From an uncultured Gammaproteobacteria bacterium (GTDB lineage: Bacteria > Patescibacteriota > Microgenomatia > UBA8517): a stretch of 64,000 nt of DNA. Position 1 is the first letter of the stretch. Each line of letters starts with the position of its first letter. The stretch is from contig CAYRUS010000001.1 of assembly GCA_964427735.1 (NCBI GenBank), positions 162,173 through 226,172 on the forward strand, in the 5' to 3' direction. Under the pieces are notes generated by a model, which was not told the origin of the DNA, searched no databases, and saw only the letters and a list, made by a program, of their open reading frames with translations. A program made the position numbers and the translations under genes. Below, in pieces: positions 1-64,000 of the stretch.

Positions 1-170
1 TTAAAAAGTTTTCCATCTTTACCAACCCTCTTGGGCATATCTGCAAATACAGGACCTTCAGAGGTTAGCTTGATGATTATCGCCACAACAATGATAATCG
101 GCAGAAACAATATTAATAAAAATATTGCTCCAAAAATGTCTATTGTTCTTTTGGTAACGTCGTAGAGCAT
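1..170 (-). CDS. Polyprenyl-phosphate glycosylphosphotransferase (bacterial sugar transferase, WbaP/PglC-like), N-terminal 56 codons only; the gene continues past the window start
   Basis: Minus-strand ATG at 168-170 gives MLYDVTKRTIDIFGAIFLLILFLPIIIVVAIIIKLTSEGPVFADMPKRVGKDGKLF. The KRxxD ... IKLTSxGPVxF ... R.GK.GK.F pattern is typical of the N-terminus of small monotopic phosphoglycosyltransferases. It is absent from the ORF track because fewer than 60 aa lie in the window. Confidence 0.6.
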   Translation of the reverse strand, partial: MLYDVTKRTIDIFGAIFLLILFLPIIIVVAIIIKLTSEGPVFADMPKRVGKDGKLF

Positions 171-210
171 ATGCGGCAGGTAATTATTTAACAATTGTAT
201 CAATCATAAC

Positions 211-1299
211 TCATTTGATGTACTTCTTATGATATTTTTCTAGTTTAGTATACAGATCTTTAACTTTTTCGGTTTTATTCATATCACAAACCAAAAGACC
301 ATCAGGTGTGTCTATCACAGCAACATTTGATATACCAATTATACTTATCATTTTTCCTTTTGGTCCAATAATTAAATTTTTGTCTGAATCAATAAAGACA
401 GTATCAGCACCACCATCAACAATTGTTTTCTTTTTAGGTGTAATTAGTGATTTATAGAAAGTTTGCCAAGTCATAACTGATTCCACCCATCCCATGTCAG
501 CTGGAATTGTTGCTCTAACATCTGCAGGTAATTTTTCAAAAATACCGTATTCAATTGAATCCTTCTTAAGCTTGCCATACTCTTTTTTTAAGGTTGAGTT
601 TTGTTTGCTTGTGCCCCAATCACCTACAATCTTCATAAGTCCTTTATACATATCAGGCTGGTATTTTTTGTAATAATCAAGCATGGTATCAGCTTTCCAA
701 ATTCTGTAGCCTGTATTAATTAACCATTCATTTGACTCAAACAACTTTTTTGCGACATGTTCCTTAGGTTTTTCTATATGCTTATCTATTAACATAACAT
801 CAAAACCATTTTTATTGGCAAGCTTTTTACCAATATGAACCCATCCGTTGTGTACACTTGGGTATTCAGCTTTTGCATCAACTGATACTATTTTCTCTGA
901 CTCTTTTGCATATTGACTAGCAGCCTCAAGAGCATCCAAAAAAACTGATTCTTTTGAAATAAAATGTTTTGCCCAGGATATCAGTATTGTTTCACCTGGG
1001 AAATACTTATTAACTACTGCTGTGGCGAGACCACAGGCTGCAAGCAAATCTTTTCTCTCTGGTTCTTTTATAATATTATTATCAGGTACTGGTGGTGCTT
1101 GTTCTTTAATAAACGGAACGTAAGCTTCTTCTGTGGTTATAAAAATATCTTTTGGTTTATAAGCTTTCTTATACCTGTTGTAAGTAATCTGAAAAATTGA
1201 CTGACCATTTACCAAAGGTATGAAAGATTTTGGTTTTGACACACGACTCAAGGGCCAAAGTCTTGTCCCTCTACCTCCTACAAAAATAACAATTTTCAT
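211..1299 (-). CDS. manC: Mannose-1-phosphate guanylyltransferase (GDP-mannose pyrophosphorylase)
   Basis: N-terminal FVGGRGTRLWPLSRVSKPK nucleotidyltransferase signature (GGxGxRLWPLSR), 362 aa, followed by an LbH-like C-terminal part. Confidence 0.8.
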   Translation of the reverse strand: MKIVIFVGGRGTRLWPLSRVSKPKSFIPLVNGQSIFQITYNRYKKAYKPKDIFITTEEAYVPFIKEQAPPVPDNNIIKEPERKDLLAACGLATAVVNKYFPGETILISWAKHFISKESVFLDALEAASQYAKESEKIVSVDAKAEYPSVHNGWVHIGKKLANKNGFDVMLIDKHIEKPKEHVAKKLFESNEWLINTGYRIWKADTMLDYYKKYQPDMYKGLMKIVGDWGTSKQNSTLKKEYGKLKKDSIEYGIFEKLPADVRATIPADMGWVESVMTWQTFYKSLITPKKKTIVDGGADTVFIDSDKNLIIGPKGKMISIIGISNVAVIDTPDGLLVCDMNKTEKVKDLYTKLEKYHKKYIK

Positions 1300-2358
1300 C
1301 TATAAAATACTTAAAAACTCCCTTTTGAAATTTTCTTTTGAAAAACGTTTTGCATTATTAGTTATATCTCTTATATTAAACTTTTTTTCATTAAAGTTCT
1401 CAATAGTTCTTATTATACTATCAGAATCTTGTCTGTCGAAAAACAATCCTGTTACATTTTCTATAACTGTGTCTAGAGCGCCACCTGATTTATAAGCAAT
1501 TACAGGCATACCATATGCCTGAGCTTCAATAGAAACCAGACCAAAATCTTCTATCTGTGGAAAAATCAATGCCCGAGCATTTTTATAGTAATTAATTAGC
1601 TCCTTATCAGAAACATATCCTGTAAATTTAATGTTATCTTTTGACATTCTTTGAAGAAAGCTTTTTTGTCTTCCCTCTCCAATAATAACTAGTGGTAAAC
1701 CCAATTCATTAAATGCCTGTATTACAAGGTCTATTTTCTTATAAGGCACTAATCTGGTGACCACTAAAAAGTAATCTTTTCTTTTCTCAGCTGTAACATT
1801 TTTTGCTGGGATGTTTAGAGGAGGAAAAATTATCTGAGAATCTCTGTTGTAGAATTTTTTTATTCTATTTTTAACCTCTGATGAAATTGAGATTAATTTA
1901 TCAGGACGACCTGAAGCTTGCAGGTCCCATTTTCGTAAATATTTTATAATAGGTTTTGATAGTGTTTTTAAATTTTTATTTTGGAAATATTCATCATATG
2001 CACTCCAAAGATATCTAGTTGGAGTCAAACAGTAACAAATATGCTTTGTATTTGAATCTGTAATTATACCTTTTGCTGCTTCGCTGGTTATGGATATGAC
2101 AACATCGTAGCCCTTAAAGTCAAAGCTCTCAAATGCATTTGGCATTAAATATGCAAAGTATTCGTGATTTTTTTTTATAAACTTAAGTCTTTGTAAATAA
2201 GAAGGGATTACTTGAGGAAAAACTTCTGCCCATTTAGCATTTTTATCATATACAGAAGTGTAAAGCGGTGCCTCTGGAAACATTTCGTGGAGTGTCAGAA
2301 GTACTCTCTCTGCACCTCCCCACTTGTTTACCCTATCGTAAACTAAAGCTATCTTCAT
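1300..2358 (-). CDS. Glycosyltransferase family 4 (GT-B fold, group 1)
   Basis: C-terminal EDFGLVSIEAQAYGMPVIA motif of the glycos_transf_1 domain; 4-bp overlap with the upstream gene. Confidence 0.8.
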   Translation of the reverse strand: MKIALVYDRVNKWGGAERVLLTLHEMFPEAPLYTSVYDKNAKWAEVFPQVIPSYLQRLKFIKKNHEYFAYLMPNAFESFDFKGYDVVISITSEAAKGIITDSNTKHICYCLTPTRYLWSAYDEYFQNKNLKTLSKPIIKYLRKWDLQASGRPDKLISISSEVKNRIKKFYNRDSQIIFPPLNIPAKNVTAEKRKDYFLVVTRLVPYKKIDLVIQAFNELGLPLVIIGEGRQKSFLQRMSKDNIKFTGYVSDKELINYYKNARALIFPQIEDFGLVSIEAQAYGMPVIAYKSGGALDTVIENVTGLFFDRQDSDSIIRTIENFNEKKFNIRDITNNAKRFSKENFKREFLSIL

Positions 2359-3479
2359 TTGAGAGTTTCAGTATAAACCTCTACTGTTTCTTCTGCCATT
2401 TTTCCCCAGGAATACTTTTTAATAAATTCCCGAGATTTTTTGATTCTCTTATTTCTTTCCATTAACTTCATATCTATGACTTTTTGCATTGTTTGTTTGA
2501 CTGAAGTAGTACTTTTTGGATTGAAATATAAAGCATTTTCTCCATAAATCTCTTTTAATACAGGTATTTTGGAAGTTAATACTAGAGTCCCAGCTTGCAT
2601 AGCCTCTAACCCTGGAAGTCCAAATCCTTCAGATAAAGTTGGATATACAAAACCTAAAGAATTTTTATATAAACTATTTAATTCTTCATCAGGAACAAAT
2701 CCTAAAAACTTTATATATTCCTCTGCACCTTCTTTTTTGGCAGAATTGATAATGCGTTCTACAAATTCGCTTCTGGAAGATGCAATGGCTAAATAATAAT
2801 TTTGATTCGAACTCTGATTAAGTTCTTTTATTGCTTTAATGGCAACGTTAATGTTTTTATGAGGATATGCGCTACCTACATATAGAAAATAATTTTTAGG
2901 TAAATTATATTTTTTATAAATTTTTTTATTTGTATCTTTTGAAAAATTTTCATCTATTCCTTCATGCGTAACTATAATTTTATTTGGATTTATTTTGTAA
3001 GTATTCAAAATATCGTCTTTAACAGCTCTACTTGGAACAATAATTCTATTAGAGGAATAAACCGCTTTTAAAAAGGCAATATGATAGCCTATTCGCCAAA
3101 CAAAGTAAGTAAAATAATCTTTGGTAGTTGAATGTTTCCCTGTAAATCTATGCATTGTTAAGTCGTGGATAGTAACCACAAATGGCTTAGAATAAAATAC
3201 AGGTACATTAAAAAACGGGAAATGGACGAGGTCGGGGTTATGTTTTTTTATTAGTGACGGTAATTTAATTTGCTCCTCAAAAGTATAGTGCTTGTAATCT
3301 GCCATTACTTTTTTAAAATTATTTCCTAACTTTATTTGATTGAAGTGCTTTTTCCTTAGTAAAATAATATAGTTATTGGCTCTATCAATTTTGGTTAAAT
3401 TGTCTATAAGACTTTTGGTATACCTACCAGGTCCTGCATTTTCGACCCCATAAAACCTAGCGTCAATTAATATTCTCAT
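2355..3479 (-). CDS. Glycosyltransferase family 4
   Basis: SEGFGLPGLEAMQAGTLVLTS motif; N-terminal Rossmann-like MRILIDARF. Confidence 0.8.
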   Translation of the reverse strand: MRILIDARFYGVENAGPGRYTKSLIDNLTKIDRANNYIILLRKKHFNQIKLGNNFKKVMADYKHYTFEEQIKLPSLIKKHNPDLVHFPFFNVPVFYSKPFVVTIHDLTMHRFTGKHSTTKDYFTYFVWRIGYHIAFLKAVYSSNRIIVPSRAVKDDILNTYKINPNKIIVTHEGIDENFSKDTNKKIYKKYNLPKNYFLYVGSAYPHKNINVAIKAIKELNQSSNQNYYLAIASSRSEFVERIINSAKKEGAEEYIKFLGFVPDEELNSLYKNSLGFVYPTLSEGFGLPGLEAMQAGTLVLTSKIPVLKEIYGENALYFNPKSTTSVKQTMQKVIDMKLMERNKRIKKSREFIKKYSWGKMAEETVEVYTETLK

Positions 3480-4378
3480 GTGATTATCTCTTTGGTAATA
3501 CGAATCAATTTTAATAACTTAATCCCCGCCAAAACTAAAACATTTAAAAAAAGTGGATAATGACTCCACAATCTCTTTTTATAAAATATTTCCATTGAGT
3601 TTATTCCTGTAAGTCTGTACTTAAGTCTTAATCTTACTGGAATTTTTTCTTTAGCTTTGTTTTTCCCTTTTGTAGCACCTTTATAGTGCATTATTGAAAC
3701 TTTAGGAGTATAGAATAATTCATACCCCTGTTCTTTAATTTTCCAAGACAAGTCAATATCCTCACCATCTAAAAAATAATCTTCGTCAAACCAACCTACT
3801 CTATCAAGCAATTGCTTTCTAGAAAGAAAGTAAGCCCCCTGAATAACTTCAACAGAATGTTCTTTATTCGGATCTACATATCCATACCAATATCTGGAAA
3901 AGAGTGGAGAATCGGGAAATATTCTATCCAAGGGTAGTACCAAATGTGTAAATGACACCCAAGGAGTTGGGAATGATCTTCTAGCATCTTTATCCAAAGT
4001 CCCGTCTGCTAAAATCATTTTGCAAGTGACTGCTCCAAGCTTGGGATTTTTTTCAAGCAGCTCAAGGGTATATTTTAGAGTACCTTTTTTAACTTCTGTA
4101 TCAGAATTAAGGAATAAAACATACTTTCCTTTTGTAACTTTCCGTGCTGCATTATTTCCAGCAGAAAAACCTAAGTTTTCTTTATTTTCTACCAAAACAA
4201 CCTGCGGAAACTCATTTTTTATCATTTCCAAACTCCCATCTGTAGATCCATTGTCACTAACGATCACCTCAAAATTTACTTCTTTTTTCACTTTTTCAAG
4301 TGATTTCAAGCAAGCTTTTAATAACTTTTTTGTATTGTAATTAAGAATTATTATTGAAATAACTGGATTCTTACTCAT
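3476..4378 (-). CDS. Glycosyltransferase family 2 (GT-A fold)
   Basis: SIIILNYNTKKLL ... VIVSDNGSTDGS, then a DxD-region LNSDTEV. Confidence 0.8.
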   Translation of the reverse strand: MSKNPVISIIILNYNTKKLLKACLKSLEKVKKEVNFEVIVSDNGSTDGSLEMIKNEFPQVVLVENKENLGFSAGNNAARKVTKGKYVLFLNSDTEVKKGTLKYTLELLEKNPKLGAVTCKMILADGTLDKDARRSFPTPWVSFTHLVLPLDRIFPDSPLFSRYWYGYVDPNKEHSVEVIQGAYFLSRKQLLDRVGWFDEDYFLDGEDIDLSWKIKEQGYELFYTPKVSIMHYKGATKGKNKAKEKIPVRLRLKYRLTGINSMEIFYKKRLWSHYPLFLNVLVLAGIKLLKLIRITKEIIT

Positions 4379-5580
4379 TTTTTTATTTTTCCTAATTCTT
4401 TATAAATATTGTTTAGTGATATAGCCATTTTCTCCCAGCTGTATTTTTCTTCTACTAATTTTCGTGCGCTATTGGCAATTTTCATCGCTTTATTGCTATC
4501 TTTTAGAATACTGATTGTAGCTTTAGCAATATCATTCATATTATTTCTAACAATTATATTCTCTCCATTCTTTACACTTAAACCTTCTGCGCCAACAGAT
4601 GTAGTAACCAAAGGAAGCTTACTTGCCATTGCAGCAAAATGCTTTAAACGAGTACCTCCAGGACCTTTCAAGGGAGAAACAAATACGCTTGATTCATAAT
4701 ACGCCTTTTGGATACTTTCCTCATCATTTTCAGCTAAATCATCAATAATTATACTTTCGCTTTTTCTATCCTTAAGTGTGTCAGGAATATGTTGCCCAAC
4801 TATCCAAAGTTTTGCGTTTTTTAATTCCTTATGCACGATAGGATAAACTTCATCAAGAAGATTAACAGCAGCTTCTACATTCTGTAACCATTTAAAATTA
4901 GCAACAAATAATATTTTTGGATCATTATTTTTCCAGCTTTTTTTAACTTTAAAAAAGTCTAGATTTACACCATTAGGAACAATACCAACATCAAGATCAG
5001 GTACTAAATTTAACATTGCCTCTTTATCTGCCTCTGAAACAGCAACAACTTTGTCCGCTTTTTTCCAATAAACTCTTTCCCAATAACGCAATTTAGAAAC
5101 GTCAATATTGAGTAATGGTCTCAGGTAAGCTTTTGCCTGCTTTTCAACAAAATGTTTATATACTAAATATTCTATTGTTTGTTCTACCAAAAGCACAGGT
5201 ATATCTGTTTTAGGAATATGAGGCATTACATAAAAAGTCTCTGCGTGAATTAGATCATATTTTTCTTTTTTTAGTTCAGCTTCAACTCCTTTTTTTTCAT
5301 CAGGAGATAGGTTTCTAATCACAAGAAACGGATATGGTCCAAATCCCGTCAACAAAATATTCCTAAGTGTCCATGGAGATGCTGTTCTTTTGAAAACTTT
5401 TACACTTTTACAAAACTTACTTAACTCTTTTATATGCTTCCTTTCTTTTTCATCCTTAATAAGTGAAATAAGAGTTATCTCATGGTCTTTGCTAAGATGC
5501 TTTAACAAGTTAAAGGAGCGAATTTGACCACCGGAAGAAGGAGGAAAAGGCAGATATGGAGTAAGCATTAATATTTTCAT
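4375..5580 (-). CDS. Glycosyltransferase family 4
   Basis: N-terminal MKILMLTPYLPFPPSSGGQIR and C-terminal GT-B domain; ATGA overlap with the preceding gene. Confidence 0.75.
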   Translation of the reverse strand: MKILMLTPYLPFPPSSGGQIRSFNLLKHLSKDHEITLISLIKDEKERKHIKELSKFCKSVKVFKRTASPWTLRNILLTGFGPYPFLVIRNLSPDEKKGVEAELKKEKYDLIHAETFYVMPHIPKTDIPVLLVEQTIEYLVYKHFVEKQAKAYLRPLLNIDVSKLRYWERVYWKKADKVVAVSEADKEAMLNLVPDLDVGIVPNGVNLDFFKVKKSWKNNDPKILFVANFKWLQNVEAAVNLLDEVYPIVHKELKNAKLWIVGQHIPDTLKDRKSESIIIDDLAENDEESIQKAYYESSVFVSPLKGPGGTRLKHFAAMASKLPLVTTSVGAEGLSVKNGENIIVRNNMNDIAKATISILKDSNKAMKIANSARKLVEEKYSWEKMAISLNNIYKELGKIKK

Positions 5581-5581
5581 A

Positions 5582-7054
5582 TTATTTTGGCTGATTAAGG
5601 TCTAAAATAATATATTCACCTGTTTTTTCTAAGGTAGAATACTTTTCCTCAAATTTAAGTGTGTCTGCAGAATTAAGATCAACAGATACATAATAATCAG
5701 CACCAAACTCATTTATCAATTGGTCTAAAGTAGTTTCCACAACTGGCCATCCATATCTTTTTGTCTGATACAAAAAAGCTGTGTCACCATTATAAGGAGC
5801 TACAACCAAAGCATCTTTTGGTGTTAATCTGTCAACTGCTTCCCCTGCTGTAATAATTTCTGGGTGATTTACCTGATAATAATCTTTGACTTGATATGCA
5901 CCTATACCAATCATCATCACTGCAGAAAATAATACAAGCCCTCTTCTCAAAACAAGATTTAGGTTTTTTTCATTCCATAAATATAAACTTCCTTGGGAAA
6001 GAATTAGAGCAATTGCTGGCATTAATAACGTTTGATAATAATCATGCCTAACATTCGCTGTTGCAACAACAATAGTATACAAAACAACTCCTACCATAAA
6101 CGCGACATTTATTAATTTTTTGTTCTTTGTCAAGACAGATCCCACTCCAAATGGAATTAACCCCCACATACCTAGAATCAACTTTCCAATTCTTTCACCA
6201 AAAATCCATCTCCAAAATGCAGGTCTGAATCTTATCCCATCTCCATTAAATGCCCATTCAAAATGAGGAATTCCTACCGGAAATTGGTTTATCCAAATAC
6301 GCCAAATCAAAAAAGGAAGTGTAGCTATATTAAGATAAATAAGCATTTTGGAAACAACCCCTGCATTTTTGTATATTTTTTCTTTGTATTTCCTAATAGC
6401 TATTAAAATTATAGGCAAGCTATAAAAAATTGAGTATGGTTTAAGAAGCAAACCTAAGGCTGCAAGTATAGCAGATAAAATAAAATAAATATTTTTGTTT
6501 GTTTTATCAAATCTAAGAAACAACCAAATAGCACCAGTTGCAAATAAAACTACTAGAGGTTCGGGGAGAATCACGCGAGTAAAATAAATATTAAATGGGA
6601 TTAATAAATAAAAAAAGGAAGCTAAAACACCTCCCCACTTACTTATTGTTTCTTTCCCGATACTATAAAGAATTAATGATGTGATTAATGATGTAACAAT
6701 TGACATCAATCTACCTGCAGTCTCAAAGGAAACAAATGGAAGCATATAAGAAAAAGCTACATGAAAAATATTAAATAATGGAAGCTCTACCATCCTCCAG
6801 CCATTGGGATTAAAAAAACCAGATTGTATTGTAGAAATATCATAATATTTAGGTTCAAGTATATTTATGCCTTCTTCTTTAAAAATCCTAGATACAGCAG
6901 CTGTATCTGCTTGTCTCCAGGAATGCCAATCTCCTAATGGTATATTAATTTTGTATAACCTTACTGCAAATCCAACAATTAAAATAATAATTAACCATAA
7001 AACAGGCTTATTTATTTTATCAAGTAGGCTTAGTATAGATTTAATTTTTTGCAT
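5582..7054 (-). CDS. Polytopic membrane protein, GT-C-like glycosyltransferase (divergent ArnT/PMT-like)
   Basis: 490 aa with more than 10 predicted TM segments. The N-terminal loop GDWHSWRQADTAAVSRIF sits where the PMT/ArnT acidic loop motif lies. The C-terminal soluble domain is about 130 aa. Confidence 0.5.
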   Translation of the reverse strand: MQKIKSILSLLDKINKPVLWLIIILIVGFAVRLYKINIPLGDWHSWRQADTAAVSRIFKEEGINILEPKYYDISTIQSGFFNPNGWRMVELPLFNIFHVAFSYMLPFVSFETAGRLMSIVTSLITSLILYSIGKETISKWGGVLASFFYLLIPFNIYFTRVILPEPLVVLFATGAIWLFLRFDKTNKNIYFILSAILAALGLLLKPYSIFYSLPIILIAIRKYKEKIYKNAGVVSKMLIYLNIATLPFLIWRIWINQFPVGIPHFEWAFNGDGIRFRPAFWRWIFGERIGKLILGMWGLIPFGVGSVLTKNKKLINVAFMVGVVLYTIVVATANVRHDYYQTLLMPAIALILSQGSLYLWNEKNLNLVLRRGLVLFSAVMMIGIGAYQVKDYYQVNHPEIITAGEAVDRLTPKDALVVAPYNGDTAFLYQTKRYGWPVVETTLDQLINEFGADYYVSVDLNSADTLKFEEKYSTLEKTGEYIILDLNQPK

Positions 7055-8492
7055 TCTTAAATATAGCTCCAGCTACAAGACTAACTCCTAAAATCATCCA
7101 AAAAATTGAGGCTACTTTGCTTGCCTCAAAAACATCTATAAAAATTGCATTAACCAAATAAGCCACCATAAGTGATAGTATACCTGCAAAATAATATTTC
7201 ATAAAACCTTTGCTACCTTTGTAAAAAGATACAATGTTTTTTGTTATCGCTATTAGTAGCAAAGTAAATGCTATAAATCCAAGTATTCCAACTTCACCTA
7301 ACATCCGAAGGTAATCATTGTCAGTGGCAAGCCCAATAGAAGAATAACCTGTACCCAAAAGTGGGTTTTTATAAAATGCCCTCATTGCTCTCGGCCACTC
7401 CATATCCAAACGAATAGATAAAGATCTATAAACTCCTAATTGAGTTGGATCAGTTGGCTCTCCAGGTGCAATATCAGCAATATTTATACTTCTGTCTTTT
7501 TGCTCAACCATATCCACAGGAAGTGTAGGTATATTCAAGCTGCCTCTTTCTTGTTGATCTTTTGTCCCCTGAAAAGTTTGCTCGTTACTAAATATGACTT
7601 TAATAGTTGCTAAATATCTATCACGTAAACTAGAAGGATAAATAGCAAACATAGAAATTAAGAATATTATTAAAAATATATATCGATACTTTCTAAGCAG
7701 AATCACGAGTGACACTAAACCAACAAAAACTGCAATAAACGATAACCTAGCAGCGGTTAACACTAATACATATAATGAAAAAACAGATAACAGGCTTATC
7801 CAGGTAACTGCCGTCAATTTTTTCTTTGTAATTTTTCCTTTATTGATTTTGTCAAAAAAGTAAAAAAATACTGTAGCTGCCAAGATTACAGTCATCATTA
7901 GAAATATGGCTAAATCATAGTGTCCTGCAAATGTAGAGCCAACTCTTTCACCAGGGGATAAGTAGTAAACAAATCCTTTTGATAATTCTGATGTAGTAGT
8001 GGATATAGCAGGAAAGCGTAAATATTTTTGACCTAATGCATAAAAATTAACAATAAAAACAACTATAGAAGATGACGCAAGAAAAACAAAAAACTGTCTC
8101 TTTGTTTTTACAACAGTAAATGCAAAAGGCAAAAACATCAGCAGTTCTATTCTCCTTAAATAATGAAGAACGCCTATGCTTGGCATAACTGTTTTAGTAA
8201 GAAATATTCCAGAGAACAAAGAGACACTGCCTATAAAGAAAAACACAAGAAGAGCTTGAATAATACTGGAGTTTAAAAGCTGGACGATTTTCTTAGAAGC
8301 TACGAGATAAATAAACCATAATAAGTATCCAACAAAAATAAATATATCTTCTAATCTTATAGACACAAAACTTCCTTTAACTCCAAATAAAGGAAACTTC
8401 TGATACAAAGATATAAAAAATAATAAAAAAATTAAATACCAATACAAAAAAACTTCAAATTTTGGTAATAATTTTTGCATAAGTTTTTGCAT
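7041..8492 (-). CDS. O-antigen ligase / Wzy-type polymerase-like membrane protein (Wzy_C-like domain)
   Basis: 483 aa polytopic protein with a large loop carrying NPLLGTGYSSIGLATDNDYLRMLGEVGILGF. This resembles the H-N-x-Y-L ... E-x-G-x-x-G core of the O-antigen ligase domain. Confidence 0.5.
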   Translation of the reverse strand: MQKLMQKLLPKFEVFLYWYLIFLLFFISLYQKFPLFGVKGSFVSIRLEDIFIFVGYLLWFIYLVASKKIVQLLNSSIIQALLVFFFIGSVSLFSGIFLTKTVMPSIGVLHYLRRIELLMFLPFAFTVVKTKRQFFVFLASSSIVVFIVNFYALGQKYLRFPAISTTTSELSKGFVYYLSPGERVGSTFAGHYDLAIFLMMTVILAATVFFYFFDKINKGKITKKKLTAVTWISLLSVFSLYVLVLTAARLSFIAVFVGLVSLVILLRKYRYIFLIIFLISMFAIYPSSLRDRYLATIKVIFSNEQTFQGTKDQQERGSLNIPTLPVDMVEQKDRSINIADIAPGEPTDPTQLGVYRSLSIRLDMEWPRAMRAFYKNPLLGTGYSSIGLATDNDYLRMLGEVGILGFIAFTLLLIAITKNIVSFYKGSKGFMKYYFAGILSLMVAYLVNAIFIDVFEASKVASIFWMILGVSLVAGAIFKNAKN

Positions 8493-9357
8493 AATCTCTC
8501 CTTCCTAATATCAAAAAAGCTAATGCACGCAAAGGTATAAAAATATAATATAAAACTCTCAAATAAATTACCGCTAGTAAACCATAGTTTTTTTTGTATA
8601 AATATACTAAACCCTTTAATTCCCCTATCCATTGGGTTTCTCTTGGCGAACTACTACTTGCACCACCTATGTGTATGATTTCAGCTTTGTCTGTCCATCC
8701 AATCTTAAAACCAGCATTATAAGCTCGCCAACAATAATCAACATCTTCTGCATACATGAATATTTTTTCATCTAATAAACCAATTTTTTCTAGAACATCT
8801 CGTTTAATCAACATAACAGATCCAGAAACCCAACCTACAGATCTTTGTTTTTTGTAATATTTTGCATACCTTTGTTGAAAAGAAGGCAAAAGTAATACTT
8901 TTCTAAAAATATCATCCAATCCAGATACCCACAAAAAAACAGGCAGAGGTGTAGGAAGGTCTCCTGCGTTTGGTTGAAAAGTCAGATCAGGGTTTAATAA
9001 TTTGCAACTAGATATTTGATATTTGTTTTTTTCGGCAAAATCAACCAAAATGTCGAGTGATTTATCAAGTACTTTTGTATCTGAATTAATTAATAATACG
9101 TAATCGATATCATTCTTCAAAAGTTCATCTATTCCAAGATTATTCCCACCAGCAAAACCTAGATTTTTATTACTTTTTATGATTTTCAATTCTGGATATT
9201 TTTTTGATACTGCCGAAATTGATCCATCGGTTGAGTTATTATCAACCAACACTACTTCTAGTTTTGATTTCCATCTCTTCTTTAAAATACTATCAAGACA
9301 ATCAAGTGTTAAATCTTTAGTATTATAATTTACAATAACTACACCTACTTTAGTCAT
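8455..9357 (-). CDS. Glycosyltransferase family 2
   Basis: GVVIVNYNTKDLT ... VVLVDNNSTDGS ... LINSDT. Confidence 0.8.
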   Translation of the reverse strand: MTKVGVVIVNYNTKDLTLDCLDSILKKRWKSKLEVVLVDNNSTDGSISAVSKKYPELKIIKSNKNLGFAGGNNLGIDELLKNDIDYVLLINSDTKVLDKSLDILVDFAEKNKYQISSCKLLNPDLTFQPNAGDLPTPLPVFLWVSGLDDIFRKVLLLPSFQQRYAKYYKKQRSVGWVSGSVMLIKRDVLEKIGLLDEKIFMYAEDVDYCWRAYNAGFKIGWTDKAEIIHIGGASSSSPRETQWIGELKGLVYLYKKNYGLLAVIYLRVLYYIFIPLRALAFLILGRRDYAKTYAKIITKI

Positions 9358-9910
9358 TTAATATTACTCGCTTTCCAGTTATCCAAAGCAAAAGGATTGA
9401 AACAATAATTCCAAACCAGACAACTATCCTTACATACAAACTTGATGGGTAATATCTCAATATGTTTTTTGTAAGGTGTTCCTGATTATCGAAATCAAAC
9501 TTTGTAGCTCCTGCATATCTTGGTTCACCATTTTCTGTAAATGGCTCCATACCATTTAGGAAAATAGAATCACGTAAGGGGTATACGTACTCTTCTAAAT
9601 AAGTACTTTGAGTTTGATCTTTAATATAAGTGTAAGCGTTTTCTGGAGGATAATTTAATTTTATTGGATCAAAAGGTATTTTATTTTTATTTTTGTAATC
9701 TTCATAATAAAATTCAGTAGCAAAATCACGATAATGATCAGAAAAATAAGCTTTGATATTTGGTACTTGCCATACATCTCCTGGCAAGGTAGACACAGAA
9801 GAATTAGGCAAATCTGAAAAATTCTGAACAGAAACAGTGCCGGGTATTACCATATATATAAGTAAAATCAGGGAAAAAATTATATATAAAGATGATACAA
9901 ATACTTTCAT
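9350..9910 (-). CDS. Hypothetical bitopic membrane protein (N- and C-terminal TM helices around a soluble domain of about 130 aa)
   Basis: 186-aa ORF. Hydrophobic N-terminus SLYIIFSLILLIYMVIPG and C-terminus IVVWFGIIVSILLLWITG. No recognisable motif. Confidence 0.45.
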   Translation of the reverse strand: MKVFVSSLYIIFSLILLIYMVIPGTVSVQNFSDLPNSSVSTLPGDVWQVPNIKAYFSDHYRDFATEFYYEDYKNKNKIPFDPIKLNYPPENAYTYIKDQTQSTYLEEYVYPLRDSIFLNGMEPFTENGEPRYAGATKFDFDNQEHLTKNILRYYPSSLYVRIVVWFGIIVSILLLWITGKRVILND

Positions 9911-9914
9911 GAAG

Positions 9915-10517
9915 TTATTGAAACAACCTAGCTCTGCCTAATTGGTATTTAGGATTTTTGTTTTTCCTTTCTCCAATAACCTTTGCTGGCACTCCTCCTA
10001 CAATCTCAAAATCCTTTACATCCTTTGTAACAACAGCACCGGCAGCAACAACTGCACCTTTACCAATTTTAACCCCTGGAAGAATTATTACCCTTGGACC
10101 AATGAATACATAATCACCAATTGACACAGGTTCCTCAATTGCAGAGAAATCATTACTGCTTATATCGTGTTCTGAGTTATAAACCATAACTGACGATGCA
10201 ATATCTGTATGGTTTCCGATAGAAAGAGATGATCTTCCATCAAGGAAAGCATGATCACCAATTATTGTATCTTCACCAATTTGAATATTTTTCAGTTCAA
10301 AAAAATTGACCCACATATGAATTGTAGACCCCTTTCCAATCTTCATTCCTGACAATTTGTAAAAAAATTTTCTTATAGTCCAGATAGGTATATTACCCAC
10401 CCATCTTAGCAGCATCAACTTAAAATCCAGCCAATAATTATAAAAGCGAGTGATGATTTTTTTGGAAGCCTGACCCCATGTAAGTTCATTTCCGTGCTTG
10501 TCTTTAAATATAGCCAT
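9915..10517 (-). CDS. Hexapeptide-repeat (left-handed beta-helix) sugar O-acetyltransferase
   Basis: Repeating [LIV]-G-x-x-x-x-I hexads (IGEDTIIGDHAFL, IGNHTDIASSVMV, IGDYVFIGPRVIILPGVKIGKGAVVAAGAVV). About 200 aa, as in WbbJ/WcaF-type acetyltransferases. Confidence 0.75.
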   Translation of the reverse strand: MAIFKDKHGNELTWGQASKKIITRFYNYWLDFKLMLLRWVGNIPIWTIRKFFYKLSGMKIGKGSTIHMWVNFFELKNIQIGEDTIIGDHAFLDGRSSLSIGNHTDIASSVMVYNSEHDISSNDFSAIEEPVSIGDYVFIGPRVIILPGVKIGKGAVVAAGAVVTKDVKDFEIVGGVPAKVIGERKNKNPKYQLGRARLFQ

Positions 10518-10595
10518 TAAATTTATTATACTAAAATTTATCTAAGATATCAGACTTGGCTAAAAACAAGTAATTACAAAATGCAAAACAGATGT

Positions 10596-11726
10596 TTACT
10601 CTATAGATTCAATTATATTTAATGTTTTTCTCGCAGTTTTCTCCCAGGTGAAATTTTTTGACCATTTAACACCATCTTTAACCAATTTATTGTATTCTCC
10701 TTGCTCCAGTGAGATAATTCTATTGAATCCCCTGGCGATATCTTTAGTGTCATCTGGATCAACATACTCTACTACATCTCCTCCAACTTCCTTTAAACTT
10801 CCTCTGTCACTGGAAACCACTGGTGTTCCTACAGCCAAAGACTCAAGAACATGTAACCCAAATCCTTCCCAGTATGACGGTGTAGCAAGTAATTTTGCTC
10901 CAGTCATTAGAGTCACCTTATCTTCCTCTGGAATGAAACCCGTAAAAATAACATCATCTTCCAAGTTTAAATTCTTAACAATTGAAAATATATTTTCATA
11001 AAGCCATCCTTTTTTGCCTGCTACTACAAGTTTTAAATCACTTTTGTTTTTATTTTTTAGCAAAGAAAATGCATTTATTACACCATCCACATTTTTACTT
11101 GGCTTTAAAGTTCCCAAATATAATATATACTCATTTGGAATTTTATATTTATCCTTTATACGTCGCACATTATTTTTGTACTTTGTTTGATTAAAGAGAT
11201 CTTTGTCATAGGCGAGGTGCGTAATGATGATTTTATCTGAGGCTGAAGAATAGTGTCGTACAATATCTTTTTTAGTCGCTTCACTAATCGCAATAACTCT
11301 TTTTGAAACTTTTATACTCATAGCAGTCCAGTACTTTAACTGCCAAAATACATGCGTTTTAAATTGTTCCGAACTTTCGAGGTATCCAAGGTCCATTATT
11401 GAGCAAATTTTAGGCATTGGAGAAAATGGCGGAACATAATGACTAGGAGTAAACAACACATCTGGTTTGTTTTTTGCTTTATAGAGATAAGGCATTAATA
11501 CTGTTATTATCCATAATCCCTTACCTGGTAAAACTTTATATTTCCAGTGTTTGCTTTCCTCGGGCAGTTCTTTTAAAGGAGCATCTTTTAAGAATATAAC
11601 AAATTTATGTTTATCTTTCCACTCTGGTTCTAGTTTTTTTATTGCTTTTAGTAATTCAAATGCATAAGTGTTAACACCAACACGGTTTTCTACATTTGCC
11701 TCATTACCATTAATCCCAATTAACAT
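10596..11726 (-). CDS. Glycosyltransferase family 4
   Basis: WEGFGLHVLESLAVGTPVVSSDRGSLKEV motif. Confidence 0.8.
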   Translation of the reverse strand: MLIGINGNEANVENRVGVNTYAFELLKAIKKLEPEWKDKHKFVIFLKDAPLKELPEESKHWKYKVLPGKGLWIITVLMPYLYKAKNKPDVLFTPSHYVPPFSPMPKICSIMDLGYLESSEQFKTHVFWQLKYWTAMSIKVSKRVIAISEATKKDIVRHYSSASDKIIITHLAYDKDLFNQTKYKNNVRRIKDKYKIPNEYILYLGTLKPSKNVDGVINAFSLLKNKNKSDLKLVVAGKKGWLYENIFSIVKNLNLEDDVIFTGFIPEEDKVTLMTGAKLLATPSYWEGFGLHVLESLAVGTPVVSSDRGSLKEVGGDVVEYVDPDDTKDIARGFNRIISLEQGEYNKLVKDGVKWSKNFTWEKTARKTLNIIESIE

Positions 11727-11735
11727 ATTTAAATT

Positions 11736-12836
11736 TTACTCTAATGCTTGTTTGTATACATCTAAAGTTTTTTTGGCAGTAATCTCCCAGCTAAATCTTT
11801 TTAAATTCTCTTTACCTTTCTTTTCTAGACTTTTTCTCCGTCTCATTGCTTTTTTGATACCTTCTGCAATCGATTCATGAGAATAGGGATCAACTAATAT
11901 AGCTGCATCACCAGCAACTTCGGGCATACTGGAGATATTAGAAGTTACAACCGGTGTAGCACATGCCATTGCCTCCAAGATTGGCAATCCGAACCCTTCA
12001 TATAATGAAGGATATAAAAATGCTTCAGCTCCTGTATATAGTGAAACTAACTCTTCTCCTGAGATATGCCCTGTGATTCTTATATCCCTTTCTTCATCTA
12101 AGTTAATATATGTAGGTCTACCAACCATTATTAGCTTTAGATCTTTTCCTCCTTTTACTTGCTCAAATGCCTTTATTATTCTCTCCGAATTTTTTCTTGG
12201 GTTTATACCTACAGTCAATAAATACCCACCACTTACTTTGTATTTTTTCTTTACTGCTTCTATAGACTTTTTACTTGCAGACTTAATATCATCTGATACA
12301 GCCTCTGGTATTACTACTATTTTATCTTCATTAAAATCAAGCTCTATTAAATCTTTTTTTGTTGCTTCCGATGGAACAATTATTTTATTTGATTCTTCTC
12401 TGACCCAGGCAAGTTTTCTTTTGTGAACTGAAAGAATTTTAGGATGAGTCAGCTTAGGAAATTTTAGAGGTGAAAGATCATGTATAGTTGTAACTTTCTT
12501 TGCTTTGGCTGGCGGCTCACTCCAGTCGGATGTATGAACTAAATCTACATTTCCAATAAGTCTTTCTATAGTTAAAATATGAAGTCGATTCCACAATAAA
12601 TCTGCTAGTGTGGGAGATATAGTAGAAATTTTACCGGTTACATTTTTATTAAAATTATTGGCGAAATCTTTTAACTCATTTTGTCTTCTTAATGATCCCC
12701 CGAACAAAACATATTCATTTTCATTATTTATCTTTATTAAATTTTCAACCAAATTTTTGGTATAAATTGAAACACCTGTACCATACAATATTGGAGAAAT
12801 ATCAATTGCTATTTTCATTTTTATATTTCCAAACAA
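11736..12836 (-). CDS. Glycosyltransferase family 4
   Basis: YEGFGLPILEAMACATPVVTSNISSMPEV motif. Confidence 0.8.
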   Translation of the reverse strand: MFGNIKMKIAIDISPILYGTGVSIYTKNLVENLIKINNENEYVLFGGSLRRQNELKDFANNFNKNVTGKISTISPTLADLLWNRLHILTIERLIGNVDLVHTSDWSEPPAKAKKVTTIHDLSPLKFPKLTHPKILSVHKRKLAWVREESNKIIVPSEATKKDLIELDFNEDKIVVIPEAVSDDIKSASKKSIEAVKKKYKVSGGYLLTVGINPRKNSERIIKAFEQVKGGKDLKLIMVGRPTYINLDEERDIRITGHISGEELVSLYTGAEAFLYPSLYEGFGLPILEAMACATPVVTSNISSMPEVAGDAAILVDPYSHESIAEGIKKAMRRRKSLEKKGKENLKRFSWEITAKKTLDVYKQALE

Positions 12837-14220
12837 CTATTCCGTTAAAATCATACTCATTTGTTTTCTCATAACCCAAGTTTTCTATTTTTAAACGCGT
12901 AGTATCGTCCGGATCAAAAACCTCCTGAACGTACCTAAACAACCAGATTGCCTTATAATTATTGTTTAATTTGTCAACTGAAAGCAAGTGATTATCAAGC
13001 TGATAATATTTTATTGCCTCTGTTTGGGAGTTTGACGAGGTTAAAACTGCATAACTTTCTACATTCTGATCTTTAATAAAACTAATCGCTCCTCTCCAAT
13101 CTTCTCTATGAAATTTTGGACTCAAGAGATAATATGTCGAACTTAAAATATTAATAGTAAGAACAATAAAAATAATTTTATCAGCATTTATTTTATCAAC
13201 TCCTAGCGCTACCAGTATCCAAAATGCTGGCAAGATAAATAATAATCTAAAGTAAGAAAATATTGATAACTTAAATCCTAAAAACCAAGTTAAAAGCAAA
13301 GGAACCAAAAACCACATGACTATTAAAAACACCTTCTTGTTTTCTTTTGTTATTCCTCTTAGAGCAAGCCCCCAAACAACAAAAGTGGTTAATATTGATG
13401 CCAAAGCATAAAAAACCTTGTTATCAAAACTTACTCTACCTATTACAAACTTTACTATGACAAGCAAAGTCTCTTTTATGTCTGTCTTACCTAATACCTG
13501 CCACCACAAAAATTGATTATCTTCAACAGAGAGACCCAAATTTAATTGTTGAGATAAATAAGGTAACCACCAAATAAAAACAATAATTAAAGGCAAATGA
13601 GTTGTTAAAAATTTTCTCCACCACAGCTTATCTTTTTTAGATAAGTAAGCATGAATCCAAAAGACAGGAATAATTAAATTTGGCAGATAATCAGTCAAAA
13701 AATTACAAGCTAAAAGAGTACCAAAAGCCATCCAATAAAAATAAGAATTACTTTTATAGATTTTGAGATATAAATAAATTAATAATGAAACTAAAAATGC
13801 AGATAAAGCATACATTCTTGCTTCCTGAGAATAGTAGATATGCAAACCAGAAGTTGCTAATAACAGTGCTGAAATAGTAGGTAGATATTTATTTTTGATC
13901 TCTAACTCTCTTGAAATTAAATAAACCAAAAATATAGTAAAAGTCCCAACCAATACAGAAAACAACCTTAAATGAACTTCACTAAAGCCAAAGATTTCTC
14001 CCCATAATTTAAGTAATAAATAATAAAGCGGAGGATGAAAATCTCCTGGGGAAAACTTATTTAATATTTCGCTAAACGATAGATCCCTAGTTACATAGCC
14101 ACTGGTTGCCTCATCCAACCAAAAAGATTGATTAATCGAGATTAACCTGAGCAGTAAAGCCATAAGTAAAATAAAAAATATAGTTTTACTTTTAAGCAGA
14201 CTGAATAAATCACTTATCAT
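12802..14220 (-). CDS. GT-C membrane glycosyltransferase, PMT/ArnT-like (GT39/GT83-like)
   Basis: 472 aa polytopic protein with the N-terminal loop motif INQSFWLDEATSGY (the D-E dyad of PMT/ArnT enzymes). Confidence 0.65.
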   Translation of the reverse strand: MISDLFSLLKSKTIFFILLMALLLRLISINQSFWLDEATSGYVTRDLSFSEILNKFSPGDFHPPLYYLLLKLWGEIFGFSEVHLRLFSVLVGTFTIFLVYLISRELEIKNKYLPTISALLLATSGLHIYYSQEARMYALSAFLVSLLIYLYLKIYKSNSYFYWMAFGTLLACNFLTDYLPNLIIPVFWIHAYLSKKDKLWWRKFLTTHLPLIIVFIWWLPYLSQQLNLGLSVEDNQFLWWQVLGKTDIKETLLVIVKFVIGRVSFDNKVFYALASILTTFVVWGLALRGITKENKKVFLIVMWFLVPLLLTWFLGFKLSIFSYFRLLFILPAFWILVALGVDKINADKIIFIVLTINILSSTYYLLSPKFHREDWRGAISFIKDQNVESYAVLTSSNSQTEAIKYYQLDNHLLSVDKLNNNYKAIWLFRYVQEVFDPDDTTRLKIENLGYEKTNEYDFNGIVVWKYKNENSN

Positions 14221-15898
14221 TTTCTTCTATTTTATAAATTTTACACATGTCGTGGCACGCACTTTTGACTTCTGTTAATTTAAAACTTTGTTTTAACTCA
14301 TTGAAAGACTCATGTAGATAAGATTCGTTTCCTAAACCATAAGTTGAAACATATAATTCGCGGCCATTAATTAAATATTTCTCATAAAGAACATGTAAAT
14401 CAGAATAATCCCCCGGCCCCCAAATCTTTTCTCTGTTTCTTCTGAATTCCTGATGAGGAGAAAGAGGAAGCAGATCATACTTTCCATTAGAATAAAAATC
14501 TATGTAAAAGGGAATCATAGGTGAAATAACCACAGGCTTTTTATCTGACTCTTCAATTTGATCAAAGAATTTATTGAGCTCAAGGACTGAAAGATAATAC
14601 CACGGTGTCTCGGCATATCTTAAGTTTAGTACAGCTTGATATCTTAACCTTTGTAAATTAGAAAAGAGATAAATTACGGACAAAATGCCAATTAATAAAT
14701 AAAAAACGTATTTACGCTTTTTGTCTTTTGTATATTCATAGAGAAAATGTAAAAACAATCCAAATCCTAACAAAAGTGATGGTATTTGGTGATATAAATA
14801 TCTCAAATCAACAGCATAAAAAGATGAGATAAATATGAGCTGACTTAGGAGCATAATTGTTAAAGCAACTGACAGCAATCTATATTTTTTCTTCGTAAAT
14901 CCAATTATTAATCCTATAAGTCCAGGCATTGAAACATAGATTGGTAAAACAGGAGTAAAATCCCACAAAAACCTGACATTTCCTCCAATAAATGAGTCTA
15001 AATAAATCGGAAAGTTTATTTGAAAATACTCTAATGAGAACCAGGCAGACTCACCTGAACCAGGAGACATTTCTGAATAAAAAAAGCCTGGAAATACTCC
15101 TTTAATTAAAGTTAACAATGAGTCTAAAGGATTTAATTTAATTGTAAAATTTGCATAAACAAAAGCAGGTATAGCAAAAATCAAAGTCAAAATAATAAAT
15201 CTAATGGCATTTTTAGAGTAATATTGCTTCTTTTTTGTATTTTTAAAAAGTACTTTTGTTAAATAGACAATTCCATATACAAGTGTTACTGGTAGGTAAG
15301 CATATTTGGTGGCAAAAAATGAAACAGGAACTAACGCAGAAAGAATTATATTTCGATAGTTAACATCTGATATAACAAGATAAACAGCAGATAAAAAAAG
15401 AGGTAAAATTAAATTTTCAGCCATTGCCCATTGCGGATACCAATAGAGAAAAAAATTAGTTGAGAAAAGAAAAATTGTAAGACCAACTATCCACTTATTG
15501 AAATTTAACTTTGTTAAGATTTTATAAAATACCACTAAGGAAAATATTGATAATAAAATGTTAGCAAAATAAAACATTCTGGGATCCTGATTTAAGGCTA
15601 AAAAAGGAAATAGAACAATACTGTACAACGGAGGAACTGAGGGTATAATTCCTTCTAAACCTTGTCTTGCTATTACAAATCTTCCATCTTCAAGTAAGTT
15701 TAACGGGGGTACGAGATAGTGAAAGGTATCAGGATATGGCTCCAAGTTAGGGATAAGCGTTCGGGTAGAAAATGGATTTCGCCATAGTAAAACTATAAAA
15801 GTAATTAAAGAGAGCAAAAAAAATATATTTGGTTTGGAGATTCTATCTAATTTTGTAATAAATTCTTTTAGTTTTGCAGTCACAAATAATTTTAGCAT
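14210..15898 (-). CDS. Large polytopic membrane protein, possible GT-C-like transferase (unassigned family)
   Basis: 562 aa with many TM segments and a C-terminal soluble region of about 150 aa. No canonical DE loop motif. Confidence 0.4.
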   Translation of the reverse strand: MLKLFVTAKLKEFITKLDRISKPNIFFLLSLITFIVLLWRNPFSTRTLIPNLEPYPDTFHYLVPPLNLLEDGRFVIARQGLEGIIPSVPPLYSIVLFPFLALNQDPRMFYFANILLSIFSLVVFYKILTKLNFNKWIVGLTIFLFSTNFFLYWYPQWAMAENLILPLFLSAVYLVISDVNYRNIILSALVPVSFFATKYAYLPVTLVYGIVYLTKVLFKNTKKKQYYSKNAIRFIILTLIFAIPAFVYANFTIKLNPLDSLLTLIKGVFPGFFYSEMSPGSGESAWFSLEYFQINFPIYLDSFIGGNVRFLWDFTPVLPIYVSMPGLIGLIIGFTKKKYRLLSVALTIMLLSQLIFISSFYAVDLRYLYHQIPSLLLGFGLFLHFLYEYTKDKKRKYVFYLLIGILSVIYLFSNLQRLRYQAVLNLRYAETPWYYLSVLELNKFFDQIEESDKKPVVISPMIPFYIDFYSNGKYDLLPLSPHQEFRRNREKIWGPGDYSDLHVLYEKYLINGRELYVSTYGLGNESYLHESFNELKQSFKLTEVKSACHDMCKIYKIEENDK

Positions 15899-16038
15899 TT
15901 ATTACTAAACAAAATGTATAATCTCTCTTATAATAAACTAGCATGAAATTTTTACTCTTATTTTCCTCCATGCTTTTAATCAATGAATTAAAATGGTTTA
16001 ACAAAAACTAATGTTAAAATTACCTTGCAAACTTCAAA
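15899..16038 (-). promoter_or_regulatory. 140-bp AT-rich intergenic gap in a mostly gap-free minus-strand gene run; candidate internal promoter/terminator region
   Basis: One of the few gaps over 100 bp. Contains TATAAT-like hexamers; no clear hairpin. Confidence 0.25.
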
Positions 16039-17022
16039 TTAACGCCTGTTAATTTTCTCAAATAACTTTTGACTTAAAATTTCAGTGTAGTGGGGAATTG
16101 CAGTTCTAGGGTTTTTGTAAATATTAAGTATTTTCCATAATTTTGAATTTTTAATAGTAGCTAGTTCGTGCCTTAATTGATGATTTTCTGCTTTTTCTAT
16201 ATTTTTTTGATTAACAATACTTGCATATTCTCTCAATTCACTATTACTAAATAATTCTTTAAAACTATTTTTTTCCCAATATTTCAAAAATTCCATAAAT
16301 CGATAAAATTCCATCAATTTACTAGTTACATATCCATGTACGCCATCTTTATATCCTTCTTTTATTGAATATCTATAAGCAAATTCTCCTTTCATATATC
16401 TCTCTAATAAATCCAGATCTATATTATCAATTAAATCAAAGTAATTAGATTTTTCTGCATATCTGTCAGTTCTCTCTAGCCACTGTGATATAGCTGAGTA
16501 ATGATAGTGAATAATTGAATTTTCTTCAGTTGCACTTAACACCTTCACTTTTCCAATAAATTCAGGTTGCTGATGAATAACCTCTGACCATCTAACGTGT
16601 CCTTTTTTGAATAATCGAGTTTGATAATCAGGCCAATAATCTGAATGTTTAATCCATTTTCCAAAAATTATATTTTTTCTTGGAATATTAACAACTTCAT
16701 AATCCATATCAGAAATAACTTTTTTAATTACTTGTTTTAAATTATTAGCTAATCTTTCATCAGCATCTAATAGGAGTATCCAATCACCTTTTGCCTTACT
16801 GATAGCTTTTTGCCTTGCTGGCTCGACATATCCATAATCTTTTACCTTAATTATTCTGGCACCGAGCTTTTTTGCCTTCATTACAGTATCATCTGTACTA
16901 TTCATATCAGCAATAATTATCTCATCACACAAATCCTTAGCACTGTTTATACATTTAGTAATATTTTTACTTTCATTTTTTGTATTTATAACTAAACTAA
17001 TACTTAATTTCTTGTTTTTCAT
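16039..17022 (-). CDS. Glycosyltransferase family 2 with conserved C-terminal extension (paralog of 53222..54121)
   Basis: LSISLVINTKNESKNI ... IIIADMNSTDDT ... YVEPAR ... LLLDADERL, then NIIFGKWIKHSDYWPDYQTRLFKKG, which is shared with three other GT2 genes in the window. Confidence 0.8.
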   Translation of the reverse strand: MKNKKLSISLVINTKNESKNITKCINSAKDLCDEIIIADMNSTDDTVMKAKKLGARIIKVKDYGYVEPARQKAISKAKGDWILLLDADERLANNLKQVIKKVISDMDYEVVNIPRKNIIFGKWIKHSDYWPDYQTRLFKKGHVRWSEVIHQQPEFIGKVKVLSATEENSIIHYHYSAISQWLERTDRYAEKSNYFDLIDNIDLDLLERYMKGEFAYRYSIKEGYKDGVHGYVTSKLMEFYRFMEFLKYWEKNSFKELFSNSELREYASIVNQKNIEKAENHQLRHELATIKNSKLWKILNIYKNPRTAIPHYTEILSQKLFEKINRR

Positions 17023-17069
17023 TTATATTTAGTTTAAAAGTATGTATTATACTCATTATAATCTTATTT
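17023..17069. promoter_or_regulatory. Divergent intergenic region between the minus-strand GT2 gene and the plus-strand methyltransferase gene; probable divergent promoters
   Basis: 47-bp AT-rich spacer between genes transcribed in opposite directions. Confidence 0.3.
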
Positions 17070-17780
17070 ATGTTTGGAATAAAAACAAGAATAGTTAAAA
17101 CAAACTCATTTGTTAAATGGAAATTTGAAAATTATAAAGCATATCAAGATAGAACTAATCGAATTAACAAATATATTAAGTCACATAAAGTAAAGAAACT
17201 TAATCTTGGTTGCTGGCCTTATTTAATGGAAGGTTGGCTAAACACAGATCTCTACGGAAATAAAGACCTTACTCCACTAGACATGACCCAAAGATTTCCA
17301 ATTAATGACTCAACTTTTGACTATGTTTTTTCTGAACATACCATAGAACACTTTACACTAAAAGAAGGATTAAATATTTTAAAAGAATGTTATCGAATTC
17401 TTAAACCAGGTGGGAAAATCCGTCTTGCTACACCAGATCTAAAATTTTTAATTGACTTATATGGTTCAAAAAAAAGTGAACTTCAGAAAGAATATGTTAA
17501 CTGGGCTACTGATGAGTTTTTAAGATCCTCAAACTTTAAAGGTGATGTTTATGTTATAAACAATTTTGTAAGATCTTGGGGCCATCAATTTATTTATGAC
17601 TATAAAAGTTTAAAGAATTCACTACTCACTTCAGGCTTTATAAAAATCAAAAAGTACAAACCAGGAATTAGTAAAGATAAGGAACTTAAAGACCTTGAGA
17701 TGCACTGGAAATCAATTGGAAGAAAAGATTTCAATGACTTAGAAACATTTGCAATTGAAGGAACAAAACCAGATAAATAA
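17070..17780 (+). CDS. Class I SAM-dependent methyltransferase
   Basis: LNLGCW ... D motif I region and ILKPGGKIRLATPD (post-I/II region), typical of Methyltransf_11/23-type enzymes. Confidence 0.7.
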   Translation: MFGIKTRIVKTNSFVKWKFENYKAYQDRTNRINKYIKSHKVKKLNLGCWPYLMEGWLNTDLYGNKDLTPLDMTQRFPINDSTFDYVFSEHTIEHFTLKEGLNILKECYRILKPGGKIRLATPDLKFLIDLYGSKKSELQKEYVNWATDEFLRSSNFKGDVYVINNFVRSWGHQFIYDYKSLKNSLLTSGFIKIKKYKPGISKDKELKDLEMHWKSIGRKDFNDLETFAIEGTKPDK

Positions 17781-17810
17781 TTTAATGGATTATACAATTT
17801 ACAATACTAT

Positions 17811-19850
17811 ATGAAAAAATTTCTTCTAACCTACTTTTCTTTTTGTTTCTTTTTCTTCACTTTTTTTGCTTCAGGATTCGTTGAATCACAAGATGGTCAA
17901 CAATACCTAGCAATCGCAAGGAGGATTTATTATGACAAAACTTTGGAAATGCCAGAAGAAGCTTATCCTACAGAAAATATATATATGGCTATTCGAATAG
18001 GAAAAGATAGCAAGAGATATAGTCTTACAGGTTTAGGTTACACTCTAGCATTACTTCCGTCAGTTTTTGCTGAAGATATGTTTTTACGAATCACTGACAA
18101 AGAATCCTTAAGTGCTTTTCCTCTTCAATCAGATTGGCCAGTTCATTTATTTGCTAGTTTTACAAACGCTTTTTTCGGAGCAATTTTAGCTAATGTAATT
18201 TATCTTTACCTTAGAAGTTTTAACATCAAACACAAGACAGCTTTGTATTTAAGCTTCATTTCAATTATTTCAGCCAACCTCTGGCCTTATACTAAGCATT
18301 CCTTTGCTCACATAATGTTTGCTAGTTTCCTAACTTTAACTTTTTACTTAATTCGTATAAGTAAACTAGAAATGAATAGTAAGTATCTATATTTTGCCGG
18401 AGTTAGTTATGGCATAGTTGTTATTTCATATAATCCGACGTTCCTATTTGCTTTACCTGCACTAGTTATTTATTATTTTTCATCGTTCAATATAAACATA
18501 CGAAAACTTCCATTTAAATCAATCATTAAGGACCTTGCATACGTAACTTTAGGTATTCTTCCTTTTTTATTTATTTACTATACATTCAACAGGTACAGAT
18601 TCGGTAGCGGCATTTATTCAGGCTACGGAGGAACTCTTGTACCTGAAGCATATGTATTTGTTGAAGGAATATGGAATGTATTATTAAGTCCTGGAAGAAG
18701 CTTTATTCTCTACTCACCGCTGTTAATTATACTTATTGTGTTTTGGTTTAAGTTAAAGAAAGAGTTACTGCCTGAAACTATAGCATTTGCTGTTCTATCT
18801 TCTACTTACATTATACTTATTGGCACTTTCGTAGGAGGAACAGATTATCTAGTTTGGCATGGTGAATCAAGCTGGGGACCACGTTATATGACTCCAATTA
18901 TTCCTCTAGCAATGATTTTGGTTGGCAACATATTTACTAAATTAACCAAAAAAGAAAAGCTTCTTGTTTTTTATCCATTGATGGCTATAGGAATTTATAT
19001 TCAGGTTTTAGGTATATTATTTCCTTATCAAATAAAATTTGCAGGTCTTCAAATGGATGCCTTTTTTAATGGTCGTAACTTTAATATGTACGAATACGGA
19101 AATGAAATTCCTAGATACTCCCCTATATTCAAAATGACAAAAACATTAGCAAAACGAACATTAAATATTAATCAGCAATTTAATCATGGAAAATATAATC
19201 TTCGTTTGTATGACGGCTTTTATCTTCCTTTTGAAACAGGTGTGGGAATTTGGAGAGAGATCATGCCATCAGCAAAAATATCATTTGATAATAATAACGT
19301 TGAAACAGTAAATTTTCTCATTTCCAACCATCTTATAAATTCAGAAAGCACACACGCAGCCAGACTAAATATTAGCGTTAATGGAACAGAAACAATAAGT
19401 GATTTTAAAATCGATCCTGGAAAAGAAGAAGTAATTGAACTTGACTTAAGTGGTGTTGAGAAGAATAATGTTTACAACCTAGATATAAATTATCAGTTTG
19501 AAGGAACTTCATTATCAAGACTTAAAAACGAGCACGTCCTTTTTCTAAAAGATTTGAAAATCAATGGAGAAACTCAAAACATATCAACTATTGACTTTCC
19601 TTATGTCTCACCAGTTTCCCAAAGTTTATTGGGTATTGAATATGGGTATTGGGGTGGTGAACAAAGTGACCCTTGGGAATTGTGGCATCTAAGGTCAGGT
19701 GTATACGAAAAAACCTTTGATTTCTGGTGGCTAAGACCTTATCATTATTGGGACTTGCCTTATAAGCTATTTATTGTCTTACTTTTTACTAACATCATTT
19801 TTTTGATATATTTCGGGATAAAGTTAACAAATCACGAATCGCTTAATTAG
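17811..19850 (+). CDS. Polytopic membrane protein with a C-terminal extracytoplasmic domain of about 250 aa; GT-C-like (divergent ArnT-like)
   Basis: 679 aa. N-terminal loop GFVESQDGQQYLAIARRIY resembles the ADEAIYVRWAQ loop of the ArnT-like protein at 60021..61607. About 12 TM segments; beta-rich C-terminus. Confidence 0.45.
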   Translation: MKKFLLTYFSFCFFFFTFFASGFVESQDGQQYLAIARRIYYDKTLEMPEEAYPTENIYMAIRIGKDSKRYSLTGLGYTLALLPSVFAEDMFLRITDKESLSAFPLQSDWPVHLFASFTNAFFGAILANVIYLYLRSFNIKHKTALYLSFISIISANLWPYTKHSFAHIMFASFLTLTFYLIRISKLEMNSKYLYFAGVSYGIVVISYNPTFLFALPALVIYYFSSFNINIRKLPFKSIIKDLAYVTLGILPFLFIYYTFNRYRFGSGIYSGYGGTLVPEAYVFVEGIWNVLLSPGRSFILYSPLLIILIVFWFKLKKELLPETIAFAVLSSTYIILIGTFVGGTDYLVWHGESSWGPRYMTPIIPLAMILVGNIFTKLTKKEKLLVFYPLMAIGIYIQVLGILFPYQIKFAGLQMDAFFNGRNFNMYEYGNEIPRYSPIFKMTKTLAKRTLNINQQFNHGKYNLRLYDGFYLPFETGVGIWREIMPSAKISFDNNNVETVNFLISNHLINSESTHAARLNISVNGTETISDFKIDPGKEEVIELDLSGVEKNNVYNLDINYQFEGTSLSRLKNEHVLFLKDLKINGETQNISTIDFPYVSPVSQSLLGIEYGYWGGEQSDPWELWHLRSGVYEKTFDFWWLRPYHYWDLPYKLFIVLLFTNIIFLIYFGIKLTNHESLN

Positions 19851-19867
19851 GGATTGATAATAGATAC

Positions 19868-20608
19868 TTAACTTTCTTGTTTTTTTGCTTCCAATCTGTA
19901 AATAATTAAGGAATTATAATATTTAAGTTTTTTACTAAGAAACGTATCAATTTTCATAAAAACATTTAGCAAAAATGGAAATTTGTCTAAAAACAGAAAT
20001 ATACCTCTAGGTAGTATAAAAGACCCTCCGAAGGCAGAAACCTTTAAATTGAGTTTGTCAAACATTCTTCTATACTCTCTGTTTGAATAAAAATAATTTA
20101 CTTTTCCATAAGGAAATAATCTTGCAAGAGTACTTTCTAAACTGTTTTTATTTAGTGCTGCAAATATTATAATTCCATCTTTAGATAGTGATTGTTTTAT
20201 GTTTTTTAAGATTTTTTCTTGATCTTTAATACTAAAATGATCAAAAAAACGTAGTGATGTCACAACTTGAAATTTCTTTTTAGTTTTTATTTTTTCAAAT
20301 ACCGATTGTACAAAAACATTCTTTTTGGAAAAGAACATATACAGAACTTCTGCCATTTCCTCACTTGAATCTAGACAATAAACTTCATAACCCATTTTTT
20401 TAACAGATCTTGATAATCTACCACGTCCTGCGCCTAAGTCCAGAACTTTCACATTATTTGTCTTAATTAGTAGATCTATAATAGGATTTACTTCGTTTTC
20501 ATTAATATACACACCACCTCTACCAAAAAACCTTTTCCTATCATATTCGGTAACAACCTCACTGCTACTATAATATTTTTTAATTGCTATTTTGTTTTTT
20601 TTATGCAT
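19868..20608 (-). CDS. Class I SAM-dependent methyltransferase
   Basis: VLDLGAGRGRLS (motif I, GxGxG), acidic residue after beta-2 (YCLDSSEEM). Confidence 0.75.
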   Translation of the reverse strand: MHKKNKIAIKKYYSSSEVVTEYDRKRFFGRGGVYINENEVNPIIDLLIKTNNVKVLDLGAGRGRLSRSVKKMGYEVYCLDSSEEMAEVLYMFFSKKNVFVQSVFEKIKTKKKFQVVTSLRFFDHFSIKDQEKILKNIKQSLSKDGIIIFAALNKNSLESTLARLFPYGKVNYFYSNREYRRMFDKLNLKVSAFGGSFILPRGIFLFLDKFPFLLNVFMKIDTFLSKKLKYYNSLIIYRLEAKKQES

Positions 20609-21692
20609 ATAGTTCTTTTAAAAACTCTTTATTCCTTGCTTCATTATATTCATTTACTATAGATTCTCTTGCTCTACTTGTTAAAGGTTTATATTTATTC
20701 CAATTTTCTACAATATCCTTTATTTTTACAATAACCGAGTCTATATTTAAATCCTTGATTATTAAACCGTTTTTATTGTTAATAATCACATCTTGTACTG
20801 AGTTCGTATTAGTAGTCATAACTAGACATCCTGCCTCCATCGATTCTAAAATTGTATTTGGTAATGATATGGCACCATAGTCGTCTAGTAAGGGAAGTAG
20901 AAAAACATCATTATCTCTAAAAAATTTATGAGGTTTAACTTCTCCGAAAAAGTTAACTTGTATGTTTGTTTTTCCTGCTACTTTTCTAATTCTTGATTCT
21001 ATTTTACTTTTTTCACCAACATCACTAAATGCGAAGTTGAATTTAACTTGATTTTTTAAATTAAGTGCATTTAGTTTTTTTATTATATCAGGAAATAGAT
21101 ATACACCCTTTTTTTTAAGAGGATGTCCTAAATAGCAAAATCTAAGTATTTTTGATGGTCTTTTGTTTGCATAATGAATCTCAACCACTGGTGGTAAAAG
21201 TTTTATATTCCTCTTCATAGCTAAATATTTACTTCTGGTTAAAGTTATATCATAACAATTTATAATATTTTTTATTTGACTATCTCGATTCAGAAGAACT
21301 CTGAGTAAAGTCTCATAATCTATTGACTTAGAAAAGCCAGAATCGTTTTGAAGTTCTTTAAAGAAACTGATGGTATTGTTTGATTTTTTTACAGGTAGCA
21401 CGAAAAGCAAAGAAGCAACTGGTAAAACAAACACATCGTGTATGTGAGTAAATTTTTCCTTTTTAACAAATTTATCTATTTCTCCGACGATTTTTTTTCT
21501 GTTAATTATAGCGTCAAACATCGATTTTCCAGTGTAAATATCGATATGTTTTTGATTAGGATATCCGATATTTAAGACTTTAGTTGAAACACCTATACTA
21601 TTTAAATATTTTTTTGTTCTTAAGGTATTAATCGAAACAGCTTCTTTCCTATTCTTATCAATGCCGTAACCAATAAATAATACTTTCTTCAT
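20601..21692 (-). CDS. Glycosyltransferase family 4 (divergent)
   Basis: C-terminal LPNTILESMEAGCLVMTT glycos_transf_1-type motif. Confidence 0.6.
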   Translation of the reverse strand: MKKVLFIGYGIDKNRKEAVSINTLRTKKYLNSIGVSTKVLNIGYPNQKHIDIYTGKSMFDAIINRKKIVGEIDKFVKKEKFTHIHDVFVLPVASLLFVLPVKKSNNTISFFKELQNDSGFSKSIDYETLLRVLLNRDSQIKNIINCYDITLTRSKYLAMKRNIKLLPPVVEIHYANKRPSKILRFCYLGHPLKKKGVYLFPDIIKKLNALNLKNQVKFNFAFSDVGEKSKIESRIRKVAGKTNIQVNFFGEVKPHKFFRDNDVFLLPLLDDYGAISLPNTILESMEAGCLVMTTNTNSVQDVIINNKNGLIIKDLNIDSVIVKIKDIVENWNKYKPLTSRARESIVNEYNEARNKEFLKELYA

Positions 21693-21719
21693 TATATTAG
21701 AAAATTATATATTTTTTTA

Positions 21720-23267
21720 TTACCGAATATCTTCAACATATTTAAGAAGTTTATCAATAAATACTTCACTGGAATAATTTTTAGCCATTTTTTCCATATT
21801 TTTTGAATACATCTTCCATTTTTTTTCGTTTGATATAAAGTCAACTGTATTTTTAATTAACTCATCTGTATTTTTCCAAATTTGATTTTTGTCATTGGAT
21901 ACAGTCTCTTTCAGGCCTCCCTCACCATAAACAATCGGGACAGCTCCAGCGGCCATAGCTTCAACTGGAGTAATCCCAAAATGTTCCATTAATATCGGTT
22001 CATTCTTACTTTCACCATACCCGGCAGCATGCCAGTAAATTTTTGCAGCAGAATATAGCTTTTTAAGTTCATTAAACGGAGCTGAAATATGAAAGTAAAT
22101 TGGATAACCTTTTGCACTTTTTTTGATTTTTTCAACGTATTCTGAATGCCTCTCCCCTTTTGCAACTCCTCCAACTAAATGCAGTTCCCAAGAATTATCA
22201 ATTAATTTTTTGTCTACCATTGTTTTAAATACTTCAACTAAAACGTCTTGCTTTTTTGAATGTCCTCCCACAAAAAATCTTCCCACACTTAGAATATTAT
22301 TTTTTTTCTTGCCTGGTTTAAACTCTTGAACATCGACTGGCGGGTAAAGCACATCAGCATTTTCTTTCCAGTATTTCTTTGTCCAGTAAGCTGAAAACTT
22401 TGAATCTGCTAAAAACATATTATAAGTTGAAAGACCGGCTGCTGGTTTATAACCAGAACTGCCATAAAGTGCCATTTCAAATGCTGGTAAGTACCTTTTT
22501 ATGATATTCCATAAAAAATATCTATAGTTGAATACTGTCATACTCACCAAACCAAACCCTGATTTTAATTCTGTGTCATCAATGTTAATTTTTATGCTTA
22601 CCGCACTATCTTTTTGTCTTTTCGTCCCTTTTAGATCATACGCAAGAACATTATTTCCATGCTCAATGTATTTACCTGTCAAAATTATGCTTGAATCATC
22701 TGAAGTAAGGTTAATTGAATTTAATGACTCCAAGGTTAACTGTTCTGCATAAATTCTTATCTTAATCTGGAATTTTTCTGGAAGATTCCGCAAAACAAAT
22801 ATATTTTCTTTGCTTAACCATTTTCCTCCACGAACAATTACTTCGTCTATATGCTGAAGACCTTTTGTAACTTCTGGTATTATTAAGAATTTTCTTAAAA
22901 AAGGCAAGATTTTTTCATATTTAATAAAACCAAGTAAGGTTCTTTTTATAGGTGTGGGGAAAAGAATATAATAGATAGATTTCTTAGCTTTACTAGGCAG
23001 ATGATCCATGAAGCTGACATTTATAAATAAATCATATTCTTTCGTCTCAGGAGTCAATTTTTCATAAGATCTTTCTTTCCATTGAACCAATTCAACCTTA
23101 GAAAGATCCACTCCCATTTTTCTTTCTATTTCATTTATCTCAATGAATGAATTTGATATTAAGTCCACCTCATGTCCACTCTTAGAAAGAGTCTCTGCCA
23201 TTACACAAGCTACTTTTTCTCCTCCCCCCAACTCCCTTAACCATTTATCATAAATTCCAATTTTCAT
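21720..23267 (-). CDS. Glycosyltransferase family 4 with an inserted middle domain
   Basis: N-terminal MKIGIYDKWLRELGGGEKV and C-terminal EHFGITPVEAMAAGAVPIVYGEGGLKETV. At 515 aa it is longer than a typical GT4. Confidence 0.7.
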   Translation of the reverse strand: MKIGIYDKWLRELGGGEKVACVMAETLSKSGHEVDLISNSFIEINEIERKMGVDLSKVELVQWKERSYEKLTPETKEYDLFINVSFMDHLPSKAKKSIYYILFPTPIKRTLLGFIKYEKILPFLRKFLIIPEVTKGLQHIDEVIVRGGKWLSKENIFVLRNLPEKFQIKIRIYAEQLTLESLNSINLTSDDSSIILTGKYIEHGNNVLAYDLKGTKRQKDSAVSIKINIDDTELKSGFGLVSMTVFNYRYFLWNIIKRYLPAFEMALYGSSGYKPAAGLSTYNMFLADSKFSAYWTKKYWKENADVLYPPVDVQEFKPGKKKNNILSVGRFFVGGHSKKQDVLVEVFKTMVDKKLIDNSWELHLVGGVAKGERHSEYVEKIKKSAKGYPIYFHISAPFNELKKLYSAAKIYWHAAGYGESKNEPILMEHFGITPVEAMAAGAVPIVYGEGGLKETVSNDKNQIWKNTDELIKNTVDFISNEKKWKMYSKNMEKMAKNYSSEVFIDKLLKYVEDIR

Positions 23268-23269
23268 AA

Positions 23270-24565
23270 TTAAATAAACTTATTTACCTGCTTTTCATTT
23301 AATCGCGGCTCTCTTGAAAGTGATACTATGAATGGAAATATAACAGACAAAACAACTTTAAGACGTATTTTGAATCTATTTAGGTATTCTCTGGAAGATT
23401 GTGAACCTAGAAAATAGTAAGCAAGACTCCCAAAAGTATTACGAAAAATAAATTCCGTCAATTCACGCAAAGCCATGATTCTCGGCCATTGTTTTGCTAC
23501 AAACAATAGTCTGCTTCTTTCAACTTGATATATAAAAAAGTCAGACCACTCTTTACTGGAAGCTGAATGAATATGTCTAACCATTGCGTCTGGACAATAA
23601 TATACTTTCCAACCTGAATTTTTTAACCGCAAAGACAACTCACAATCTTCATAATACATAAAAAAATCATCGTCAAAATATCCCACTTCATTTAGTGCTT
23701 CCCTGTTTAATAAAACTCCTGCTCCACAAAAGGCTGGTATTTCCTCTTCTTTATCATATTGCCATTCATCAGCTTCATAATATTGTTTACCTTCTATTAC
23801 AACAGCTCCGCGATCTCTACCGTAACCTTTTTTAAATAGTATTGTGCCTGAGTTTTGAATTAAATCTTTTGATTCTTTTTCTAGTTGTCTTTTACTCATC
23901 TCGAGTTTAACAGTTTTTGGTTCTTCCTTTATATTGAACTCTCCTTTTTCAATTATTTTGTTATCAAGCAGTATCTCGTAACTCTTTCGTCCAGAGTTTT
24001 GAATATATAAATTGATTATTAACTTTTCATTATTTAACTTATAATTATATGGTATATATAAATTTTCTAAATATTCTCTTTTGTCATTAATAATCGTAAA
24101 AACATGCGTGTTTTTTGCCTGAACAGCTTTGGGAATATCTGCTTTTACTAAAGAAGCACCTTTTAAAGTTATTGGAATATATTTATCAAATAATACTAAT
24201 TTTGCATTTATTGCTCCTACTTTTTCTTTTTCATCCAATTTTTTATAGCAGTCTACTAATTTTTTCAAAAAATCATTATGAACTACAGTATCGTTATTTA
24301 GTAAAACAATAAGTTCACCTTGTGAGAACTTTATTCCTAAATTATTTCCACCTCCAAAACCTAAGTTCTTTTTAGATTTTATAACTTCAACATCTGGATA
24401 ATTATTTTTAATGTATTTAACTGAACCATCAGTTGAAGCGTTATCAACTACTATAACTTCATATTTATCTTGGGGATAATTTAAAGAATTTAAAGAATCC
24501 AGATAGTCACCTAGATATTTTTTACCGTTATAATTAACTGTAATTATTGATATAAACGGATGCAT
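23270..24565 (-). CDS. Glycosyltransferase family 2 with C-terminal extension (rhamnosyltransferase-like)
   Basis: ISIITVNYNGKKYL ... VIVVDNASTDGS ... LLNNDTVV. Confidence 0.75.
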   Translation of the reverse strand: MHPFISIITVNYNGKKYLGDYLDSLNSLNYPQDKYEVIVVDNASTDGSVKYIKNNYPDVEVIKSKKNLGFGGGNNLGIKFSQGELIVLLNNDTVVHNDFLKKLVDCYKKLDEKEKVGAINAKLVLFDKYIPITLKGASLVKADIPKAVQAKNTHVFTIINDKREYLENLYIPYNYKLNNEKLIINLYIQNSGRKSYEILLDNKIIEKGEFNIKEEPKTVKLEMSKRQLEKESKDLIQNSGTILFKKGYGRDRGAVVIEGKQYYEADEWQYDKEEEIPAFCGAGVLLNREALNEVGYFDDDFFMYYEDCELSLRLKNSGWKVYYCPDAMVRHIHSASSKEWSDFFIYQVERSRLLFVAKQWPRIMALRELTEFIFRNTFGSLAYYFLGSQSSREYLNRFKIRLKVVLSVIFPFIVSLSREPRLNEKQVNKFI

Positions 24566-24566
24566 A

Positions 24567-25292
24567 CTATTTTATTTTTCTAAACTTATTTATTATTTTA
24601 TCCGGCGCTCCGTTATCAATAATTTTCCCATTGTCAAGAAGTAGAACTCTGTCTGTAAACTTTTTAACTCCTTCCAAATCATGACTTATAAACACTATCG
24701 AAACTCCCTGTTTTTTAAATTCTCCCATCTTATCCATACACTTTTCCTGAAATGCCTCATCACCAACTGCAAGAATTTCATCTACCAAAAGAATGTCGGG
24801 GTTTGTGTGAATTGCAATAGAGAATGCAAGCCTCATATACATTCCAGAAGAATAATGCTTTACAGGAGTATCAATAAATTCAGCTAACTCTGAAAACTCT
24901 ACAATTTCATCAAATCTACTTTCAATGTAATTCCTATTTAAACCTAAAATAACGCCGTTCAAGTATATATTTTCTCTACCTGAAAGTTCAGGATGAAAAC
25001 CCGCACCTAATTCAATCAAAGGAGCTATTCTTCCATTTGTAACAACTTTTCCTTTTGTGGGTACAGTAACACCTGCTATTAATTTTAAAATTGTTGATTT
25101 ACCTGAACCGTTTGTGCCGATTATTCCTAGTGTTTCACCTTTTTTTAATTCAAAACTAACGCCTCTTAAGGCAAAAAAATCATCTGTTTGCCCAGGCTTG
25201 AAAATATCAAGCAAAGCTTCTTTTAGGAGAAGTTTTCTTCCTTTTTTGTATCTTTTATAGACCTTATCGAATTTGACAACTGAATCTTTCAT
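24567..25292 (-). CDS. Polysaccharide ABC exporter ATP-binding protein (Wzt/TagH/KpsT-type)
   Basis: Walker A GIIGTNGSGKST, signature YSSGMYMRLAF, Walker B ILLVDEILAVGD, plus a GRENIYLNG motif typical of the glycan-export subfamily. Confidence 0.85.
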   Translation of the reverse strand: MKDSVVKFDKVYKRYKKGRKLLLKEALLDIFKPGQTDDFFALRGVSFELKKGETLGIIGTNGSGKSTILKLIAGVTVPTKGKVVTNGRIAPLIELGAGFHPELSGRENIYLNGVILGLNRNYIESRFDEIVEFSELAEFIDTPVKHYSSGMYMRLAFSIAIHTNPDILLVDEILAVGDEAFQEKCMDKMGEFKKQGVSIVFISHDLEGVKKFTDRVLLLDNGKIIDNGAPDKIINKFRKIK

Positions 25293-25295
25293 AAA

Positions 25296-26063
25296 TTAAA
25301 CAACATCAGCAAAATAAACTGATTTTTTCTTAAAGTAAATATATCCAAAAATAAATATAATCAAAGAAAATCCAGTTGCATACAAAAACGATTGAGTAGA
25401 TGGGGGAAGTCCATACAATACAGTATTTCTATAAGCATTAATAATTCCTGACATTGGGTTAAGATTAAAAATCATTCTGTATTCGCCAGGCACAAGCTCT
25501 GGCGGGTATAGTACAGGAGAGATATAAAGCCACATAGTTATAAATACTGATATTACATTTTCAACATCTCTAAAAAAAACATTTATAGCAGATAGTATAA
25601 AAGATATTCCAATGATCAAAAGAAGTTGGATAAATAAAATAATAGGAACCCAGAGAACTGTAAGGTGTATTGTTACACCAAATGCAATCAAAATTGCCAC
25701 TAAAATTAATATTGATAAAAGAAAGTCAATAAACTTTGCAAATATAGAGGCCAAAGGGAATACTTCCCTTGGAAGTCTGATTTTTGTAATTAATGTTGAG
25801 TTTGCCACAAGACTACCGGTTGCATAAGTAATAGCATTAGCAGTAAAAAGCCAAGGCACAAGCCCAACAAATAAAAATACAGGATATGGTGTTCCCCCTG
25901 TTGGAATCCTCACTAAAAATGAAAATACGACTGTTAGCACTATTAAATTGATTAATGGCACTAAAATAACCCAAGCATAACCCAAAATTGATTGTTTGTA
26001 CTTAGCTTTAATTTCCCTTTTTACGAGCTCAATTAAAAGTTCTTTATAATTTGCGGCAAACAT
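25296..26063 (-). CDS. ABC-2 type polysaccharide exporter permease (Wzm/TagG-type)
   Basis: 255 aa with 6 TM segments, N-terminal ELVKREIKAKYKQSILGYAWVIL ABC-2 signature, immediately upstream of the ATPase. Confidence 0.8.
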   Translation of the reverse strand: MFAANYKELLIELVKREIKAKYKQSILGYAWVILVPLINLIVLTVVFSFLVRIPTGGTPYPVFLFVGLVPWLFTANAITYATGSLVANSTLITKIRLPREVFPLASIFAKFIDFLLSILILVAILIAFGVTIHLTVLWVPIILFIQLLLIIGISFILSAINVFFRDVENVISVFITMWLYISPVLYPPELVPGEYRMIFNLNPMSGIINAYRNTVLYGLPPSTQSFLYATGFSLIIFIFGYIYFKKKSVYFADVV

Positions 26064-26096
26064 TACTGTTTAGATTATAAACAAATATAGCTTTAA

Positions 26097-27371
26097 TCAC
26101 ACTATTTTTCTTAATTTTGACAAAAGATACTTAACATCAAAATTAAACATCATAAAGAAAAACAAAGAAATCAATAATCCCAAATTAGTGAAGATCGAGA
26201 CATAAATAATTTCTGAAATGTTAGAATTAAATATCATAATCCCTAATGCCTGGACAATAGCCGCTGAAAACAAGATATAGGCAGATTTAGTTTTATTCCT
26301 GGATATTAAATAGCTAACTGTATAAACATTTAATGCAAAAAGTCCTGCAAAAATACTGAAGATCAACAGATAAGGAGTCGCCTCCATAAATTCTTTTCCA
26401 AAAAGTATACCCACCGAAAATTCAGGAAATAATACATAAATTGCCATTACTACTAAAACAATAAATAAGGTAAAACCAAATCCCAACAAAAATAACAAAC
26501 CAGAAGGTTTGTTGCTTGAGGCTTTTTTACTTACCATGGGAAAAACAACGCCAATAATCGGATTTGCGCCAAAATAGATCACTTTACCCATTGCTGACAA
26601 TGCCGCATAGATACTTGCCTCATGCAAACTTAAAAAATATTTAGCCAGAATAATATCTGTTGAAAACATCGAAGTTAAAGAAAGTGTCATTATAAAAATC
26701 GGTAAAGAATAAGATAAAATATCCTTTTTAAAAAATATTTCAACCTCACCTTGCTTTATACCAATATCTTTTAGAAATTTCTTACTCATAAGAATTGACA
26801 CTATTATTGAAAATATCCAAGCAACAATAATCCCAAAGAGATTGAACCCTAAATAAATAAACATTATTCCAAAAGTTATTCTACCTAACCAGCCTAAATT
26901 ATTAATAAAAACACTTTCTTTGAATTTTAATAACCCTTGTAAAAATGAACTGTTCACCATTACATAAAATGACAAAACTATAATGAACGGAATAAGCAAA
27001 GCAATTCTATGATCAAGGTTGAGAAATTGTGCAAAAAAAGGTGAGACAATCAACAAAAAGATTAATAAAAACCCACTCCAGAAAAGTGATTTTTTTATTA
27101 TCCAATTATAAAACCTTGACACTTCATCCATATCTTTGCTTGAAACAATTTTTATTATCACAAGACTAAAAAATGTAAACAAAGAAGTTATTAAAGCAAC
27201 TAAAGATATAATAGCAGCAAGCTCTCCATATCCATCTTTACCCAAAATTCTTCCAAAAATAAGATGATATAAATACCCCAAAAAGTTAGCAAAATTTGTT
27301 CCTGCGATCATCAAAGCACTGCTTGAGAGTAAAGGATTATTTAGTACATGTTTAATTTTATCCTTAGGCAT
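26097..27371 (-). CDS. Wzx-type oligosaccharide flippase (MOP superfamily polysaccharide biosynthesis protein)
   Basis: 424 aa with about 12 TM segments. N-terminal LMIAGTNFANFLGYLYHLIFGRILGKDGYGELAAIISL, typical of Wzx/MurJ-like flippases. Confidence 0.65.
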   Translation of the reverse strand: MPKDKIKHVLNNPLLSSSALMIAGTNFANFLGYLYHLIFGRILGKDGYGELAAIISLVALITSLFTFFSLVIIKIVSSKDMDEVSRFYNWIIKKSLFWSGFLLIFLLIVSPFFAQFLNLDHRIALLIPFIIVLSFYVMVNSSFLQGLLKFKESVFINNLGWLGRITFGIMFIYLGFNLFGIIVAWIFSIIVSILMSKKFLKDIGIKQGEVEIFFKKDILSYSLPIFIMTLSLTSMFSTDIILAKYFLSLHEASIYAALSAMGKVIYFGANPIIGVVFPMVSKKASSNKPSGLLFLLGFGFTLFIVLVVMAIYVLFPEFSVGILFGKEFMEATPYLLIFSIFAGLFALNVYTVSYLISRNKTKSAYILFSAAIVQALGIMIFNSNISEIIYVSIFTNLGLLISLFFFMMFNFDVKYLLSKLRKIV

Positions 27372-27376
27372 ATGTA

Positions 27377-28156
27377 TTAGTTATTTATAAATTTAACAAC
27401 TCCAACTCTTCCCATATTATGTAACTTATGTAAACCTAAAATCATAGTATTACTTGTGTGTTTTTTTACAATTTCTTCATCTTCCAATAGTGTGCTCTTG
27501 AAATCAGTTGAGGAAATATTATCTCCGCTCATTCTAAAACTAGAAAGGTAGTCATCGATTACATAGGGCATTTCTATTTTGGCTAGTTTGAGCCAAAAAT
27601 CATACTCCATAACAAATTTATCTGTGCCTGTAAACGGTCCATACTTTTCATAGGCAGTTTTGCTTAAAAATACTGAAGGCTGAATTAAATAGTTAACCAC
27701 TAAAAGTAGATTATAGTTATTGATTTTTAACAAAACATTCTTGTACTGAGTTGTTGCTTTGGCGACTTCTATTCCTTTGCCATTTATTACTTTACCTTTA
27801 CCTGCAAGCCATAATGTATTTTTCTTAAAGTTATTTCCTACTTTTCTAAAAGCTCCTACTTCGTAAACATCATCTGCATTTATAAAAGTTAAAATATCTC
27901 CAGAAGCTTTTTTCAGCCCTTTGTTGATAGCGTCTAGTTGGCCTTTATCTTTTTTTGAGAGCCATTTTAATTTACCTCTAAACTTACTTTTATAACTTTT
28001 TATAATATCTATAGTCTTATCTGTAGATCCTCCATCTTGGACTATTACTTCGTAATTATCATAATTTTGCTGAAGTATAGATTCTAAAGTAATTCCAATA
28101 AACTTATCTTTATTGTATGAGGGTATAACTACCGATACTTTTGGCTCTTTAATCAT
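27377..28156 (-). CDS. Glycosyltransferase family 2
   Basis: VSVVIPSYNKDKFI ... VIVQDGGSTDKT ... INADDV. Confidence 0.8.
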   Translation of the reverse strand: MIKEPKVSVVIPSYNKDKFIGITLESILQQNYDNYEVIVQDGGSTDKTIDIIKSYKSKFRGKLKWLSKKDKGQLDAINKGLKKASGDILTFINADDVYEVGAFRKVGNNFKKNTLWLAGKGKVINGKGIEVAKATTQYKNVLLKINNYNLLLVVNYLIQPSVFLSKTAYEKYGPFTGTDKFVMEYDFWLKLAKIEMPYVIDDYLSSFRMSGDNISSTDFKSTLLEDEEIVKKHTSNTMILGLHKLHNMGRVGVVKFINN

Positions 28157-28160
28157 GAAT

Positions 28161-28514
28161 TTACTTTTTCTTTGGAGGATTGCTTTTTTTTGTATCTTTT
28201 ATTGCTAATGTCCTAACTAGTTCTTCCAACTTTTTTTCTAGTTTTCTTGTTCTAACGTACATTACTGCAGACATGGAAATAACTATTAAAAAAGCAACCA
28301 CAACCATTAAATCAAACAGCCTAGTAATTAAAAAATTATATGATACTGTTCTAAGCAGTTCCGGAAATACAACAATAAAAGCAGTTCCGATCCAAATTAA
28401 TGCCCAAGAATAAAACTCCCTTTTGTTTATTTCTCCTTTTTTGTAATTTACTAATGAAAAATAAATCATAGATAATGAGAACACTATCCCAATAATTTGT
28501 AAACCTATTATCAT
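28161..28514 (-). CDS. Small membrane protein (DUF2304-like / GtrA-like accessory of polyprenyl-phosphate GT2)
   Basis: 117 aa with 3-4 TM segments and a basic C-terminal tail. Translationally coupled to the DPM1-like GT2 upstream (4-bp overlap). Confidence 0.5.
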   Translation of the reverse strand: MIIGLQIIGIVFSLSMIYFSLVNYKKGEINKREFYSWALIWIGTAFIVVFPELLRTVSYNFLITRLFDLMVVVAFLIVISMSAVMYVRTRKLEKKLEELVRTLAIKDTKKSNPPKKK

Positions 28515-29206
28515 ACTCTAAATCTCCAAGCTATAACATCAAATAAAACTTTAAATGCATCAAGAATCGATACTCCTTTGTACTTATCATAGTATACGGT
28601 CTTAACCGGCACTGTACAAAATTTTATCTTATACATTCCCACCTTAGCTATCATTTCTGTTTCTATCCCATACCCTGTTGAGGATAAATTTAAATTCTCA
28701 TAGCCTTTTTTAGTTAAAGCCCTATAACCACACAACAAATCATTAACTCTAATTCCAAATAGCATTTGAACTAAAAGACTACCAATTTTGTTACCCATGA
28801 ACCTAACAAAAGGGACACCTTCAGTTAAATTTCTTTCTCCGATTATAACGTCGTATTTTCTCTTTTTTAGAACATCTATAAATTTTTGCAAATCTTCAAT
28901 TTTATGCTGTCCATCAGAGTCCATAAATATAACAGCTTTCGCATTGTTTTCAAAAGCATACTCAGCACCTGTTCTCATTGCTGCTCCTTTGCCCAAATTC
29001 ACTTTGTGGTGCAACACAGTTAGCTTTTTACTTTTTAGAGCTTGTCTTGTTTTGTCTAGTGAGCCATCATCGATAATAACTACTGGATAATTGATTTTCT
29101 TTATATCTTTTAAAAAACGCCTGATAGTCTTTTCTTCGTTATAAGCAGGCACAACAATCCATATATTCATTATGATATTGTACTTTTTTTGATTAATACT
29201 TACCAA
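28511..29206 (-). CDS. Polyprenyl-phosphate sugar synthase (GT2; DPM1/GtrB/ArnC-like)
   Basis: 231 aa short GT2: WIVVPAYNEEKTI ... VVIIDDGSLDKT ... FMDSDGQH (DxD) ... catalytic-region CGYRAL. The size and motifs match dolichyl/undecaprenyl-phosphate glycosyltransferases. Confidence 0.75.
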   Translation of the reverse strand: MVSINQKKYNIIMNIWIVVPAYNEEKTIRRFLKDIKKINYPVVIIDDGSLDKTRQALKSKKLTVLHHKVNLGKGAAMRTGAEYAFENNAKAVIFMDSDGQHKIEDLQKFIDVLKKRKYDVIIGERNLTEGVPFVRFMGNKIGSLLVQMLFGIRVNDLLCGYRALTKKGYENLNLSSTGYGIETEMIAKVGMYKIKFCTVPVKTVYYDKYKGVSILDAFKVLFDVIAWRFRV

Positions 29207-30208
29207 TCAGGAGCGATTTTGGATGTACCAGTGGATAGTTTTAGCAAGACCCTCATCAAAGCTAGTTGAAGAAATAAAGCCAAATTTTTCAGCAGCCTTC
29301 GAGGTATCTAATTTACGTCGAGGCTGTCCATCTGGTTTAGAAGTATCCCAAGCAATTCTACCTGTAAAACCAACTAGATTTTTTATTTTTCCTGCTAACT
29401 CACGAATTGAAATTTCACAACTACTGCCAACATTAATAGGATCAGAATCATCATAAAATTGTGCAGCCAAAAGTATTGCTTCAGCAGCATCTTCAACATA
29501 CAAAAACTCTCTTGTTGCACTTCCGGTTCCCCAAACTACGACTTCATCTTTTCTTGACTCCTTCGCATCGACAAATTTTTTAATAAGAGCTGGTATTACA
29601 TGGGAAGACTCAGGATCAAAATTATCACCAGGACCATAAAGATTAACTGGAAGCAGATATATACTTTCCAATCCATATTGATTTCTATAAGCATCTCCCA
29701 AAACAAGAAGCATTTTTTTTGCAAGACCGTATGGTGCATTCGTTTCTTCTGGATACCCCATCCATAAATCTTCCTCTTTAAAAGGAACTGGAGTGTTTTT
29801 GGGATACGCGCACACTGTCCCTGTTATTACAACTTTCTTTACTTTAGCCTCATTTGCCACCTGCAAAACGTTCATACCCATAATCATATTATCCTTAAAA
29901 AGCTCTACAGGATAATTCATGTTATAACCAATTCCGCCTACGTTTGCGGCTAGATGCACTACAATATCTCCACTTATTACTTTTCTTGCACTTTCTAAAT
30001 CTCCTAAATCATATTCTTTCGAAGAAAAAGTAACGATCTCCTTTGGGCTATATTCTCTTAGTTTTGCTACTAAATGACTACCTAAAAACCCAGTACCGCC
30101 AGTAATTACAACTCTTTTTCCTTCCCAAAATTCCATTCTTTCCATGCTTCTTGGTAGATATTTTGCTTCTATTCCTGGAAGTTTTTTTCTGCCTTCTTCT
30201 GTACCCAT
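29207..30208 (-). CDS. fcl: GDP-L-fucose synthase family (GDP-4-keto-6-deoxy-D-mannose 3,5-epimerase/4-reductase, Fcl/WcaG-like)
   Basis: Collinear with the E. coli Fcl sequence as I recall it: GTVCAYPK (Fcl GSSCIYPK), ETNAPYGLAKK (PTNEPYAIAKI), NLYGPGDNFDPESSHVIPALIKKF, VVVWGTGSATREFLYVEDAA, INVGSSCEISIRELA, DTSKPDGQPRRKLD. The true start is probably an internal Met (MERMEFWEGKRVVITGG); the ORF carries a 21-aa N-terminal extension. Confidence 0.8.
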   Translation of the reverse strand: MGTEEGRKKLPGIEAKYLPRSMERMEFWEGKRVVITGGTGFLGSHLVAKLREYSPKEIVTFSSKEYDLGDLESARKVISGDIVVHLAANVGGIGYNMNYPVELFKDNMIMGMNVLQVANEAKVKKVVITGTVCAYPKNTPVPFKEEDLWMGYPEETNAPYGLAKKMLLVLGDAYRNQYGLESIYLLPVNLYGPGDNFDPESSHVIPALIKKFVDAKESRKDEVVVWGTGSATREFLYVEDAAEAILLAAQFYDDSDPINVGSSCEISIRELAGKIKNLVGFTGRIAWDTSKPDGQPRRKLDTSKAAEKFGFISSTSFDEGLAKTIHWYIQNRS

Positions 30209-30253
30209 ATGCGATGTTTATTTTATACTTTTAGTTCATTTTTACAAGAAGAG

Positions 30254-31435
30254 CTATGCAATCCAATATCCTCTTATAAAAAGAGACAGATAAATAAATT
30301 GAAGTATGACACAAACAATAGACAATAATTTAAGTTGTGTCTTGGATAATGAAGATACAATTAATGGAAATATTGGAAACAAAACAAGAGAATATCTTGG
30401 CATTGATGAAAATGTTCCAGTAAGTGTGGGCACAAGTAAAGCAATAAAAATAAAAACTAAATAACTAAGACGGATATTCTTGTACAACAAAAATATCAAT
30501 ACAAAAGGTATAGTACCAAAGATAAACTCAGATAAAATATTAAAAAAATGCAAGCTTTTTAAATCAACTGAAAAAAGCATCTTAAAATATCTATAAATTA
30601 CTTGAGGATAAGGAACCAGAGGAATTGCACTTCTCTCAGCACCAAAGCCTGGTTGAGCTGAAAGAAAATACAGAGGGTCACCGTGCGCTTCATTCAAATA
30701 AAGCATATATATAAAAAGTCCTAAGGGAGCGATTAGAAAGCTTAAGAAAACAATTGCTTCATTTTTAACATCATTCTTTTTCTTTTGCAAATAAAACTCT
30801 ATTATTAATGCAAAAATAAGAAGGATACCTATTATTTTTGTCGCAGATGCAAGGCTTGCAAAAACACCTGAAACTAAAAATTTTCCTTTTCGAGCAAAAT
30901 ATAAACTTCCAGCTGCCAAGAATAAAAACAACGATTCCGTATAAATCGCCCCAAAATAAAAAGAAACAGGAAAAGCCAATAACAAAATCACTGAAAGAAA
31001 TGACGTGTTTTTATTGTTGTCTATTTTATAAAGTTTATAAACAAAAATTAATCCAGCCAAAAAAATTAAATTTGAAAGTAATAAGCCTGAATAAAAATAA
31101 GCAGGATCAACAAATATATCAGTATCTAAAGACAAATTTTTGGGAATAAATTTTGAAAATAACCTTATTAAAAAAGGAAAAAGAGGGAAAAAAGCTTCTG
31201 TATATTCTGAGTTATAACCGTTTTGTGCAATCCGTAGATAATGGACACCATCAAAATTACCAAAACCCCAAACCCAATTAGGTAAGCCTGTAATTTCTAA
31301 CGCAGTATCAGCATATGGAAATCTATTCCCAAAGACTGGAATAAAATAGATTGCAAACATCGCAACTACAAAAAGTACTATTCTCCAAGAAACAAAATAA
31401 AAAAATATTTGTCTAATCTCTAAGTAATTTTTCAT
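30254..31435 (-). CDS. GT-C membrane mannosyltransferase-like protein (PIG-V / GT76-like family)
   Basis: 393 aa polytopic. The motif NFDGVHYLRIAQNGYNSEYTEAFFPLFP matches the D-x-x-H/W-Y-L-x-I-A-x-x-G-Y ... AFFPL signature I associate with PIG-V-type mannosyltransferases. Confidence 0.45.
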   Translation of the reverse strand: MKNYLEIRQIFFYFVSWRIVLFVVAMFAIYFIPVFGNRFPYADTALEITGLPNWVWGFGNFDGVHYLRIAQNGYNSEYTEAFFPLFPFLIRLFSKFIPKNLSLDTDIFVDPAYFYSGLLLSNLIFLAGLIFVYKLYKIDNNKNTSFLSVILLLAFPVSFYFGAIYTESLFLFLAAGSLYFARKGKFLVSGVFASLASATKIIGILLIFALIIEFYLQKKKNDVKNEAIVFLSFLIAPLGLFIYMLYLNEAHGDPLYFLSAQPGFGAERSAIPLVPYPQVIYRYFKMLFSVDLKSLHFFNILSEFIFGTIPFVLIFLLYKNIRLSYLVFIFIALLVPTLTGTFSSMPRYSLVLFPIFPLIVSSLSKTQLKLLSIVCVILQFIYLSLFIRGYWIA

Positions 31436-32540
31436 AAACTTTTATAGTCTCGTTGGCTGTTTTATTCCAAGAATACTCTTTTGATTTAAGAACACCTTTC
31501 TCCACAAGATCTTCTTGTAATTTTTTATCTTTTACAACTTTGCTAATTTTATTTGCAAAATCGCTGATTTTTTTAGGATCAGCGTATATTGCAGCGTTAC
31601 CTGCTACTTCTCTATGCACTTTTATATCTGAAGCGACAACAGGAGTGCTGCATGCCATAGCCTCTAATAGAGGAAGTCCAAATCCTTCGCTATAAGAAGG
31701 CTGACAGTATACTGAAGCTAAATTATAAATAGCTACTAACTCCTCATCTCTCACATATCCAGTCAAAACTACATTCTCATCTAAAATAAGCCTTTTTAGA
31801 TCGGCTATGTGCACAAGTTCGGGATGAGGTTTATCAAACATAAACCTTACGTAATCCATCGGACCTTGAATACTATATTTAAATACAGGACTTTCTGCTA
31901 CATCCTTTGCATGTTTACCCACAATAACAAGAGGTAAACTTACTTTCTTTGATGCCTCAATTAAAGTACTCAAATTTTTGTTGTAATTTACATCACCAAC
32001 ATAAAGAACAAATTTATCTGGTAAAGAAAATTTCTTTTTGACAGCATTTAGCTTTTTCTTGTCTTCAACCTTTTTAAAACTACTATTGGCTGCTAAATAT
32101 GTGACGAATATTTTATCTTTAGGAAATTTCAAATGTTTTACGATATCATTTTTAGAAGCTTCCGAAATTGTTATGGCAGCGTCAACTTTTTTAAGCCGGG
32201 ATATGTTTTTGATTAAATTTATTTTTCCTTTAATTCCCGCAGGATAATTTAAAGGATAATTAAGTGGTATTAGGTCATCAATTGTTATTATTGTTTTTGA
32301 TTTAAATTTTTTGTTTGGAAGACTTAAAAAATATGGGTGAAACTGTGTAAAGTGCAAAATTTCATATCCTTCTAGCTTGTTTTTGTTAAAATCAATTGAT
32401 TTAATATCAAAATTTTTATTCTTATTTTTTAGGTGATCTGTTAATTCTTTTACCTGTACGCCAATACCTCTTATGCTATGACCACTAGCAAGCGCGGATA
32501 TATCAATTGCTACTTTTAATTTTTTATTACTACTTGGCAT
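31413..32540 (-). CDS. Glycosyltransferase family 4
   Basis: YSEGFGLPLLEAMACSTPVVASDIKVHREV. Confidence 0.8.
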   Translation of the reverse strand: MPSSNKKLKVAIDISALASGHSIRGIGVQVKELTDHLKNKNKNFDIKSIDFNKNKLEGYEILHFTQFHPYFLSLPNKKFKSKTIITIDDLIPLNYPLNYPAGIKGKINLIKNISRLKKVDAAITISEASKNDIVKHLKFPKDKIFVTYLAANSSFKKVEDKKKLNAVKKKFSLPDKFVLYVGDVNYNKNLSTLIEASKKVSLPLVIVGKHAKDVAESPVFKYSIQGPMDYVRFMFDKPHPELVHIADLKRLILDENVVLTGYVRDEELVAIYNLASVYCQPSYSEGFGLPLLEAMACSTPVVASDIKVHREVAGNAAIYADPKKISDFANKISKVVKDKKLQEDLVEKGVLKSKEYSWNKTANETIKVYEKLLRD

Positions 32541-33407
32541 TTAATTACGTATATATCTCATATAAGCACGAGGAAACCTAATCGCAGAAAAAAAGGAAAA
32601 AACTATTCCTTGATATCCATCTAATATTCCCTTGTGTCTTATCTGAGTCATAAAAAACCATCGAAGCGGCTTTATTATCATATATTTAATAAATGTAGAT
32701 AAATCTTTTTTTGTTTTATTGTCTTTTAACTCCTTAACCATCAATTTGATGTACCTGTCGTTTCTCATAATATACCTTTTAAAAGTTGGGTCCGCCATAT
32801 GAATAAGAGGATTTTGCAGCCAGCCTACTCTCCCATCCACAACAATTTGCTCGTGTACATCCTTTGCTGGAAAATAAGCCTTCCCATTTTTAATCAGACG
32901 TATAACCCCATCCGGATAAACACCACCATACCTTAAATATTTTCCCAGAAAATAATTTAATCTAGGGACAAAAAATCCTGCGTATTCTCCTACATTTTTG
33001 CCAATTTTTCCATCACGTTCTTCTATTAGTTTTGTGTGTCTATCAAACAGCTTTTTTTCTCTTAAAGATTTTTGATATTTTCCAATATCTTTATCTTCCA
33101 TTTGAATAATTTTTATTATTTCTTCAGATAATTCTTTACTGACAATTTCATCTGCATCAAGTTGGAGAATCCACTTATTTTTTGCTTTTTCCAAAGCTTT
33201 TTGCTTATTGATATGGAAAATTTGTTCATTTCTTACTTTATACACTTTTGCACCTTTTTTCTTGGCAATTTCCCTTGTTTTATCTTCAGATGAACCATCA
33301 ACTATAATAATTTCATCAGCAATATCTTTAACTGAATTCAGACATTTACCTATATTTTCTTCTTCGTTAAATGTTGCTAATACAACTGATAGTTTGTTTT
33401 TATTCAT
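32541..33407 (-). CDS. Glycosyltransferase family 2 (same subfamily as 16039..17022, 51483..52244 and 53222..54121)
   Basis: LSVVLATFNEEENI ... IIIVDGSSEDKT ... LQLDADEIV; C-terminal GKYLRYGGVYPDGVIRLIKNG segment. Confidence 0.8.
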   Translation of the reverse strand: MNKNKLSVVLATFNEEENIGKCLNSVKDIADEIIIVDGSSEDKTREIAKKKGAKVYKVRNEQIFHINKQKALEKAKNKWILQLDADEIVSKELSEEIIKIIQMEDKDIGKYQKSLREKKLFDRHTKLIEERDGKIGKNVGEYAGFFVPRLNYFLGKYLRYGGVYPDGVIRLIKNGKAYFPAKDVHEQIVVDGRVGWLQNPLIHMADPTFKRYIMRNDRYIKLMVKELKDNKTKKDLSTFIKYMIIKPLRWFFMTQIRHKGILDGYQGIVFSFFSAIRFPRAYMRYIRN

Positions 33408-33408
33408 T

Positions 33409-35007
33409 TTAATAAGTACTTACTATATAAAATGCTTCACCAATTTGACCTGGAAATTCAATTGGTTTTTGTGTTTTGAAAAAATCTTTGTACCTTAAAC
33501 CACTATACTGGCTTGGCGTCACAATATAAAGCTGACCATCTATAGGTGGACTTTCGATTGGATCCCAATTCCCAAAATTATATTTATCAAATGATTCTAT
33601 AGTATTATAACTTTTACTTTGGTTTTGATCGTATTTTAGAGAAGACAAAAGTTCTGGCAATGGGTACTGAAGGTAATACAGGAAGAAAATATAAGGTTGA
33701 CTACGTTCTTTTGTCATGTACACCTTGTGATAGTCTGGATTATCTTCCACGAATTGGACAATCTGTTTCATTCCGTATTGCCAATCATGAGGGTTCATAC
33801 GAGGATAATTTATTAGGTAATATGAATATGTATAAAGTGACTGAAATATAAAACAAGCTAAAATCACAAATAATGAAGCTGCCTCAATTTTTTTGTTTTT
33901 TGCTAACCTACTAAATCCCGCCACACCAACTGACGCCAATAATTGAGGAGGGCCGATCATAAATATAGACCTGGTTGAGTTTGCAATGTTGGTAGAAATT
34001 GCTCCTGGGAATGGAGCTATCAAAAGCCAAAAGAGCAATAAAATTAATTCCTTAAACTTCCTTTGGGAAAATAAAACAAAAATTCCAATAAAAGAGAATA
34101 TAACTACAACAACACTAAATTGTCCTTTGTCACCTATAAACCCTCTTGGATTTTGGTCACCACGAAATACAAGATAATCTAATGAGAAATATTCCTTGTA
34201 GTTTTTTAAAGATAATTCTAACTGCCCTAGATATTCATTACCAGTATTTTGGAATAGTATTGTTTCATTAATTAAATCGCTCGAGAACTTAGTTTGATTT
34301 GCTCTAGCAAGACCTAGCAATCGAGGCTCTATCACCAACAAGAAAATGAAAAACAAAAAAACTCCTACAGAAATAAATGACAACTTTTTTAATTGAAAAA
34401 GTTCTTTTGTATATAAAAGTACAAGTAATGGTACAAACAAAAACACAACAATTTTTGCAGAATGGTATGAAAGCAAGCTCACCCCAAAAAATCCAAAAGC
34501 AAGTGGTAAAAGATAGTTTTTCCTTTCTAATCCATGAAAAAACAGAGCAAACCCCGCTATGAAGAAAAAAAGCGCAAAGTTAGCTTCCCATAAACCTCTA
34601 GAATAGTGAATATGATAAACACTCAAAGCAAGGAAAATAGCAGATAAAAATGCCACTAACCTATTATTAAATAATTTATTTGCTAGTAGATAAATAAATA
34701 AAATAGTCAAACTTCCAAAAATAGCTGAAGGTAACCTCGTTGTAAAATCGTTTACTCCTAAAAATAAATAGAAAATAGAAGTTATATAAATGTGTACAGG
34801 ATGTTTATCATCCCTAAATGATGTAAAAACTAGTGGTAAAGTATCTCCCCATTCGTCTTTACCCCAATTTTTGATAGTAAAAGCGTTATAAGCTGCGGCT
34901 GCTTCATCCCAATTGAGAGAAGGAGGAACTGAAGTTATTTTAAATACTCTTAATATCCCTGCAATTATTACTATAGCTATTAAAATATATAAATATTTTT
35001 TATTCAT
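33409..35007 (-). CDS. GT-C membrane glycosyltransferase, PMT/ArnT-like (tandem paralog 1 of 4)
   Basis: 532 aa polytopic; N-terminal loop PPSLNWDEAAAAYNAFTIKNWGKDEWGDTLPLVFTSFRDDKHP. Confidence 0.7.
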   Translation of the reverse strand: MNKKYLYILIAIVIIAGILRVFKITSVPPSLNWDEAAAAYNAFTIKNWGKDEWGDTLPLVFTSFRDDKHPVHIYITSIFYLFLGVNDFTTRLPSAIFGSLTILFIYLLANKLFNNRLVAFLSAIFLALSVYHIHYSRGLWEANFALFFFIAGFALFFHGLERKNYLLPLAFGFFGVSLLSYHSAKIVVFLFVPLLVLLYTKELFQLKKLSFISVGVFLFFIFLLVIEPRLLGLARANQTKFSSDLINETILFQNTGNEYLGQLELSLKNYKEYFSLDYLVFRGDQNPRGFIGDKGQFSVVVVIFSFIGIFVLFSQRKFKELILLLFWLLIAPFPGAISTNIANSTRSIFMIGPPQLLASVGVAGFSRLAKNKKIEAASLFVILACFIFQSLYTYSYYLINYPRMNPHDWQYGMKQIVQFVEDNPDYHKVYMTKERSQPYIFFLYYLQYPLPELLSSLKYDQNQSKSYNTIESFDKYNFGNWDPIESPPIDGQLYIVTPSQYSGLRYKDFFKTQKPIEFPGQIGEAFYIVSTY

Positions 35008-36517
35008 TCTTATAAATTATAAAAGCTTCTTCACCTTTTAAATCACTTATAGTTTTTACCTGTTTATAATCTATATTAATATCTGGGGGAATTATTAGTA
35101 AAGAATTTTCTTCTAATTCAACATTTTCATTTGAGATAAATTTATACTTTCCGAATGATTCAACAGTAGAAACTCCCCATTTATCCGGTGGATTATAATT
35201 AACTTCATTCCAAAAAGATTCCGGGTCATATTTATTATAAAAAAGAGTAAATATATATGGTTGACCGTACGTATCCGCTACATGGACTTCATTAAATTCT
35301 TCGAAATTAATACTTTCAGAAAAAACTTGCTTGTAAGGGTATTGCCAATCTAAAGAAGTGGTTTTATTGTAATCAGTTAAAAACTTCTGAAAATACACTA
35401 AAAATGACAAAAACAAAGTAAATATAAGCACAAAATGAATGTATTTCGGATAGTTTTTCTTAACTAATAATGCTCCTGCACCTATAGCAGATATAATAGA
35501 AAAAGAAGGAGCCATTAAAATAGCTCTTAAGGCATGCGGAGATTCTCTTGTGATAGCAGCAGGAATGGGTGCAACTAATAGTAAGGCAAATGGAAGAAAA
35601 TATCTCCCTTTTTTCTTGAAAGTAGTATAAATCCCCACCACAACCAAAACTGATTCCATTAAATAAAGTTGTCCAAATCCGGGAATTTGACTTCTAGGGT
35701 TTGAGTCTCCATCCACAAACAAAAACGTTGGGTTAAAATGTGACATATAATTATTACCAAAATAAAAAATTTTATCTTTAAAAGTATCACCTTCAAGACC
35801 AATCGCTTGTAATCTACTTCCACCATAGTCTTGAAAATAAAGTTTTGTAATAGGCAATAAACTAATAACAAAAACTAAAAATGAAATAATTAAATACTTG
35901 TTTTTTATGATATTTGCTTTCTCTTTAATCAATTGAAGTGCAAATATAAACAAAATACTAATAGGGACAATAACTCTAAAACTATTGTAGTTATATATAC
36001 TTGCTATCCAACTTAGTACTACTAGCAAAAAATATTTAGAATTTCCCCAACTACTTAAAGAGAAAAATATACCTAATAGATAAAAAGCCAAACCTGCGGT
36101 TGCTTCATACCCAGTTCTTGAAAATATAAAGGTCCAAGGAGAGATAATGGATAAAAACAATGCATATAACCCAATAGTATTACTATTAGTTAGTTTTTTG
36201 GTGATTAAATATACTAAAATTACAGCAACAAAAGAATAAATCACAGAGGGCAGTCTTACTGAAAATTCATTTAAACCAAATAATGCAATAAAAGGAACAG
36301 CAGAATATATATACAAAGGAAGCTTAAACTCTCCAAATGCTCTAAAATGAAGAGGAAGAAACTCTCCCCATTCATCACTCCCTGTCTTTAATACTGAATA
36401 TGCGTTATATCCGATAGATGCTTCATCCCAATAAACAGAAGATGGTATTTGATTGATTTTATACAAACGAGTAAACAAAAAAAGTAAAACAATAAACCAA
36501 AGGAAATACCTCTTCAC
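35000..36517 (-). CDS. GT-C membrane glycosyltransferase, PMT/ArnT-like (tandem paralog 2 of 4)
   Basis: 505 aa; SSVYWDEASIGYNAYSVLKTGSDEWGEFLPLHFRAFGEFKLP. Confidence 0.7.
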   Translation of the reverse strand: MKRYFLWFIVLLFLFTRLYKINQIPSSVYWDEASIGYNAYSVLKTGSDEWGEFLPLHFRAFGEFKLPLYIYSAVPFIALFGLNEFSVRLPSVIYSFVAVILVYLITKKLTNSNTIGLYALFLSIISPWTFIFSRTGYEATAGLAFYLLGIFFSLSSWGNSKYFLLVVLSWIASIYNYNSFRVIVPISILFIFALQLIKEKANIIKNKYLIISFLVFVISLLPITKLYFQDYGGSRLQAIGLEGDTFKDKIFYFGNNYMSHFNPTFLFVDGDSNPRSQIPGFGQLYLMESVLVVVGIYTTFKKKGRYFLPFALLLVAPIPAAITRESPHALRAILMAPSFSIISAIGAGALLVKKNYPKYIHFVLIFTLFLSFLVYFQKFLTDYNKTTSLDWQYPYKQVFSESINFEEFNEVHVADTYGQPYIFTLFYNKYDPESFWNEVNYNPPDKWGVSTVESFGKYKFISNENVELEENSLLIIPPDINIDYKQVKTISDLKGEEAFIIYKNE

Positions 36518-38163
36518 TTTACCTCCACTATTTCAAATACCGGTTTCCCATCAAGGAAATAAAAAGTCTCAACTATATTAGCATCTGTTGGAAAATCTCC
36601 AGGCTTACCTACAACTAATATATCTTCATTTGGGTATTTGTTAATGATATCTTGATACTTTGTGCCTTCATCTCCTAAGTCAGGAAATAAAAATTTACCA
36701 AAGCTTTCTACCCAAACCCAATCATGAGATTGATACCTCTTTAAATTCGGATCTGTTTGGAAAGAATCTGGTGGATATTGTAAATAAAACAATGCAAAAA
36801 TATGAGGTTCTCCATAATGTCTCGTAACTACAATTCGATCATAATCTGTAATCCTAGGTTCTATAAAATCATAAACCTGCTTATATCCATATTGCCATTC
36901 TCTTGAGTATGCAAAAGGATAAATAAAATAATAATTAAATAAATACAAACTAAATTGAAACATAAAAACAAAAATTACTAGTGACCATACCGAAAACTGG
37001 TATACTCTTTTTTTGTCTTTGAGATACTTATATGCCTTGTATAATCCATAGGCAGAAATAAGTTGAAAAACAGGCAATGCTATTAAAGTTCTTAAAGCAT
37101 GGGGAATTGTATCGCGGGTCGTCGCTGCAGGTATAATTGAAATTACCAACCAAATTATCAAAATCCATCTATACTTAGATTTATCTTTAAACAATAGGTA
37201 AGCTCCAATAACTAAAAACGGTGCTTGTATCCAGAATAACTCACCTATTCCTTGAACATGGTGATGCTTGTGTTCTGCACCCCTTAAAAATAAAAATTGA
37301 GGACTGAAGTGAGATAGATAATTCTTTGCAAAATAATATGATATATATACTGGTCTGTTGTGGATTAAATTGGTGATTAAACCTGAAAGTTCGGACTCAT
37401 TTCTTCTCTCTTCAATTCTTGGCACGAGACCTGGGTCAGTGGTAATACTAACTAATTCATATCTAGCAGAACCCTCCCCACTTAAAACAAAAGGCACTAA
37501 AGGTAGCAATAATATTAAAAATAATCCACCTGCGAGTAAAAAATAATTTTTAAATTTGAGTATTTCCTTTTGATATACTGCTGCAGTTATCAAAAGAAAA
37601 ATTGGCACAAAAAATCTTGCACTATTGTAGGTATAAACTGCAATCGCAAAAGGAACTGCACTTACTATCCACCACCTCTTATCAGTATTGAAACCACGAA
37701 CAAGAAACCAAACCCCCAACAGTACCCAAAATAAAGAAAAAGAAGATTCAAAAGACGCGCGAGTCAACTGAATATGCCAAACTGAAGTCGCCATTAAAAA
37801 GGCAGTGAAAACCCCTATTTTTTTATTTGAAAATATTTCTTTAGCTACAAAATACGATAATAAAACAGTCAAGGTTCCATAAACAACTGGTGTTATCCTT
37901 ACCCCAAATGCATTAAGACCAAAAAATGCAATCCCCGGAATTGAAGCGTATATTTGAGCTGGAAGCTTATATTCTCCGAAAGATCTAAAATGTAAAGGTA
38001 AAAAACTATTCCACTCGTCTTTACCTGTTTTTAGAATAGAATAAGCGTTATAGCCAATAGACACTTCATCCCAATTGAGTGATGGAGGAATTTCAGTCAC
38101 CTTATTAATTCTTAATAAAAATCCAAGTAAAGCAACTAAAACAATTATCAAAAAGTTTCTCAT
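36514..38163 (-). CDS. GT-C membrane glycosyltransferase, PMT/ArnT-like (tandem paralog 3 of 4)
   Basis: 549 aa; PPSLNWDEVSIGYNAYSILKTGKDEWNSFLPLHFRSFGEYKLP. Confidence 0.7.
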   Translation of the reverse strand: MRNFLIIVLVALLGFLLRINKVTEIPPSLNWDEVSIGYNAYSILKTGKDEWNSFLPLHFRSFGEYKLPAQIYASIPGIAFFGLNAFGVRITPVVYGTLTVLLSYFVAKEIFSNKKIGVFTAFLMATSVWHIQLTRASFESSFSLFWVLLGVWFLVRGFNTDKRWWIVSAVPFAIAVYTYNSARFFVPIFLLITAAVYQKEILKFKNYFLLAGGLFLILLLPLVPFVLSGEGSARYELVSITTDPGLVPRIEERRNESELSGLITNLIHNRPVYISYYFAKNYLSHFSPQFLFLRGAEHKHHHVQGIGELFWIQAPFLVIGAYLLFKDKSKYRWILIIWLVISIIPAATTRDTIPHALRTLIALPVFQLISAYGLYKAYKYLKDKKRVYQFSVWSLVIFVFMFQFSLYLFNYYFIYPFAYSREWQYGYKQVYDFIEPRITDYDRIVVTRHYGEPHIFALFYLQYPPDSFQTDPNLKRYQSHDWVWVESFGKFLFPDLGDEGTKYQDIINKYPNEDILVVGKPGDFPTDANIVETFYFLDGKPVFEIVEVK

Positions 38164-38180
38164 AAAATCCTCAAAAAAAA

Positions 38181-39809
38181 TTAATTTATCTCAGTAACTA
38201 TCATCGCTGGTTCGTTGTCTATTGAATATATAATGCTATTATAATTAGTCACATAATCTTTTTCGTTTATTTGGCCAATATACAAAGTATTTGAAGGCTG
38301 GTTTTCAAGAAAGACATTAATCTCACTTCTTGGAGTAGAACCTATATAAACATTGCCATATTGTAAAAACTCATGTCCATTAATAACAGAAAGATCGTCT
38401 TTATTAATTACAACTACTGGATCAATTTCAGAATACACACGATAGGCAGGTATTATACTTTCTATGCTTGATGAGAGGATTATCCTATCGTAATTACCCT
38501 TATTTTCATTGGCATAAACTGTTGCAATTTCAGCATGCTTAGCCCAAAATTTTGATTGTATAACAGGCTCGACAAAATAAAATCTCGCTAATGCTAAAAT
38601 TAGCTGAGATATTAATAAAAATACTGCAAAATAACCAATCAACCTGTAATTTTTAGATAAGTAGTAAAAACCCAATGATGACAAAATCGTTATAGCAGGA
38701 AACATGAATGAGTTTCTTAACGCATGCTGATCTAACATAAAAGCAGTTGCTATAGGAGTTATTAGTATCCAAGAAAATATTAAGATCGACAATTTATTCC
38801 TCTTTTTGAACATCAAATATATTCCTAAAAATATGGTTATTATTTCTACCCAATAAAACTCCCCCATTGATGTCATGTTGTGACGAGGATTATTGTCTCC
38901 TTCAGTAAACAAAAATCCAATTGAAAAGTTACTCAAATATGACCTTAAAAAGACCATTGAATACTCAATAACTCTATTATGAAAAAGCGGGTCGATAAAC
39001 TCAGGTAGATTATTGCTTATCCTCTCGTAGTTCACTTTTTCAACAATCCTATTGTTAAGAGCTTGGTTACTAAAAATATTTTGATTCAAAAATCTCTCTT
39101 CAGAACCTGCAAATAAAGTTTGATGAACAGATAAAATACCTGCAATTAATAAAATAAAAATTGAAAATATTACCTCTAATTTATATTTACTAACTAATTT
39201 TGTAACTTCCTTTTTGTAAACCACAAAAATAACAATTAACAAAATGGGTAAAGTTAACTTGTAAACAGGATAAGTATGAATAGCTAAGCCCCAACTTATT
39301 GCCCAAATGTATAAGTATTTAATGTTTTTTTGTGATTTTAGTAAAGAATATAAACCAAGTAGAGATAGAAACAATGCAAAATGGGCTTCATAACCACCTC
39401 TTGATAATGATAAGCTCCACAATGAAATTGATGAAAAAGCTGCAGAAATTATAGCCACCTTTTCACTAATAAATTCTTTTACAAAAAGGTATGTAATAGC
39501 TATTATCCCAAGGCTCGACAGTATAGACAAAAACCTAACACCTAGAGCAGTAGGTCCGAATAAATATACAAAAGGTATTGAGAAATATACATAACCAGCA
39601 GGTCTCCCTGCACCAGACGAAAATGTTAATGGCAAAAGCTCTCCAAACTGATCTTTACCGGTTTTTAGAATTGAATAAGCATCATATGCAATAGTTAGTT
39701 CATCTCCATATAAAGATAGTTCAGTAACTTTATAGAATCGAAGAACAGCAGAAAATAATAATATTAAAACTAATATTTTATATTTACTCATTTGCGGATA
39801 CAGGTCCAT
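38181..39809 (-). CDS. GT-C membrane glycosyltransferase, PMT/ArnT-like (tandem paralog 4 of 4, most divergent)
   Basis: 542 aa; ELSLYGDELTIAYDAYSILKTGKDQFGELLPLTFSSGAGRPAGY. Confidence 0.65.
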   Translation of the reverse strand: MDLYPQMSKYKILVLILLFSAVLRFYKVTELSLYGDELTIAYDAYSILKTGKDQFGELLPLTFSSGAGRPAGYVYFSIPFVYLFGPTALGVRFLSILSSLGIIAITYLFVKEFISEKVAIISAAFSSISLWSLSLSRGGYEAHFALFLSLLGLYSLLKSQKNIKYLYIWAISWGLAIHTYPVYKLTLPILLIVIFVVYKKEVTKLVSKYKLEVIFSIFILLIAGILSVHQTLFAGSEERFLNQNIFSNQALNNRIVEKVNYERISNNLPEFIDPLFHNRVIEYSMVFLRSYLSNFSIGFLFTEGDNNPRHNMTSMGEFYWVEIITIFLGIYLMFKKRNKLSILIFSWILITPIATAFMLDQHALRNSFMFPAITILSSLGFYYLSKNYRLIGYFAVFLLISQLILALARFYFVEPVIQSKFWAKHAEIATVYANENKGNYDRIILSSSIESIIPAYRVYSEIDPVVVINKDDLSVINGHEFLQYGNVYIGSTPRSEINVFLENQPSNTLYIGQINEKDYVTNYNSIIYSIDNEPAMIVTEIN

Positions 39810-39875
39810 CTAATTATAATCACTTCCCTAAAGTTACTTAGTCTCTTTACTTACAAAAGAAGTAATCTAAGTTAA

Positions 39876-41873
39876 GTGATAAAATGTTTATACAATAATA
39901 GTATAATGGATATCATACTAACATACCTACTTTTCCCTGTTCTATGCCTATTGTTATTTATTGGAACCGGGTTACTATTACTTAAATACTTGGGTAATAA
40001 CAAATCTTATTCTTTAGAATCTATAGTTTTTGGCACTGTAATCGGGTATGTAGTGCTTAATTTAGTAGCATATTTTTTTCTAATACTTCATATTTCTTTT
40101 TGGATAATTCCATTTGGAATCGCCTTATTGATTTATCTTAATAAAGACATTTTCAACAAAATTAAAATTAATAAAACCATCTCAAGACTTGATCTTATTT
40201 CTATTGCAGTTTTTATGATTGGGGTAATTTTTCAGCTTTTAGTCATAGCTCCTAGTGGAATCACTAAAAATGGCGATTTACTGTTTTGGAGCTCTCATGG
40301 TCATGATGCAACTTGGCATATAGCTGTAATGAATAAAATTGCGGAAGGTTTTCCATTAGAAAATCCCATCTTCTCTCTAGAAAGACTTTATAACTATCAT
40401 TATTTTTTTAATATCTTGCCTGCCATATTTATGAAAAACTTCAACCTTTCTGAGATTGAAATGTACTTTCGATTGTTCCCTTTACTTTTCAGTATTCTTC
40501 TTGGCAGCACAGCATATTATCTAGGTAAGAAAGTTGGCAAGTCGCAAACGGCAGGCATTTGGAATATGTTTTTTGTATATTTTGTCGGAAGCTTTGGCTA
40601 TATAGCCACCTTAATAAAAGATGGTATAGTCGGAGGAGAAAGTATTTTCTGGGCTTCACAGGTTCATAGCTCTATTGGAAACCCACCTCAAATCATTTCA
40701 AATTTTTTGGTTTTGTCTTTTCTATATTTTATATTTGACTATTTTAATACCAAAAGAAAATCAGACTTTATTTTCTGTGTTTTAATTGCCTCAGTATTAC
40801 CTGTATTTAAGGTATATGCAGCAGTTATAGTTTTCCTTTCTTTAGGTGTTATAGCAATAATTCGTTTAATCACAGTAAAAAATTTTGATATTTTTGTAAT
40901 GACATTCATTTCTGCTCTCTTTGCAGCTGTTTTGTATTTGCCAAATACCCTGTCCTCAGCATCATTTTTAATTATTGAACCATGGTGGTATATAAGAACT
41001 ATGATTGTCTCAGAAGGACGTCTAAATTGGATTGATCACGAATTAAGAAGACAGACTTTCCTTGCTCATAACAATTATTTGAGGGTAATCCAACTAGAGT
41101 TAATAGCTTTTGTCATTTTTATAGTTGGAAACTTAGGAACACGAATAGTCGGATTAACTTATTTTATTAAAAATATTAAAAAATTCTTTGTAGATAATTT
41201 TTATGCACTATTAACCATGATTGCTACTTTTTCAGTTGTATTACCTTTGCTGTTTTTACAAAAAGGAGTAGTAAGTAATACTGCTCAATTTCTTCAATAT
41301 TTTTTGTTGACTTTTGGTATTGCTGCTTCGATTTCTATTGACGAATTACTTAAAAAAGTAAAACAAAGTCAGGCAAAAGCCGTAATAGTCCTAATACTAA
41401 TATTTATTTCTGCACCAACACAAATTGGATTGTTATTTGATTTTTACCAGAGACCTGCATTTGCTAAAGTATCAAAGCTAGAGTTAGAAGCTTTAAATTT
41501 TACGAAAATGAATTCTGCTGATTCTGATGTAATTATAGTCCCCTCATACGACCCACATACAAATACTGATGAAGAAACACCGCCAATCTGGGATTGGTTT
41601 GATACTTCGTATGTTTCCGCCTTTGCAAAAAGAAGTGTTTATTTTGCTGACTACGAGCAACTGGATATAATGGGCTATGACTTTAATGAAAGAAAAGATC
41701 TAGTAGAAAAACTGTTTAACACTAACTCCCCATCGGAGTTTGACACTTTGTTCAAAAAAAGTGGTTCTAGCATATTATACTTTCCTAAAATGATGCGTCC
41801 CGATGTATTTCTGCCAATGACTAGTTTAGAAAAAAAATATGAAAATGATGAAGTAGAAATATGGTCTTATTGA
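39876..41873 (+). CDS. Large polytopic membrane protein, unassigned family with GHDAxWHIA motif (paralog of 54619..56385); candidate novel GT-C-type transferase or polymerase
   Basis: 665 aa. SSHGHDATWHIAVMNKIAEGFPLENP after TM2. Conserved C-terminal YVSAFAKRSVYFADYEQLDIMGYDFNERKDLVEKLFNTNSP, aligned with YVSAFTKKPVYLEDEVNLTIMNYPWQERREKLDEFLKDSNSP in the partner. The real start may be the ATG at 39906 (MDIIL...). Confidence 0.5.
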   Translation: MIKCLYNNSIMDIILTYLLFPVLCLLLFIGTGLLLLKYLGNNKSYSLESIVFGTVIGYVVLNLVAYFFLILHISFWIIPFGIALLIYLNKDIFNKIKINKTISRLDLISIAVFMIGVIFQLLVIAPSGITKNGDLLFWSSHGHDATWHIAVMNKIAEGFPLENPIFSLERLYNYHYFFNILPAIFMKNFNLSEIEMYFRLFPLLFSILLGSTAYYLGKKVGKSQTAGIWNMFFVYFVGSFGYIATLIKDGIVGGESIFWASQVHSSIGNPPQIISNFLVLSFLYFIFDYFNTKRKSDFIFCVLIASVLPVFKVYAAVIVFLSLGVIAIIRLITVKNFDIFVMTFISALFAAVLYLPNTLSSASFLIIEPWWYIRTMIVSEGRLNWIDHELRRQTFLAHNNYLRVIQLELIAFVIFIVGNLGTRIVGLTYFIKNIKKFFVDNFYALLTMIATFSVVLPLLFLQKGVVSNTAQFLQYFLLTFGIAASISIDELLKKVKQSQAKAVIVLILIFISAPTQIGLLFDFYQRPAFAKVSKLELEALNFTKMNSADSDVIIVPSYDPHTNTDEETPPIWDWFDTSYVSAFAKRSVYFADYEQLDIMGYDFNERKDLVEKLFNTNSPSEFDTLFKKSGSSILYFPKMMRPDVFLPMTSLEKKYENDEVEIWSY

Positions 41874-41874
41874 T

Positions 41875-42546
41875 TTAATCCTGGCTTTTCCAAATGAAAA
41901 TTATTAATGTTATTATTAACACAGCATAAAACACCACGAATTTTGTATCAAAAATAAACTGATTAATAAAATCTTTATACACACTAGATATTAGATCAAA
42001 TTTACTTTCTGGTTTATAAATTGGCAAAATTGACAAATTACCATCAATTTTTTCTTGGTTATAAAATAAATCACTCATCCACCTCTTAAGTTCATTTGAA
42101 TAAAAAATCTGAAGAGCGTTAAGAGAATTAGATGTTGGAGAATTAATTCTTATTTCATACCATTTATTTTCTGATTCAAAAATCGGCTCAAATCTAAATT
42201 GTACAAATTCTCCGTCAGGAATATTGAGCCCATTTATATGTGATGATCTTATTAAATTATCATCTTCATAAAGCTCTAAATATATATTTTCATTATTTCT
42301 AAAATTCGGGTTTTTAATACTAGTTCCAAAGCCAATAAGGTTATTTTTGTCTGAATATATTACTTGTTTGATTTGATTGTCTTCATAGACATCTAAAGTT
42401 GCATCCAAACTAGGCTGTGAATGCAAATAAAAAGCATCAAGAGTAAATAAAATACTTATTGGAATTATTAAAATAAAAAATGCTATTAAAGTAACTGCGT
42501 ACAAAAGTACTTTAGTTTGTAATTTTTTCATTTTTGTAACATACAA
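41875..42546 (-). CDS. Hypothetical bitopic membrane protein (N- and C-terminal TM helices, central domain of about 150 aa)
   Basis: 223 aa; N-terminal VLLYAVTLIAFFILIIPISILF and C-terminal FVVFYAVLIITLIIFIW hydrophobic segments. Same topology as 9350..9910. Confidence 0.4.
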   Translation of the reverse strand: MYVTKMKKLQTKVLLYAVTLIAFFILIIPISILFTLDAFYLHSQPSLDATLDVYEDNQIKQVIYSDKNNLIGFGTSIKNPNFRNNENIYLELYEDDNLIRSSHINGLNIPDGEFVQFRFEPIFESENKWYEIRINSPTSNSLNALQIFYSNELKRWMSDLFYNQEKIDGNLSILPIYKPESKFDLISSVYKDFINQFIFDTKFVVFYAVLIITLIIFIWKSQD

Positions 42547-43732
42547 AGACAGTCAATAAACCCACAATAAACAAAATAATTTTTACTAAGTTTGTCAACA
42601 ATCCAACATCCATAATCTTACTAACAAATATGTATGGGTATGAAGCCTGATGAAATATCTGACTAATCGGAGTTAGCAAAGAAACACTTAAATATCTGTC
42701 GTTTATTAAAAGTGGCGCAACAAAACTCAAAATCATAATAACAAGAGAAGGTGCTATATATTTACTATTTCTAATAGTTAGAATAATGAGGAATGGCAAA
42801 AACCACAAGATCCACTGAATATGATAATCAACCATAGTAACTAAAAGTAAAGTTGATGACAGAAAAAATAACCAATACCCTTTAATTCTATTAATGTATA
42901 GATACAAAAATGCTATCGAATAAACTATCAAGTAATATGGAATTTTCTTGGGTAAACCGATATCTACTCCGTGTTCAAAAATCCGATTTGTTAATCCAGA
43001 AGAAAGAGAAGCATTAAAAAAATCACTACCCATAAAAGGAAGTAATATTAAAACAAATACTGCTAGCGATACTACAAAATTTATTAATTGATTCTTGAAT
43101 TTTCCCTTTGTTAAGAAAAGTACAGGAAGCAATAAAATTGGATATGCCTTAATACCCGCTCCTATAGCCAAAGACAAACCAGCGTGCAAACTCTGCTTCT
43201 TTTTTAGAAACAATAATGAAAGTATTGTAAAAAAGACAGCTAAGATATCAATGTTACTATAAAAATAAATAATAGCTATACTAAAAGGATTAAATAACCA
43301 AAAGGTAAAAGCCAACTCTTTATTCCTCTTCTTCTCAAACAATTTATAAATTAAAAATGCAATGAAAAGATCCAAAAAAAGATATGGCAACTTTAAGACA
43401 AACAGATATCTATATAAATAGTCTGTATTCTCTCCATTAAGCCAATGATAGAATTCTGAACCTAAAAATGGACTAACCACAAGCTGATAGGTTCCTAAAA
43501 AAAGATATGCAAGAGGAAAATATACAAACTCTTCTTTAAAGTGATGATTTTCTTTATTATCTTCTAGATAAGAATATATGTTAATTACTCCTGATTTTAG
43601 GTATTGTGATTGAGAATGATAAACTCTTATATCTGGGTGAAAGAAAAATGGCATTAATATAATTCTTATTAATATTGCCAGCAGCAAAAACCATCTAAGA
43701 GTTTTATTTTTTAATATTTCTTGCATTGTCAA
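42512..43732 (-). CDS. Polytopic membrane protein, possible GT-C-like transferase (DUF2029/GT87-like?)
   Basis: 406 aa with about 11 TM segments; N-terminal FFHPDIRVYHSQSQYL loop. Family assignment is tentative. Confidence 0.35.
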   Translation of the reverse strand: MTMQEILKNKTLRWFLLLAILIRIILMPFFFHPDIRVYHSQSQYLKSGVINIYSYLEDNKENHHFKEEFVYFPLAYLFLGTYQLVVSPFLGSEFYHWLNGENTDYLYRYLFVLKLPYLFLDLFIAFLIYKLFEKKRNKELAFTFWLFNPFSIAIIYFYSNIDILAVFFTILSLLFLKKKQSLHAGLSLAIGAGIKAYPILLLPVLFLTKGKFKNQLINFVVSLAVFVLILLPFMGSDFFNASLSSGLTNRIFEHGVDIGLPKKIPYYLIVYSIAFLYLYINRIKGYWLFFLSSTLLLVTMVDYHIQWILWFLPFLIILTIRNSKYIAPSLVIMILSFVAPLLINDRYLSVSLLTPISQIFHQASYPYIFVSKIMDVGLLTNLVKIILFIVGLLTVFVCYKNEKITN

Positions 43733-45377
43733 TTTTTAAATTAAAAATATAGCATCCAACTATTATAAATGCTGCAATTGAAGTCAAATCAAGAAATAAT
43801 TTAGACTTTGTTTCAGTAAAGTAATATGAAATATTGTATCTGCCTTTGTCTACGTTAAAACTTACCTGCCCATGTGGTTCTCCGGGAAATATTTCTGCTT
43901 TTTTATTGTTTATGTAAACATTCCACCCAGGGAAATAATACTTCCTTAGATTTACATTGGTTACCTGATTAACATTAATATTAGCTTCAAATTTTAATGG
44001 ATTAATCTCGATCAATTCTATTACCTCAACACCTTCACCATAAATTTCCGGCAAAACACTACTAGGTCTTTGGGAAGTATGTTTAGTAAGTCTTAAATAC
44101 TCTTCAGATGTTTCCAGATATTCTGTGCTAGCATCTGGGTAAGGAATATACCTATTTAGATAATATTCGTCTGTTCTTCCCAAGTAGTCTTGAGGATGAA
44201 AATACCTAAAAGTACTAAATATTATTAGTGCTATTAAAACAACTGACAAAATCAGCCTTTTTGAAAAATAAGATAAAGTAATTAAAAATAGTGGCGACAA
44301 AAATGTTGTTAACATTAAAAACCTCCAAGGGAATTGAAAGTACTGAATTAAAGGTACATTTTCCCAAACGAGTGCAGATCGATGATTCATCATAAAAATA
44401 CTGATCATAAAAACACTAATCATCCAAACAAAAAGTGATTTAACAAATTTATCCATCTTTTTCCATTTCAACACCAAGATCAGAATTCCAAAAGCAACTG
44501 CTAATAAATTAAACAAGCCTACAAAAAATGACATTCCATCATAAGGACCAGGCACAGAAGCTCCATAACCAAAATATGGAGTTATCAATTGTTTAATAGT
44601 AGGGAAATGATCGTAAAAATTAAAAACAGTATCAAACTTCATTAACCTACTATCTAGAATTGCAGGTAACCAAAAATAAATGCTAATGAAAAATCCAAAT
44701 AAATACATAATTAAGTAATTTTTAATTGTGTAGATATCATTATTTACGAAAATCAAAATGATAATTAAAAGAATTGAAGTAGGGATAAACATATATGCAG
44801 CAATGTTGTGGGTTAATATTAACCCTGCAATGGCAATCGCTCCTACACCAATCCACCGTCTCTCATCTTTAAAAACTTTAATAATAGATAAAATAATCAG
44901 AGGTAAAAAAACAAATGATAATATTTCACCTATAGCACCTCTAACATACAAGTCGGTTGCTCGATATGGTGTATAGGCATACAATACTCCTGCTGCTAAA
45001 GCAACAAATTTATTAGATAACTCTTTTGCCAATAGATACATAAAATATACAGAAAGAGGAATACTTAAAACAAAAACCGCTTTAATGCTGTCAACAAGAC
45101 TAAGTCCAAACAAGTTAAATATTTCAGCAAGATAAAAAGGCAAAGGGAAAACAAAATTGAAAAGCGGATATCCAAACCTAAAACTTAAATCAGGTACATA
45201 TCTTGGTGGAATTTGTCCAGAAATTAATGATCTGTGCATTTGATGTAACCAAGCAATATGAATATCATCAGATGCACCAAAATATCCAGGAACAAAAAGT
45301 GCTGAAACTGCTGGCAATGATAAGACAATTATCAATAATATTATGTATTTATCGAAATATTTTTCTAATTTTTTCAT
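43704..45377 (-). CDS. YfhO-like GT-C membrane glycosyltransferase (tandem paralog 1 of 3)
   Basis: 557 aa; N-terminal GYFGASDDIHIAWLHQMHRSLISGQIPPRYVPDLSFRFGYPLFNFVFP. C-terminal YYFPGWNVYINNKKAEIFPGEPHGQVSFNVDKGRYNISYYF resembles the FPGW ... G.H.v.f.Y C-terminal domain of YfhO-family proteins. Confidence 0.5.
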   Translation of the reverse strand: MKKLEKYFDKYIILLIIVLSLPAVSALFVPGYFGASDDIHIAWLHQMHRSLISGQIPPRYVPDLSFRFGYPLFNFVFPLPFYLAEIFNLFGLSLVDSIKAVFVLSIPLSVYFMYLLAKELSNKFVALAAGVLYAYTPYRATDLYVRGAIGEILSFVFLPLIILSIIKVFKDERRWIGVGAIAIAGLILTHNIAAYMFIPTSILLIIILIFVNNDIYTIKNYLIMYLFGFFISIYFWLPAILDSRLMKFDTVFNFYDHFPTIKQLITPYFGYGASVPGPYDGMSFFVGLFNLLAVAFGILILVLKWKKMDKFVKSLFVWMISVFMISIFMMNHRSALVWENVPLIQYFQFPWRFLMLTTFLSPLFLITLSYFSKRLILSVVLIALIIFSTFRYFHPQDYLGRTDEYYLNRYIPYPDASTEYLETSEEYLRLTKHTSQRPSSVLPEIYGEGVEVIELIEINPLKFEANINVNQVTNVNLRKYYFPGWNVYINNKKAEIFPGEPHGQVSFNVDKGRYNISYYFTETKSKLFLDLTSIAAFIIVGCYIFNLKIDNARNIKK

Positions 45378-47034
45378 GATTCAAATAAACAATTAACCCT
45401 ATTAAGGAAACCATAGAAATAATATTACTAAAAGTTCGAATCGGTGTATTAAAGAAATATCCTTCAATAGCGTTTTCCCCTTCTGCTAATGTAACAATTA
45501 TTCTCCCAAAATTGTCATATTGCGGACTCGTGTATTCTGAATTTGTTTTTACTTTCCATTCTGGAAAATAAAATATCGGAATAACCACCTCTGTTTCCTC
45601 TTGTGAATTAGCTACCATTCTAAAAAATTTAGAATTACTCTCGTACTCATTTATCTGAACGTCATCAGGAATAATAGGTAAATCAGGTGCTTGCTCTTTT
45701 GGCTCCAATGCAGTTTTTGGTAGATAGTCTAAAATTGATCCTTTTTGCTGAGTAATCCATCTAGATCCACTTAACTTTTCTTCATCAGTAACTTGATATA
45801 AATGGACTGGTCTAAAATAAGTAATGTTAAAACTAATAACAATTGCTGCTATTACTAATGCAAAAAAGGTTCTTTTGTTCTCTTTTATTAAATAAATAAA
45901 CACACCTCCAAGAATACTAATAAAAAAAGCTGTCAAACCCAAAAATCTCCAGGGGAATTGAACATATGAAAGAATATCAAATGTTTCCCAAACAAATGCT
46001 GATCTATAGTGAGTCATAAAAACAGAAAAACCAAAAAATAAAAAAGTAAATGTTGTTATTAGTTTTTTATCTTCATCTAATCTTTTTTTTATCGTTATAT
46101 TTTTGAAAATGTACTTTCTCAAACAAATCAAGAAAATAAGTGAAATTAAAATCATCAAGTGAATCCAACCAATTTGAAAAGATAAACTATCATTGTCACC
46201 AGGAACTGAAGCCCCAAATCCCCAGGTATTTGAAAAAAACAACTGCTTTATATTTACAAAATGACCACGATAATTTAAATCAAATCGAGTTAGTGTTTCT
46301 GTTTGAACAAGATTTTTTTCAAAAAATGCTGGCAATACAAAAAATGTAGCTAAACCAAAACCAAGAAAAAGAGACAAAAGCAACTGATAAAAATTTTCCC
46401 TTTTACTAATTAAATATAAATATGCGATCGACACAAGGATAATAGGAGTAAAAAGCAAAGTAGATATGTTATGTGTCAATAAAAATAAACAAAATGATAC
46501 AGAAAGTCCTAAAATATTAAACTTTGATGGCTTTTTTGCCAGGGCAAAAATAAAGTAAAAAATAAATGGAATAATTCCTAAAGCAAAACTTTCAGACAAT
46601 GCGCCTCTAACATACGTATCCACAGCCTTATATGGAGAATAAGTATACAAAACCCCAGAAATAAATCCTGCATTTTTCCCAAACCATTCTTTAACAAACA
46701 AATACATCCCGATGCCTGAAAACATCTGGGGTAATATAAATAATATCTTTGCAGTATTTATGTAACTAAAAAAATAACTTATTAATCCGCCTAAGTAATA
46801 TGGAAAAACACTGTAGTAGTTAAAAAGAGGATATCCATATCCAAACCCCATATCAGGAACCCATCTACATGGGATTTGAAAATCAGAAAAACACTTTCTC
46901 ATTTCATAGATCCTTATTATCTGCAAGTCATCATGGTGTGGAAAGTATCCTTTTGAAAAAAGAGGAATTACAGTAAACAAAGAAACTAATGTAAGAACTA
47001 TTAGCTGCCAGTTTTTTTGTATAGTAATTTTCAT
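45349..47034 (-). CDS. YfhO-like GT-C membrane glycosyltransferase (tandem paralog 2 of 3)
   Basis: 561 aa; GYFPHHDDLQIIRIYEMRKCFSDFQIPCRWVPDMGFGYGYPLFNYY; C-terminal FYFPEWKVKTN ... GENAIEGYFFNTP. Confidence 0.5.
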   Translation of the reverse strand: MKITIQKNWQLIVLTLVSLFTVIPLFSKGYFPHHDDLQIIRIYEMRKCFSDFQIPCRWVPDMGFGYGYPLFNYYSVFPYYLGGLISYFFSYINTAKILFILPQMFSGIGMYLFVKEWFGKNAGFISGVLYTYSPYKAVDTYVRGALSESFALGIIPFIFYFIFALAKKPSKFNILGLSVSFCLFLLTHNISTLLFTPIILVSIAYLYLISKRENFYQLLLSLFLGFGLATFFVLPAFFEKNLVQTETLTRFDLNYRGHFVNIKQLFFSNTWGFGASVPGDNDSLSFQIGWIHLMILISLIFLICLRKYIFKNITIKKRLDEDKKLITTFTFLFFGFSVFMTHYRSAFVWETFDILSYVQFPWRFLGLTAFFISILGGVFIYLIKENKRTFFALVIAAIVISFNITYFRPVHLYQVTDEEKLSGSRWITQQKGSILDYLPKTALEPKEQAPDLPIIPDDVQINEYESNSKFFRMVANSQEETEVVIPIFYFPEWKVKTNSEYTSPQYDNFGRIIVTLAEGENAIEGYFFNTPIRTFSNIISMVSLIGLIVYLNHEKIRKIFR

Positions 47035-47040
47035 AAAATA

Positions 47041-48756
47041 TTAAGTTTCTCTCTTTTTATAATAGATAAAAGTTAACATGATCATACTTCCGAGACTCAA
47101 AATATTTCCAACAGTCTGCGCTGTCGTATCTTCTAATCTGATTTCTACATTATGGTTTCCAGGTGGTAATTCAAAAGTAACCAGCCCTAGACAAAACTCC
47201 TGTTCTCTACAATCATCATTTATATGATCAATAACTTCTCCATCGGAATAAACTGTCATACCTGGAAAATCATATATAGGAGCTCTTATTAATGCATCCT
47301 CAGAGACATTTATTGGACCCATCTGATAGTTGCTACCTTTTTTATAACTACCTATTTCAGCATTTCCTTCAAGTATTTCTGGCTTTTCCGGAGCTTTTTC
47401 TATTGGAGGTAGATCTGCTGATTTGGGCAGATAATCAAAGATGCTAATTGTAAGTTGCTTTTCCCACAAGTTACCAGAAAACTTATCCGCGTCAGATATA
47501 TAATACCACTCTTTTACTCTGAAAAACCCAATATTTAGTAGGATTGCTAGGATAATAATTATTATTCCTATGATATATTTTTTAAAGCCGCCAAACATTG
47601 AGATACCCACGCCAGCTATGATTGGCAATAGAAATATGCTCACAGCCATAAAACGCCACGGAAACTGTAACCAAGCTAGAAAATGTAGTCTTTCCCATAT
47701 AAACATTGACCTTAGATGCATCAAAAATAAAGTAAATACTTCAAGTCCTAAAAGAAGCAATAAAAGTAGAGATAATTTTCTATTTTTGTTTATTTTGAAT
47801 AAGGCAACAATTCCTACAATTATCGCAAATAACCAATGAATATTTCCTGTTGATAAATTAAGAAGTTCATCTGGAAAGCCAGAAGACCCATATCCCCACT
47901 CTCGTGAAATAAACATGTCATACAGGTTTACGAAATGCTTTCTGTAATCAAAGTAACCCATCAACATAGTTTCTATATGCACATATTTTTGTTCGAGTAT
48001 TGCAGGAAGCACAAAATACGAAGCAAAACAAAAACCTAACACTCCACTTAGTACTATTTTGGGAAATACATCCTTCCACTTTTTTTCAGTAAACAACCAA
48101 TACAAAACCCAAAATAAGGAAGGAATAACAAATATTAGTGACATAAGACTATGTGTCATCAACAACAAACCAACTGATAATGAAAGCCATACAAGGTATT
48201 TATTTTTGTTAGTTTTTATTAGTTTATATGAAGACCAAAATATTAGTGGGAAAAACACTAAAGCCCAAAACTCACTCAAAGCTCCTCTTACATAAACCTC
48301 AACTGCTTTGTATGGAATATATGTATAAAATATTGCTGCAACAATTCCTTCCCATTTACCTGCAATCTCTTTAACTAAAATAAACATGGTTAAAGCTGAC
48401 AAAATATAACCCAACATAAAAAGTATCTTTACAGAATCAATAAACTGAAAGCCTAATAAATGAATTAATTCTCCGATGTAGTAAACACTAGGCGGATAAA
48501 AGTTAAACTGAGGGTATCCATACTGATATCCAGCATCCGGTACCCATCTACAGGGAATTTGAAAATCCTTGAAACATTCATGCATTTGATGAATCCTAAA
48601 TGCCTGAAGATCATCTTGCATAAAAAAATATCCACTCCTCATAAGCGGAATAAAAGAAGGAGATATGATCAAAATGATAAAGACTGTTGTCCAAGAAAAT
48701 CCCACTAACTTTATATAAGACTTTATTTTTTTTATTAGCTGCTGAGCTTTTTCCAT
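47041..48756 (-). CDS. YfhO-like GT-C membrane glycosyltransferase (tandem paralog 3 of 3)
   Basis: 571 aa; GYFFMQDDLQAFRIHQMHECFKDFQIPCRWVPDAGYQYGYPQFNFY; C-terminal YDFPGMTVYSDGEVIDH ... PPGNHNVEIRLEDT. Confidence 0.5.
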   Translation of the reverse strand: MEKAQQLIKKIKSYIKLVGFSWTTVFIILIISPSFIPLMRSGYFFMQDDLQAFRIHQMHECFKDFQIPCRWVPDAGYQYGYPQFNFYPPSVYYIGELIHLLGFQFIDSVKILFMLGYILSALTMFILVKEIAGKWEGIVAAIFYTYIPYKAVEVYVRGALSEFWALVFFPLIFWSSYKLIKTNKNKYLVWLSLSVGLLLMTHSLMSLIFVIPSLFWVLYWLFTEKKWKDVFPKIVLSGVLGFCFASYFVLPAILEQKYVHIETMLMGYFDYRKHFVNLYDMFISREWGYGSSGFPDELLNLSTGNIHWLFAIIVGIVALFKINKNRKLSLLLLLLLGLEVFTLFLMHLRSMFIWERLHFLAWLQFPWRFMAVSIFLLPIIAGVGISMFGGFKKYIIGIIIIILAILLNIGFFRVKEWYYISDADKFSGNLWEKQLTISIFDYLPKSADLPPIEKAPEKPEILEGNAEIGSYKKGSNYQMGPINVSEDALIRAPIYDFPGMTVYSDGEVIDHINDDCREQEFCLGLVTFELPPGNHNVEIRLEDTTAQTVGNILSLGSMIMLTFIYYKKRET

Positions 48757-49550
48757 TTTTGTCCTGACAATGATATAAGATATATCAGATAGTGTCCCAA
48801 CAAACCATGATAAATTTTACTAGAAGGAATTAACCGCTTCCACTGATCTTTACCTTTTGCTAAGTTTCTACCACTAGCTCCATGGTGATGAACCACAATA
48901 GACTTCGGGTTGTAAAAAACTTTGAGTCCTGCTTTGTGTACTCGCTTACAATAATCAAGATCCTCAAAGTACATAAAATACCTCTCATCAAGTAGACCAA
49001 CTTTTTTTATAGCTGTTGGTGTAATTAAAAATGCTGCACCAACCAAAGCATTTACTTCGACTGAGATATCACCCTCTGGAGCAAATTTACTAAAATATCC
49101 TTCCTCTCCAAACCAATACTCTTTTATTGCGTTTCGGATTGTAGGGAAAACAAAACACGATGGCTGAAGACTTCCATCACTATTTAAAAGCCTTGATCCT
49201 ACAACTCCTACATCCTTAGTGTTTTTAGCAAACTCTAAGAGCTCAGAAATTGCATTTGCTTTTATTTCAGTATCAGAATTTAAAAGAAATATATATTTTG
49301 ATTTCGCCTCTTTAATTCCAATATTATTTGCTTTTGAAAAACCAAGGTTACTTGAGTTTTTAATAAAGAAAAGATTCTTATATTCTTTTTCCAATTTCTC
49401 TAGTTTTTCTACGCTTTGATCATAAGATCCGTTATCAATAAGAATTATTTCAAAGTTGAGGTTTTTCTCACATTTGAATATAGACTTTACACAAGCTACA
49501 GTCAGTTCAGGTGTGTTGTAATTTACAATAATAATAGAAACATCTTTCAT
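48735..49550 (-). CDS. Glycosyltransferase family 2
   Basis: VSIIIVNYNTPELT ... IILIDNGSYDQS ... LLNSDTEI. Confidence 0.8.
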   Translation of the reverse strand: MKDVSIIIVNYNTPELTVACVKSIFKCEKNLNFEIILIDNGSYDQSVEKLEKLEKEYKNLFFIKNSSNLGFSKANNIGIKEAKSKYIFLLNSDTEIKANAISELLEFAKNTKDVGVVGSRLLNSDGSLQPSCFVFPTIRNAIKEYWFGEEGYFSKFAPEGDISVEVNALVGAAFLITPTAIKKVGLLDERYFMYFEDLDYCKRVHKAGLKVFYNPKSIVVHHHGASGRNLAKGKDQWKRLIPSSKIYHGLLGHYLIYLISLSGQKWKKLSS

Positions 49551-49553
49551 ATT

Positions 49554-50447
49554 TTAATTTCTAGATAATAATGCTTCATCTGATAATTTTGATTCTCTTT
49601 TTTCTATCCTCCTCCTTTTCCAAATAACAGGTAACTTTGGCAAAGCTAAAAGAACTACTTTTATATATCCGGGGTGCCTTATTAGCCTATTTGCTAGTCC
49701 TTTTAGATGTTTCCTCATGATATTTGCACTTGTGATGTTTTTCCAATTAAACAGCAAGTGATTTCTTTCTTTTGTTAATGAAAGTTTTGCTTTTCTGAAA
49801 TTTTTTTCATTTATTGAAGATTCGTGTACATGGGTAACCTTGGCTTTAGGATCCCAAAGTATTTTGTATCCTCTTTTTAACGCTCTGTAAGACAAATCAA
49901 CATCTTCCCAGTAAAAAGGTTTGTATACTTCGTCATCAAACCCTTTTAATTTTTGCCATGTAGATTTTCTAAACACGGCGCTTCCTCCACTAGCCCAAAA
50001 TGATTCAACCCTCTCTTTAGATTTTTTTTGAGGCTCATGTATAATAAACCCATTCTCAAATTTTCCAGCAGAAGGACCATATTCTTGTTCGTTTAAAGAA
50101 ACTGCAAAAACTAAATTATTTGCAAAATGTTTAGTGATGCCTTTAAGGAAATCAGGGCATGGATTTACATCCTGATTTAAAACACACACTAAATCTCCTT
50201 TTGATTTTCTCACTCCTTCGTTTACTGTATAAGAAAAACCTTTATTTTGATTATTTGTAATAAGGATAACATCGTCCTTATAATTCTTTTTAATAAAAGT
50301 AGCAGAATCATCTGAAGATCCATCATCCACTAGAATAATTTCATCTATTTTATTTGATTTATTTTTCTTTGCTTTTATTAAATTTGGAAGATTTTTCTCC
50401 AAATGTTCTCTACCATTCCATACCGGAATAACTACTGATATTTTCAT
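49554..50447 (-). CDS. Glycosyltransferase family 2
   Basis: ISVVIPVWNGREHL ... IILVDDGSSDDS ... VLNQDV. Confidence 0.8.
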   Translation of the reverse strand: MKISVVIPVWNGREHLEKNLPNLIKAKKNKSNKIDEIILVDDGSSDDSATFIKKNYKDDVILITNNQNKGFSYTVNEGVRKSKGDLVCVLNQDVNPCPDFLKGITKHFANNLVFAVSLNEQEYGPSAGKFENGFIIHEPQKKSKERVESFWASGGSAVFRKSTWQKLKGFDDEVYKPFYWEDVDLSYRALKRGYKILWDPKAKVTHVHESSINEKNFRKAKLSLTKERNHLLFNWKNITSANIMRKHLKGLANRLIRHPGYIKVVLLALPKLPVIWKRRRIEKRESKLSDEALLSRN

Positions 50448-51469
50448 TTTGATATTTGTTTTACTTCTGCCTCGAATCTTTTATATTCATAAATCTTACT
50501 ACTTTCAACAGCTGATTCTATAATCTTTTCAACACTTAACTTTTTATTTATTATTTCCATAGTTTTATTAAACAAATCGTTCTTTTTCTTCCATAAAAAC
50601 CCATTTTCACCATCCGCTATTATTTCCTTATAGCCACCTGCACTATATACAACAGGTATAACACTTGCAGACATTGCTTCTACAACAGTTATTCCAAAAT
50701 GTTCAACTTTTTTTGGCTTCTTTTCTTCATTTATCTTGTAGCCTGCTGCAGACCAAAATATTTTTGCTTTTCCATATAAATCTTTTATTTGCTCAAAGTC
50801 AGGACTTTCTATAAATTCTATTGGATATTTACCTGCAACAACTTTAAGTTCCTCTAAATACTTCTTTGACCCTACTTCAGTTCCTCCTGCTAAGACAAGC
50901 CTCCAATCTTTTACCCCTAAATCTACTAATTTTTTGAATACATCTATCAATACATCCTGTCTTTTTTCTTGAGTAAGCCTTGAAAATCTACCAACATAAA
51001 GAATCAGGTTTTGCTTTCTTTTCTTTTTAAATTTATCAACATCAACCGGAGGATAAATAACTTCAGAATCAACTCCATATTCCTTGTCTATGAATCTTTT
51101 TGTAAAAAATGAATTACATACAACATGATTGATTCTAAACAGTTTCATTTTGTTAAACAAAGTCTTACCTTTAACATTTGTAAAGGGGAACTGAAAATGA
51201 AGAATATTATTTCTTGCCTTAAGCATTGGTATAGAACCATCACTCAACCAAAAACAAAGATCATAGCCATCTCCTCTGTTTATGCTTTCTATAAAATTCA
51301 ATCCTCTGAACTTTATCCCAAACCTTTTTTCAATTTTCTCACTAATATCAGTTTTCCACTCAATATCAACATCATAACCACAATCAGCCAATGCTTTTGC
51401 GAAGCATGCTGTGTAACGCTCACCACCACCCAAAGTGTCCCAGTATGGATTATATATTGCTGCTTTCAT
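50444..51469 (-). CDS. Glycosyltransferase family 4
   Basis: MKAAIYNPYWDTLGGGERY and EHFGITVVEAMSASVIPVVYSAGGYKEII. Same subtype as 21720..23267. Confidence 0.75.
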   Translation of the reverse strand: MKAAIYNPYWDTLGGGERYTACFAKALADCGYDVDIEWKTDISEKIEKRFGIKFRGLNFIESINRGDGYDLCFWLSDGSIPMLKARNNILHFQFPFTNVKGKTLFNKMKLFRINHVVCNSFFTKRFIDKEYGVDSEVIYPPVDVDKFKKKRKQNLILYVGRFSRLTQEKRQDVLIDVFKKLVDLGVKDWRLVLAGGTEVGSKKYLEELKVVAGKYPIEFIESPDFEQIKDLYGKAKIFWSAAGYKINEEKKPKKVEHFGITVVEAMSASVIPVVYSAGGYKEIIADGENGFLWKKKNDLFNKTMEIINKKLSVEKIIESAVESSKIYEYKRFEAEVKQISK

Positions 51470-51482
51470 AGACTTAATTTAG

Positions 51483-52244
51483 TTATTGCTTGTGTTGCAT
51501 CTCCCAGAGCTTTGCATATGACATAAATCTACTCCAAGATTGATATAAGCCATATATTATACCCTCTGCTCCATCTTTGTACCCTTTTAGTTTTATGATT
51601 CTATAGTAAGCTTCAGTAAAAATTATTCTCAAAAATCTCCACCATACCATTTTTGGATGATTACTTTTTAAAAGAAGCTCTGCTTCTATATTTGACCACT
51701 CGTTTGTTTTTTCAATCATTTCACTTATATTGTCGTGTTTTATATGTATTAAGGGCTGTTTTAAGTGCCCTAGTTCGCCATTAATTACTGGTTCTTCATG
51801 AAGCTTCCCTTCCCATTTTATTAAACTATCTTTTTTGTAAAATCTTTTAACATAATCCGGCCACCAACCTCCATGCTTCATTTCTTTACCTAAGATAAAG
51901 TTTCGTCTAGGTATGGCATATGCTGAGTACGGAACATTCTCACTTAATGATTTTATTTCTTGTTTTAGTAGGGGAGTGATACGTTCATCTGCGTCTAAAT
52001 AAAATATCCAATCACTCTTTGCTTCTTTCAATCCTTTGTTCCTCCAATCAGAAAAGCCACCCTTTGGATAGTCATAGATTTTTGCTTTATATTCTTTAGC
52101 AATTTTTTTTGTATTATCTACAGAACCAGTATCAACCACAATAATCTCACTAGCAAACCCGTCTAATGACTCTAAACACTCTCTTAGTTTATTTTCTTCA
52201 TTTTTAGTGATTATGATTACAGATATCTTTTTTTCATTTTTCAT
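51483..52244 (-). CDS. Glycosyltransferase family 2 (WPDY C-terminal subfamily)
   Basis: ISVIIITKNEENKL ... IIVVDTGSVDNT ... YLDADERI ... GKEMKHGGWWPDYVKRFYKK. Confidence 0.8.
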   Translation of the reverse strand: MKNEKKISVIIITKNEENKLRECLESLDGFASEIIVVDTGSVDNTKKIAKEYKAKIYDYPKGGFSDWRNKGLKEAKSDWIFYLDADERITPLLKQEIKSLSENVPYSAYAIPRRNFILGKEMKHGGWWPDYVKRFYKKDSLIKWEGKLHEEPVINGELGHLKQPLIHIKHDNISEMIEKTNEWSNIEAELLLKSNHPKMVWWRFLRIIFTEAYYRIIKLKGYKDGAEGIIYGLYQSWSRFMSYAKLWEMQHKQ

Positions 52245-53163
52245 TTACCCAACTCCCCTTGCCAAATTTACCTCGATAATAATCTTTTATTCCCTTTTTT
52301 TGCCACTTTCTACCTTTAATCAAAAAACGAATACTTTCTTTAAATAATGCAAATTTTGTTCTTAGAGTGGCATACTGTATACCAAACAACATTCGATTTC
52401 TACTAATAAAGTAGTCATTTAAATCACTTCCTATTCCTGAGCTTTGTGCCACTTTGTGCCAAACAACCGCATTCGGAACAAAAATAATATCTTTATCTAA
52501 GTTTTTAACACGCACAGAAAGATCTGCGTCTTCATAGTACATAAAATACCTTTCATCAAAATATCCAATCTGCCTAAAAATATCTGAGTGTACAAACATC
52601 GCTGCTCCGGTCGCAAAATCAACCGCAGTCATATCGTTATACTGACCATTATCTACTTCATCTACACCTCTATTTATTCCATAGACATTACTCCAATCAA
52701 TTACTCCTCCAGCAGACCAAATCACACGTCCTATTTCATTTTCTTTGTATCTATCCTTGTGGAATTCAAAACCAGGAGCAAAATATATCTTAGGAGTTAA
52801 AATACCTGCATTTGGATTAGCTTCTGCAGCTGATATTAAGTTTGTTATTGCTTTCTTTTCTATAACAGCATCATTATTTAATATGAATACATAATCTGCC
52901 TCATTCTCTACAGCATAATTTATTCCAACATTATTGCCTGCAGCAAATCCTAAGTTTTCGTCATTTTCTATAAGCCTAATATCTAAATCCCTGTTTCTTT
53001 CTATGTATTGCCTAATTGTGTCTTTTGACTCTTTTCTAGAATTATTATCAACAACTACTGCTGTTAACATAAAATCTTTCAGAGGTATTTCTTTTATACC
53101 TTTGAGACAGTCTACGGTATCGGCTTCCCGATTCCAGTTTAAAATTACTACGAAGACGTGCAT
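52234..53163 (-). CDS. Glycosyltransferase family 2
   Basis: VFVVILNWNREADT ... AVVVDNNSRKES ... ILNNDAVI. Confidence 0.75.
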   Translation of the reverse strand: MHVFVVILNWNREADTVDCLKGIKEIPLKDFMLTAVVVDNNSRKESKDTIRQYIERNRDLDIRLIENDENLGFAAGNNVGINYAVENEADYVFILNNDAVIEKKAITNLISAAEANPNAGILTPKIYFAPGFEFHKDRYKENEIGRVIWSAGGVIDWSNVYGINRGVDEVDNGQYNDMTAVDFATGAAMFVHSDIFRQIGYFDERYFMYYEDADLSVRVKNLDKDIIFVPNAVVWHKVAQSSGIGSDLNDYFISRNRMLFGIQYATLRTKFALFKESIRFLIKGRKWQKKGIKDYYRGKFGKGSWVNEK

Positions 53164-53221
53164 GATATAAAGTGTAAAGGTTACAAATTAAAATTTAATA
53201 ATAAGTAGATCATAATTGTAG

Positions 53222-54121
53222 TTAACTCAGCTTATATTTCCTTTTTATTCTATTTATTGTACCTCCTTTTTCTTTTAAAAGTGTATCTGCATACCAATAA
53301 TTTGCATCCTTTTGAACCTTTTTCAATTCAGTAATAACCTCATTCAGTTCAATATCTTTTTGTTTTAAACCTTGGAGTTCCCAAATCTTAATATATTTTG
53401 TTGCTTCAGAAATCATCTGAAATAAAGCTAAAACTAACCCATAAACTCCATCTTTATATCCTTTACCAAAAAAATACCTACTGAAAAACTCTTGGGCAGG
53501 TTTAGTTACTAAATCTTGCCATTTAAATAGATACCCCTCATAAACTAAGTCTTTTGCCTGATGATTTGTGTATCTATCCATTCTATTTATAAACTGAGAG
53601 ATGGAGTTGTAATGGTAATGAACAATAGCTAAGTCTTCTTTTGCCTCTATATCCCCACCTTGACCTATTGTCTCTGGGACAGAATGAATAACATGACTCC
53701 AGTTAACATTACCTTTTTTGAAAAAACGAATATTGTAATCTGGCCACCAGCGGGAATGCTTTATCCATTTTCCAAAAATTATATTCTTTCGCGGCAATGC
53801 CCAATAATCTTTTGCACCCTCATCTGCAATCTGGCGAAGCTTTTTTGATAGTTTTATAGGTATTCTTTCATCAGCATCTAAAATTAATATCCAATCTCCT
53901 TTTGATTTTTCTATGGCAAAATTCCTAGCAGGCTCTACATATCCCATTCGTTTGTGCATATATACTGATGCTCCCTTTTTTTCTGCAATCTTGGTAGTTT
54001 TATCATCTGAGTGCATATCAACAACTACTATTTCATCCGCTAGCTTTTTTACGGAATCAATAGCATCTGCGATATTATCTTCTTCGTTCAAAGTGTTTAT
54101 AACTACTGAAATTTTAGCCAT
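53222..54121 (-). CDS. Glycosyltransferase family 2 (paralog of 16039..17022)
   Basis: ISVVINTLNEEDNI ... IVVVDMHSDDKT ... YVEPARN ... ILDADERI ... NIIFGKWIKHSRWWPDYNIRFFKKG. Confidence 0.8.
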   Translation of the reverse strand: MAKISVVINTLNEEDNIADAIDSVKKLADEIVVVDMHSDDKTTKIAEKKGASVYMHKRMGYVEPARNFAIEKSKGDWILILDADERIPIKLSKKLRQIADEGAKDYWALPRKNIIFGKWIKHSRWWPDYNIRFFKKGNVNWSHVIHSVPETIGQGGDIEAKEDLAIVHYHYNSISQFINRMDRYTNHQAKDLVYEGYLFKWQDLVTKPAQEFFSRYFFGKGYKDGVYGLVLALFQMISEATKYIKIWELQGLKQKDIELNEVITELKKVQKDANYWYADTLLKEKGGTINRIKRKYKLS

Positions 54122-54124
54122 GAT

Positions 54125-54622
54125 TTATTGTACACTACTCATAGAATTTATGACCTTCTGCAATTCATCATATACATTTTCAGAAGTTAGGTTAGTAGTA
54201 TCAATGGAAAAATCAACTTGTTTTTTCTGATATGCTTTTGCAAGAATATCCTTATAAAGTAAATAATTCCTTTTGAATCTATCTGCCTTTATAGAATCTC
54301 CATCTCTTTTTCTCTTCCTTTCAAGGAGGGTGTTTTCATTTGCATGCATTTCGATTATAAAAAAGTTATTATTCTTTAATATCTCAATTTGTTCCAAATC
54401 CAAAAACGAAATAACAAACAACAAATTATCTTTATCGATTATACGCCTAATTGATTCTTCGAATAGTTCATCTATTATTTCTTCTTCCTCTGGCCAAAAA
54501 TCACCATTTAATTTATAAACAAGATCATCCGCCTCTATTAGTTCTAAATTAAAAGCTTCAGCCAATTTTTTTGCTATTGTCGACTTTCCTGATCCTGTAA
54601 TTCCAAGCAAAACTATTTTCAT
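54125..54622 (-). CDS. Small P-loop NTPase, shikimate/gluconate-kinase-like fold (kinase-like; paralog of 58907..59410)
   Basis: 165 aa; Walker A LLGITGSGKST; IEADDL after beta-2; LERKRKRDGDS LID-like segment. Embedded in the GT gene run with 4-bp overlaps on both sides. Confidence 0.55.
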   Translation of the reverse strand: MKIVLLGITGSGKSTIAKKLAEAFNLELIEADDLVYKLNGDFWPEEEEIIDELFEESIRRIIDKDNLLFVISFLDLEQIEILKNNNFFIIEMHANENTLLERKRKRDGDSIKADRFKRNYLLYKDILAKAYQKKQVDFSIDTTNLTSENVYDELQKVINSMSSVQ

Positions 54623-56385
54623 AAAACTTCATAAATTATCACTTCTTCATTATCAAAAATGTTATCGATCCTAAGCGCGTTTTCATCTAGCCCAACTCCC
54701 GACCTCTTAACTAAGTAAATGTAATCTATTTCTTCATCACGCAGAAAAGCAAATCCTTCTGGAGAATTGCTGTCTTTCAAGAATTCATCTAGCTTCTCTC
54801 GTCTTTCTTGCCATGGATAGTTCATGATTGTTAAATTAACTTCATCTTCCAGATATACAGGCTTTTTTGTAAATGCTGATACATAGGCTGTAGAGTCATA
54901 CATAAACAAAGGCTTTGGTGCTTCTGCCTCGCGACCTAAGTAATTCATTCCAATAGGCTGAGCTGACAACACGATCCCCTTCGGCTCTTTTTCTAAAAAT
55001 TTTAATGCTTCAATCTCATAATTAGAAATTTTAGCCGGAGGAGTATTGGTGTAATAGTGTCTTATCGTAGTAAGAGTTGTCGGCAAGGTAAGGAGTATTG
55101 TTAAAATGGTAAAAATCTTACCAAAATTTGAGTTAATTTGGGTCAATAATTTTATAAGCTCAGGCATAGCAACCCCGGCAAGAAGACCTGAAAAAAACAA
55201 TGAATAATAAGTAAACTGAATAGTGTTCCAGGCAGTGCCACTTTGCACAAATAATATTGGGACAACTATTCCTGCTAATATTACTGTGCCAATAAACACT
55301 TCTATCCAACCTAGTTTTCTAAAATTTCTTATCCAATTAACTATAGCTAAACTACTCACTACCCTTGTTCCAAGGTTACCAAACCAAAATATTAAAAATG
55401 CGAAAATGTAAAGAATTAACGCTTTATAAATAATTCCACCCTGCCTTGTTGTAAGCATTGCCCTAGAGTACCAATCCCAATGCAACCTATCTCCATAAGT
55501 CATCAAGCCTTCTAAAAACCAAAATGGTGAATAAGATATTAATCTTCCTGAACTTGGAATAACAAAAAACATTAATATCGCCACAAATAGTGTACATCCA
55601 AAAAGATAGAGAAAAATCCTGCTTTTCTTCTTAAGCCACAAATAGATACTTGTAACAAAAAGTCCTGTCAGAACAAGCAATCCAGCATAAATTTTTATTT
55701 GGATAAGTAAACCAAATAAAATTCCAGCTATTATAATTTTTTTAAACGCTATCTTTTTGATATTTTGAATTATTAACATTCCTAACAATAAAACAACAAT
55801 AGACAAGGCAAAAGGCGGATTAACCAAGGTTGTGGCAGATGACTGAGCCCAAAACATAGAATCTCCTCCAAGCCGACCATACCGAACCAAATGTACCAAC
55901 CACCCCCAACCACCACCAAAGTAAACAAAAAAAACTGCCCAAAAAGCAGCAAGGCTTGACTTAGTCCAACTATAAACAAATTTATAAGAAAAAAGACCAA
56001 TTAAAAAAGCAAACACTGGTGGCAAAACTTGAAAGTACAAAAACCTAACAGGAATAAAAGTAATTTTATGAAGCAAAGCAACAAACACGTCAAAACCAAT
56101 ATGGTAATTTTGTAAAGTAAAACCTGATAAAACTGGTATCTCAGTGGATCCCCTTGATAAAGACTCAATTAATGCAATATGCCAGACAGCATCATGACCG
56201 TGAGCTCCCCAAAACCCCATTCCATATTTATAAATCAATCCACTTTTTATAGTTGTTAAATACCATATAAAAGTACCTATAAAAATAAGCAGCAAGGCTT
56301 TTTTGTCAACTTCTTGAAATAAATAATTTAGTACTTTTTTTAACATCTTCCTTAATAGATGAACCCACAAGAACAAGTATTGCAC
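54619..56385 (-). CDS. Large polytopic membrane protein, GHDAxWHIA family (paralog of 39876..41873)
   Basis: 588 aa; WGAHGHDAVWHIALIESLSRG and the conserved C-terminal YVSAFTKKPVYLEDEVNLTIMNYPWQERREKLDEFLKDSNSP. The start is probably the internal Met at 56346 (MLKKVLN...), which reduces the overlap with the upstream flippase gene. Confidence 0.5.
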   Translation of the reverse strand: MQYLFLWVHLLRKMLKKVLNYLFQEVDKKALLLIFIGTFIWYLTTIKSGLIYKYGMGFWGAHGHDAVWHIALIESLSRGSTEIPVLSGFTLQNYHIGFDVFVALLHKITFIPVRFLYFQVLPPVFAFLIGLFSYKFVYSWTKSSLAAFWAVFFVYFGGGWGWLVHLVRYGRLGGDSMFWAQSSATTLVNPPFALSIVVLLLGMLIIQNIKKIAFKKIIIAGILFGLLIQIKIYAGLLVLTGLFVTSIYLWLKKKSRIFLYLFGCTLFVAILMFFVIPSSGRLISYSPFWFLEGLMTYGDRLHWDWYSRAMLTTRQGGIIYKALILYIFAFLIFWFGNLGTRVVSSLAIVNWIRNFRKLGWIEVFIGTVILAGIVVPILFVQSGTAWNTIQFTYYSLFFSGLLAGVAMPELIKLLTQINSNFGKIFTILTILLTLPTTLTTIRHYYTNTPPAKISNYEIEALKFLEKEPKGIVLSAQPIGMNYLGREAEAPKPLFMYDSTAYVSAFTKKPVYLEDEVNLTIMNYPWQERREKLDEFLKDSNSPEGFAFLRDEEIDYIYLVKRSGVGLDENALRIDNIFDNEEVIIYEVL

Positions 56386-57790
56386 TCATATAAACAAACC
56401 CACCCACTATAATTAATATCCAAACTGAAGTCATTGTGTAGCTCAATTGTTCTCTCAAAAGATACGTAATTAATGTCATAACAAGTGTTGCAATCATTGG
56501 CTTTACAAATGATTTTACAAAAGAAAACTTTACATATCTTCGTACAACAATTACTGCAATTATCGAACTCACTGAAACCAAAGCATAGCCTGATGCGGCA
56601 CCGTTAACCCCATAACGCATTGCCAAAACTGGTATAAAAATCCAGGACAAAGTGGTCCACATAACCATGAGTTTAAAGGTGGTTTTGATTTTGCCGATTG
56701 CATTAAGAAGATTAGTGAGCTGTGTCGTTACTGATGCAAAAACAGTATTTATTCCAATAATGCCCAAGGCAACCAAAGCAGGCTGCCATTTTTCATATCG
56801 TGGAATTACTTCTATAAGTACAGGTGCCAAAATGAGCAATCCTGCTAGAGATGGAAAAACCAAAAATGTAATAAAGAAAATTGAACGTTCTAAACTCCTC
56901 TGCAAATGTTCTTTTTCGTCTTGCATTCTGGAAAATGCCGGGAATGTTACTTTTATTACATGATCCATAAAAAACCGCAAAGGTGCTTGCCCCCACTTTT
57001 GCGCCCATCCAAGTAAACCAAGACCACTAGAACCAAGAATACCTCCTAAAACTGCAGTCATCCCATCATCTTTGAGCGTAGCCAAAAGTGTGTTTGCCTG
57101 ATAAGGCACGCCATAAGCTAATAGTTTTTTTAGGGATTTTTTTGAAAAGGCAAAACCTGGAATCCACGGTTTAAGTGCGTACATAGAAACTAAACCTACA
57201 ACTCCTCTCAAAATCACGGCATAGGCAAAACTCAGCACTCCATATCCACTCCAGGCAAAATAAACAGCCGAAATATTGTAAACAAGGTTTTCCAATACCT
57301 GCGGTATTACCAGCTTTCCAAAATCAAGTTCACGTTCAAGTAATACTGAAGGGATTGTCTTAAGCGATGAAAGGAAAAATGAAATTCCTAATGCATATAA
57401 GAGCATTTTTCCTTCATTGCTTAAATTGTATACATCAGAAAGCACTGGGCTTGCTAAAAATAAAACTAAAATAAGTGCAATTACTAATATTTGTTGAACT
57501 GTAAAGGTGGTTTTTAAGTCTTTATCTGTAATAGATTCTTTTTTCTGAATTAATGCAGCTGCAAGTCCAACATCACTAAAATATGCTAAAAAGTTCACTA
57601 CAGCAGACACAATCCAAAATACACCAAATTCATCAGGCTCTAAGAATACTGTCAAAAATCCTGTTGCTACAAGTGATAGAACCGAGAGCAAAAAAGTTCT
57701 TCCAGTAAGAATAACAACACCTCTTACAGCACGCTTTTTTACATTTTCAAGAGTGATTTCTGAAGTTGGGTCTAGATGTTCATCTTCCAC
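56306..57790 (-). CDS. Wzx-type oligosaccharide flippase (MOP superfamily), second copy
   Basis: 494 aa with about 12-14 TM segments; N-terminal KKRAVRGVVILTGRTFLLSVLSLVATGFLTVFLEPDEFGVFWIVSAVVNFLAYFSDVGLAAALIQ, the classic polysaccharide-biosynthesis-protein signature. Confidence 0.75.
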   Translation of the reverse strand: MEDEHLDPTSEITLENVKKRAVRGVVILTGRTFLLSVLSLVATGFLTVFLEPDEFGVFWIVSAVVNFLAYFSDVGLAAALIQKKESITDKDLKTTFTVQQILVIALILVLFLASPVLSDVYNLSNEGKMLLYALGISFFLSSLKTIPSVLLERELDFGKLVIPQVLENLVYNISAVYFAWSGYGVLSFAYAVILRGVVGLVSMYALKPWIPGFAFSKKSLKKLLAYGVPYQANTLLATLKDDGMTAVLGGILGSSGLGLLGWAQKWGQAPLRFFMDHVIKVTFPAFSRMQDEKEHLQRSLERSIFFITFLVFPSLAGLLILAPVLIEVIPRYEKWQPALVALGIIGINTVFASVTTQLTNLLNAIGKIKTTFKLMVMWTTLSWIFIPVLAMRYGVNGAASGYALVSVSSIIAVIVVRRYVKFSFVKSFVKPMIATLVMTLITYLLREQLSYTMTSVWILIIVGGFVYMSAILVLVGSSIKEDVKKSTKLFISRS

Positions 57791-57835
57791 AGATTAAGTT
57801 TAGCAAAATAGGTAGTTTATTAATACCTTTTCAGA

Positions 57836-58102
57836 CTAAATTGAAGCTGCTTTTTTCTCTACTTTTGTAAGTCTGTTGTCCAACCCATCATATTCCTCAC
57901 GAGTCGGTGCATCATCTTCTAAATAGGCAAGATGTCTACCTTGCTTGTCTAACCTATCTTTTACTTCTTTAAATCTCTTGTCCATTTTCATTTCAATTTG
58001 ATCAAATCTTTTATCGACCTCATCAAATCTTTTTTCAAACTCCTGTCTCATAGCACTCTGACCGTTAATTACTGCTCTAATCATTTCCTTCACTTCATCC
58101 AT
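57836..58102 (-). CDS. Small coiled-coil protein with internal KRFxEV repeats (hypothetical)
   Basis: 88 aa, highly charged. KRFDEVDKRFDQIEMKMDKRFKEVKDRLDK contains three KRF-repeats. Confidence 0.4.
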   Translation of the reverse strand: MDEVKEMIRAVINGQSAMRQEFEKRFDEVDKRFDQIEMKMDKRFKEVKDRLDKQGRHLAYLEDDAPTREEYDGLDNRLTKVEKKAASI

Positions 58103-58132
58103 ATATTAAGTATACACTTAAGAACCAAGCCT

Positions 58133-58561
58133 TCAATCACTATCCTGTAAGAAATACTCTGCATCCGGAGTCAATTCAAAACCCTCTATATCTTCAATTG
58201 AAATCCACTTAAATTCATCGTGCTCCCAGTTTAGTCTAACTTCACCTGTCTTTAAGCTTGCTTTAATTCCAATTATAACTGCAGAGTCTGTCTTGCCCTT
58301 GACATGAGTTTTTACTGAAAAAGGCTTAAGGTTTTCTATTCCTAATCCAGTTTCCTCATCTATCTCACGCCTTGCAGCATCCAGCACATCTTCTCCATAT
58401 TCCACAGCACCACCTGGCAACGACCAAAGTCCTCCACCACCTGCTTTATCACTTCTTTTAAGAATCAATACCTTACCTTTTTCGTTTTCAATTAGCACCT
58501 TAACACCAACCAAAAAATAGTAATTTATCTTTTTATAATTTGGATCATAATCTCCACTCAT
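58133..58561 (-). CDS. NUDIX hydrolase (possibly nucleotide-sugar hydrolase, Gmm/NudD-like)
   Basis: Nudix box GGAVEYGEDVLDAARREIDEETGL (GX5EX7REUXEEXGU); 142 aa. Confidence 0.8.
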   Translation of the reverse strand: MSGDYDPNYKKINYYFLVGVKVLIENEKGKVLILKRSDKAGGGGLWSLPGGAVEYGEDVLDAARREIDEETGLGIENLKPFSVKTHVKGKTDSAVIIGIKASLKTGEVRLNWEHDEFKWISIEDIEGFELTPDAEYFLQDSD

Positions 58562-58725
58562 GTTTATTTTTTGTATAAATTAATAATTTCATTCTACTTC
58601 ACTTGTCTACAGTAATAAAATAATTACTAAGAAAAGAACAACAACGTCCAGTTCTTGAGGAAGCTAGGAGTTTCAGTGTTAATCTTGATGAATTCTACCA
58701 AGAAAGACAAGCTCCACGCGATATC

Positions 58726-58902
58726 ATGCTAGTGTTAAAACCTAGTGGGAGCACATTTATATTAGAAAGCCAAGGATCTTATTTGCAAGACATTGCAGAT
58801 CCAGACGAAAAGAAAAGAAAATTGTTCGATTATAGAAGAGAGATGAATGAATTTGCAGCATTTCTAAAATACAAATTTTTCAATCAAACTAATTATATTT
58901 AG
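58726..58902 (+). CDS. Orphan small ORF (58 aa) on the opposite strand inside a 345-bp gap; possible small protein or gene remnant
   Basis: Non-repetitive, protein-like translation MLVLKPSGSTFILESQGSYLQDIADPDEKKRKLFDYRREMNEFAAFLKYKFFNQTNYI. The same frame is open for a further 34 codons upstream (from 58624) but has no ATG/GTG/TTG there. Local GC is higher than the flanks. Confidence 0.2.
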   Translation: MLVLKPSGSTFILESQGSYLQDIADPDEKKRKLFDYRREMNEFAAFLKYKFFNQTNYI

Positions 58903-58906
58903 TAAT

Positions 58907-59410
58907 TTAATTAAATCGTTTAAATAATTCTTTAGGCTGTACTGTCCCGTCAATTATTTCAATCCTCAATTTTTTAGCTTTATTCTCCATTCGTCTTGCG
59001 TATTTTATTATTTCATTTTTTTGTAATTCTGTATTTCCCATGGGGTTATCTCTATCAAGGCTACTTAATCTCTCGAGAAGGATGTCTCCCGGTACTGATA
59101 AGTAATAAACCTTGTCAAATTGCGAGAGTATTTCAAACACATTATCAGATAATCCAAACAAATATATTGTCTTATTTGAATCCAAAAACCTTTTTAAAAA
59201 GCTTTTATCCCACATAAATTTGTGGCTATCTAAAAATTCCTTACCAGCATTTTGAGGAAAAGTTACTTTATTACCTTTAGAATCAAACCACGAACTTAAT
59301 CCATCTACTAAATCCGCATCAAATACATTCAAGCCAAGTTTTTTTAAATGTTTAGCAAAGTAAGATTTACCTGAACCGGAAGGTCCAATTACAAGTACTT
59401 TTTTGTTCAT
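58907..59410 (-). CDS. Small P-loop NTPase, kinase-like (paralog of 54125..54622)
   Basis: 167 aa; Walker A VLVIGPSGSGKSY; VFDADLV; LLERLSSLDRDNPMGN LID-like segment. Confidence 0.55.
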   Translation of the reverse strand: MNKKVLVIGPSGSGKSYFAKHLKKLGLNVFDADLVDGLSSWFDSKGNKVTFPQNAGKEFLDSHKFMWDKSFLKRFLDSNKTIYLFGLSDNVFEILSQFDKVYYLSVPGDILLERLSSLDRDNPMGNTELQKNEIIKYARRMENKAKKLRIEIIDGTVQPKELFKRFN

Positions 59411-59421
59411 TGCAAATATTA

Positions 59422-59829
59422 TTAAATATTATATTCACCTTTAACTTTATAGCCTCTGTATTTTAAATCATTCAGCACCCTTTCCAGTACATCCGGGTGG
59501 TATTTTTCAACTTCATCAAGTATGTGTTCACCAAAGTCTATAGTCCACTGAACTGCCTTTTCAACAATATCGCTCTTGTCTTTCGGAAATCCTTCAGGAA
59601 TTTCTGGATATCTGTATATTCTCAACTTCCCTTCTGCCTCCAAGTTTTCTAAATATTCTAGTGCATCTTCTACTTCGATTTCTTCTATGACATCAGTTTC
59701 CTCCTCAGAAACCAACTCACCAGAACTAATTGCTGATTCTTCCATAAAACCATCAGCTGAAAGTTTATATATCGACCCGCTTTTTCCTTTATATGCATGT
59801 TCAAGAGCACCTTCGAACCTTTCATACAT
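59422..59829 (-). CDS. Acidic hypothetical protein
   Basis: 135 aa; central polyacidic stretch EEETDVIEEIEVEDALEYLENLEAEG; no recognisable catalytic motif. Confidence 0.4.
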   Translation of the reverse strand: MYERFEGALEHAYKGKSGSIYKLSADGFMEESAISSGELVSEEETDVIEEIEVEDALEYLENLEAEGKLRIYRYPEIPEGFPKDKSDIVEKAVQWTIDFGEHILDEVEKYHPDVLERVLNDLKYRGYKVKGEYNI

Positions 59830-59838
59830 GCATGGGGA

Positions 59839-60018
59839 TCAACCTTTGTTTAAATGAGTCTGTACAATAAAATCATAATTATCCCCTAAAAACATTGCAG
59901 ATGTTGTAATATCTTTGGTTGCATACACCCACGGTTTCTTATGTGTACTTTTCCTTGGTTCTAATTTCTTAAGCCCTTTTGCTTTTGAAGCATGGTATAC
60001 AAATTCCTGATTCTCCAT
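59839..60018 (-). CDS. Small ORF (59 aa) in the same frame as, and separated by a single TGA from, the downstream gene 59422..59829
   Basis: MENQEFVYHASKAKGLKKLEPRKSTHKKPWVYATKDITTSAMFLGDNYDFIVQTHLNKG, then TGA, then TCC CCA TGC ATG TAT ... It fills the otherwise unexplained gap between 59829 and 60021. Confidence 0.3.
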   Translation of the reverse strand: MENQEFVYHASKAKGLKKLEPRKSTHKKPWVYATKDITTSAMFLGDNYDFIVQTHLNKG

Positions 60019-60020
60019 TA

Positions 60021-61607
60021 TTACCTCACTCTTAAAAACAACAATTCTTCTACACTCCCATCAGGTTTTTGTGCTTTTGGAAATAATTCAATCAAATTAA
60101 GTTCTTCTGTATTGTGTCCAATCTGATGTCTTGTATTATTAATGACTAAATAAGTCTTATTTCCAGATTCTACTGATTCTTTCAAACTTTCAGGCACTTC
60201 GTTAAGACCAAGCCCTATCCCTTTTACAATTATTTCAGGGTAATTTTGAAGATATATTTGCAAGCCGTCTGGCAAAGTACCGAAATATCCTTCTGTACCA
60301 ACAACTATTCCTTGATTAGGATCTTTGTCGTACTCTTTAATTAAGTGCCCGGAAACCTCTCTTATACCATGACCTGCTGTCCATTCTTCGAGGTAACCGG
60401 ATCTTTCACTTCTTGGTAAAGGAGCTCTTTCAACACTTGTTAAAAGTAAATAGTTTGTATATATGCTTTGTAATAAAAAAATAAGTGAAGTTAAATATAT
60501 CAATGTAGATTTTCCTTTTTTGATAAGTAATATTGCAGGTGAAGAAAGCAAGATAAGATAAGGAAAAGTAAAATAAATGTAACGAGCAGTCATTGTTTTT
60601 GAATACATAGCAACTGCAATTAGAGGAATCAACCACCATAACAAGACTACTAAAAATTCTTTTTTAAATTTCTTGAAAAAAGATAGTTTTGATATAAAGG
60701 CAAGAATTATTAAACCAACAGGAGCAAGAAGTATATAGTAATTTATCATTGCACCTAGATGAGAAATAAACGGATTAAAAGGCTCTTTTAGAATATGCGA
60801 ATAAGGGTAAACATAATCAAAGTTTCTACTCGAGAGTAAATGGAAATTTGGACCAAGACGCAAGATGTTGTACATAATAAAAGCTACAACCACTGAAAGT
60901 AGCAATAGCCCTCCTGCAACAAATAAATTTTTGGGTGTTTTTTTGCTCCAATTAGCTAAAATCAGCAAAGTAGGCATAAGAATAATAAAAAATATAGCTG
61001 GAGATTTGGTTAGCCACGCTGCACCTAAAGCAAACCCCGTAAATAAAGCCGTATCTATACGCTTGTGTTTAACAGTTAATATTCCAAAAACAAAAGACAA
61101 AGTCCCAAACATAGAAAGCATCGAGTCCACCAAAGCTAATCGATCATAAAAAACACTAAATGGCGACAATGCATACAAAAACGCTGCAAATAGTGCAGCT
61201 TTTTTTGAATTAAAAAGAAGATACGAAGCTGTAAATATTCCCAAAAGCGTAACAATACCTGTCAAAACTGATAAGAATCTACCTGCAATAAGAGGATCGC
61301 TAAAGAGCGATAACATTGGCCATAAAGTCCACATAAATAGAGGCTGTTTACCATCTGAAAGAGGGATGAACCTGAGTGTTGGCTCGTTTTTTATAATTTG
61401 TGCCCATCTCACATAAATTGCTTCATCTGCGAAAACTGGAAGTTCATTTAAATTATAAAACCTAATTACTGAAGAAAAAAGAATTATTAGAAGCAGTACA
61501 AATATAGTTTTTTCCCACTTTTTATAAAATTTTAAAAAACCTTCAGAATTCATAAGTGATATGTTTTGATTCCCCTTGCAGGGAGTCTCCCTGCAAGATA
61601 GTCGCAC
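60021..61607 (-). CDS. GT-C membrane glycosyltransferase, ArnT/PMT-like (GT83/GT39-like)
   Basis: N-terminal loop NELPVFADEAIYVRWAQII with the D-E dyad; 500+ aa polytopic. The probable true start is the Met at 61553 (MNSEGFLKFYKK). The annotated 18-aa extension MRLSCRETPCKGNQNISL is encoded by the GC-rich palindrome and is likely non-coding. Confidence 0.7.
   Translation of the reverse strand: MRLSCRETPCKGNQNISLMNSEGFLKFYKKWEKTIFVLLLIILFSSVIRFYNLNELPVFADEAIYVRWAQIIKNEPTLRFIPLSDGKQPLFMWTLWPMLSLFSDPLIAGRFLSVLTGIVTLLGIFTASYLLFNSKKAALFAAFLYALSPFSVFYDRLALVDSMLSMFGTLSFVFGILTVKHKRIDTALFTGFALGAAWLTKSPAIFFIILMPTLLILANWSKKTPKNLFVAGGLLLLSVVVAFIMYNILRLGPNFHLLSSRNFDYVYPYSHILKEPFNPFISHLGAMINYYILLAPVGLIILAFISKLSFFKKFKKEFLVVLLWWLIPLIAVAMYSKTMTARYIYFTFPYLILLSSPAILLIKKGKSTLIYLTSLIFLLQSIYTNYLLLTSVERAPLPRSERSGYLEEWTAGHGIREVSGHLIKEYDKDPNQGIVVGTEGYFGTLPDGLQIYLQNYPEIIVKGIGLGLNEVPESLKESVESGNKTYLVINNTRHQIGHNTEELNLIELFPKAQKPDGSVEELLFLRVR
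61575..61597. promoter_or_regulatory. Perfect GC-rich 23-bp palindrome (CTTGCAGGGAG-T-CTCCCTGCAAG) in the intergenic region between the DPM1-like GT2 gene and the ArnT-like gene
   Basis: Read directly from the sequence: 11-bp arms at 61575-61585 and 61587-61597 are exact reverse complements. It is strongly GC-rich in an AT-rich genome. No T-tract follows on either strand. Confidence 0.5.
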
Positions 61608-61630
61608 AATGATTTAATCCTATTTCCAAT

Positions 61631-62389
61631 TTAAACTTTGTACATGCCAAAAATGGCATTTAGCCTTACCCTCATTAAATCTCTAAATCCTTCCCATGAG
61701 TCTTTGATCGCACTAACTCTTTCTGTCCCTTTGTGGTGCCAAATAACTGGAACTTCAGCAACTTTATATCCGAGTTTTCTTGCTATATAAAGCATTTCGA
61801 GATCAAACCCTGCGTTTACTGCAGCACCTTGAACAGCTTTCTTTTCATCAAATATTTTCATTCTTTTAAATATATTTTCTGATGCTTCTCTGGTAAATGC
61901 TTTAAAACCACATTGAGTATCTTTGAAAGGTAAACCCAAAATTATATTCCTAAGAGTAGCAAATCCCCAACCCATTAGTTTACGTACAAATGGAGCACCT
62001 TTTCTTCCCTTTCGTGAACCAATCACGCCATCATATCCTTGTTCAAACTTTGGTAGCAGCTTTTCAATCTGATTAATTGGCGTTGCCTGATCCATGTCTG
62101 TAAACAAAACAATATCTCCTTTGGCAGCTAACATCCCAGCAATGACTGTTCCACCTTTGCCTCTATGAGGTTCTTTTAAAGCACGGACATTTTTATGAGA
62201 TTTTACAAATTTTTCGACTAATTTTAAGGTGTTATCTGTTGACTCATCATCTACGATTAGAAGCTCCCAGGAATACTTTTGTTTATTTAAATAGTCCCAT
62301 ACTTCTTGTAAAACTCCTTTATTGAGATTTTCTTCCTCATTGTAAGCAGGAATTACAACAGATAGTTTTTTAAATTTCATTCTCATCAT
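61631..62389 (-). CDS. Polyprenyl-phosphate sugar synthase (GT2; DPM1/ArnC/GtrB-like)
   Basis: LSVVIPAYNEEENL ... LLIVDDESTDNT ... LFTDMDQATP (DxD) ... TQCGFKAF. Same architecture as dolichyl/undecaprenyl-phosphate glycosyltransferases, immediately upstream of the ArnT-like GT-C gene. Confidence 0.8.
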   Translation of the reverse strand: MMRMKFKKLSVVIPAYNEEENLNKGVLQEVWDYLNKQKYSWELLIVDDESTDNTLKLVEKFVKSHKNVRALKEPHRGKGGTVIAGMLAAKGDIVLFTDMDQATPINQIEKLLPKFEQGYDGVIGSRKGRKGAPFVRKLMGWGFATLRNIILGLPFKDTQCGFKAFTREASENIFKRMKIFDEKKAVQGAAVNAGFDLEMLYIARKLGYKVAEVPVIWHHKGTERVSAIKDSWEGFRDLMRVRLNAIFGMYKV

Positions 62390-62425
62390 CTATAGTATCA
62401 AACTTGAGCTTATTATTGTATATTC

Positions 62426-63964
62426 TTAATCGTCAAAAAAACTAGTTGGATAATATACGCCTATTCCTCCAATAGGGTAAACATTTTCCTCACTTTCAGG
62501 TGGAATAACAATCCTAACTAAAGGATCTTCACTATTCCCGGATTGACTTATGTCCAAGTGTTTGATTATATACCTATAACCAGCATCCTCACCTATAGGA
62601 ACAGAAAATGAAATATTAAACTTGTTTTCGCTTACTGAAGTTTTTATGAATTCAATCGCCTTGTATTTGTAATACAAACTTTGCTTGTTTTCTGACAACA
62701 ATTCGTTGCTTTGCCTTGTTACAGCTACAATAAGCAATAAAAGACTAATTACACCTGTTATTTGATAAAGTTTTGGTTTAAGTCGTAGGAAACTGATCAA
62801 GTAGCTTATCAAAAGCAAAACCGGAAAGATTAAGTAATTAAAATAATATTCGGAAGGACGAGATCCGTAAATAGCAAATAAAAATGGGGAAATAGTCCAA
62901 ACCAAAAATAATCCAAACCAAAAATTTCTTTTAAATTTGTCTTTTGTAAATTTAACCGCAAGTAAAAACAAAAATGAAAATACTATAAAAACAATACCTC
63001 CTGGCAATCGTATACCAGTAAAACTTGAGACAAAATTCTCCCAAACCGGGGCAAAAGCAAACAAATCTAATTCACCCTTACTCAGTAAAAAATTAATTAA
63101 AAGTTTAGTATTTAAAAAATCATGTCTTAAATCAAAAATAACCAAGGGGAATAAAGTTATTAAAAAGCCTACTAAAATTACTACAGCAGATTTTAAGGTC
63201 TTTTTACCGTCCTTTCTCAACTCAGAATAAAAATAGGGGAAAATTATTGGAACAAATAACAAAAACTGAATATGGAAACTCATTCCCAACCCTATTATTA
63301 TTCCTATTAACAAATCGAGTATATGCGTTTTTGCAATAAGATTTCTTAAATATAAAAAGTAAATCAAAACTAGCTGAGCTAAAGGAATGAGCAATGGGTT
63401 CCAAGAAATTGTATCTATACTAATTGTCAAAGGTAAAATCGCCCAAAATAATAAAAACAGTACAGCCACTAAACTATTAAATATTTTCTTTATTACAAAA
63501 AACGAGGATAGAAAAAAGAAGATTCCATAAAATATCATAAAAGAAATTATTGCGTAAGGACTCATCGAGCTTGCCACATAAAAAGGCAAAATCAAATAAA
63601 AAAAGTAAGGGGGTAAGAAAAAACCTTCCGGGCCCAAAACTCTTGGCCCTAAAAGTGTTGGAGATCTTGTGTTTATTATTTCTAAAACTGCATTTGCATC
63701 TCTTTCCTGATCCCAATTAAAGACTGTCCGTTTATCTAATTCATGAAACCTAAAAAGTGAAAATAAAACAAAGACTACTAAAAGAACTAATATTGTTAAC
63801 AAACTTTTGTTCGATATCTTCCCCGGAAAACTAAACTTAAATACAAGCAATATAAACACCAACAAAAATGTTATTGATATAAAATTAAAGAAATTTTGGA
63901 TAGGAGTTTGTACAATCTGCCATTCCAAAATATTTCTGCCATCTACAAATTCCCTTGCCTCCAA
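62426..63964 (-). CDS. Polytopic membrane protein, probable GT-C-like transferase; the 5' end may extend past the window
   Basis: 512 aa with more than 12 TM segments. The ORF-track start is a TTG (LEAREF read as M). The reading frame stays open to position 64000, so the true start may lie outside the window. Confidence 0.4.
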   Translation of the reverse strand: MEAREFVDGRNILEWQIVQTPIQNFFNFISITFLLVFILLVFKFSFPGKISNKSLLTILVLLVVFVLFSLFRFHELDKRTVFNWDQERDANAVLEIINTRSPTLLGPRVLGPEGFFLPPYFFYLILPFYVASSMSPYAIISFMIFYGIFFFLSSFFVIKKIFNSLVAVLFLLFWAILPLTISIDTISWNPLLIPLAQLVLIYFLYLRNLIAKTHILDLLIGIIIGLGMSFHIQFLLFVPIIFPYFYSELRKDGKKTLKSAVVILVGFLITLFPLVIFDLRHDFLNTKLLINFLLSKGELDLFAFAPVWENFVSSFTGIRLPGGIVFIVFSFLFLLAVKFTKDKFKRNFWFGLFLVWTISPFLFAIYGSRPSEYYFNYLIFPVLLLISYLISFLRLKPKLYQITGVISLLLLIVAVTRQSNELLSENKQSLYYKYKAIEFIKTSVSENKFNISFSVPIGEDAGYRYIIKHLDISQSGNSEDPLVRIVIPPESEENVYPIGGIGVYYPTSFFDD

Positions 63965-64000
63965 GCAAACTTTACCATCACAATTTGCATAATTCTTAAC

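Follow-up and report, generated by a model that had tools for sequence, protein, structure and literature searches.

The question raised by this locus is what a bacterium would build with so many membrane-bound glycosyltransferases encoded side by side. The window, that is, the whole 64-kb stretch of DNA analysed, was annotated with 56 CDS and has a G+C content of approximately 31%; the minus strand carries 53 of the CDS. Fifty of the 56 CDS are glycan-related, in agreement with a first-pass annotation which held that nearly every gene was so. Forty encode glycosyltransferases, including 18 of the membrane GT-C type, which by class act on the outside of the cell. Glycosyltransferases account for approximately 1-2% of bacterial genes. 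The window probably represents most of a cell-envelope glycoconjugate locus of about 74 kb, adjoining the dcw cell-division cluster.

Locus extent and host organism

The locus runs off both ends of the window, as had been supposed, and occupies about one tenth of a 759,860-bp contig. It extends approximately 2.7 kb beyond position 1, where genes for a phosphoglycosyl transferase (Bac_transf) and a DUF4012 protein are followed by RecO, GlyRS and the dcw cluster, and about 7.5 kb beyond position 64000. An ArnC-like GT2 and a GT2-GtrA fusion are encoded just outside the window.

Wherever homologues carried an informative organism name, that name belonged to the Microgenomates (Woese-, Davies- or Pacebacteria), within the CPR. 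Judged by these homologues, the host is a CPR/Patescibacteria bacterium of the Microgenomates, Woesebacteria-like; with the size of the contig, this suits the AT-rich organism of reduced genome suspected earlier.

Gene content

Functional assignments are at family level throughout, and every NCBIfam match fell below its curated cut-off. The features are as follows.

211..1299, minus: g01, mannose-1-phosphate guanylyltransferase (GDP-mannose pyrophosphorylase); Pfam NTP_transferase and ManC beta-helix, NCBIfam GMP_PMI 188 bits
1300..5580, minus: g02 (GT4), g03 (GT4), g04 (GT2), g05 (GT4), cytoplasmic; PF00534 or PF00535 above cut-off
5582..7054, minus: g06, GT-C of PMT_2/PMT type; PF13231 56.4 bits, PF02366 28.3 bits, above cut-off
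7041..8492, minus: g07, protein with a Wzy_C domain, of the class of polymerases, WaaL ligases or PglL-type O-oligosaccharyltransferases; PF04932 46.8 bits, no NCBIfam match
8455..12836, minus: g08 (GT2), g09 (186 aa, two membrane segments, no Pfam or NCBIfam match), g10 (WcaF-like O-acetyltransferase), g11 and g12 (GT4); Pfam/NCBIfam
12802..14220, minus: g13, GT-C of PMT_2 type; PF13231 46.1 bits, distant blastp matches to g32-g35
14210..15898, minus: g14, GT-C of unmodelled family D, by fold
16039..17780, both strands: g15 (GT2, minus), g16 (SAM methyltransferase, plus); Pfam
17811..19850, plus: g17, divergent PMT_2/GT39-type GT-C; homologues and NCBIfam
19868..24565, minus: g18 (methyltransferase), g19 (GT4), g20 (GT4, 515 aa), g21 (GT2, 431 aa); Pfam
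24567..26063, minus: g22/g23, ABC-2 type glycan exporter, ATPase and permease, Wzt/Wzm-like; PF00005, PF01061
26097..27371, minus: g24, Wzx-type (MOP family) flippase; PF01943, PF13440
27377..29206, minus: g25 (GT2), g26 (DUF2304 small membrane protein), g27 (GT2, candidate polyprenyl-phosphate-sugar synthase)
29207..30208, minus: g28, GDP-fucose-synthase-like NAD(P) epimerase/reductase; PF01370 187 bits, NCBIfam Fcl 294 bits (cut-off 500)
30254..31435, minus: g29, GT-C of PIG-V type; PF04188 55.7 bits
31413..33407, minus: g30 (GT4), g31 (GT2), where the conserved syntenic core begins on the left; 40-58% identical to their positional orthologues in related genomes
33409..39809, minus: g32, g33, g34 and g35, family A, four tandem PMT_2-type GT-C paralogues; PF13231 34-47 bits, above cut-off
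39906..41873, plus: g36, GT-C belonging to unmodelled family C, resembling oligosaccharyltransferases in architecture; ORF open from 39876, with the database protein (P0001) starting 10 codons further in
41875..42546, minus: g37, small membrane protein (about 220 aa) without a Pfam or NCBIfam match
42512..43732, minus: g38, GT-C of GT87 (PimE-like) type; PF09594 29 bits (cut-off 25)
43704..48756, minus: g39, g40 and g41, family B, three tandem GT-C paralogues, PTPS_related/PMT_2
48735..54121, minus: g42 and g43 (GT2), g44 (GT4), g45, g46 and g47 (GT2), cytoplasmic glycosyltransferase block
54125..54622, minus: g48, small P-loop kinase-like protein; AAA_18 and SKI matches
54619..56385, minus: g49, second family C GT-C, paralogue of g36
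56306..57790, minus: g50, Wzx-type flippase; PF13440 198 bits
58133..59829, minus: g51 (NUDIX), g52 (P-loop kinase-like), g53 (acidic, 135 aa, no family), together an islet not clearly connected with glycan synthesis; Pfam
60021..61607, minus: g54, GT-C of PMT_2/PMT type; PF13231 58.6 bits, PF02366 36.5 bits
61631..62389, minus: g55, GT2, candidate polyprenyl-phosphate-sugar synthase; NCBIfam PgfS 92 bits, ArnC 67 bits
62426..64000, minus: g56, PMT_2-like GT-C module forming the C-terminal half of a double GT-C protein of 1056 aa

Thirteen GT2 (PF00535) and nine GT4 (PF00534) enzymes give a total of 22 by Pfam, close to the earlier estimate of about 20. They are accompanied by two sugar-nucleotide enzymes (g01, g28) and three sugar modifiers (g10, g16, g18). 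Domains of Emb/Aft-type arabinosyltransferases, LCP ligases or chain-length regulators were not found in Pfam scans.

The large membrane proteins are of the GT-C fold

Searches with HMMs, profiles and structures placed all 17 large polytopic candidates, the number proposed in the first-pass annotation, in the GT-C fold. None resembled a transporter or other non-glycosyltransferase protein, and the only transporters in the window are the expected Wzx and ABC-2 exporters. Scores above the Pfam gathering threshold were obtained for PMT_2 (g06, g13, g32-g35, g41 and g54), PMT (PF02366; g06, g32, g34 and g54), PIG-V (g29), GT87 (g38) and PTPS_related (PF10131; g40 and g41). The PMT/ArnT-like, PIG-V-like and Wzy/WaaL-like families named earlier were thus recovered by Pfam, whereas a YfhO-like family was not: no window protein matched PF09586 at E ≤ 0.01, and the proteins so described match PF10131 and PMT_2 instead. 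GT87 was missing from the earlier list.

The four family A proteins share 28-33% identity and a 'WDEA'-type acidic motif, including a 'DE' pair, following the first membrane helix. Among solved proteins, ArnT is their closest relative in sequence (E 8e-8); the PMT_2 profile also matches the protein O-mannosyltransferases TMEM260 (E 3e-4) and Pmt4. Members of family B are 28-37% identical to one another and have an invariant DD motif following the first membrane helix. PF10131 scored 39.7 bits for g40 and 26.9 bits for g41, and PF13231 scored 29.9 bits for g41; g39 reached 25.4 bits for PF13231, under the cut-off of 26.1, but shares 28-31% identity with g40 and g41 (E 1e-57 to 1e-64).

Neither Pfam-A nor NCBIfam has a model for family C (g36, g49) or family D (g14); both were recognised as GT-C by structure, which bears out the suggestion of at least two unassigned families. 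Family C is closest in structure to oligosaccharyltransferases (OST/DPY19-like), although it has no Pfam STT3 match and lacks the canonical WWDYG motif. Its two members are 30% identical across 591 aa (E 2e-64) and have the motif 'AHGHDAVWH' in common. Invariant Asp residues occur at D134 of g36 and D57 of g14. An acidic motif following the first membrane helix is present in every GT-C family, as expected for the GT-C catalytic loop.

No Pfam match was obtained for g17, which matched the NCBIfam LA_3751/3752 putative glycosyltransferase (E 3e-10); PF13231 or PF02366 occurs in 21 of its 120 top homologues, one of the homologues bearing the name 'glycosyltransferase family 39 protein'. The g38 orthologue in locus L008 has a weak PIG-M match. 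The frame of g56 is open up to the window edge, and the full protein (L006, 6794-9964) starts at about window coordinate 65596, with a PTPS_related match at residues 87-417, outside the window. The earlier description of g56 is corrected accordingly, as only its C-terminal half lies in the window; that half aligned to PMT_2 profile A2 with an hhalign probability of 97.6% (E 4e-12).

The low scores of g38 and g39, and the lack of a direct Pfam match for g17, g36, g49, g14 and g56, might be taken to mean that many of these proteins are inactive, being degenerate paralogues, scaffolds or transport-related membrane proteins. This is considered highly improbable, since in each family the loop that follows the first membrane helix has acidic and aromatic motifs that stay invariant in dozens of orthologues at 40-50% identity; moreover, reading frames are intact throughout the GT-C-like set and one-to-one orthologues are kept in very small genomes.

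A conserved core in the Microgenomates

A core of approximately 16 kb (window about 32.5-49.5 kb) with ten GT-C genes keeps its order in many Microgenomates species. It comprises a GT2, four PMT_2 proteins, family C, g37, GT87 and three PTPS/PMT_2 proteins, and the order g31<g32<g33<g34<g35<g36>g37<g38<g39<g40<g41 is shared by the 15 loci listed, some with extra GT-C ORFs inserted. Each paralogue had its best match in the gene at the corresponding position, with identities of about 35-59% (28-37% for g37), indicating one-to-one orthologues. Core paralogues are only 28-37% identical to one another; the duplications are therefore ancient, with every copy retained. In 55 species-representative loci, the 22 kb around the g36 orthologue contained between 4 and 13 GT-C-like ORFs (median 9), counted as stop-to-stop ORFs with best blastp matches, so that fragments may inflate the figures slightly. 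The small g37 always lies beside the g36 and g38 orthologues (L007, L008 and 29 fetched loci). The g44-g45-(g46)-g47 block is kept in many loci and the g50-g49 pair in others, and in a second genome neighbourhoods rich in GT and GT-C genes lie about 72 kb from each other on the same contig. The window is thus not unique but one instance of a class-wide conserved locus. No paper on GT-C enzymes in CPR was found in the literature, in keeping with the earlier impression of an uncharacterised system.

The window could alternatively be an aggregate of independent, fast-changing surface-polysaccharide loci of O-antigen or capsule type, a diversity island driven by pressure from phages or hosts and lacking any single conserved product. 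Two Wzx-type flippases (g24, g50) and one ABC-2 exporter (g22/g23) imply at least three export routes, which, with the Wzy_C protein, would suit such an aggregate, as would the variation in GT2 and GT4 content from locus to locus and the differing flanks of the core, for which two major arrangements were seen, Woesebacteria-type and Daviesbacteria-type. This explanation is nevertheless improbable. The GT-C core, g44-g47 and g50-g49 are syntenic at 35-60% amino acid identity among species representatives, the opposite of serotype-style replacement. In addition, G+C content is flat along the window (28-35%), with no island signature, and no mobile-element genes were found among the Pfam matches of window CDS.

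Donor supply and the proposed pathway

The polyprenyl-phosphate-linked donors postulated for these enzymes have candidate synthase genes, two in the window and two in the flanks, encoded along with the three exporters. The best NCBIfam matches of g27 were PpgS (129 bits) and AglJ (106 bits), and its neighbour g26 matched PF10066 (70 bits), the pairing known from mycobacterial PpgS/Rv3632; g55 is PgfS/ArnC-like.

The explanation favoured, and considered rather more probable than its rivals combined, is a conserved assembly line on the extracytoplasmic side of the membrane, in which polyprenyl-phosphate sugars are assembled into an envelope glycoconjugate. That the genes are expressed and act in one pathway is assumed, as their clustering and translational overlaps suggest. 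In the cytoplasm, the pathway would be fed by GDP-mannose (g01) and a GDP-6-deoxyhexose (g28). Chains would be started on polyprenyl phosphate by the small phosphoglycosyl transferase (Bac_transf) encoded immediately beyond the window, extended by GT4 and GT2 enzymes and modified by acetyl and methyl groups, and the lipid-linked glycans would cross the membrane via the Wzx flippases and the ABC-2 exporter. In a parallel branch, DPM1/GtrB-type GT2s (g27 with g26, g55 and two more outside the window) would load single sugars onto polyprenyl phosphate. On the extracytoplasmic side the GT-C enzymes would then act one after another, each contributing its own specific sugar or linkage, and a last step of en-bloc transfer to the acceptor may fall to the family C enzyme or to g07. 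The product would be a conserved, lineage-specific glycopolymer or lipoglycan.

Protein glycosylation as the main output is possible, if unlikely. In the manner of actinobacterial Pmt and of the Pgf system in Streptococcus mutans, PMT_2/PMT-type enzymes would attach O-glycans to proteins that are secreted or on the surface, for instance pilins, S-layer proteins or adhesins, with family C oligosaccharyltransferase-like and g07 a PglL-type O-oligosaccharyltransferase. The Wzy_C domain also occurs in the PglL and PilO O-oligosaccharyltransferases. The PF02366 matches, the TMEM260 and Pmt4 profile matches and PgfS as best NCBIfam match of g55 favour this reading, which the PMT-type matches and OST/DPY19-like structure of family C suit equally well. 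Against it, ArnT, the nearest solved relative of family A, has a lipid acceptor, family C departs from STT3 as described above, and the pilin or S-layer substrates sought in the window and flanks yielded no candidate. Ten GT-C genes in fixed order also fit the stepwise synthesis of a single glycan better than ten parallel protein modifiers.

The mode of the proposed assembly line is analogous to mycobacterial lipomannan/LAM and arabinogalactan synthesis and unlike that of a variable O-antigen. The conserved order of the core across related species points to a conserved, unstudied surface sugar coat.

Gene content of the locus

A total of 56 credible coding sequences (g01 to g56, numbered from position 1) were recognised in the window, 53 of them on the minus strand and often with overlapping stop and start codons. 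The GC content is even along the window at 28-35%, and neither a tRNA scan nor an Rfam scan of the window yielded a match. GC skew, calculated on the plus strand, was below zero in nearly all 2-kb bins, with a cumulative value down to -4.8, and gene orientation is strongly biased. An unusual chromosome-wide strand disparity in G and C is reported for some related lineages in a paper on a complete Microgenomates genome (PMC7143001).

Gene classes were assigned from Pfam scans of all 56 coding sequences. Cytoplasmic glycosyltransferases comprise 13 GT2 and nine GT4 proteins, accompanied by two MOP/Wzx flippases (g24 and g50), an ABC-2 exporter pair (g22/g23), a GDP-mannose pyrophosphorylase (g01), an Fcl-like epimerase/reductase (g28), a WcaF-like acetyltransferase (g10), two methyltransferases (g16 and g18), a DUF2304 protein (g26) and a Wzy_C protein (g07). 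A further 17 products are large polytopic membrane proteins considered here as candidate GT-C enzymes. The first-pass annotation had estimated approximately 20 GT2/GT4 and 17 GT-C-like proteins, and these counts proved accurate. For six of the 56 coding sequences (g09, g37, g48, g51, g52 and g53), no connection with glycans is evident.

Two small P-loop kinase-like proteins, g48 (54125-54622) and g52, with AAA_18 and shikimate-kinase-like matches, are located within the locus. The latter lies in an islet at 58133-59829 together with a NUDIX hydrolase (g51) and an acidic 135-aa protein without a family (g53). Possible roles for g48, g51, g52 and g53 include phosphorylation of sugars or polyprenol, or hydrolysis of nucleotide sugars. 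Two glycosyltransferases encoded in the interval 21720-24565 have atypical architectures: g20 is a 515-aa GT4 protein whose first 300 residues or so match no family, and the GT2 domain of g21 is split by an insertion of approximately 170 residues, its Pfam matches covering residues 6-109 and 278-362.

Identity of the large membrane proteins

Eleven of the candidates exceeded the Pfam gathering cut-offs for GT-C families. Matches to PMT_2, accompanied in some cases by PMT, were obtained for g06, g13, g32, g33, g34, g35, g41 and g54, to PIG-V for g29, to GT87 for g38 and to PTPS_related for g40 and g41. The PMT model (PF02366; cut-off 22.7 bits) was passed by g06 (28.3), g32 (35.6), g34 (32.2) and g54 (36.5); g33 scored 21.6 bits, under the cut-off, and the other candidates had no reported match. 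PTPS_related (PF10131) is a member of the GT-C clan, in line with the cross-matches of g39 and g41 to PMT_2. The score of g39 fell 0.7 bits under the PMT_2 cut-off, and the protein aligns from end to end with g40 and g41 at 28-31% identity. No direct match was obtained for g17; PF13231 or PF02366 is present in 21 of its top 120 homologues, and one homologue is annotated as a GT39 protein.

The last coding sequence, g56 (62426-64000), covers the C-terminal half of a protein of 1056 aa that continues to approximately position 65596 (6794-9964 on L006, a contig that extends past position 64000). The PTPS_related Pfam match of this protein falls outside the window, in the N-terminal half; the half inside the window matched the window's own PMT_2 profile with 97.6% probability. 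The protein is therefore a fusion of two GT-C modules.

The GT-C fold, a multi-helix membrane module that can be superposed on solved GT-C enzymes, was recognised in the structure models of g36 and g14 described below. In GT-C enzymes the catalytic loop lies just after the first membrane helix. Conserved acidic motifs, putatively catalytic, follow this helix in the PMT_2 proteins g32-g35 (family A; WDEA), the PTPS_related/PMT_2 proteins g39-g41 (family B; DD), g36 and g49 (family C; H133-D134) and g14 (family D; E53/D57). Had the large proteins been transporters or other non-transferases, the GT-C assignment made in the first-pass annotation would have fallen. The HMM, homologue, profile, model and motif evidence points the other way, since all candidates resolve as GT-C and each family has a conserved acidic motif. 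The use of polyprenyl-phosphate-linked donors is suggested indirectly by the presence in the locus of genes resembling PpgS-, ArnC-, PgfS- and DPM-type GT2 enzymes and of a GtrA domain.

Limits of the locus and host organism

The flanks were read from two Logan contigs 100% identical to the window, L004, which reaches past position 1, and L006; the window proteins are also encoded on a 759,860-bp NCBI contig. The whole locus spans approximately 74 kb, or about 10% of that contig, and holds 19 GT-C-type genes in addition to the Wzy_C gene. The genes that complete it are as follows.

Past position 1, within 11130-13775 of L004: Bac_transf phosphoglycosyl transferase, minimal form, 212 aa (208 bits)
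Past position 1, within 11130-13775 of L004: DUF4012 protein, 666 aa
Past position 64000, first: rest of the double GT-C protein
Past position 64000, second: PMT_2 gene
Past position 64000, third: ArnC-like GT2
Past position 64000, fourth: PIG-V-like paralogue of g29
Past position 64000, fifth: GT2-GtrA fusion

The DUF4012 protein may belong to the glycan system. An efflux-type gene follows the GT2-GtrA fusion. Three opposite-strand genes (385, 190 and 90 aa) at 2189-4229 of L006 have no precomputed Pfam matches; the 385-aa protein is the g29 paralogue listed above, which aligns with g29 over 220 aa at 26% identity (E = 4e-9).

Beyond the two genes past position 1 are RecO and GlyRS, followed by MraZ-RsmH-FtsL-FtsI-MurA of the dcw cluster. 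The host is a bacterium that makes peptidoglycan, and an archaeal (methanogen) origin is ruled out by the flanking MraZ-RsmH-FtsL-FtsI-MurA genes. Similarly, the flat GC content and the absence of mobile-element genes from the Pfam scans discount a mobile island or phage origin. All informative organism names among the homologues of g36, g17 and g14 were those of Microgenomates (e.g. Woesebacteria, Daviesbacteria and Pacebacteria), part of the CPR/Patescibacteria, which confirms the earlier surmise of an AT-rich bacterium with a reduced genome. Many public MAG records with this type of locus (L011, L014-L017 and others) are titled 'uncultured Gammaproteobacteria bacterium', and the titles 'Candidatus Bathyarchaeia archaeon' and 'Candidatus Parcubacteria' are each found once, among L043 and L069. 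Such titles are probably placeholder names or reflect mis-binned contigs.

Families without a curated model

The two members of family C, g36 and g49, are 30% identical to one another and gave neither a Pfam-A match (E ≤ 0.01), STT3 included, nor an NCBIfam match; none of the 120 highest-ranking homologues of g36 in the database carried a Pfam domain. Comparison of the family C profile with the window PMT_2 set and with family B gave probabilities of 21% and 2%, respectively. Searches of PDB sequences with family C yielded nothing relevant, either for the whole protein or for its C-terminal domain, and those with g14, g17 and family B were likewise without a meaningful match. The database protein corresponding to g36 begins 10 codons past the first GTG start.

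An AlphaFold2 model of g36 built from 53 homologues was confident (pLDDT 92, pTM 0.93). The predicted architecture is a membrane domain followed by a C-terminal globular domain, for which oligosaccharyltransferases were the best structural match: the top 18 Foldseek matches of the modelled family were all oligosaccharyltransferases and DPY19 (E = 2e-9 to 7e-7). At the level of sequence, the Pfam and PDB searches gave no similarity of family C to STT3, AglB, PglB or DPY19. The canonical WWDYG motif (WWD[YWF]G) is absent; the conserved C-terminal motif is IWDWFDT, with W562, W564 and D566 nearly invariant, and that of loop 1 is HGHDGxWH and not DxD.

Clustered at 50% identity, family C comprises 1,858 representatives, many of which form the C-terminal half of fusion proteins of 1,000-1,160 aa. 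The window's g49, of 575-588 aa, is not part of such a fusion. A module of the g49 type is fused C-terminally in many other genomes, e.g. in the comparable loci L007 (15516-18953) and L008 (15372-18836) and in the database proteins P0375 and P0379, and one such fusion has a DUF3863 match in its N-terminal part.

Family D (g14) likewise has no Pfam-A or NCBIfam match, and its top 120 homologues are without a Pfam domain. A structure model of g14 was obtained with a pLDDT of 90. The structural neighbours of the family C and D models include AftA, AftB, AftD, EmbA and PimE.

Conservation across Microgenomates

The family C profile, run against the GTDB species representatives, found 177 loci; none came from the window's own species, the best identity to g36 being 48%. 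Flanks of a full 10 kb were available for 55 loci, in which the 22-kb stretch centred on the orthologue of g36 contained a median of nine GT-C-like ORFs (range 4-13). The order of the window core, g31<g32<g33<g34<g35<g36>g37<g38<g39<g40<g41, was repeated in 15 of the loci listed, several of them labelled Woesebacteria and some with inserted extra GT-C ORFs. Each paralogue found its best match in its positional counterpart, at approximately 35-59% identity (28-37% for the small g37). Tandem paralogues inside the window are only 28-37% identical to each other, indicating that the duplications are old and that every copy has been retained. Daviesbacteria-type genomes exhibit a second conserved order (g40, g39, g38, g41, g50, g49, g36, g35, g47, g45, g44), and in another Microgenomates genome the orthologues of g36 and g14 lie approximately 72 kb apart on one contig, both in surroundings rich in GT and GT-C genes.

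The membrane protein g37 (41875-42546; approximately 220 aa), which is hydrophobic at both ends and hydrophilic in between, could be assigned to no family and is always found between the orthologues of g36 and g38. It may be an accessory subunit of the adjoining GT-C enzyme, either g36 or g38. That g37 and g38 are one frameshifted gene is ruled out, as the two are separate genes in other genomes.

Comparison with known systems

Envelope assembly in mycobacteria and corynebacteria (PimE/GT87, MptA-C, EmbA-C and AftA-D, with Ppm1 and PpgS-Rv3632-Rv3779) resembles the present locus in its large number of GT-C enzymes (more than ten), which act there, and would act here, in sequence on the outer face with polyprenyl-phosphate monosaccharide donors. 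A GT87-type member (g38) is present here too, and the GT2 g27, a candidate relative of PpgS, adjoins a DUF2304 protein (g26; 70 bits) in an arrangement reminiscent of PpgS-Rv3632. The match of g27 to PpgS, at 129 bits against an equivalog cut-off of 370, denotes similarity at the family level only. Apart from the GT87 match and this below-cut-off PpgS match, membership of the mycobacterial families is unsupported: there are no Pfam matches to the Emb/Aft arabinosyltransferase families, and families C and D are without a counterpart model. Mycobacterial envelope-glycan genes are dispersed, whereas here they form one contiguous syntenic block in a CPR genome of under approximately 1 Mb.

In the three-component systems GtrA/GtrB/Gtr*, CsbB-GtcA-YfhO and ArnC-ArnE/F-ArnT, a GT2 makes the polyprenyl-phosphate sugar, a small flippase moves it and a GT-C enzyme attaches it. 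Comparable pairings are seen where g55 and the ArnC-like GT2 each adjoin PMT_2 genes and in the GT2-GtrA fusion at the edge of the locus, and among solved proteins ArnT is the nearest to family A in sequence. These systems attach one decorating sugar with one GT-C enzyme, in contrast to the 17-19 clustered here. No window protein matched YfhO (PF09586) at E ≤ 0.01 in Pfam scans of the 56 coding sequences; a YfhO gene is present in the related locus L008.

The locus shares with Wzx/Wzy- and ABC-dependent O-antigen and capsule loci a Bac_transf starter, GT2/GT4 enzymes, Wzx, Wzy_C, ABC-2 and acetyl- and methyltransferases. An initiating enzyme, a flippase and a Wzy-type polymerase candidate are all represented, with Bac_transf just outside the window, Wzx as g24 and g50, and Wzy_C as g07. 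Those loci are typically 10-30 kb and serotype-variable with zero to two GT-C-class proteins, whereas the present locus extends over approximately 74 kb, has 18 such proteins in the window when g07 is included, and has a GT-C core conserved across species. Neither a chain-length regulator nor outer-membrane export components were found at the locus, and Wzz, GNVR and LytR_cpsA_psr domains were absent from the Pfam scans of the 56 coding sequences and from the precomputed Pfam matches of the flanks.

The GT39 PMT enzymes, both eukaryotic PMT and actinobacterial Pmt, and the Pgf system of Streptococcus mutans are likewise similar in their PMT/PMT_2 Pfam matches, a DE-type motif in the predicted loop 1 and, for Pgf, a PgfS-like GT2 (g55) beside GT-C genes. 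Protein glycosylation as the main output of the locus, the chief rival reading, is compatible with the making of a polymer or lipoglycan; several proteins passed the PMT model, and the modelled family C finds its closest structures among oligosaccharyltransferases and DPY19. We regard it as rather unlikely: family C has neither oligosaccharyltransferase sequence similarity nor WWDYG, ArnT comes before TMEM260 and Pmt4 as the solved protein nearest to family A in sequence, and no substrate protein is encoded nearby. The MIR domains of the eukaryotic enzymes were absent from all Pfam scans of the window, and the many paralogues here differ from the one or two of the GT39 PMT and Pgf systems.

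Proposed assembly

The output of the locus is best read, with moderate confidence, as the product of a polymer or lipoglycan assembly line, for which the synthesis of mycobacterial LM/LAM and arabinogalactan would be the nearest working analogy. Glycans would be started by the phosphoglycosyl transferase, lengthened on polyprenyl diphosphate by the GT4 and GT2 enzymes and then exported; three export routes are encoded by the two Wzx flippases and the ABC-2 exporter. Alongside, polyprenyl phosphate would be charged with single sugars, the candidate donor synthases by sequence similarity being g27 (PpgS-/AglJ-like, beside DUF2304), g55 (PgfS-/ArnC-like) and two more just outside the window. The ordered GT-C set, acting on the membrane's outer face, would then build a defined glycopolymer or lipoglycan, with one linkage per enzyme.

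A more speculative and distinctly doubtful proposal is that family C represents a new bacterial lineage of oligosaccharyltransferase-like enzymes, transferring the glycan made by the syntenic ten-gene GT-C line en bloc to proteins or the cell wall, and that the product is the main surface structure for contact with hosts and phages. Bacteria of this lineage are ultrasmall and probably episymbiotic.

Novelty and significance

A literature search found no paper combining GT-C enzymes with CPR, only passing remarks on glycosyltransferase numbers. For a Microgenomates genome of 801 kb, 29 glycosyltransferases have been noted (PMC7143001); a Saccharibacterium is reported to encode GT87 together with Dol-P-mannose synthases (PMC6031116), and approximately eight 'dolichol-phosphate mannosyltransferases' are mentioned for Peregrinibacteria (PMC4736985). 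The kinds of building blocks are already known and no categorically new mechanism is involved. What is new is how large the locus is and that it is concentrated in a minimal genome, together with the class-wide ten-gene GT-C core of fixed order, the two families without a curated model and the double GT-C fusion.

The genomes of CPR/Patescibacteria are stripped-down, to our knowledge none of the Microgenomates has been cultured, and we know of little on how CPR bacteria construct their cell surface and attach to hosts. That a single glycosylation locus takes up approximately 10% of a 760-kb contig, and that selection has kept a ten-gene order across species, implies a defined, important and undescribed envelope glycoconjugate. 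Material for testing is provided by the two model-less GT-C families, one of them oligosaccharyltransferase-like in predicted structure, and by a natural double GT-C fusion, while the anciently diverged paralogues are suited to studies of GT-C specificity. For work on GT-C enzymology and on the cell-surface biology of CPR bacteria, the locus offers a solid lead that is open to testing, and the outside-membrane assembly logic of mycobacterial LAM and arabinogalactan would thereby reach a very distant bacterial lineage.

Follow-up and report, generated by a model that had tools for sequence, protein, structure and literature searches.

A 64-kb mosaic of glycan-assembly modules in a Microgenomates bacterium, with an ABC exporter and a Wzx-family flippase side by side

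Gene content of the locus

The window, by which we mean the entire 64-kb stretch of DNA analysed, is pieced together from sugar-chain-building modules that are each conserved separately; its host is an ultrasmall CPR/Microgenomates bacterium, and all of its parts belong to known kinds. Relatives are found only among CPR Microgenomates/Patescibacteria. Family identities, folds, gene order and module conservation are established for the features below.

3–170, minus strand: small monotopic phosphoglycosyltransferase (Bac_transf), N-terminal 56 aa, gene leaving the window (PF02397, 37.4 bits, profile positions 1–49)
211–15898, minus: module A, with ManC, five GT4, two GT2, a hexapeptide acyltransferase, two PMT_2 GT-C, a probable GT-C (14210–15898, minus; hhalign) and a conserved 186-aa protein, the Wzy_C gene lying amid them (Pfam, hhalign)
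7041–8492, minus: Wzy_C/O-antigen-ligase-like polytopic protein with WaaL-like fold (Pfam)
16039–24565, both strands: cytoplasmic enzymes of the ABC module (Pfam), listed in the next seven lines
16039–17022: GT2 (Pfam)
17070–17780, plus: methyltransferase (Pfam)
17811–19850, plus: probable GT-C (hhalign, NCBIfam)
19868–20608, minus: methyltransferase (Pfam)
20601–21692: GT4 (Pfam)
21720–23267: GT4, 515 aa (Pfam)
23270–24565: GT2, 431 aa (Pfam)
24567–25292, minus: Wzt, ABC ATPase of a polysaccharide/teichoic-acid-type exporter, 241 aa (Pfam, NCBIfam, PDB, motifs)
25296–26063, minus: Wzm, ABC-2 permease (Pfam, NCBIfam, PDB, hydrophobicity)
26097–27371, minus: Wzx1, PST-family (MOP) flippase (Pfam, synteny)
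27377–28156, minus: soluble generic GT2, 259 aa, accompanying the next two genes (Pfam, NCBIfam)
28161–28514, minus: DUF2304 small membrane protein (GacJ/Rv3632 family), a non-enzyme (Pfam, 70.4 bits)
28511–29206, minus: PpgS/GacI/dolichol-P-mannose-synthase-like GT2, candidate polyprenyl-phosphate sugar synthase (NCBIfam, PDB)
29207–30208, minus: GDP-L-fucose-synthase-like SDR of the nucleotide-sugar 3,5-epimerase/4-reductase type (NCBIfam Fcl, 293.8 bits)
30254–39809, minus: conserved Microgenomates GT-C module, colinear in about 30 genomes (Pfam, paralogy), listed in the next four lines
30254–31435, minus: PIG-V-like GT-C (Pfam)
31413–32540, minus: GT4 (Pfam)
32541–33407, minus: GT2 (Pfam)
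33409–39809, minus: four tandem paralogous PMT_2 GT-C genes (Pfam, paralogy)
39876–41873, plus: paralogue of the OST-like GT-C (phmmer, 231 bits against ORF 54619–56385), matching nothing in Pfam or NCBIfam
42512–43732, minus: GT87-like GT-C (Pfam)
43704–48756, minus: three tandem paralogous GT-C genes (Pfam, paralogy)
48735–54121, minus: five GT2 and one GT4 for cytoplasmic assembly in the Wzx2 module (Pfam)
54619–56346, minus: GT-C fold enzyme, 575 aa, OST/AftA-like, directly after Wzx2 (structure model)
56306–57790, minus: Wzx2, PST/MOP flippase (Pfam, NCBIfam, synteny)
60021–61607, minus: PMT_2 GT-C (Pfam)
61631–62389, minus: dolichol-P-mannose-synthase/GtrB/ArnC-like GT2 (NCBIfam)
62426–63964, minus: further GT-C

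The reading frames of the original prediction lie exactly where it placed them, every one on the minus strand. Its inventory is correct for exporters and flippases; it overlooked 15–17 GT-C membrane glycosyltransferases (recognised with Pfam, hhalign and Foldseek, among other bases), which are the dominant feature of the window. Intergenic gaps from 39809 down to 19868 are at most 45 nt, which is compatible with co-transcription.

Exporters, flippases and their conserved companions

Wzt matches Pfam ABC_tran (79.8 bits) and, over the entire nucleotide-binding domain, Aquifex aeolicus Wzt (6amx/6m96/7k2t; 248 bits, E 6e-73), with further matches to TarH/TagH and M. tuberculosis RfbE and with TagH and galactan Wzt as top NCBIfam families. 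Walker A (GTNGSGKS, 59–66), signature (YSSGM, 147–151) and Walker B (ILLVDE, 167–172) motifs are present, and the sequence stops after the nucleotide-binding domain, so that this 241-aa protein is, as predicted, without a C-terminal carbohydrate-binding domain. Wzm scores 60.4 bits against ABC2_membrane and 102 bits against Aquifex Wzm and has six hydrophobic peaks; together these Pfam, NCBIfam and Aquifex matches and the ATPase motifs bear out the predicted Wzm/Wzt exporter at 24567–26063. The companions of Wzm/Wzt in relatives are the 431-aa GT2, the 515-aa GT4 and the PpgS-like GT2 with DUF2304. Two related loci, L038 and L080, have the order Wzm-Wzt-GT2(431 aa)-GT4(515 aa) followed by a PpgS-like/DUF2304/GT2(259 aa) triad, and a homologue of the GT2 at 16039–17022 also follows Wzt there. 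Homologues of the SDR, which is GDP-fucose-synthase-like and not a UDP-HexNAc epimerase, accompany the ABC module in L038 and L049 (57–62% identity). No WecA/TagO-type priming enzyme for the ABC pathway occurs in the window.

The protein at 28511–29206 is closest to PpgS in NCBIfam (128.6 bits; AglJ, 105.9 bits), matches Pyrococcus dolichol-P-mannose synthase (5mlz, 54.7 bits), GtrB and ArnC in the PDB, and has no transmembrane segment of its own. Its gene shares 4 nt with that of the DUF2304 protein downstream, and the pairing is kept in L038 and L080. GacJ, a DUF2304 protein, stimulates GacI, and Rv3632 stimulates PpgS (10.1101/180810). Of three polyprenyl-phosphate monosaccharide synthases originally proposed, this one, with its DUF2304 partner, and 61631–62389 (nearest to dolichol-P-mannose synthase, GtrB and ArnC) are supported; 27377–28156 appears instead to be an ordinary GT2, since its nearest matches in NCBIfam and further searches are chondroitin synthase, TuaG and GT2 proteins of the generic type.

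Wzx1 exceeds the curated cut-offs of both Polysacc_synt (49.4 bits) and Polysacc_synt_3 (39.4 bits) and matches nothing in NCBIfam or the PDB, being too dissimilar to named flippase families for its substrate to be read from them. Its homologues (27–43% identity) come only from Woese-, Davies-, Blackburn- and Shapirobacteria, so that the protein is restricted to Microgenomates. Among 35 Wzx1 loci, 31 have an ArnC/PgfS/PpgS-like (ArnC/DPM1-like) GT2 immediately downstream and 28 have a PIG-V-like GT-C immediately upstream; Wzx1, this GT2 and the GT-C array occur together in about 30, and Wzm/Wzt is present in only one. Close Wzm/Wzt relatives adjoin the same GT-C module as in the window in L037, L038, L039, L080 and L006. 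The stretches compared from L037, L038 and L080 hold the ABC module and no Wzx1 homologue; L038 and L080 have the GacI/GacJ-like pair nonetheless, so Wzx1 is not obligatory for the pair. The segment 24567–27371 appears, at about even probability, to be one junction between two glycan-assembly modules.

Wzx2 scores 198 bits against Polysacc_synt_3, with NCBIfam matches to the WzxC-type MOP flippase PRK10459 (159 bits), an O-glycosylation flippase and TuaB. Its module is colinear in three other genomes (46–71% identity); the five GT2, the GT4 and the OST-like GT-C accompany it in relatives, and the GT2/GT4 run is colinear in L117 and L118 (49–63% identity). Homologues of the OST-like GT-C number more than 1000, with about 48% identity for the top 120, and the protein belongs to no Pfam or NCBIfam family. 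Its model (pLDDT 89.3, pTM 0.90) retrieves STT3, DPY19, AglB, PglB and AftA with Foldseek.

Module A is colinear in L119 and L120, where the Bac_transf gene encodes 209–212 aa and is followed by DUF4012; with the match at 3–170, this agrees with the initiating phosphoglycosyltransferase predicted at the window edge. The likewise predicted O-antigen ligase/Wzy-like protein is recognised by Wzy_C (46.8 bits) and by its AlphaFold model (pLDDT 80.9), whose top PDB match is the WaaL ligase 7tpg (E 2.8e-5).

Likeness to characterised systems

The cluster for the Streptococcus pyogenes group A carbohydrate (GAC) combines GT2, DUF2304, Wzx, ABC exporter and GT-C (10.1101/180810; PMC8035078). The window has counterparts of the ABC-2 permease and ATPase (GacD/E), GacI GT2, GacJ DUF2304, GacK Wzx-family flippase, GacL GT-C and cytoplasmic polymerising GT2/GT4, and even the local order GT2-DUF2304-(GT2)-Wzx beside ABC genes. 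It differs in lacking rhamnose (rml) genes and an LCP ligase, in the GDP-fucose-synthase-like SDR adjacent, in the additional GT2 between the DUF2304 gene and Wzx1, in having 15–17 GT-C genes instead of one, in a Wzx1 tied phyletically to the GT-C array and not to the ABC genes, and in its CPR host.

Mycobacterial arabinogalactan/lipoarabinomannan assembly (Wzm-Wzt Rv3783/Rv3781; PpgS-Rv3632-Rv3779; Emb/Aft/Mpt GT-C; Ppm1; PMC13649706, PMC3485146) offers a second comparison, in which a cytoplasmic polymer leaves through Wzm/Wzt and many GT-C enzymes elaborate it outside with polyprenyl-phosphate sugars, as may be the case here. Shared elements are the PpgS-like GT2 with its DUF2304 partner, a GT87-family member, and matches of Wzt and Wzm to the M. 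tuberculosis exporter chains 9qfx and to NCBIfam galactan Wzt/Wzm models, although the NCBIfam scores of window proteins all fall far under equivalog cut-offs. Glf, GlfT2, DprE and UbiA-type genes are missing from the window, and its two Wzx-type flippases have no assigned equivalents in the mycobacterial pathways. The best full-length sequence match for both exporter subunits, including the YSSGM signature, is the Aquifex O-antigen exporter (6oih, 6m96, 7k2t, 8dku), whose Wzt, unlike that of the window, has 404 aa and a C-terminal carbohydrate-binding domain that reads the chain cap.

The Wzx2 module resembles lipid-linked-oligosaccharide/OST pathways (Campylobacter pgl, archaeal agl, eukaryotic ALG-OST) in its succession of a cytoplasmic GT2/GT4 run, a MOP-family flippase and a GT-C best matching STT3, AglB and PglB, with more GT-C enzymes and DPM1-like GT2 genes close by, as in the luminal ALG steps. 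However, the WWDxG oligosaccharyltransferase motif is absent from all 33 members of the OST-like family, TM-scores reach only about 0.5, and the fit to AftA is roughly as good. Wzx/Wzy O-antigen and capsule pathways of E. coli and other bacteria share with the window a phosphoglycosyltransferase, PST-family flippases and a Wzy_C-family protein, but in relatives the flippases never adjoin the Wzy_C gene.

Proposed assembly and alternatives

Comparison of gene neighbourhoods in related genomes, a check that the original prediction proposed, places the exporters in separately conserved modules, which implies at least two lipid-linked glycan streams, as predicted, and probably three or more. The other predicted reading, in which one polymer is exported and another glycan serves for decoration, is favoured for the focal segment, where the gene set is that of the published GAC cluster; the two readings are not mutually exclusive and both are supported. 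A GT-A enzyme, separate membrane protein, Wzx-type flippase and GT-C together form a recognised system type (PMC8035078).

We consider the best reading, with roughly an even chance of being right, to be a two-stage, streptococcal GAC-like or mycobacterial-like assembly alongside an independent Wzx2 route; functions, substrates, acceptors and the direction of coupling are deduced here from sequence and synteny. The GT2/GT4 enzymes at 23270–24565, 21720–23267, 20601–21692 and 16039–17022 would build a polymer in the cytoplasm on a polyprenyl-diphosphate primer, and this would leave whole through Wzm/Wzt. The PpgS/GacI-like GT2, a soluble enzyme that its DUF2304 partner would anchor to the membrane, would make a polyprenyl-monophosphate sugar at the cytoplasmic face, and a second such donor would come from 61631–62389. 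As has been suggested for GacK, Wzx1 could carry these lipid-linked sugars across to the outer face, where the 15–17 GT-C enzymes would consume them in branching or extending exported glycans. Wzx2 would independently flip an oligosaccharide from the run of five GT2 and one GT4 next to it, on which the neighbouring OST/AftA-like GT-C would then act. On this reading the locus would deal with three or more classes of lipid-linked glycan.

Against this reading, some 30 genomes with Wzx1 have no ABC exporter adjacent, and the conserved GT2 (32541) and GT4 (31413) near Wzx1 would suit an oligosaccharide cargo equally. Also against it are the loci L037, L038 and L080 with an ABC module and no Wzx1 homologue, the dissimilarity of Wzx1 to named flippase families, the GDP-fucose-synthase-like nature of the SDR and the absence from the window of a WecA/TagO-type primer for the ABC pathway. 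A possible but less probable alternative is an ALG- or lipomannan-like route, in which Wzx1 flips a lipid-linked oligosaccharide or glycolipid begun in the cytoplasm by the GT2 (32541–33407) and GT4 (31413–32540), and the PIG-V-like and PMT_2 GT-C enzymes elongate it outside with polyprenyl-phosphate sugars supplied by the ArnC/DPM1-like GT2. The polymer exported by Wzm/Wzt would then be a separate product of genes that merely lie alongside, and some other route would take the GacI/GacJ-like product across the membrane. In those genomes GT2, GT4, PIG-V-like GT-C, Wzx1 and DPM1-like GT2 form a single colinear block; the slot after it in L037 and L038 is taken by Wzm/Wzt in place of a Wzx1 homologue, as if exporters were interchangeable. 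The PIG-V (GT76) and GT87 families, going by their Pfam names, act elsewhere on lipid-anchored mannans (for polyprenyl-phosphate-mannose-dependent GT-C enzymes, see PMC3485146). However, neither an initiating enzyme nor a lipid acceptor is identifiable within the block, Wzx1 is tightly paired with a polyprenyl-phosphate-synthase-like GT2, which suits a monosaccharide-lipid cargo equally, and the window order GT2-DUF2304-GT2-Wzx1 mirrors gacI-gacJ-gacK.

Classical Wzx/Wzy assembly beside the ABC pathway, with priming by the edge phosphoglycosyltransferase, completion of the repeat unit by GT4/GT2, flipping by Wzx1 or Wzx2 and polymerisation by the Wzy_C protein, is improbable. Its components are all in the window, and the phosphoglycosyltransferase and Wzy_C genes share module A, but the pairing is not supported: in neither L119 nor L120 does a Wzx gene lie closer than 8 kb to the Wzy_C gene, the 35 Wzx1 loci yielded no Wzy_C homologue, and a domain scan for the chain-length regulators that the original prediction had asked about found no Wzz/PCP domain in the 56 long ORFs or the edge fragment. 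The Wzy_C block adjoins Wzm/Wzt in L048 and L049, as expected of a ligase for an ABC-exported chain, and WaaL, a ligase, is the sole strong structural match. The Wzy_C protein has more than 3700 homologues, the top 120 of which show about 50% identity, a level of conservation that serotype-specific Wzy polymerases are not known to reach. A reading in which at least one of the Wzx-like proteins is a lipid II (MurJ/SpoVB-type) transporter, or another MOP transporter that has nothing to do with these glycans and is only incidentally co-located, is very unlikely. Some Gram-positive lipid II flippases do belong to the Polysacc_synt family, and the conservation of Wzx2 among other Patescibacteria (63–71% identity) is unusually high, but neither protein matches MurJ or MATE families in Pfam or NCBIfam, and the two predicted Wzx-type flippases are upheld by their Polysacc_synt/Polysacc_synt_3 matches. 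The best named families of Wzx2 are the three flippase families listed above, and Wzx1 and Wzx2 each sit within a conserved colinear block composed solely of glycosyltransferases.

Gene content and GT-C enzymes

The 64-kb window represents ~8% of the 759,860-bp contig and is given over almost entirely to glycan assembly. It has a G+C content of ~31% and 56 long ORFs, 53 of which lie on the minus strand, mostly with gaps of a few bases or overlaps between them. A Pfam scan of all 56 ORFs and an edge fragment (3-170) identified glycan-assembly proteins in nearly every case. In a collection of 15 billion proteins, those encoded by the window are singletons. Membrane glycosyltransferases with a GT-C fold dominate the locus (15 firm and 2 probable); the gene inventory of the original prediction had passed over this class. 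GT-C enzymes consume polyprenyl-phosphate sugars outside the membrane.

Exporters and GT-C glycosyltransferases of the window (evidence for GT-C assignments in brackets)
24567-25292, minus strand: Wzt
25296-26063, minus strand: Wzm
26097-27371, minus strand: Wzx1
56306-57790, minus strand: Wzx2
Ten genes, including both tandem arrays: PMT_2/PTPS_related GT-C (Pfam, paralogy)
33409-39809: tandem GT-C array, four paralogues (Pfam, paralogy)
43704-48756: tandem GT-C array, three paralogues (Pfam, paralogy)
30254-31435: PIG-V-like GT-C (Pfam)
42512-43732: GT87-like GT-C (Pfam)
62426-63964: GT-C (97.7% probability against a PMT_2 profile built from window proteins)
54619-56385, minus strand, and 39876-41873, plus strand: paralogous GT-C pair without a Pfam or NCBIfam match
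14210-15898 and 17811-19850: probable GT-C members

Paralogues within the arrays at 33409-39809 and 43704-48756 share 100-340 bits. GT-A, flippase and GT-C components occur together (GT2 at 28511 or 61631, Wzx1, and GT-C enzymes at 30254-39809 and 60021-63964), and the GT2-Wzx1-GT-C adjacency is kept in ~30 genomes. A promoter/terminator scan of 19000-38900 returned fewer promoter-like sites than shuffled sequence and terminator-like sites that are all intragenic. Nothing specific on GT-C arrays or oligosaccharyltransferases in CPR/Patescibacteria was found in the literature searched. The packing of GT-C arrays so densely into such a small genome is among the more novel points of this analysis. 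Three small ORFs have no significant family match: 9350-9910 (186 aa), 41875-42546 (223 aa; sub-threshold FANCL_d1 match only, E 0.0018) and 59422-59829 (135 aa). The 186-aa and 223-aa ORFs have two predicted membrane segments each, and the position of the former is kept in three loci from other genomes (L119, L120 and L049; L-numbers denote such loci throughout).

ABC exporter and candidate polyprenyl-phosphate sugar synthases

The Wzm/Wzt ABC exporter predicted at 24567..26063 is borne out by sequence motifs, full-length Wzt/TagH similarity and an adjacent ABC-2 permease. Wzt (241 aa) carries Walker A (GTNGSGKS), signature (YSSGM) and Walker B (ILLVDE) motifs, and TagH and galactan Wzt lead its NCBIfam matches. 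Its best solved relative is Aquifex aeolicus Wzt, matched over the nucleotide-binding domain (248 bits, E 6e-73), followed by TarH/TagH (211 bits to TarH) and M. tuberculosis RfbE. The alignment covers residues 10-235 of the 404-aa Aquifex protein and then stops; Wzt terminates with the nucleotide-binding domain and therefore lacks a C-terminal carbohydrate-binding domain, as had been proposed from its length. Such a domain defines the cap-reading Wzt subclass only. Wzm, whose gene lies 3 nt from that of Wzt, is an ABC-2 permease with six hydrophobic peaks (PF01061 at 60.4 bits; Aquifex Wzm at 102 bits). Despite the lack of a cap-reading domain in Wzt, the ABC module repeatedly contains methyltransferases, both in the window (17070-17780, plus strand; 19868-20608, minus strand) and in relatives (L080 11489-12388 and 16991-17710; L006 15600-16502), with a position directly after Wzt in L080 and further downstream in L006. 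They may O-methylate sugars or terminate chains in a way not read by Wzt.

Two of the three polyprenyl-phosphate monosaccharide synthases originally proposed can be retained as candidates. The GT2 at 28511-29206 has PpgS, the mycobacterial polyprenyl-phospho-GalNAc synthase, as its top NCBIfam family (128.6 bits), followed by AglJ (105.9 bits); the PpgS score does not reach the equivalog cut-off of 370, which makes the protein a relative rather than an orthologue. Its solved relatives are Pyrococcus dolichol-P-mannose synthase (5mlz, residues 9-228), GtrB and ArnC, and no transmembrane segment was found in it. A DUF2304 gene (28161-28514, 117 aa, PF10066 70.4 bits) overlaps it by 4 nt, and this pairing is kept in L038 and L080. 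In S. pyogenes, the DUF2304 protein GacJ forms a complex with GacI and stimulates it, and the M. tuberculosis GacJ homologue Rv3632 stimulates PpgS (10.1101/180810). The second retained candidate, at 61631-62389, scores similarly (58-63 bits) against dolichol-P-mannose synthase, GtrB and ArnC. The third candidate (27377-28156) is nearer to chondroitin synthase, TuaG and generic GT2 enzymes than to polyprenyl-phosphate synthases and is better described as a generic GT2. A role for the SDR beside the PpgS-like GT2 (29207-30208) as a UDP-HexNAc 4-epimerase for a PpgS-like GalNAc synthase was considered and rejected, since GDP-L-fucose synthase is the protein's top family (294 bits). The window has ManC (211-1299), but a GDP-mannose 4,6-dehydratase was not seen.

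Wzx1 and the separation of modules

Both proteins predicted to be separate Wzx-type flippases score over curated PST-family cut-offs: Wzx1 with PF01943 (Polysacc_synt, 49.4 bits) and PF13440 (Polysacc_synt_3, 39.4 bits), and Wzx2 with PF13440 (198 bits). Wzx1 has 11-12 hydrophobic peaks and Wzx2 has 13-14; NCBIfam matches of Wzx2 are a WzxC-type MOP flippase, an O-glycosylation flippase and TuaB. Similarity between the two is not detectable (blastp E 0.53; phmmer), which excludes a recent duplication. Sequence searches of the PDB gave no matches for Wzx1, Wzx2 or the Wzy_C protein (7041-8492). A GTDB genome scan with a single protein found no relative; a scan seeded with a 6-sequence alignment (a 15-sequence alignment was too divergent) recovered Wzx1 relatives with 27-43% identity that are confined to CPR bacteria. 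These are labelled as Woesebacteria, Daviesbacteria, Blackburnbacteria, Shapirobacteria, 'Microgenomates group' and 'uncultured Gammaproteobacteria' MAGs. On this basis the window is assigned to a Microgenomates-type Patescibacterium.

Window proteins were mapped by tblastn onto 35 loci with a Wzx1 homologue. The shared colinear block comprises three or four PMT_2 GT-C genes, a GT2 (32541), a GT4 (31413), the PIG-V-like GT-C, Wzx1 and a final ArnC/PgfS/PpgS-like GT2 (264-277 aa in five examples). The PIG-V-like gene is directly upstream of Wzx1 in 28 of the 35 loci and the ArnC/PgfS/PpgS-like GT2 directly downstream in 31, and Wzm/Wzt occurs in a single locus (L006). Loci of close Wzm relatives (53-70% identity) have a different arrangement: L038 and L080 share the order Wzm-Wzt-(methyltransferase or GT2)-GT2(431 aa)-GT4(515 aa)-PpgS-like GT2-DUF2304-GT2(259 aa), followed in L038 by a GDP-fucose-synthase-like gene, and no Wzx1 homologue was detected in these Wzm stretches. 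Wzm/Wzt directly follows the same GT-C block in L037, L038, L039 and L080, and both exporters are present at this junction in the window and in L006. This neighbourhood comparison, which had been suggested with the original prediction, thus separates the Wzx1 and Wzm/Wzt modules. Judged from conserved gene neighbours, the phyletic partner of the predicted GacI/GacJ-like pair (PpgS-like GT2 with DUF2304) is the ABC module, and that of Wzx1 is the GT-C module.

Relatives differ in what lies between the PIG-V-like GT-C and Wzm. In L080 this interval contains a nucleotidyltransferase and a TagF-like glycerophosphotransferase (192 bits) at 7925-9950, which hint at teichoic-acid-type cargo for this exporter lineage. 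In L038 it contains a weakly EamA-like protein of 122 aa (9590-9958; 24 bits, sub-cut-off) that could be a small ArnE/F-like flippase.

Wzx2 and the OST-like GT-C

Three other Patescibacteria contigs carry a Wzx2-type flippase, an oligosaccharyltransferase-like (OST-like) GT-C and then GT2, GT2, GT2 and GT4. Tblastn identities in L117 and L118 are 63-71% for Wzx2, 46-48% for the OST-like GT-C and 54-63% for the GT2-GT2-GT2-GT4 run; L117 also has the last two GT2 genes (49-54%). Two of the three contigs also resemble the window in having a PMT_2 GT-C and a DPM1-like GT2 immediately upstream. The OST-like gene (ORF 54619-56385, minus strand; probable start 56346) always directly follows the Wzx2-type flippase. 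Its product is polytopic, with ~10 hydrophobic segments, and has no Pfam or NCBIfam match. More than 1000 homologues were found in the collection searched, the best 120 of which have ~48% identity, and the few that bear an organism name are Patescibacteria or Microgenomates. Invariant motifs of the family include WGxxGHDxxWH and NYHxGFD. An AlphaFold model of 54619-56346 (pLDDT 89.3, pTM 0.90) has a GT-C fold and matches STT3 in Foldseek (6s7o, E 1.4e-8, TM 0.53), then AglB and PglB, and also DPY19; its TM score against AftA is 0.54. The protein was not assigned as an oligosaccharyltransferase of the STT3/AglB/PglB type because the WWDxG motif occurs in none of 33 aligned family members. This conserved, unannotated OST/AftA-like GT-C beside Wzx2 is also among the more novel points. 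Two small P-loop kinases (AAA_18/shikimate-kinase-like; 54125-54622 and 58907-59410) and a NUDIX hydrolase (58133-58561) lie among the glycosyltransferase genes around Wzx2.

Module A and the Wzy_C protein

Module A (1-15898), which surrounds the Wzy_C gene, is colinear in L119 and L120, including the 186-aa protein; ManC occurs in L120. The module lacks a Wzx gene of its own.

Gene order of module A
Hexapeptide acyltransferase, 186-aa protein, GT2, Wzy_C, PMT_2, GT4, GT2, GT4, GT4, ManC, Bac_transf, then DUF4012

The Bac_transf gene of L119 and L120 encodes 209-212 aa and is followed by DUF4012. The window edge (3-170) encodes the first 56 residues of a Bac_transf phosphoglycosyltransferase, in keeping with the initiating enzyme predicted there. 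The Wzy_C protein (7041-8492) has ~10 membrane helices, a PF04932 match (46.8 bits) and a WaaL-like fold, and its description as an O-antigen ligase/Wzy-like protein stands. Homologues number more than 3700, and the best 120 of them are ~50% identical to it. Its model (pLDDT 80.9) has a single strong structural match, the ligase WaaL (7tpg, E 2.8e-5), with FtsW/RodA next; the Foldseek matches include no Wzy structure for comparison. In L048 and L049, a four-gene block with Wzy_C abuts Wzm/Wzt. Conservation of the protein, the WaaL-matching model and this adjacency tend to favour a ligase-type role over that of a variable Wzy polymerase, though not decisively.

Proposed assembly mechanism

Group A carbohydrate synthesis in S. 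pyogenes combines similar parts. Cytoplasmic polyrhamnose is exported by the GacD/E ABC transporter, GacI makes GlcNAc-P-undecaprenol with the help of GacJ, the Wzx-type GacK is proposed to flip this lipid, and the GT-C enzyme GacL adds the side chain outside (10.1101/180810; PMC8035078). The focal segment reproduces both the parts list and the local order of the gac cluster. It also parallels mycobacterial arabinogalactan/lipoarabinomannan assembly, in which Wzm-Wzt and PpgS-Rv3632 with a GT-C operate along with numerous GT-C enzymes supplied with polyprenyl-phosphate sugars (PMC13649706, PMC3485146). An analogy with CflA as a Wzx-type flippase was dropped; CflA is GtrA-type according to a review (PMC8035078). 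Two-stage assembly is therefore favoured, with about even confidence: Wzm/Wzt would export a polymer, Wzx1 would flip polyprenyl-phosphate sugar donors that the GT-C arrays then use, and the Wzx2 route would run independently alongside. Gene identities, folds and synteny are observed directly, and from them we infer substrates, acceptors and coupling. The separate modules suggest at least three streams, consistent with the earlier expectation of at least two distinct lipid-linked glycans, and the gac-like architecture makes 'export plus decoration', originally offered as the alternative, the better description of the focal genes. All components belong to known families and the architecture has published precedents; the lineage is unstudied.

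Other readings of Wzx1 and Wzx2 are less probable. In the main rival, Wzx1 would carry an oligosaccharide-lipid begun by the conserved GT2/GT4 pair and elongated by GT-C enzymes as in the ALG or lipomannan pathways, with the ABC polymer unrelated; this is a tentative possibility, and the gac-like gene order argues instead for two-stage assembly. A classical Wzx/Wzy pathway is improbable and poorly supported: PF04932 gives the window a Wzy-like protein, but no Wzy_C homologue was detected in the 35 Wzx1 loci, no Polysacc_synt/Wzx gene lies within 8 kb of Wzy_C in L119 or L120, and the suggested search for chain-length regulators found no Wzz/PCP domain in the window (Pfam, 56 ORFs and 3-170). 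A genomic partnership of the Wzx proteins with a Wzy polymerase and a chain-length regulator, as in the classical pathway, was not found. A MurJ-type role for Wzx, also poorly supported, is very improbable; neither Wzx1 nor Wzx2 matches a MurJ or MatE family in Pfam (E to 0.01) or NCBIfam (E to 0.001), so the earlier reservation that the second Wzx could be a MATE/MurJ-type transporter does not apply.

A broader reading, which we regard as speculative and rather unlikely, is that the locus encodes an undescribed core surface-glycosylation pathway shared by Patescibacteria. An oligosaccharide made by five GT2 and one GT4 enzymes would be flipped by a conserved Wzx and transferred en bloc by the Pfam-less STT3/PglB-like GT-C, supplemented by Microgenomates GT-C arrays that would depend on polyprenyl-phosphate sugars and be fed via a lineage-specific Wzx or ABC exporter. 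If true, this would be a bacterial counterpart of ALG/OST logic that occupies ~8% of the 759,860-bp contig and probably builds the host-cell-attachment surface.

Significance for Patescibacteria

CPR/Patescibacteria are ultrasmall, most have not been cultured, and they are believed to live in attachment to other cells; to our knowledge, their surface chemistry is essentially unknown. The window modules recur colinearly across Microgenomates and Patescibacteria and therefore provide concrete candidate genes for envelope glycans, which probably mediate attachment and phage recognition. Streptococci, enterococci, lactococci and mycobacteria already provide understood examples of ABC and Wzx systems side by side, and the value of the finding is modest in this respect. 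Two results are worth following: association of the GacI/GacJ-type pair with the ABC exporter and of the neighbouring Wzx with the GT-C array, and the conserved, unannotated OST/AftA-like GT-C family beside the second Wzx.

The Microgenomates-type GT-C/Wzx1 block is present in many MAGs that serve as GTDB representatives and bear the title 'uncultured Gammaproteobacteria bacterium' (L005-L009, L012, L013, L015, L016, L021, L030, L032 and L033). Their blocks are as identical to the window as those of named Daviesbacteria and Woesebacteria, and the 'Gammaproteobacteria' titles look like a generic mislabel.

Follow-up and report, generated by a model that had tools for sequence, protein, structure and literature searches.

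A putative GacI/GacJ-type polyprenyl-phosphate sugar synthase and its conserved gene neighborhood in a CPR bacterium

Genes at the locus

We analyzed a 64-kb stretch of DNA (64,000 nucleotides; hereafter the window) from an uncultivated, Microgenomates/Woesebacteria-like bacterium of the candidate phyla radiation (CPR) with a small genome (~760 kb). The window consists almost wholly of glycan assembly genes, and those discussed here are listed in Table 1. Three open reading frames lie on the minus strand within 27377..29206, and all three were confirmed; in order of transcription they encode a family 2 glycosyltransferase (GT2a), a small membrane protein of the DUF2304 family and a further family 2 glycosyltransferase (GT2b). 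An earlier interpretation made from the letters of the DNA (the sequence-only reading) had named only the first two in its title, and the same range also holds the third. The TGA stop codon of GT2a overlaps the ATG of the DUF2304 gene by 4 nt (gtATGAta), as expected from the translational coupling proposed for this pair, and GT2b starts 4 nt past the stop of the DUF2304 open reading frame. When 23000..36000 was scanned for promoters and terminators, promoter-like sites were fewer than in shuffled sequences, and no terminator was detected within the module.

GT2a had been placed at 28511..29206. The gene is real, but its 5′ end moves: a mechanical reading gives a longest open reading frame of 231 aa from TTG 29206, whereas the homologues measure 213–239 aa, nearly all 217–229 aa (120 matches listed), and gene calls made independently arrive at 219 aa. 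These lengths support ATG 29170 as the true start and leave TTG 29206 unsupported. For the adjoining Fcl-like gene, the alignment to GDPFucSynFcl begins at residue 30, and translation probably initiates at M22 or M25.

Table 1. Features discussed in the text, with positions in the window
Feature	Position	Strand	Description and matches
GT2a	28511..29170	-	putative TM-less polyprenyl-phosphate glycosyltransferase, GacI/PpgS/WpsA type; 219 aa
DUF2304 protein	28161..28514	-	putative small membrane subunit, GacJ/Rv3632/WpsB type; 117 aa; Pfam PF10066
GT2b	27377..28156	-	cytoplasmic GT-A GT2; 259 aa; Pfam GT2 97.4 bits
Fcl-like	29207..30208	-	GDP-L-fucose-synthase-like SDR (Fcl/GMER family); NCBIfam GDPFucSynFcl 293.8 bits (cut-off 500)
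PIG-V-like GT-C	30254..31435	-	393 aa, ~10 TM; Pfam Mannosyl_trans2 55.7 bits (cut-off 22.4) and a PMT_2 match
GT4	31413..32540	-	Pfam; in 21/25 related loci (6-kb flank)
GT2, 288 aa	32541..33407	-	Pfam; in 15/25 related loci (6-kb flank)
PMT_2 GT-C, 532 aa	33409..35007	-	Pfam; in 11/25 related loci (6-kb flank)
Wzx-type flippase	26097..27371	-	Pfam Polysacc_synt; downstream of GT2b
ABC-2 permease	25296..26063	-	Pfam ABC2_membrane
ABC ATPase	24567..25292	-	Pfam ABC_tran
GT2c	61631..62389	-	Pren-P-GT-like (ALG5/DPMS/ArnC-like), TM-less; 252 aa; PDB DPMS 2.8e-16, GtrB 4.8e-15, ArnC 5.9e-15
PMT_2 GT-C, 528 aa	60021..61607	-	~9 TM; Pfam PMT_2 58.6 bits, PMT 36.5 bits; directly downstream of GT2c

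Family assignment of GT2a and the DUF2304 protein

GT2a matched Pfam Glycos_transf_2 with 98.6 bits, and its best NCBIfam match was PpgS (NF058614; 128.6 bits over model positions 2–220 of 226). This score lies below the equivalog cut-off of 370, so GT2a was rejected as a PpgS orthologue and is regarded as a homologue, to which neither the GalNAc specificity nor the substrate of PpgS is transferable. An attempt to read the sugar specificity from the ranking of matches (PpgS, then AglJ, DPMS and GtrB) was given up. Profile searches against the PDB returned PfDPMS (7.8e-22, across the whole catalytic domain), GtrB (3.7e-15), an unrelated glycosyltransferase entry and ArnC (8.8e-11), and ArnC and GtrB were also on top when the AF2 model of GT2a (pLDDT 86.6) was searched with Foldseek (E 1e-13, TMq 0.72–0.80). 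The motif DSDGQ at residues 84–88 (D84-S-D86-G-Q88) is invariant in 36 homologues, and its D84, D86 and Q88 align with D89, D91 and Q93 of PfDPMS; it is an extended metal/diphosphate site of the form DxDxQ, which has been proposed as a hallmark of polyprenyl-phosphate (Pren-P) glycosyltransferases (PMC10821137).

Together, these results support the grouping of GT2a with polyprenyl/dolichyl-phosphate glycosyltransferases and not with processive synthases, in agreement with the DPM1/GtrB-type assignment of the sequence-only reading. The catalytic DxD that was to be looked for is there, in the form of DxDxQ. The anticipated C-terminal TM anchor is not: hydropathy revealed no TM segment in GT2a, and the protein ends in an amphipathic helix (202–218), with another such helix at 121–138. 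An enzyme lacking a TM segment might instead be a soluble GpgS-like GT-A whose acceptor is a protein or a small phosphorylated molecule, its adjacency to DUF2304 being meaningless, and in Foldseek the GpgS structures did come shortly after ArnC and GtrB, with similar TM-scores. By sequence, however, Pren-P glycosyltransferases ranked first and GpgS reached only 26.5 bits. The presence of DxDxQ and the strict adjacency to a membrane family with proven Pren-P glycosyltransferase partners also argue against this explanation, which we consider extremely unlikely.

The protein encoded downstream of GT2a belongs to DUF2304, one of the families suggested for it beforehand, with a Pfam PF10066 match above the gathering score (70.4 bits, cut-off 25.5; E 1.7e-19; profile positions 2–104 of 106). 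A search of 5.8 billion proteins yielded 114 homologues, every one with PF10066, and DUF2304 matches at E≤1e-3 comprised 1345 representative clusters. Because of this breadth, and because 15 columns are invariant in an alignment of 18 homologues (39–62% identity), the small open reading frame is under selection; the conserved motifs are FPELLR, R..FD.M and LEKKLEELVR. Hydropathy gave three hydrophobic segments (1–19, 36–57 and 66–87), and the AF2 model (pLDDT 84) consists of a hairpin (H3-25/H31-49), a short helix (H51-60) and a long one (H63-111). Thus, where three to four TM segments had been proposed, three are borne out and the fourth gives way to a long C-terminal helix. K/R counts predict an N-out/C-in topology with 12 K/R in the C-terminal tail. 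The size, the three TM segments and the cytoplasmic C-terminal extension agree with what is expected of the family (~110–120 aa). The published WpsB model has a four-helix layout equal to that of our model (PMC10821137), and Rv3632 (114 aa) has TM helices at ~4–21, 30–48 and 68–85 (PMC6487176). No match to the DUF2304 protein was returned by PDB sequence searches, single or profile, or by tblastn against plasmids; annotated GT2/DUF2304 pairs were reached with GT2a as the query instead.

The sequence-only reading had also described the module as Gtr-like, which would make the DUF2304 protein an equivalent of GtrA, i.e., a small flippase of the sugar-phosphate lipid and not an activator or anchor of the synthase. 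The protein is indeed small, polytopic and encoded beside a GtrB-like GT2, no dedicated small flippase was found elsewhere in the window, and the PpgS product still awaits the identification of its flippases (PMC9671496). Yet PF04138 (GtrA) gave no match at E≤0.01, the protein has three TM helices instead of four, and the window holds two Wzx-type flippases already, with no GtrA-like or other credible small multi-TM open reading frame. Moreover, the characterized DUF2304 homologues are synthase activators or anchors, not flippases, and co-purify with the synthase and stimulate it (10.1101/180810; PMC10821137): GacJ binds and stimulates GacI (10.1101/180810), WpsA activity is raised by WpsB (PMC10821137), and PMC9671496, citing Skovierova 2010, has Rv3632 assisting PpgS. 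DUF2304 proteins fused to cytoplasmic GT2 domains, whether in nature or by engineering (PMC10821137), also suit docking. We therefore hold a flippase role to be very improbable, and the Gtr-like label is not supported. The two contrary outcomes that had been named, a small protein resembling neither GtrA nor DUF2304 and a GT2 among the processive synthases, were not found.

Conserved synteny and the third gene

To place the pair in its genomic context, we compared related loci. In all 24 evaluable related species representatives, the gene immediately upstream of DUF2304 is GT2a, and the expected co-occurrence in relatives also holds for the second pair described below (4/4). The same order occurs in an ACD_13C relative and in Priestia (18% identity), where the plasmid layout is a minimal GT2-DUF2304-EamA-GT39, as well as in Streptococcus suis, whose GT2 precedes an annotated DUF2304 gene (31% and 22% identity to the GT2 and DUF2304 protein of the window, respectively). 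Kinship to GacI, GacJ, WpsA-C and PpgS rests on the Pfam and NCBIfam models together with these S. suis and Priestia homologue pairs. Our literature search for the GT2a/DUF2304 module in CPR/Patescibacteria found nothing relevant.

The pair sits in a conserved eight-gene block, PMT_2–GT2–GT4–PIG-V-like GT-C–Fcl-like–GT2–DUF2304–GT2. Within it, the Fcl-like gene was present in 20/25 related loci, mostly abutting GT2a, and the PIG-V-like gene in 19/25. The PIG-V-like GT-C is a candidate for the extracytoplasmic transferase of the module; PDB sequence searches gave no match for it and none for the PMT_2 GT-C. Neither the Wzx-type gene nor the ABC permease and ATPase genes were detected at the equivalent position in related loci, and these downstream export genes may therefore be specific to the source genome.

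GT2b is an ordinary GT2 and differs in kind from GT2a: it comes closest to TuaG, WcaA-like proteins and a chondroitin synthase domain, not to Pren-P glycosyltransferases, and it has no DxDxQ. It follows DUF2304 within 100 nt in 18 of the 23 evaluable species and lies within the locus in 21 of them, being missing in two (L015 and L020) and displaced in two others (L018 and L021). Three distinct sequences (P0468, P0504 and P0505) encode a natural DUF2304::GT2b fusion, with a GT2a orthologue immediately upstream. We had expected DUF2304 to be C-terminal in fusions, as in the GtrB-like order; this was wrong, since it is N-terminal both in published fusions (PMC10821137) and here.

These observations raise the question of whether GT2b is the real partner of DUF2304, with GT2a an unconnected enzyme that happens to be encoded in the same operon. 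Among the best 150 of the 1345 DUF2304 representatives, the sole fusion joins DUF2304 to a GT2b-type and not a GT2a-type domain, and the order DUF2304 then GT2b equals that of the N-terminal GacJ in known fusions (PMC10821137). However, it is GT2a that never leaves the side of DUF2304 (24/24), whereas GT2b can be missing or displaced. GT2a-type/DUF2304 pairs are also found outside the CPR, where no GT2b homologue accompanies them (the gene downstream of DUF2304 in S. suis is not one), and even the fusion locus retains its GT2a orthologue. A partnership of DUF2304 with GT2b alone is accordingly improbable.

Proposed function and the second gene pair

The domains, the motifs, the fold and the conserved gene order with its translational coupling all suggest that GT2a and the DUF2304 protein together make up a two-subunit polyprenyl-monophosphate sugar synthase of the type represented by GacI/GacJ, PpgS/Rv3632 and WpsA/WpsB, a reading to which we assign a probability of roughly three in four. 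GT2a would be the soluble-looking GT-A enzyme, and the DUF2304 protein, N-out/C-in with a long basic cytoplasmic helix, would keep it at the membrane, oriented and stimulated. GtrB, ArnC and archaeal DPMS possess their membrane domain in cis; the DUF2304 protein would in effect provide one in trans. That the two proteins form a complex, that GT2a is activated and that its acceptor is a lipid are what we infer by analogy with the characterized pairs. In eukaryotic DPM1, a TM-less catalytic subunit is tethered and stabilized by a small membrane subunit (DPM2/DPM3) via a cytoplasmic helix, and its likeness to GT2a-DUF2304 is an analogy only. What we describe is a sound annotation of a known kind of two-subunit enzyme in a CPR genome, not a new system; a "domain of unknown function" gene and the gene beside it thereby receive a concrete role for which experiments on homologues set the precedent.

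The closest precedents compare as follows. In S. pyogenes (GAS), GacI is a GlcNAc-P-undecaprenol synthase with GacJ as its DUF2304 activator, acting with GacK (Wzx) and GacL (GT-C). There, as here, a TM-less GT2 is followed by a DUF2304 protein of ~115 aa with three TM segments; however, the hosts are very distant (CPR versus Firmicutes), an extra GT2 is coupled downstream here, and our GT-C candidates are PIG-V-like or PMT_2, not GacL-like. The co-transcribed mycobacterial pair (10.1101/180810), PpgS (Rv3631)/Rv3632 with the GT-C Rv3779 in M. tuberculosis, offers the best NCBIfam match of GT2a, though far below the equivalog level, and the shared 3-TM pattern of Rv3632; GT2b parallels the extra GT2 of C. 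glutamicum, cgp_0396, which is required there (PMC9671496). With GtrB/GtrA/Gtr(type) and ArnC/ArnE-F/ArnT the module shares the logic of a cytoplasmic Pren-P GT2, flipping and a GT-C, and GtrB, ArnC and DPMS are the nearest solved structures to both GT2a and GT2c. GtrB and ArnC end in TM helices that are lacking in GT2a and GT2c, and the Gtr systems include GtrA, which the module is without and to which DUF2304 is not homologous.

For GT2a-DUF2304-GT2b, the functional model that fits best, by analogy, is WpsA/WpsB of Lactococcus, a GlcNAc-P-C55 synthase whose product primes an oligosaccharide that is extended by cytoplasmic glycosyltransferases, flipped by Wzx and transferred by the GT-C WpsJ. 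Both have a two-subunit synthase with a DxDxQ site and a small subunit of like helix layout; the source organism, unlike Lactococcus, has no known rhamnan. Because GT2b is conserved next to DUF2304 and occurs naturally fused to it, the GT2a/DUF2304 product may go beyond single-sugar donation and prime a lipid-monophosphate-linked oligosaccharide. The sugar-phosphate lipid would then be extended in the cytoplasm by GT2b, and perhaps also by the GT4 and GT2 of the block. Flipping would fall to the neighboring Wzx-type protein and transfer on the outer side to the PIG-V-like GT-C, the PMT_2 GT-C or both, a course like that of the Wps pathway in lactococci. We give such a fate, namely elongation, flipping and external transfer, about an even chance. 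A GDP-derived 6-deoxyhexose is likely somewhere in the product, since the Fcl-like neighbor is conserved.

The product may instead serve solely as a direct lipid-linked monosaccharide donor for one or more GT-Cs, as in GacI-GacJ-GacK-GacL or PpgS-Rv3632-Rv3779, with GT2b working on an unrelated acceptor. This has precedent in GAS and M. tuberculosis (10.1101/180810; PMC9671496); PIG-V-like and PMT_2 GT-C genes lie in the same conserved block, a Wzx-type protein serves a monosaccharide lipid in GAS too, and the Priestia plasmid layout conforms to it. Against this, most relatives have GT2b translationally coupled to DUF2304, three sequences join the two in one protein, a GT4 and a further GT2 belong to the block, and the lactococcal WpsA/B synthase acts as a primer (PMC10821137). 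We regard donation alone as less likely than elongation. The sequence-only reading had the two modules supplying the many GT-C proteins with their donors. For the ~17 polytopic GT-C-like proteins of the window, two Pren-P synthases are a small number, a point against the function proposed here. Donor-only supply is unproven; the GT2b coupling, the fusion and the adjacent Wzx fit a Wps-like route equally well.

A bolder extension of the two-subunit synthase, which we consider doubtful, is that DUF2304 proteins of Microgenomates-type CPR act as a membrane docking hub for both GT2a and GT2b. Such an assembly line would build an oligosaccharide on polyprenyl monophosphate, possibly with a GDP-derived 6-deoxyhexose that the coupled Fcl-like enzyme would provide, for transfer outside the cell by the PIG-V-like GT-C. 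If so, the DUF2304::GT2b fusion would be a Rosetta-stone trace of a WpsA/B-WpsC-like complex; prediction of the WpsA/B-WpsC complex of lactococci did not succeed. The fusion hints that DUF2304 proteins organize more than one glycosyltransferase, a question that comes from the lactococcal and corynebacterial systems, and the eight-gene block offers an entry point to the surface glycoconjugate of these episymbiont-like bacteria.

The second pair of the window consists, as proposed, of a DPM1-like GT2 (GT2c) directly upstream of a GT-C gene, and PMT_2 genes flank GT2c homologues in all four relatives. Its description as an ArnC/ArnT-like pairing holds insofar as a Pren-P-GT-like GT2 stands beside a PMT_2 protein, but the ArnC equivalog score was not reached (67.2 bits, cut-off 529). 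The NCBIfam matches of GT2c were PgfS and ArnC, both below cut-off, and its motif is DMDQA and not DxDxQ. These comparisons support a resemblance to ArnC/ArnT in logic only. In some JGI records, GT2c homologues are named dolichyl-phosphate beta-glucosyltransferase.

The GT2a–DUF2304 gene pair

Three closely packed ORFs occupy 27377..29206 on the minus strand, namely GT2a, a small ORF and a second GT2 gene, GT2b. Checking the ORFs and their overlap in the sequence confirmed, with small corrections, the gene layout described in the sequence-only reading: the start of the small ORF overlaps the stop of GT2a (gtATGAta), and GT2b starts 4 nt past the small-ORF stop. Longest-ORF calling produced an artefactual start at TTG 29206, directly after the upstream gene's stop codon. 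Since GT2a homologues measured 213-239 aa in 120/120 cases among the matches listed (nearly all 217-229 aa) and the protein had 219 aa where identical contigs had been gene-called independently, the true start is the ATG at 29170 (MNIWIVVPAYNEEK). The adjacent Fcl-like ORF (GDP-L-fucose-synthase-like SDR) has a ~24-30-aa N-terminal extension outside family model coverage, and its relatives are 298-317 aa, so that its translation probably begins at M22 or M25.

Features discussed in the text (window positions)
Feature	Position	Strand	Remark
GT2a, longest ORF	28511..29206	-	TTG start
DUF2304 gene (small ORF)	28161..28514	-	117 aa
GT2b	27377..28156	-	
Fcl-like SDR	29207..30208		
PIG-V-like GT-C	30254..31435		
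GT4	31413..32540		
Wzx-type gene	26097..27371		
ManC-like gene	211..1299		
GT2c	61631..62389	-	
First tandem array	33409..39809		4 genes
Second tandem array	43704..48756		3 genes
Ninth PMT_2-like ORF	43704..45377		below gathering score
Polytopic ORF	39876..41873	+	no Pfam match, ~13 TM
Polytopic ORF	54619..56385	-	no Pfam match, ~11 TM
Polytopic ORF	14210..15898		no Pfam match
Polytopic ORF	17811..19850		no Pfam match
Polytopic ORF	62426..63964		no Pfam match
Split GT2	23270..24565		431 aa

The small protein scored 70.4 bits with Pfam DUF2304 (PF10066; gathering score 25.5; E 1.7e-19), as had been proposed; its supposed equivalence to GtrA failed, as the Pfam search gave no match to PF04138. 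Hydropathy identified three TM segments, and the AlphaFold model (pLDDT 84, built from 18 homologues) comprises a helical hairpin (3-25 and 31-49), a short helix (51-60) and a long helix (63-111) spanning TM3 into the basic tail. Because loop 1 holds 4 K/R residues and the C-tail 12, an N-out/C-in topology is predicted. Homologues at 39-62% identity kept 15 invariant columns, with motifs including FPELLR, R..FD.M and the C-terminal LEKKLEELVR, and a profile search recovered 1345 representative clusters (E<=1e-3). The small ORF is a real gene under selection.

The top NCBIfam match of GT2a was PpgS (128.6 bits, model positions 2-220 of 226), far under the equivalog cut-off of 370, with AglJ next. 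When a profile of 36 homologues was searched against all PDB sequences, the best match was Pyrococcus dolichyl-phosphate mannose synthase (DPMS; 7.8e-22), aligned over the entire catalytic domain (1-216 vs 23-250), followed by GtrB, one unrelated glycosyltransferase entry and then ArnC. Foldseek ranked ArnC and GtrB first for the AF2 model (pLDDT 86.6; TMq 0.72-0.80), with soluble GpgS and DPMS close behind. D84-S-D86-G-Q88 is invariant and aligns with D89/D91/Q93 of DPMS; DxDxQ has been proposed as a hallmark of polyisoprenyl-phosphate glycosyltransferases (PMC10821137). These matches and the motif bear out the call of GT2a as a polyprenyl-phosphate sugar synthase. The C-terminal TM anchor expected of it is absent: GT2a has no hydrophobic segment by hydropathy and ends in an amphipathic helix (202-218).

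Characterised DUF2304 proteins come from S. pyogenes, M. tuberculosis and lactococci (10.1101/180810; PMC9671496; PMC10821137). The 113-aa S. pyogenes DUF2304 protein GacJ stimulates the GlcNAc-P-undecaprenol synthase GacI and forms a detergent-stable complex with it; the other components of the pathway are GacK (Wzx) and GacL (GT-C) (10.1101/180810). M. tuberculosis PpgS is assisted by Rv3632 (PMC9671496); C. glutamicum has a homologous set and also needs an extra GT2, cgp_0396 (PMC9671496). Rv3632 has three TM helices, positioned much like those of the window DUF2304 protein (PMC6487176). In lactococci, WpsB raises the activity of WpsA, which lacks a TM segment; in the published AF2 model WpsB has the same four-helix layout as the window protein, and its C-terminal helix contacts WpsA. 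The fused protein WpsB-WpsA is active, and fusions that occur naturally carry DUF2304 N-terminally (PMC10821137). Because its features match the Gac, Ppg and Wps systems, the window pair has the family-defining architecture. We consider it probable (roughly 0.75) that GT2a and the DUF2304 protein are a two-subunit synthase of the GacI/GacJ type, which would load sugar onto polyprenyl monophosphate. The analysis itself shows the identity, motifs, fold and synteny of the pair; by analogy with the characterised homologues, the two proteins would form a complex, the small one would activate GT2a, and the lipid acceptor would be of the same kind. The family role is already published, and NCBI labels relatives 'DUF2304 domain-containing protein'; a search of the full-text literature turned up no account of the module in candidate phyla radiation (CPR) bacteria.

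Conservation within and outside the CPR

A protein identical to the window DUF2304 protein is encoded on a contig of 759,860 bp. A pattern scan across GTDB species, with one genome for each, gave 25 loci, all from Woesebacteria, Microgenomates, Daviesbacteria or unnamed Patescibacteria MAGs, and gene presence was scored by phmmer with window proteins against all their ORFs. A GT2a orthologue (226-288 bits) ended no more than ~70 nt from the DUF2304 start in all 24 evaluable loci, frequently with the same 4-nt overlap. GT2b lay within 100 nt downstream of DUF2304 in 18 of 23 evaluable loci, and anywhere downstream in 21. The Fcl-like gene was present in 20/25 loci, the PIG-V-like GT-C in 19/25 and GT4 in 21/25, the typical order being PMT_2 – GT2(288) – GT4 – PIG-V-like – Fcl-like – GT2a – DUF2304 – GT2b. 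The ACD_13C groundwater relative has this order; just downstream of the block, within its glycan cluster, lies an AbiEii-family toxin gene (L003:12388-13047). Many GTDB representative MAGs with the CPR-type block (L008, L009, L011, L018, L022-L025, L027-L029) are titled 'uncultured Gammaproteobacteria bacterium', a taxonomic label that seems to be a placeholder or mistaken.

Outside the CPR, tblastn of GT2a against plasmid records found related pairs. S. suis is annotated with the order GT2 – DUF2304 – another glycosyltransferase (31% identity to GT2a, 22% for the DUF2304 protein). A Priestia megaterium plasmid (NZ_CP092390.1, L036:3983-6674) carries GT2 – DUF2304 – EamA (122 aa) – GT39, which resembles a minimal, mobile system for glycosylation. 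In Cetobacterium somerae (NZ_CP092520.1, L037:4001-8663), the GT2a-like gene is followed by a 93-aa membrane protein in place of DUF2304, annotated 'lipid-A-disaccharide synthase N-terminal domain', then GDP-mannose 4,6-dehydratase (Gmd), a sugar dehydrogenase and GT39; the 93-aa protein may take the place of DUF2304 as the small subunit in this type of synthase.

GT2b and the fate of the product

GT2b is an ordinary GT-A GT2, closest to TuaG-like proteins and a chondroitin synthase domain, and motif inspection found no DxDxQ in it. Among the best 150 of the 1345 DUF2304 representatives, the only long protein was P0468 (382 aa), in which DUF2304 (residues 1-108) precedes a GT2b-type domain with 36% identity across full-length GT2b (E 2e-50) and marginal similarity to GT2a. 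Since its cluster holds three distinct 382-aa members (P0468, P0504, P0505) on three contigs, the fusion is not a one-off assembly error. At the fusion locus (L038:5422-6570), a GT2a orthologue (45% identity) lies immediately upstream and an Fcl-like SDR downstream. The fusion thus ties the DUF2304 protein physically to GT2b. One testable lead is that DUF2304 may be a common hub of two glycosyltransferases.

This link fits the lactococcal model, in which the sugar-P-C55 made by WpsA/B is a primer that cytoplasmic GTs elongate, Wzx flips and a GT-C transfers (PMC10821137). At about even odds, we favour a product that GT2b would elongate before export over one used as a direct monosaccharide donor. 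Such donation, the fate first envisaged, is possible but the less probable outcome; that account covers the fate of the product only in part. Downstream of GT2b the window has a Wzx-type gene and an ABC-2 exporter pair; neither was conserved at this position in the related loci compared. The coupling of the Fcl-like gene points to incorporation of a GDP-derived 6-deoxyhexose into the product at some step; a ManC-like gene is present in the window, and no Gmd gene was seen there.

GT2c and the surrounding glycan genes

Besides GT2a, the only polyprenyl-phosphate-synthase-like protein in the window is GT2c, which has no TM segment by hydropathy. Its closest solved structures in a search of the PDB were DPMS, GtrB and ArnC (1e-15 to 1e-16); PgfS and ArnC ranked first in NCBIfam, both far under cut-off, and its motif is DMDQA instead of DxDxQ. 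Its homologues are strongly conserved (65-76% identity) and are named dolichyl-phosphate beta-glucosyltransferase in some JGI records. PMT_2 GT-C genes flank the homologue in 4/4 relatives examined, and GT2c also sits beside a PMT_2 gene (58.6 bits), with no small membrane partner gene next to it; nor did the window hold a credible small multi-TM ORF besides the DUF2304 gene. The ArnC/ArnT-like pairing suggested earlier is thus upheld in its logic by the flanking genes, but not as orthology, given the NCBIfam scores.

The window is AT-rich (~31% GC) and consists almost wholly of glycan-assembly genes on a single strand. It encodes ~17 large polytopic proteins: eight reach the PMT_2 gathering score, a ninth falls slightly below, three others match PIG-V-like, GT87 and PTPS_related, one each, and the remaining five lack any Pfam match. 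The first tandem array holds diverged paralogous PMT_2 GT-C genes (28-33% identity), the second diverged paralogous PMT_2/PTPS_related genes (28-37%). Two of the proteins lacking a Pfam match, those with ~13 and ~11 TM, share 30% identity. In the split GT2, a ~170-residue insertion divides the GT2 domain (Pfam matches 6-109 and 278-362).
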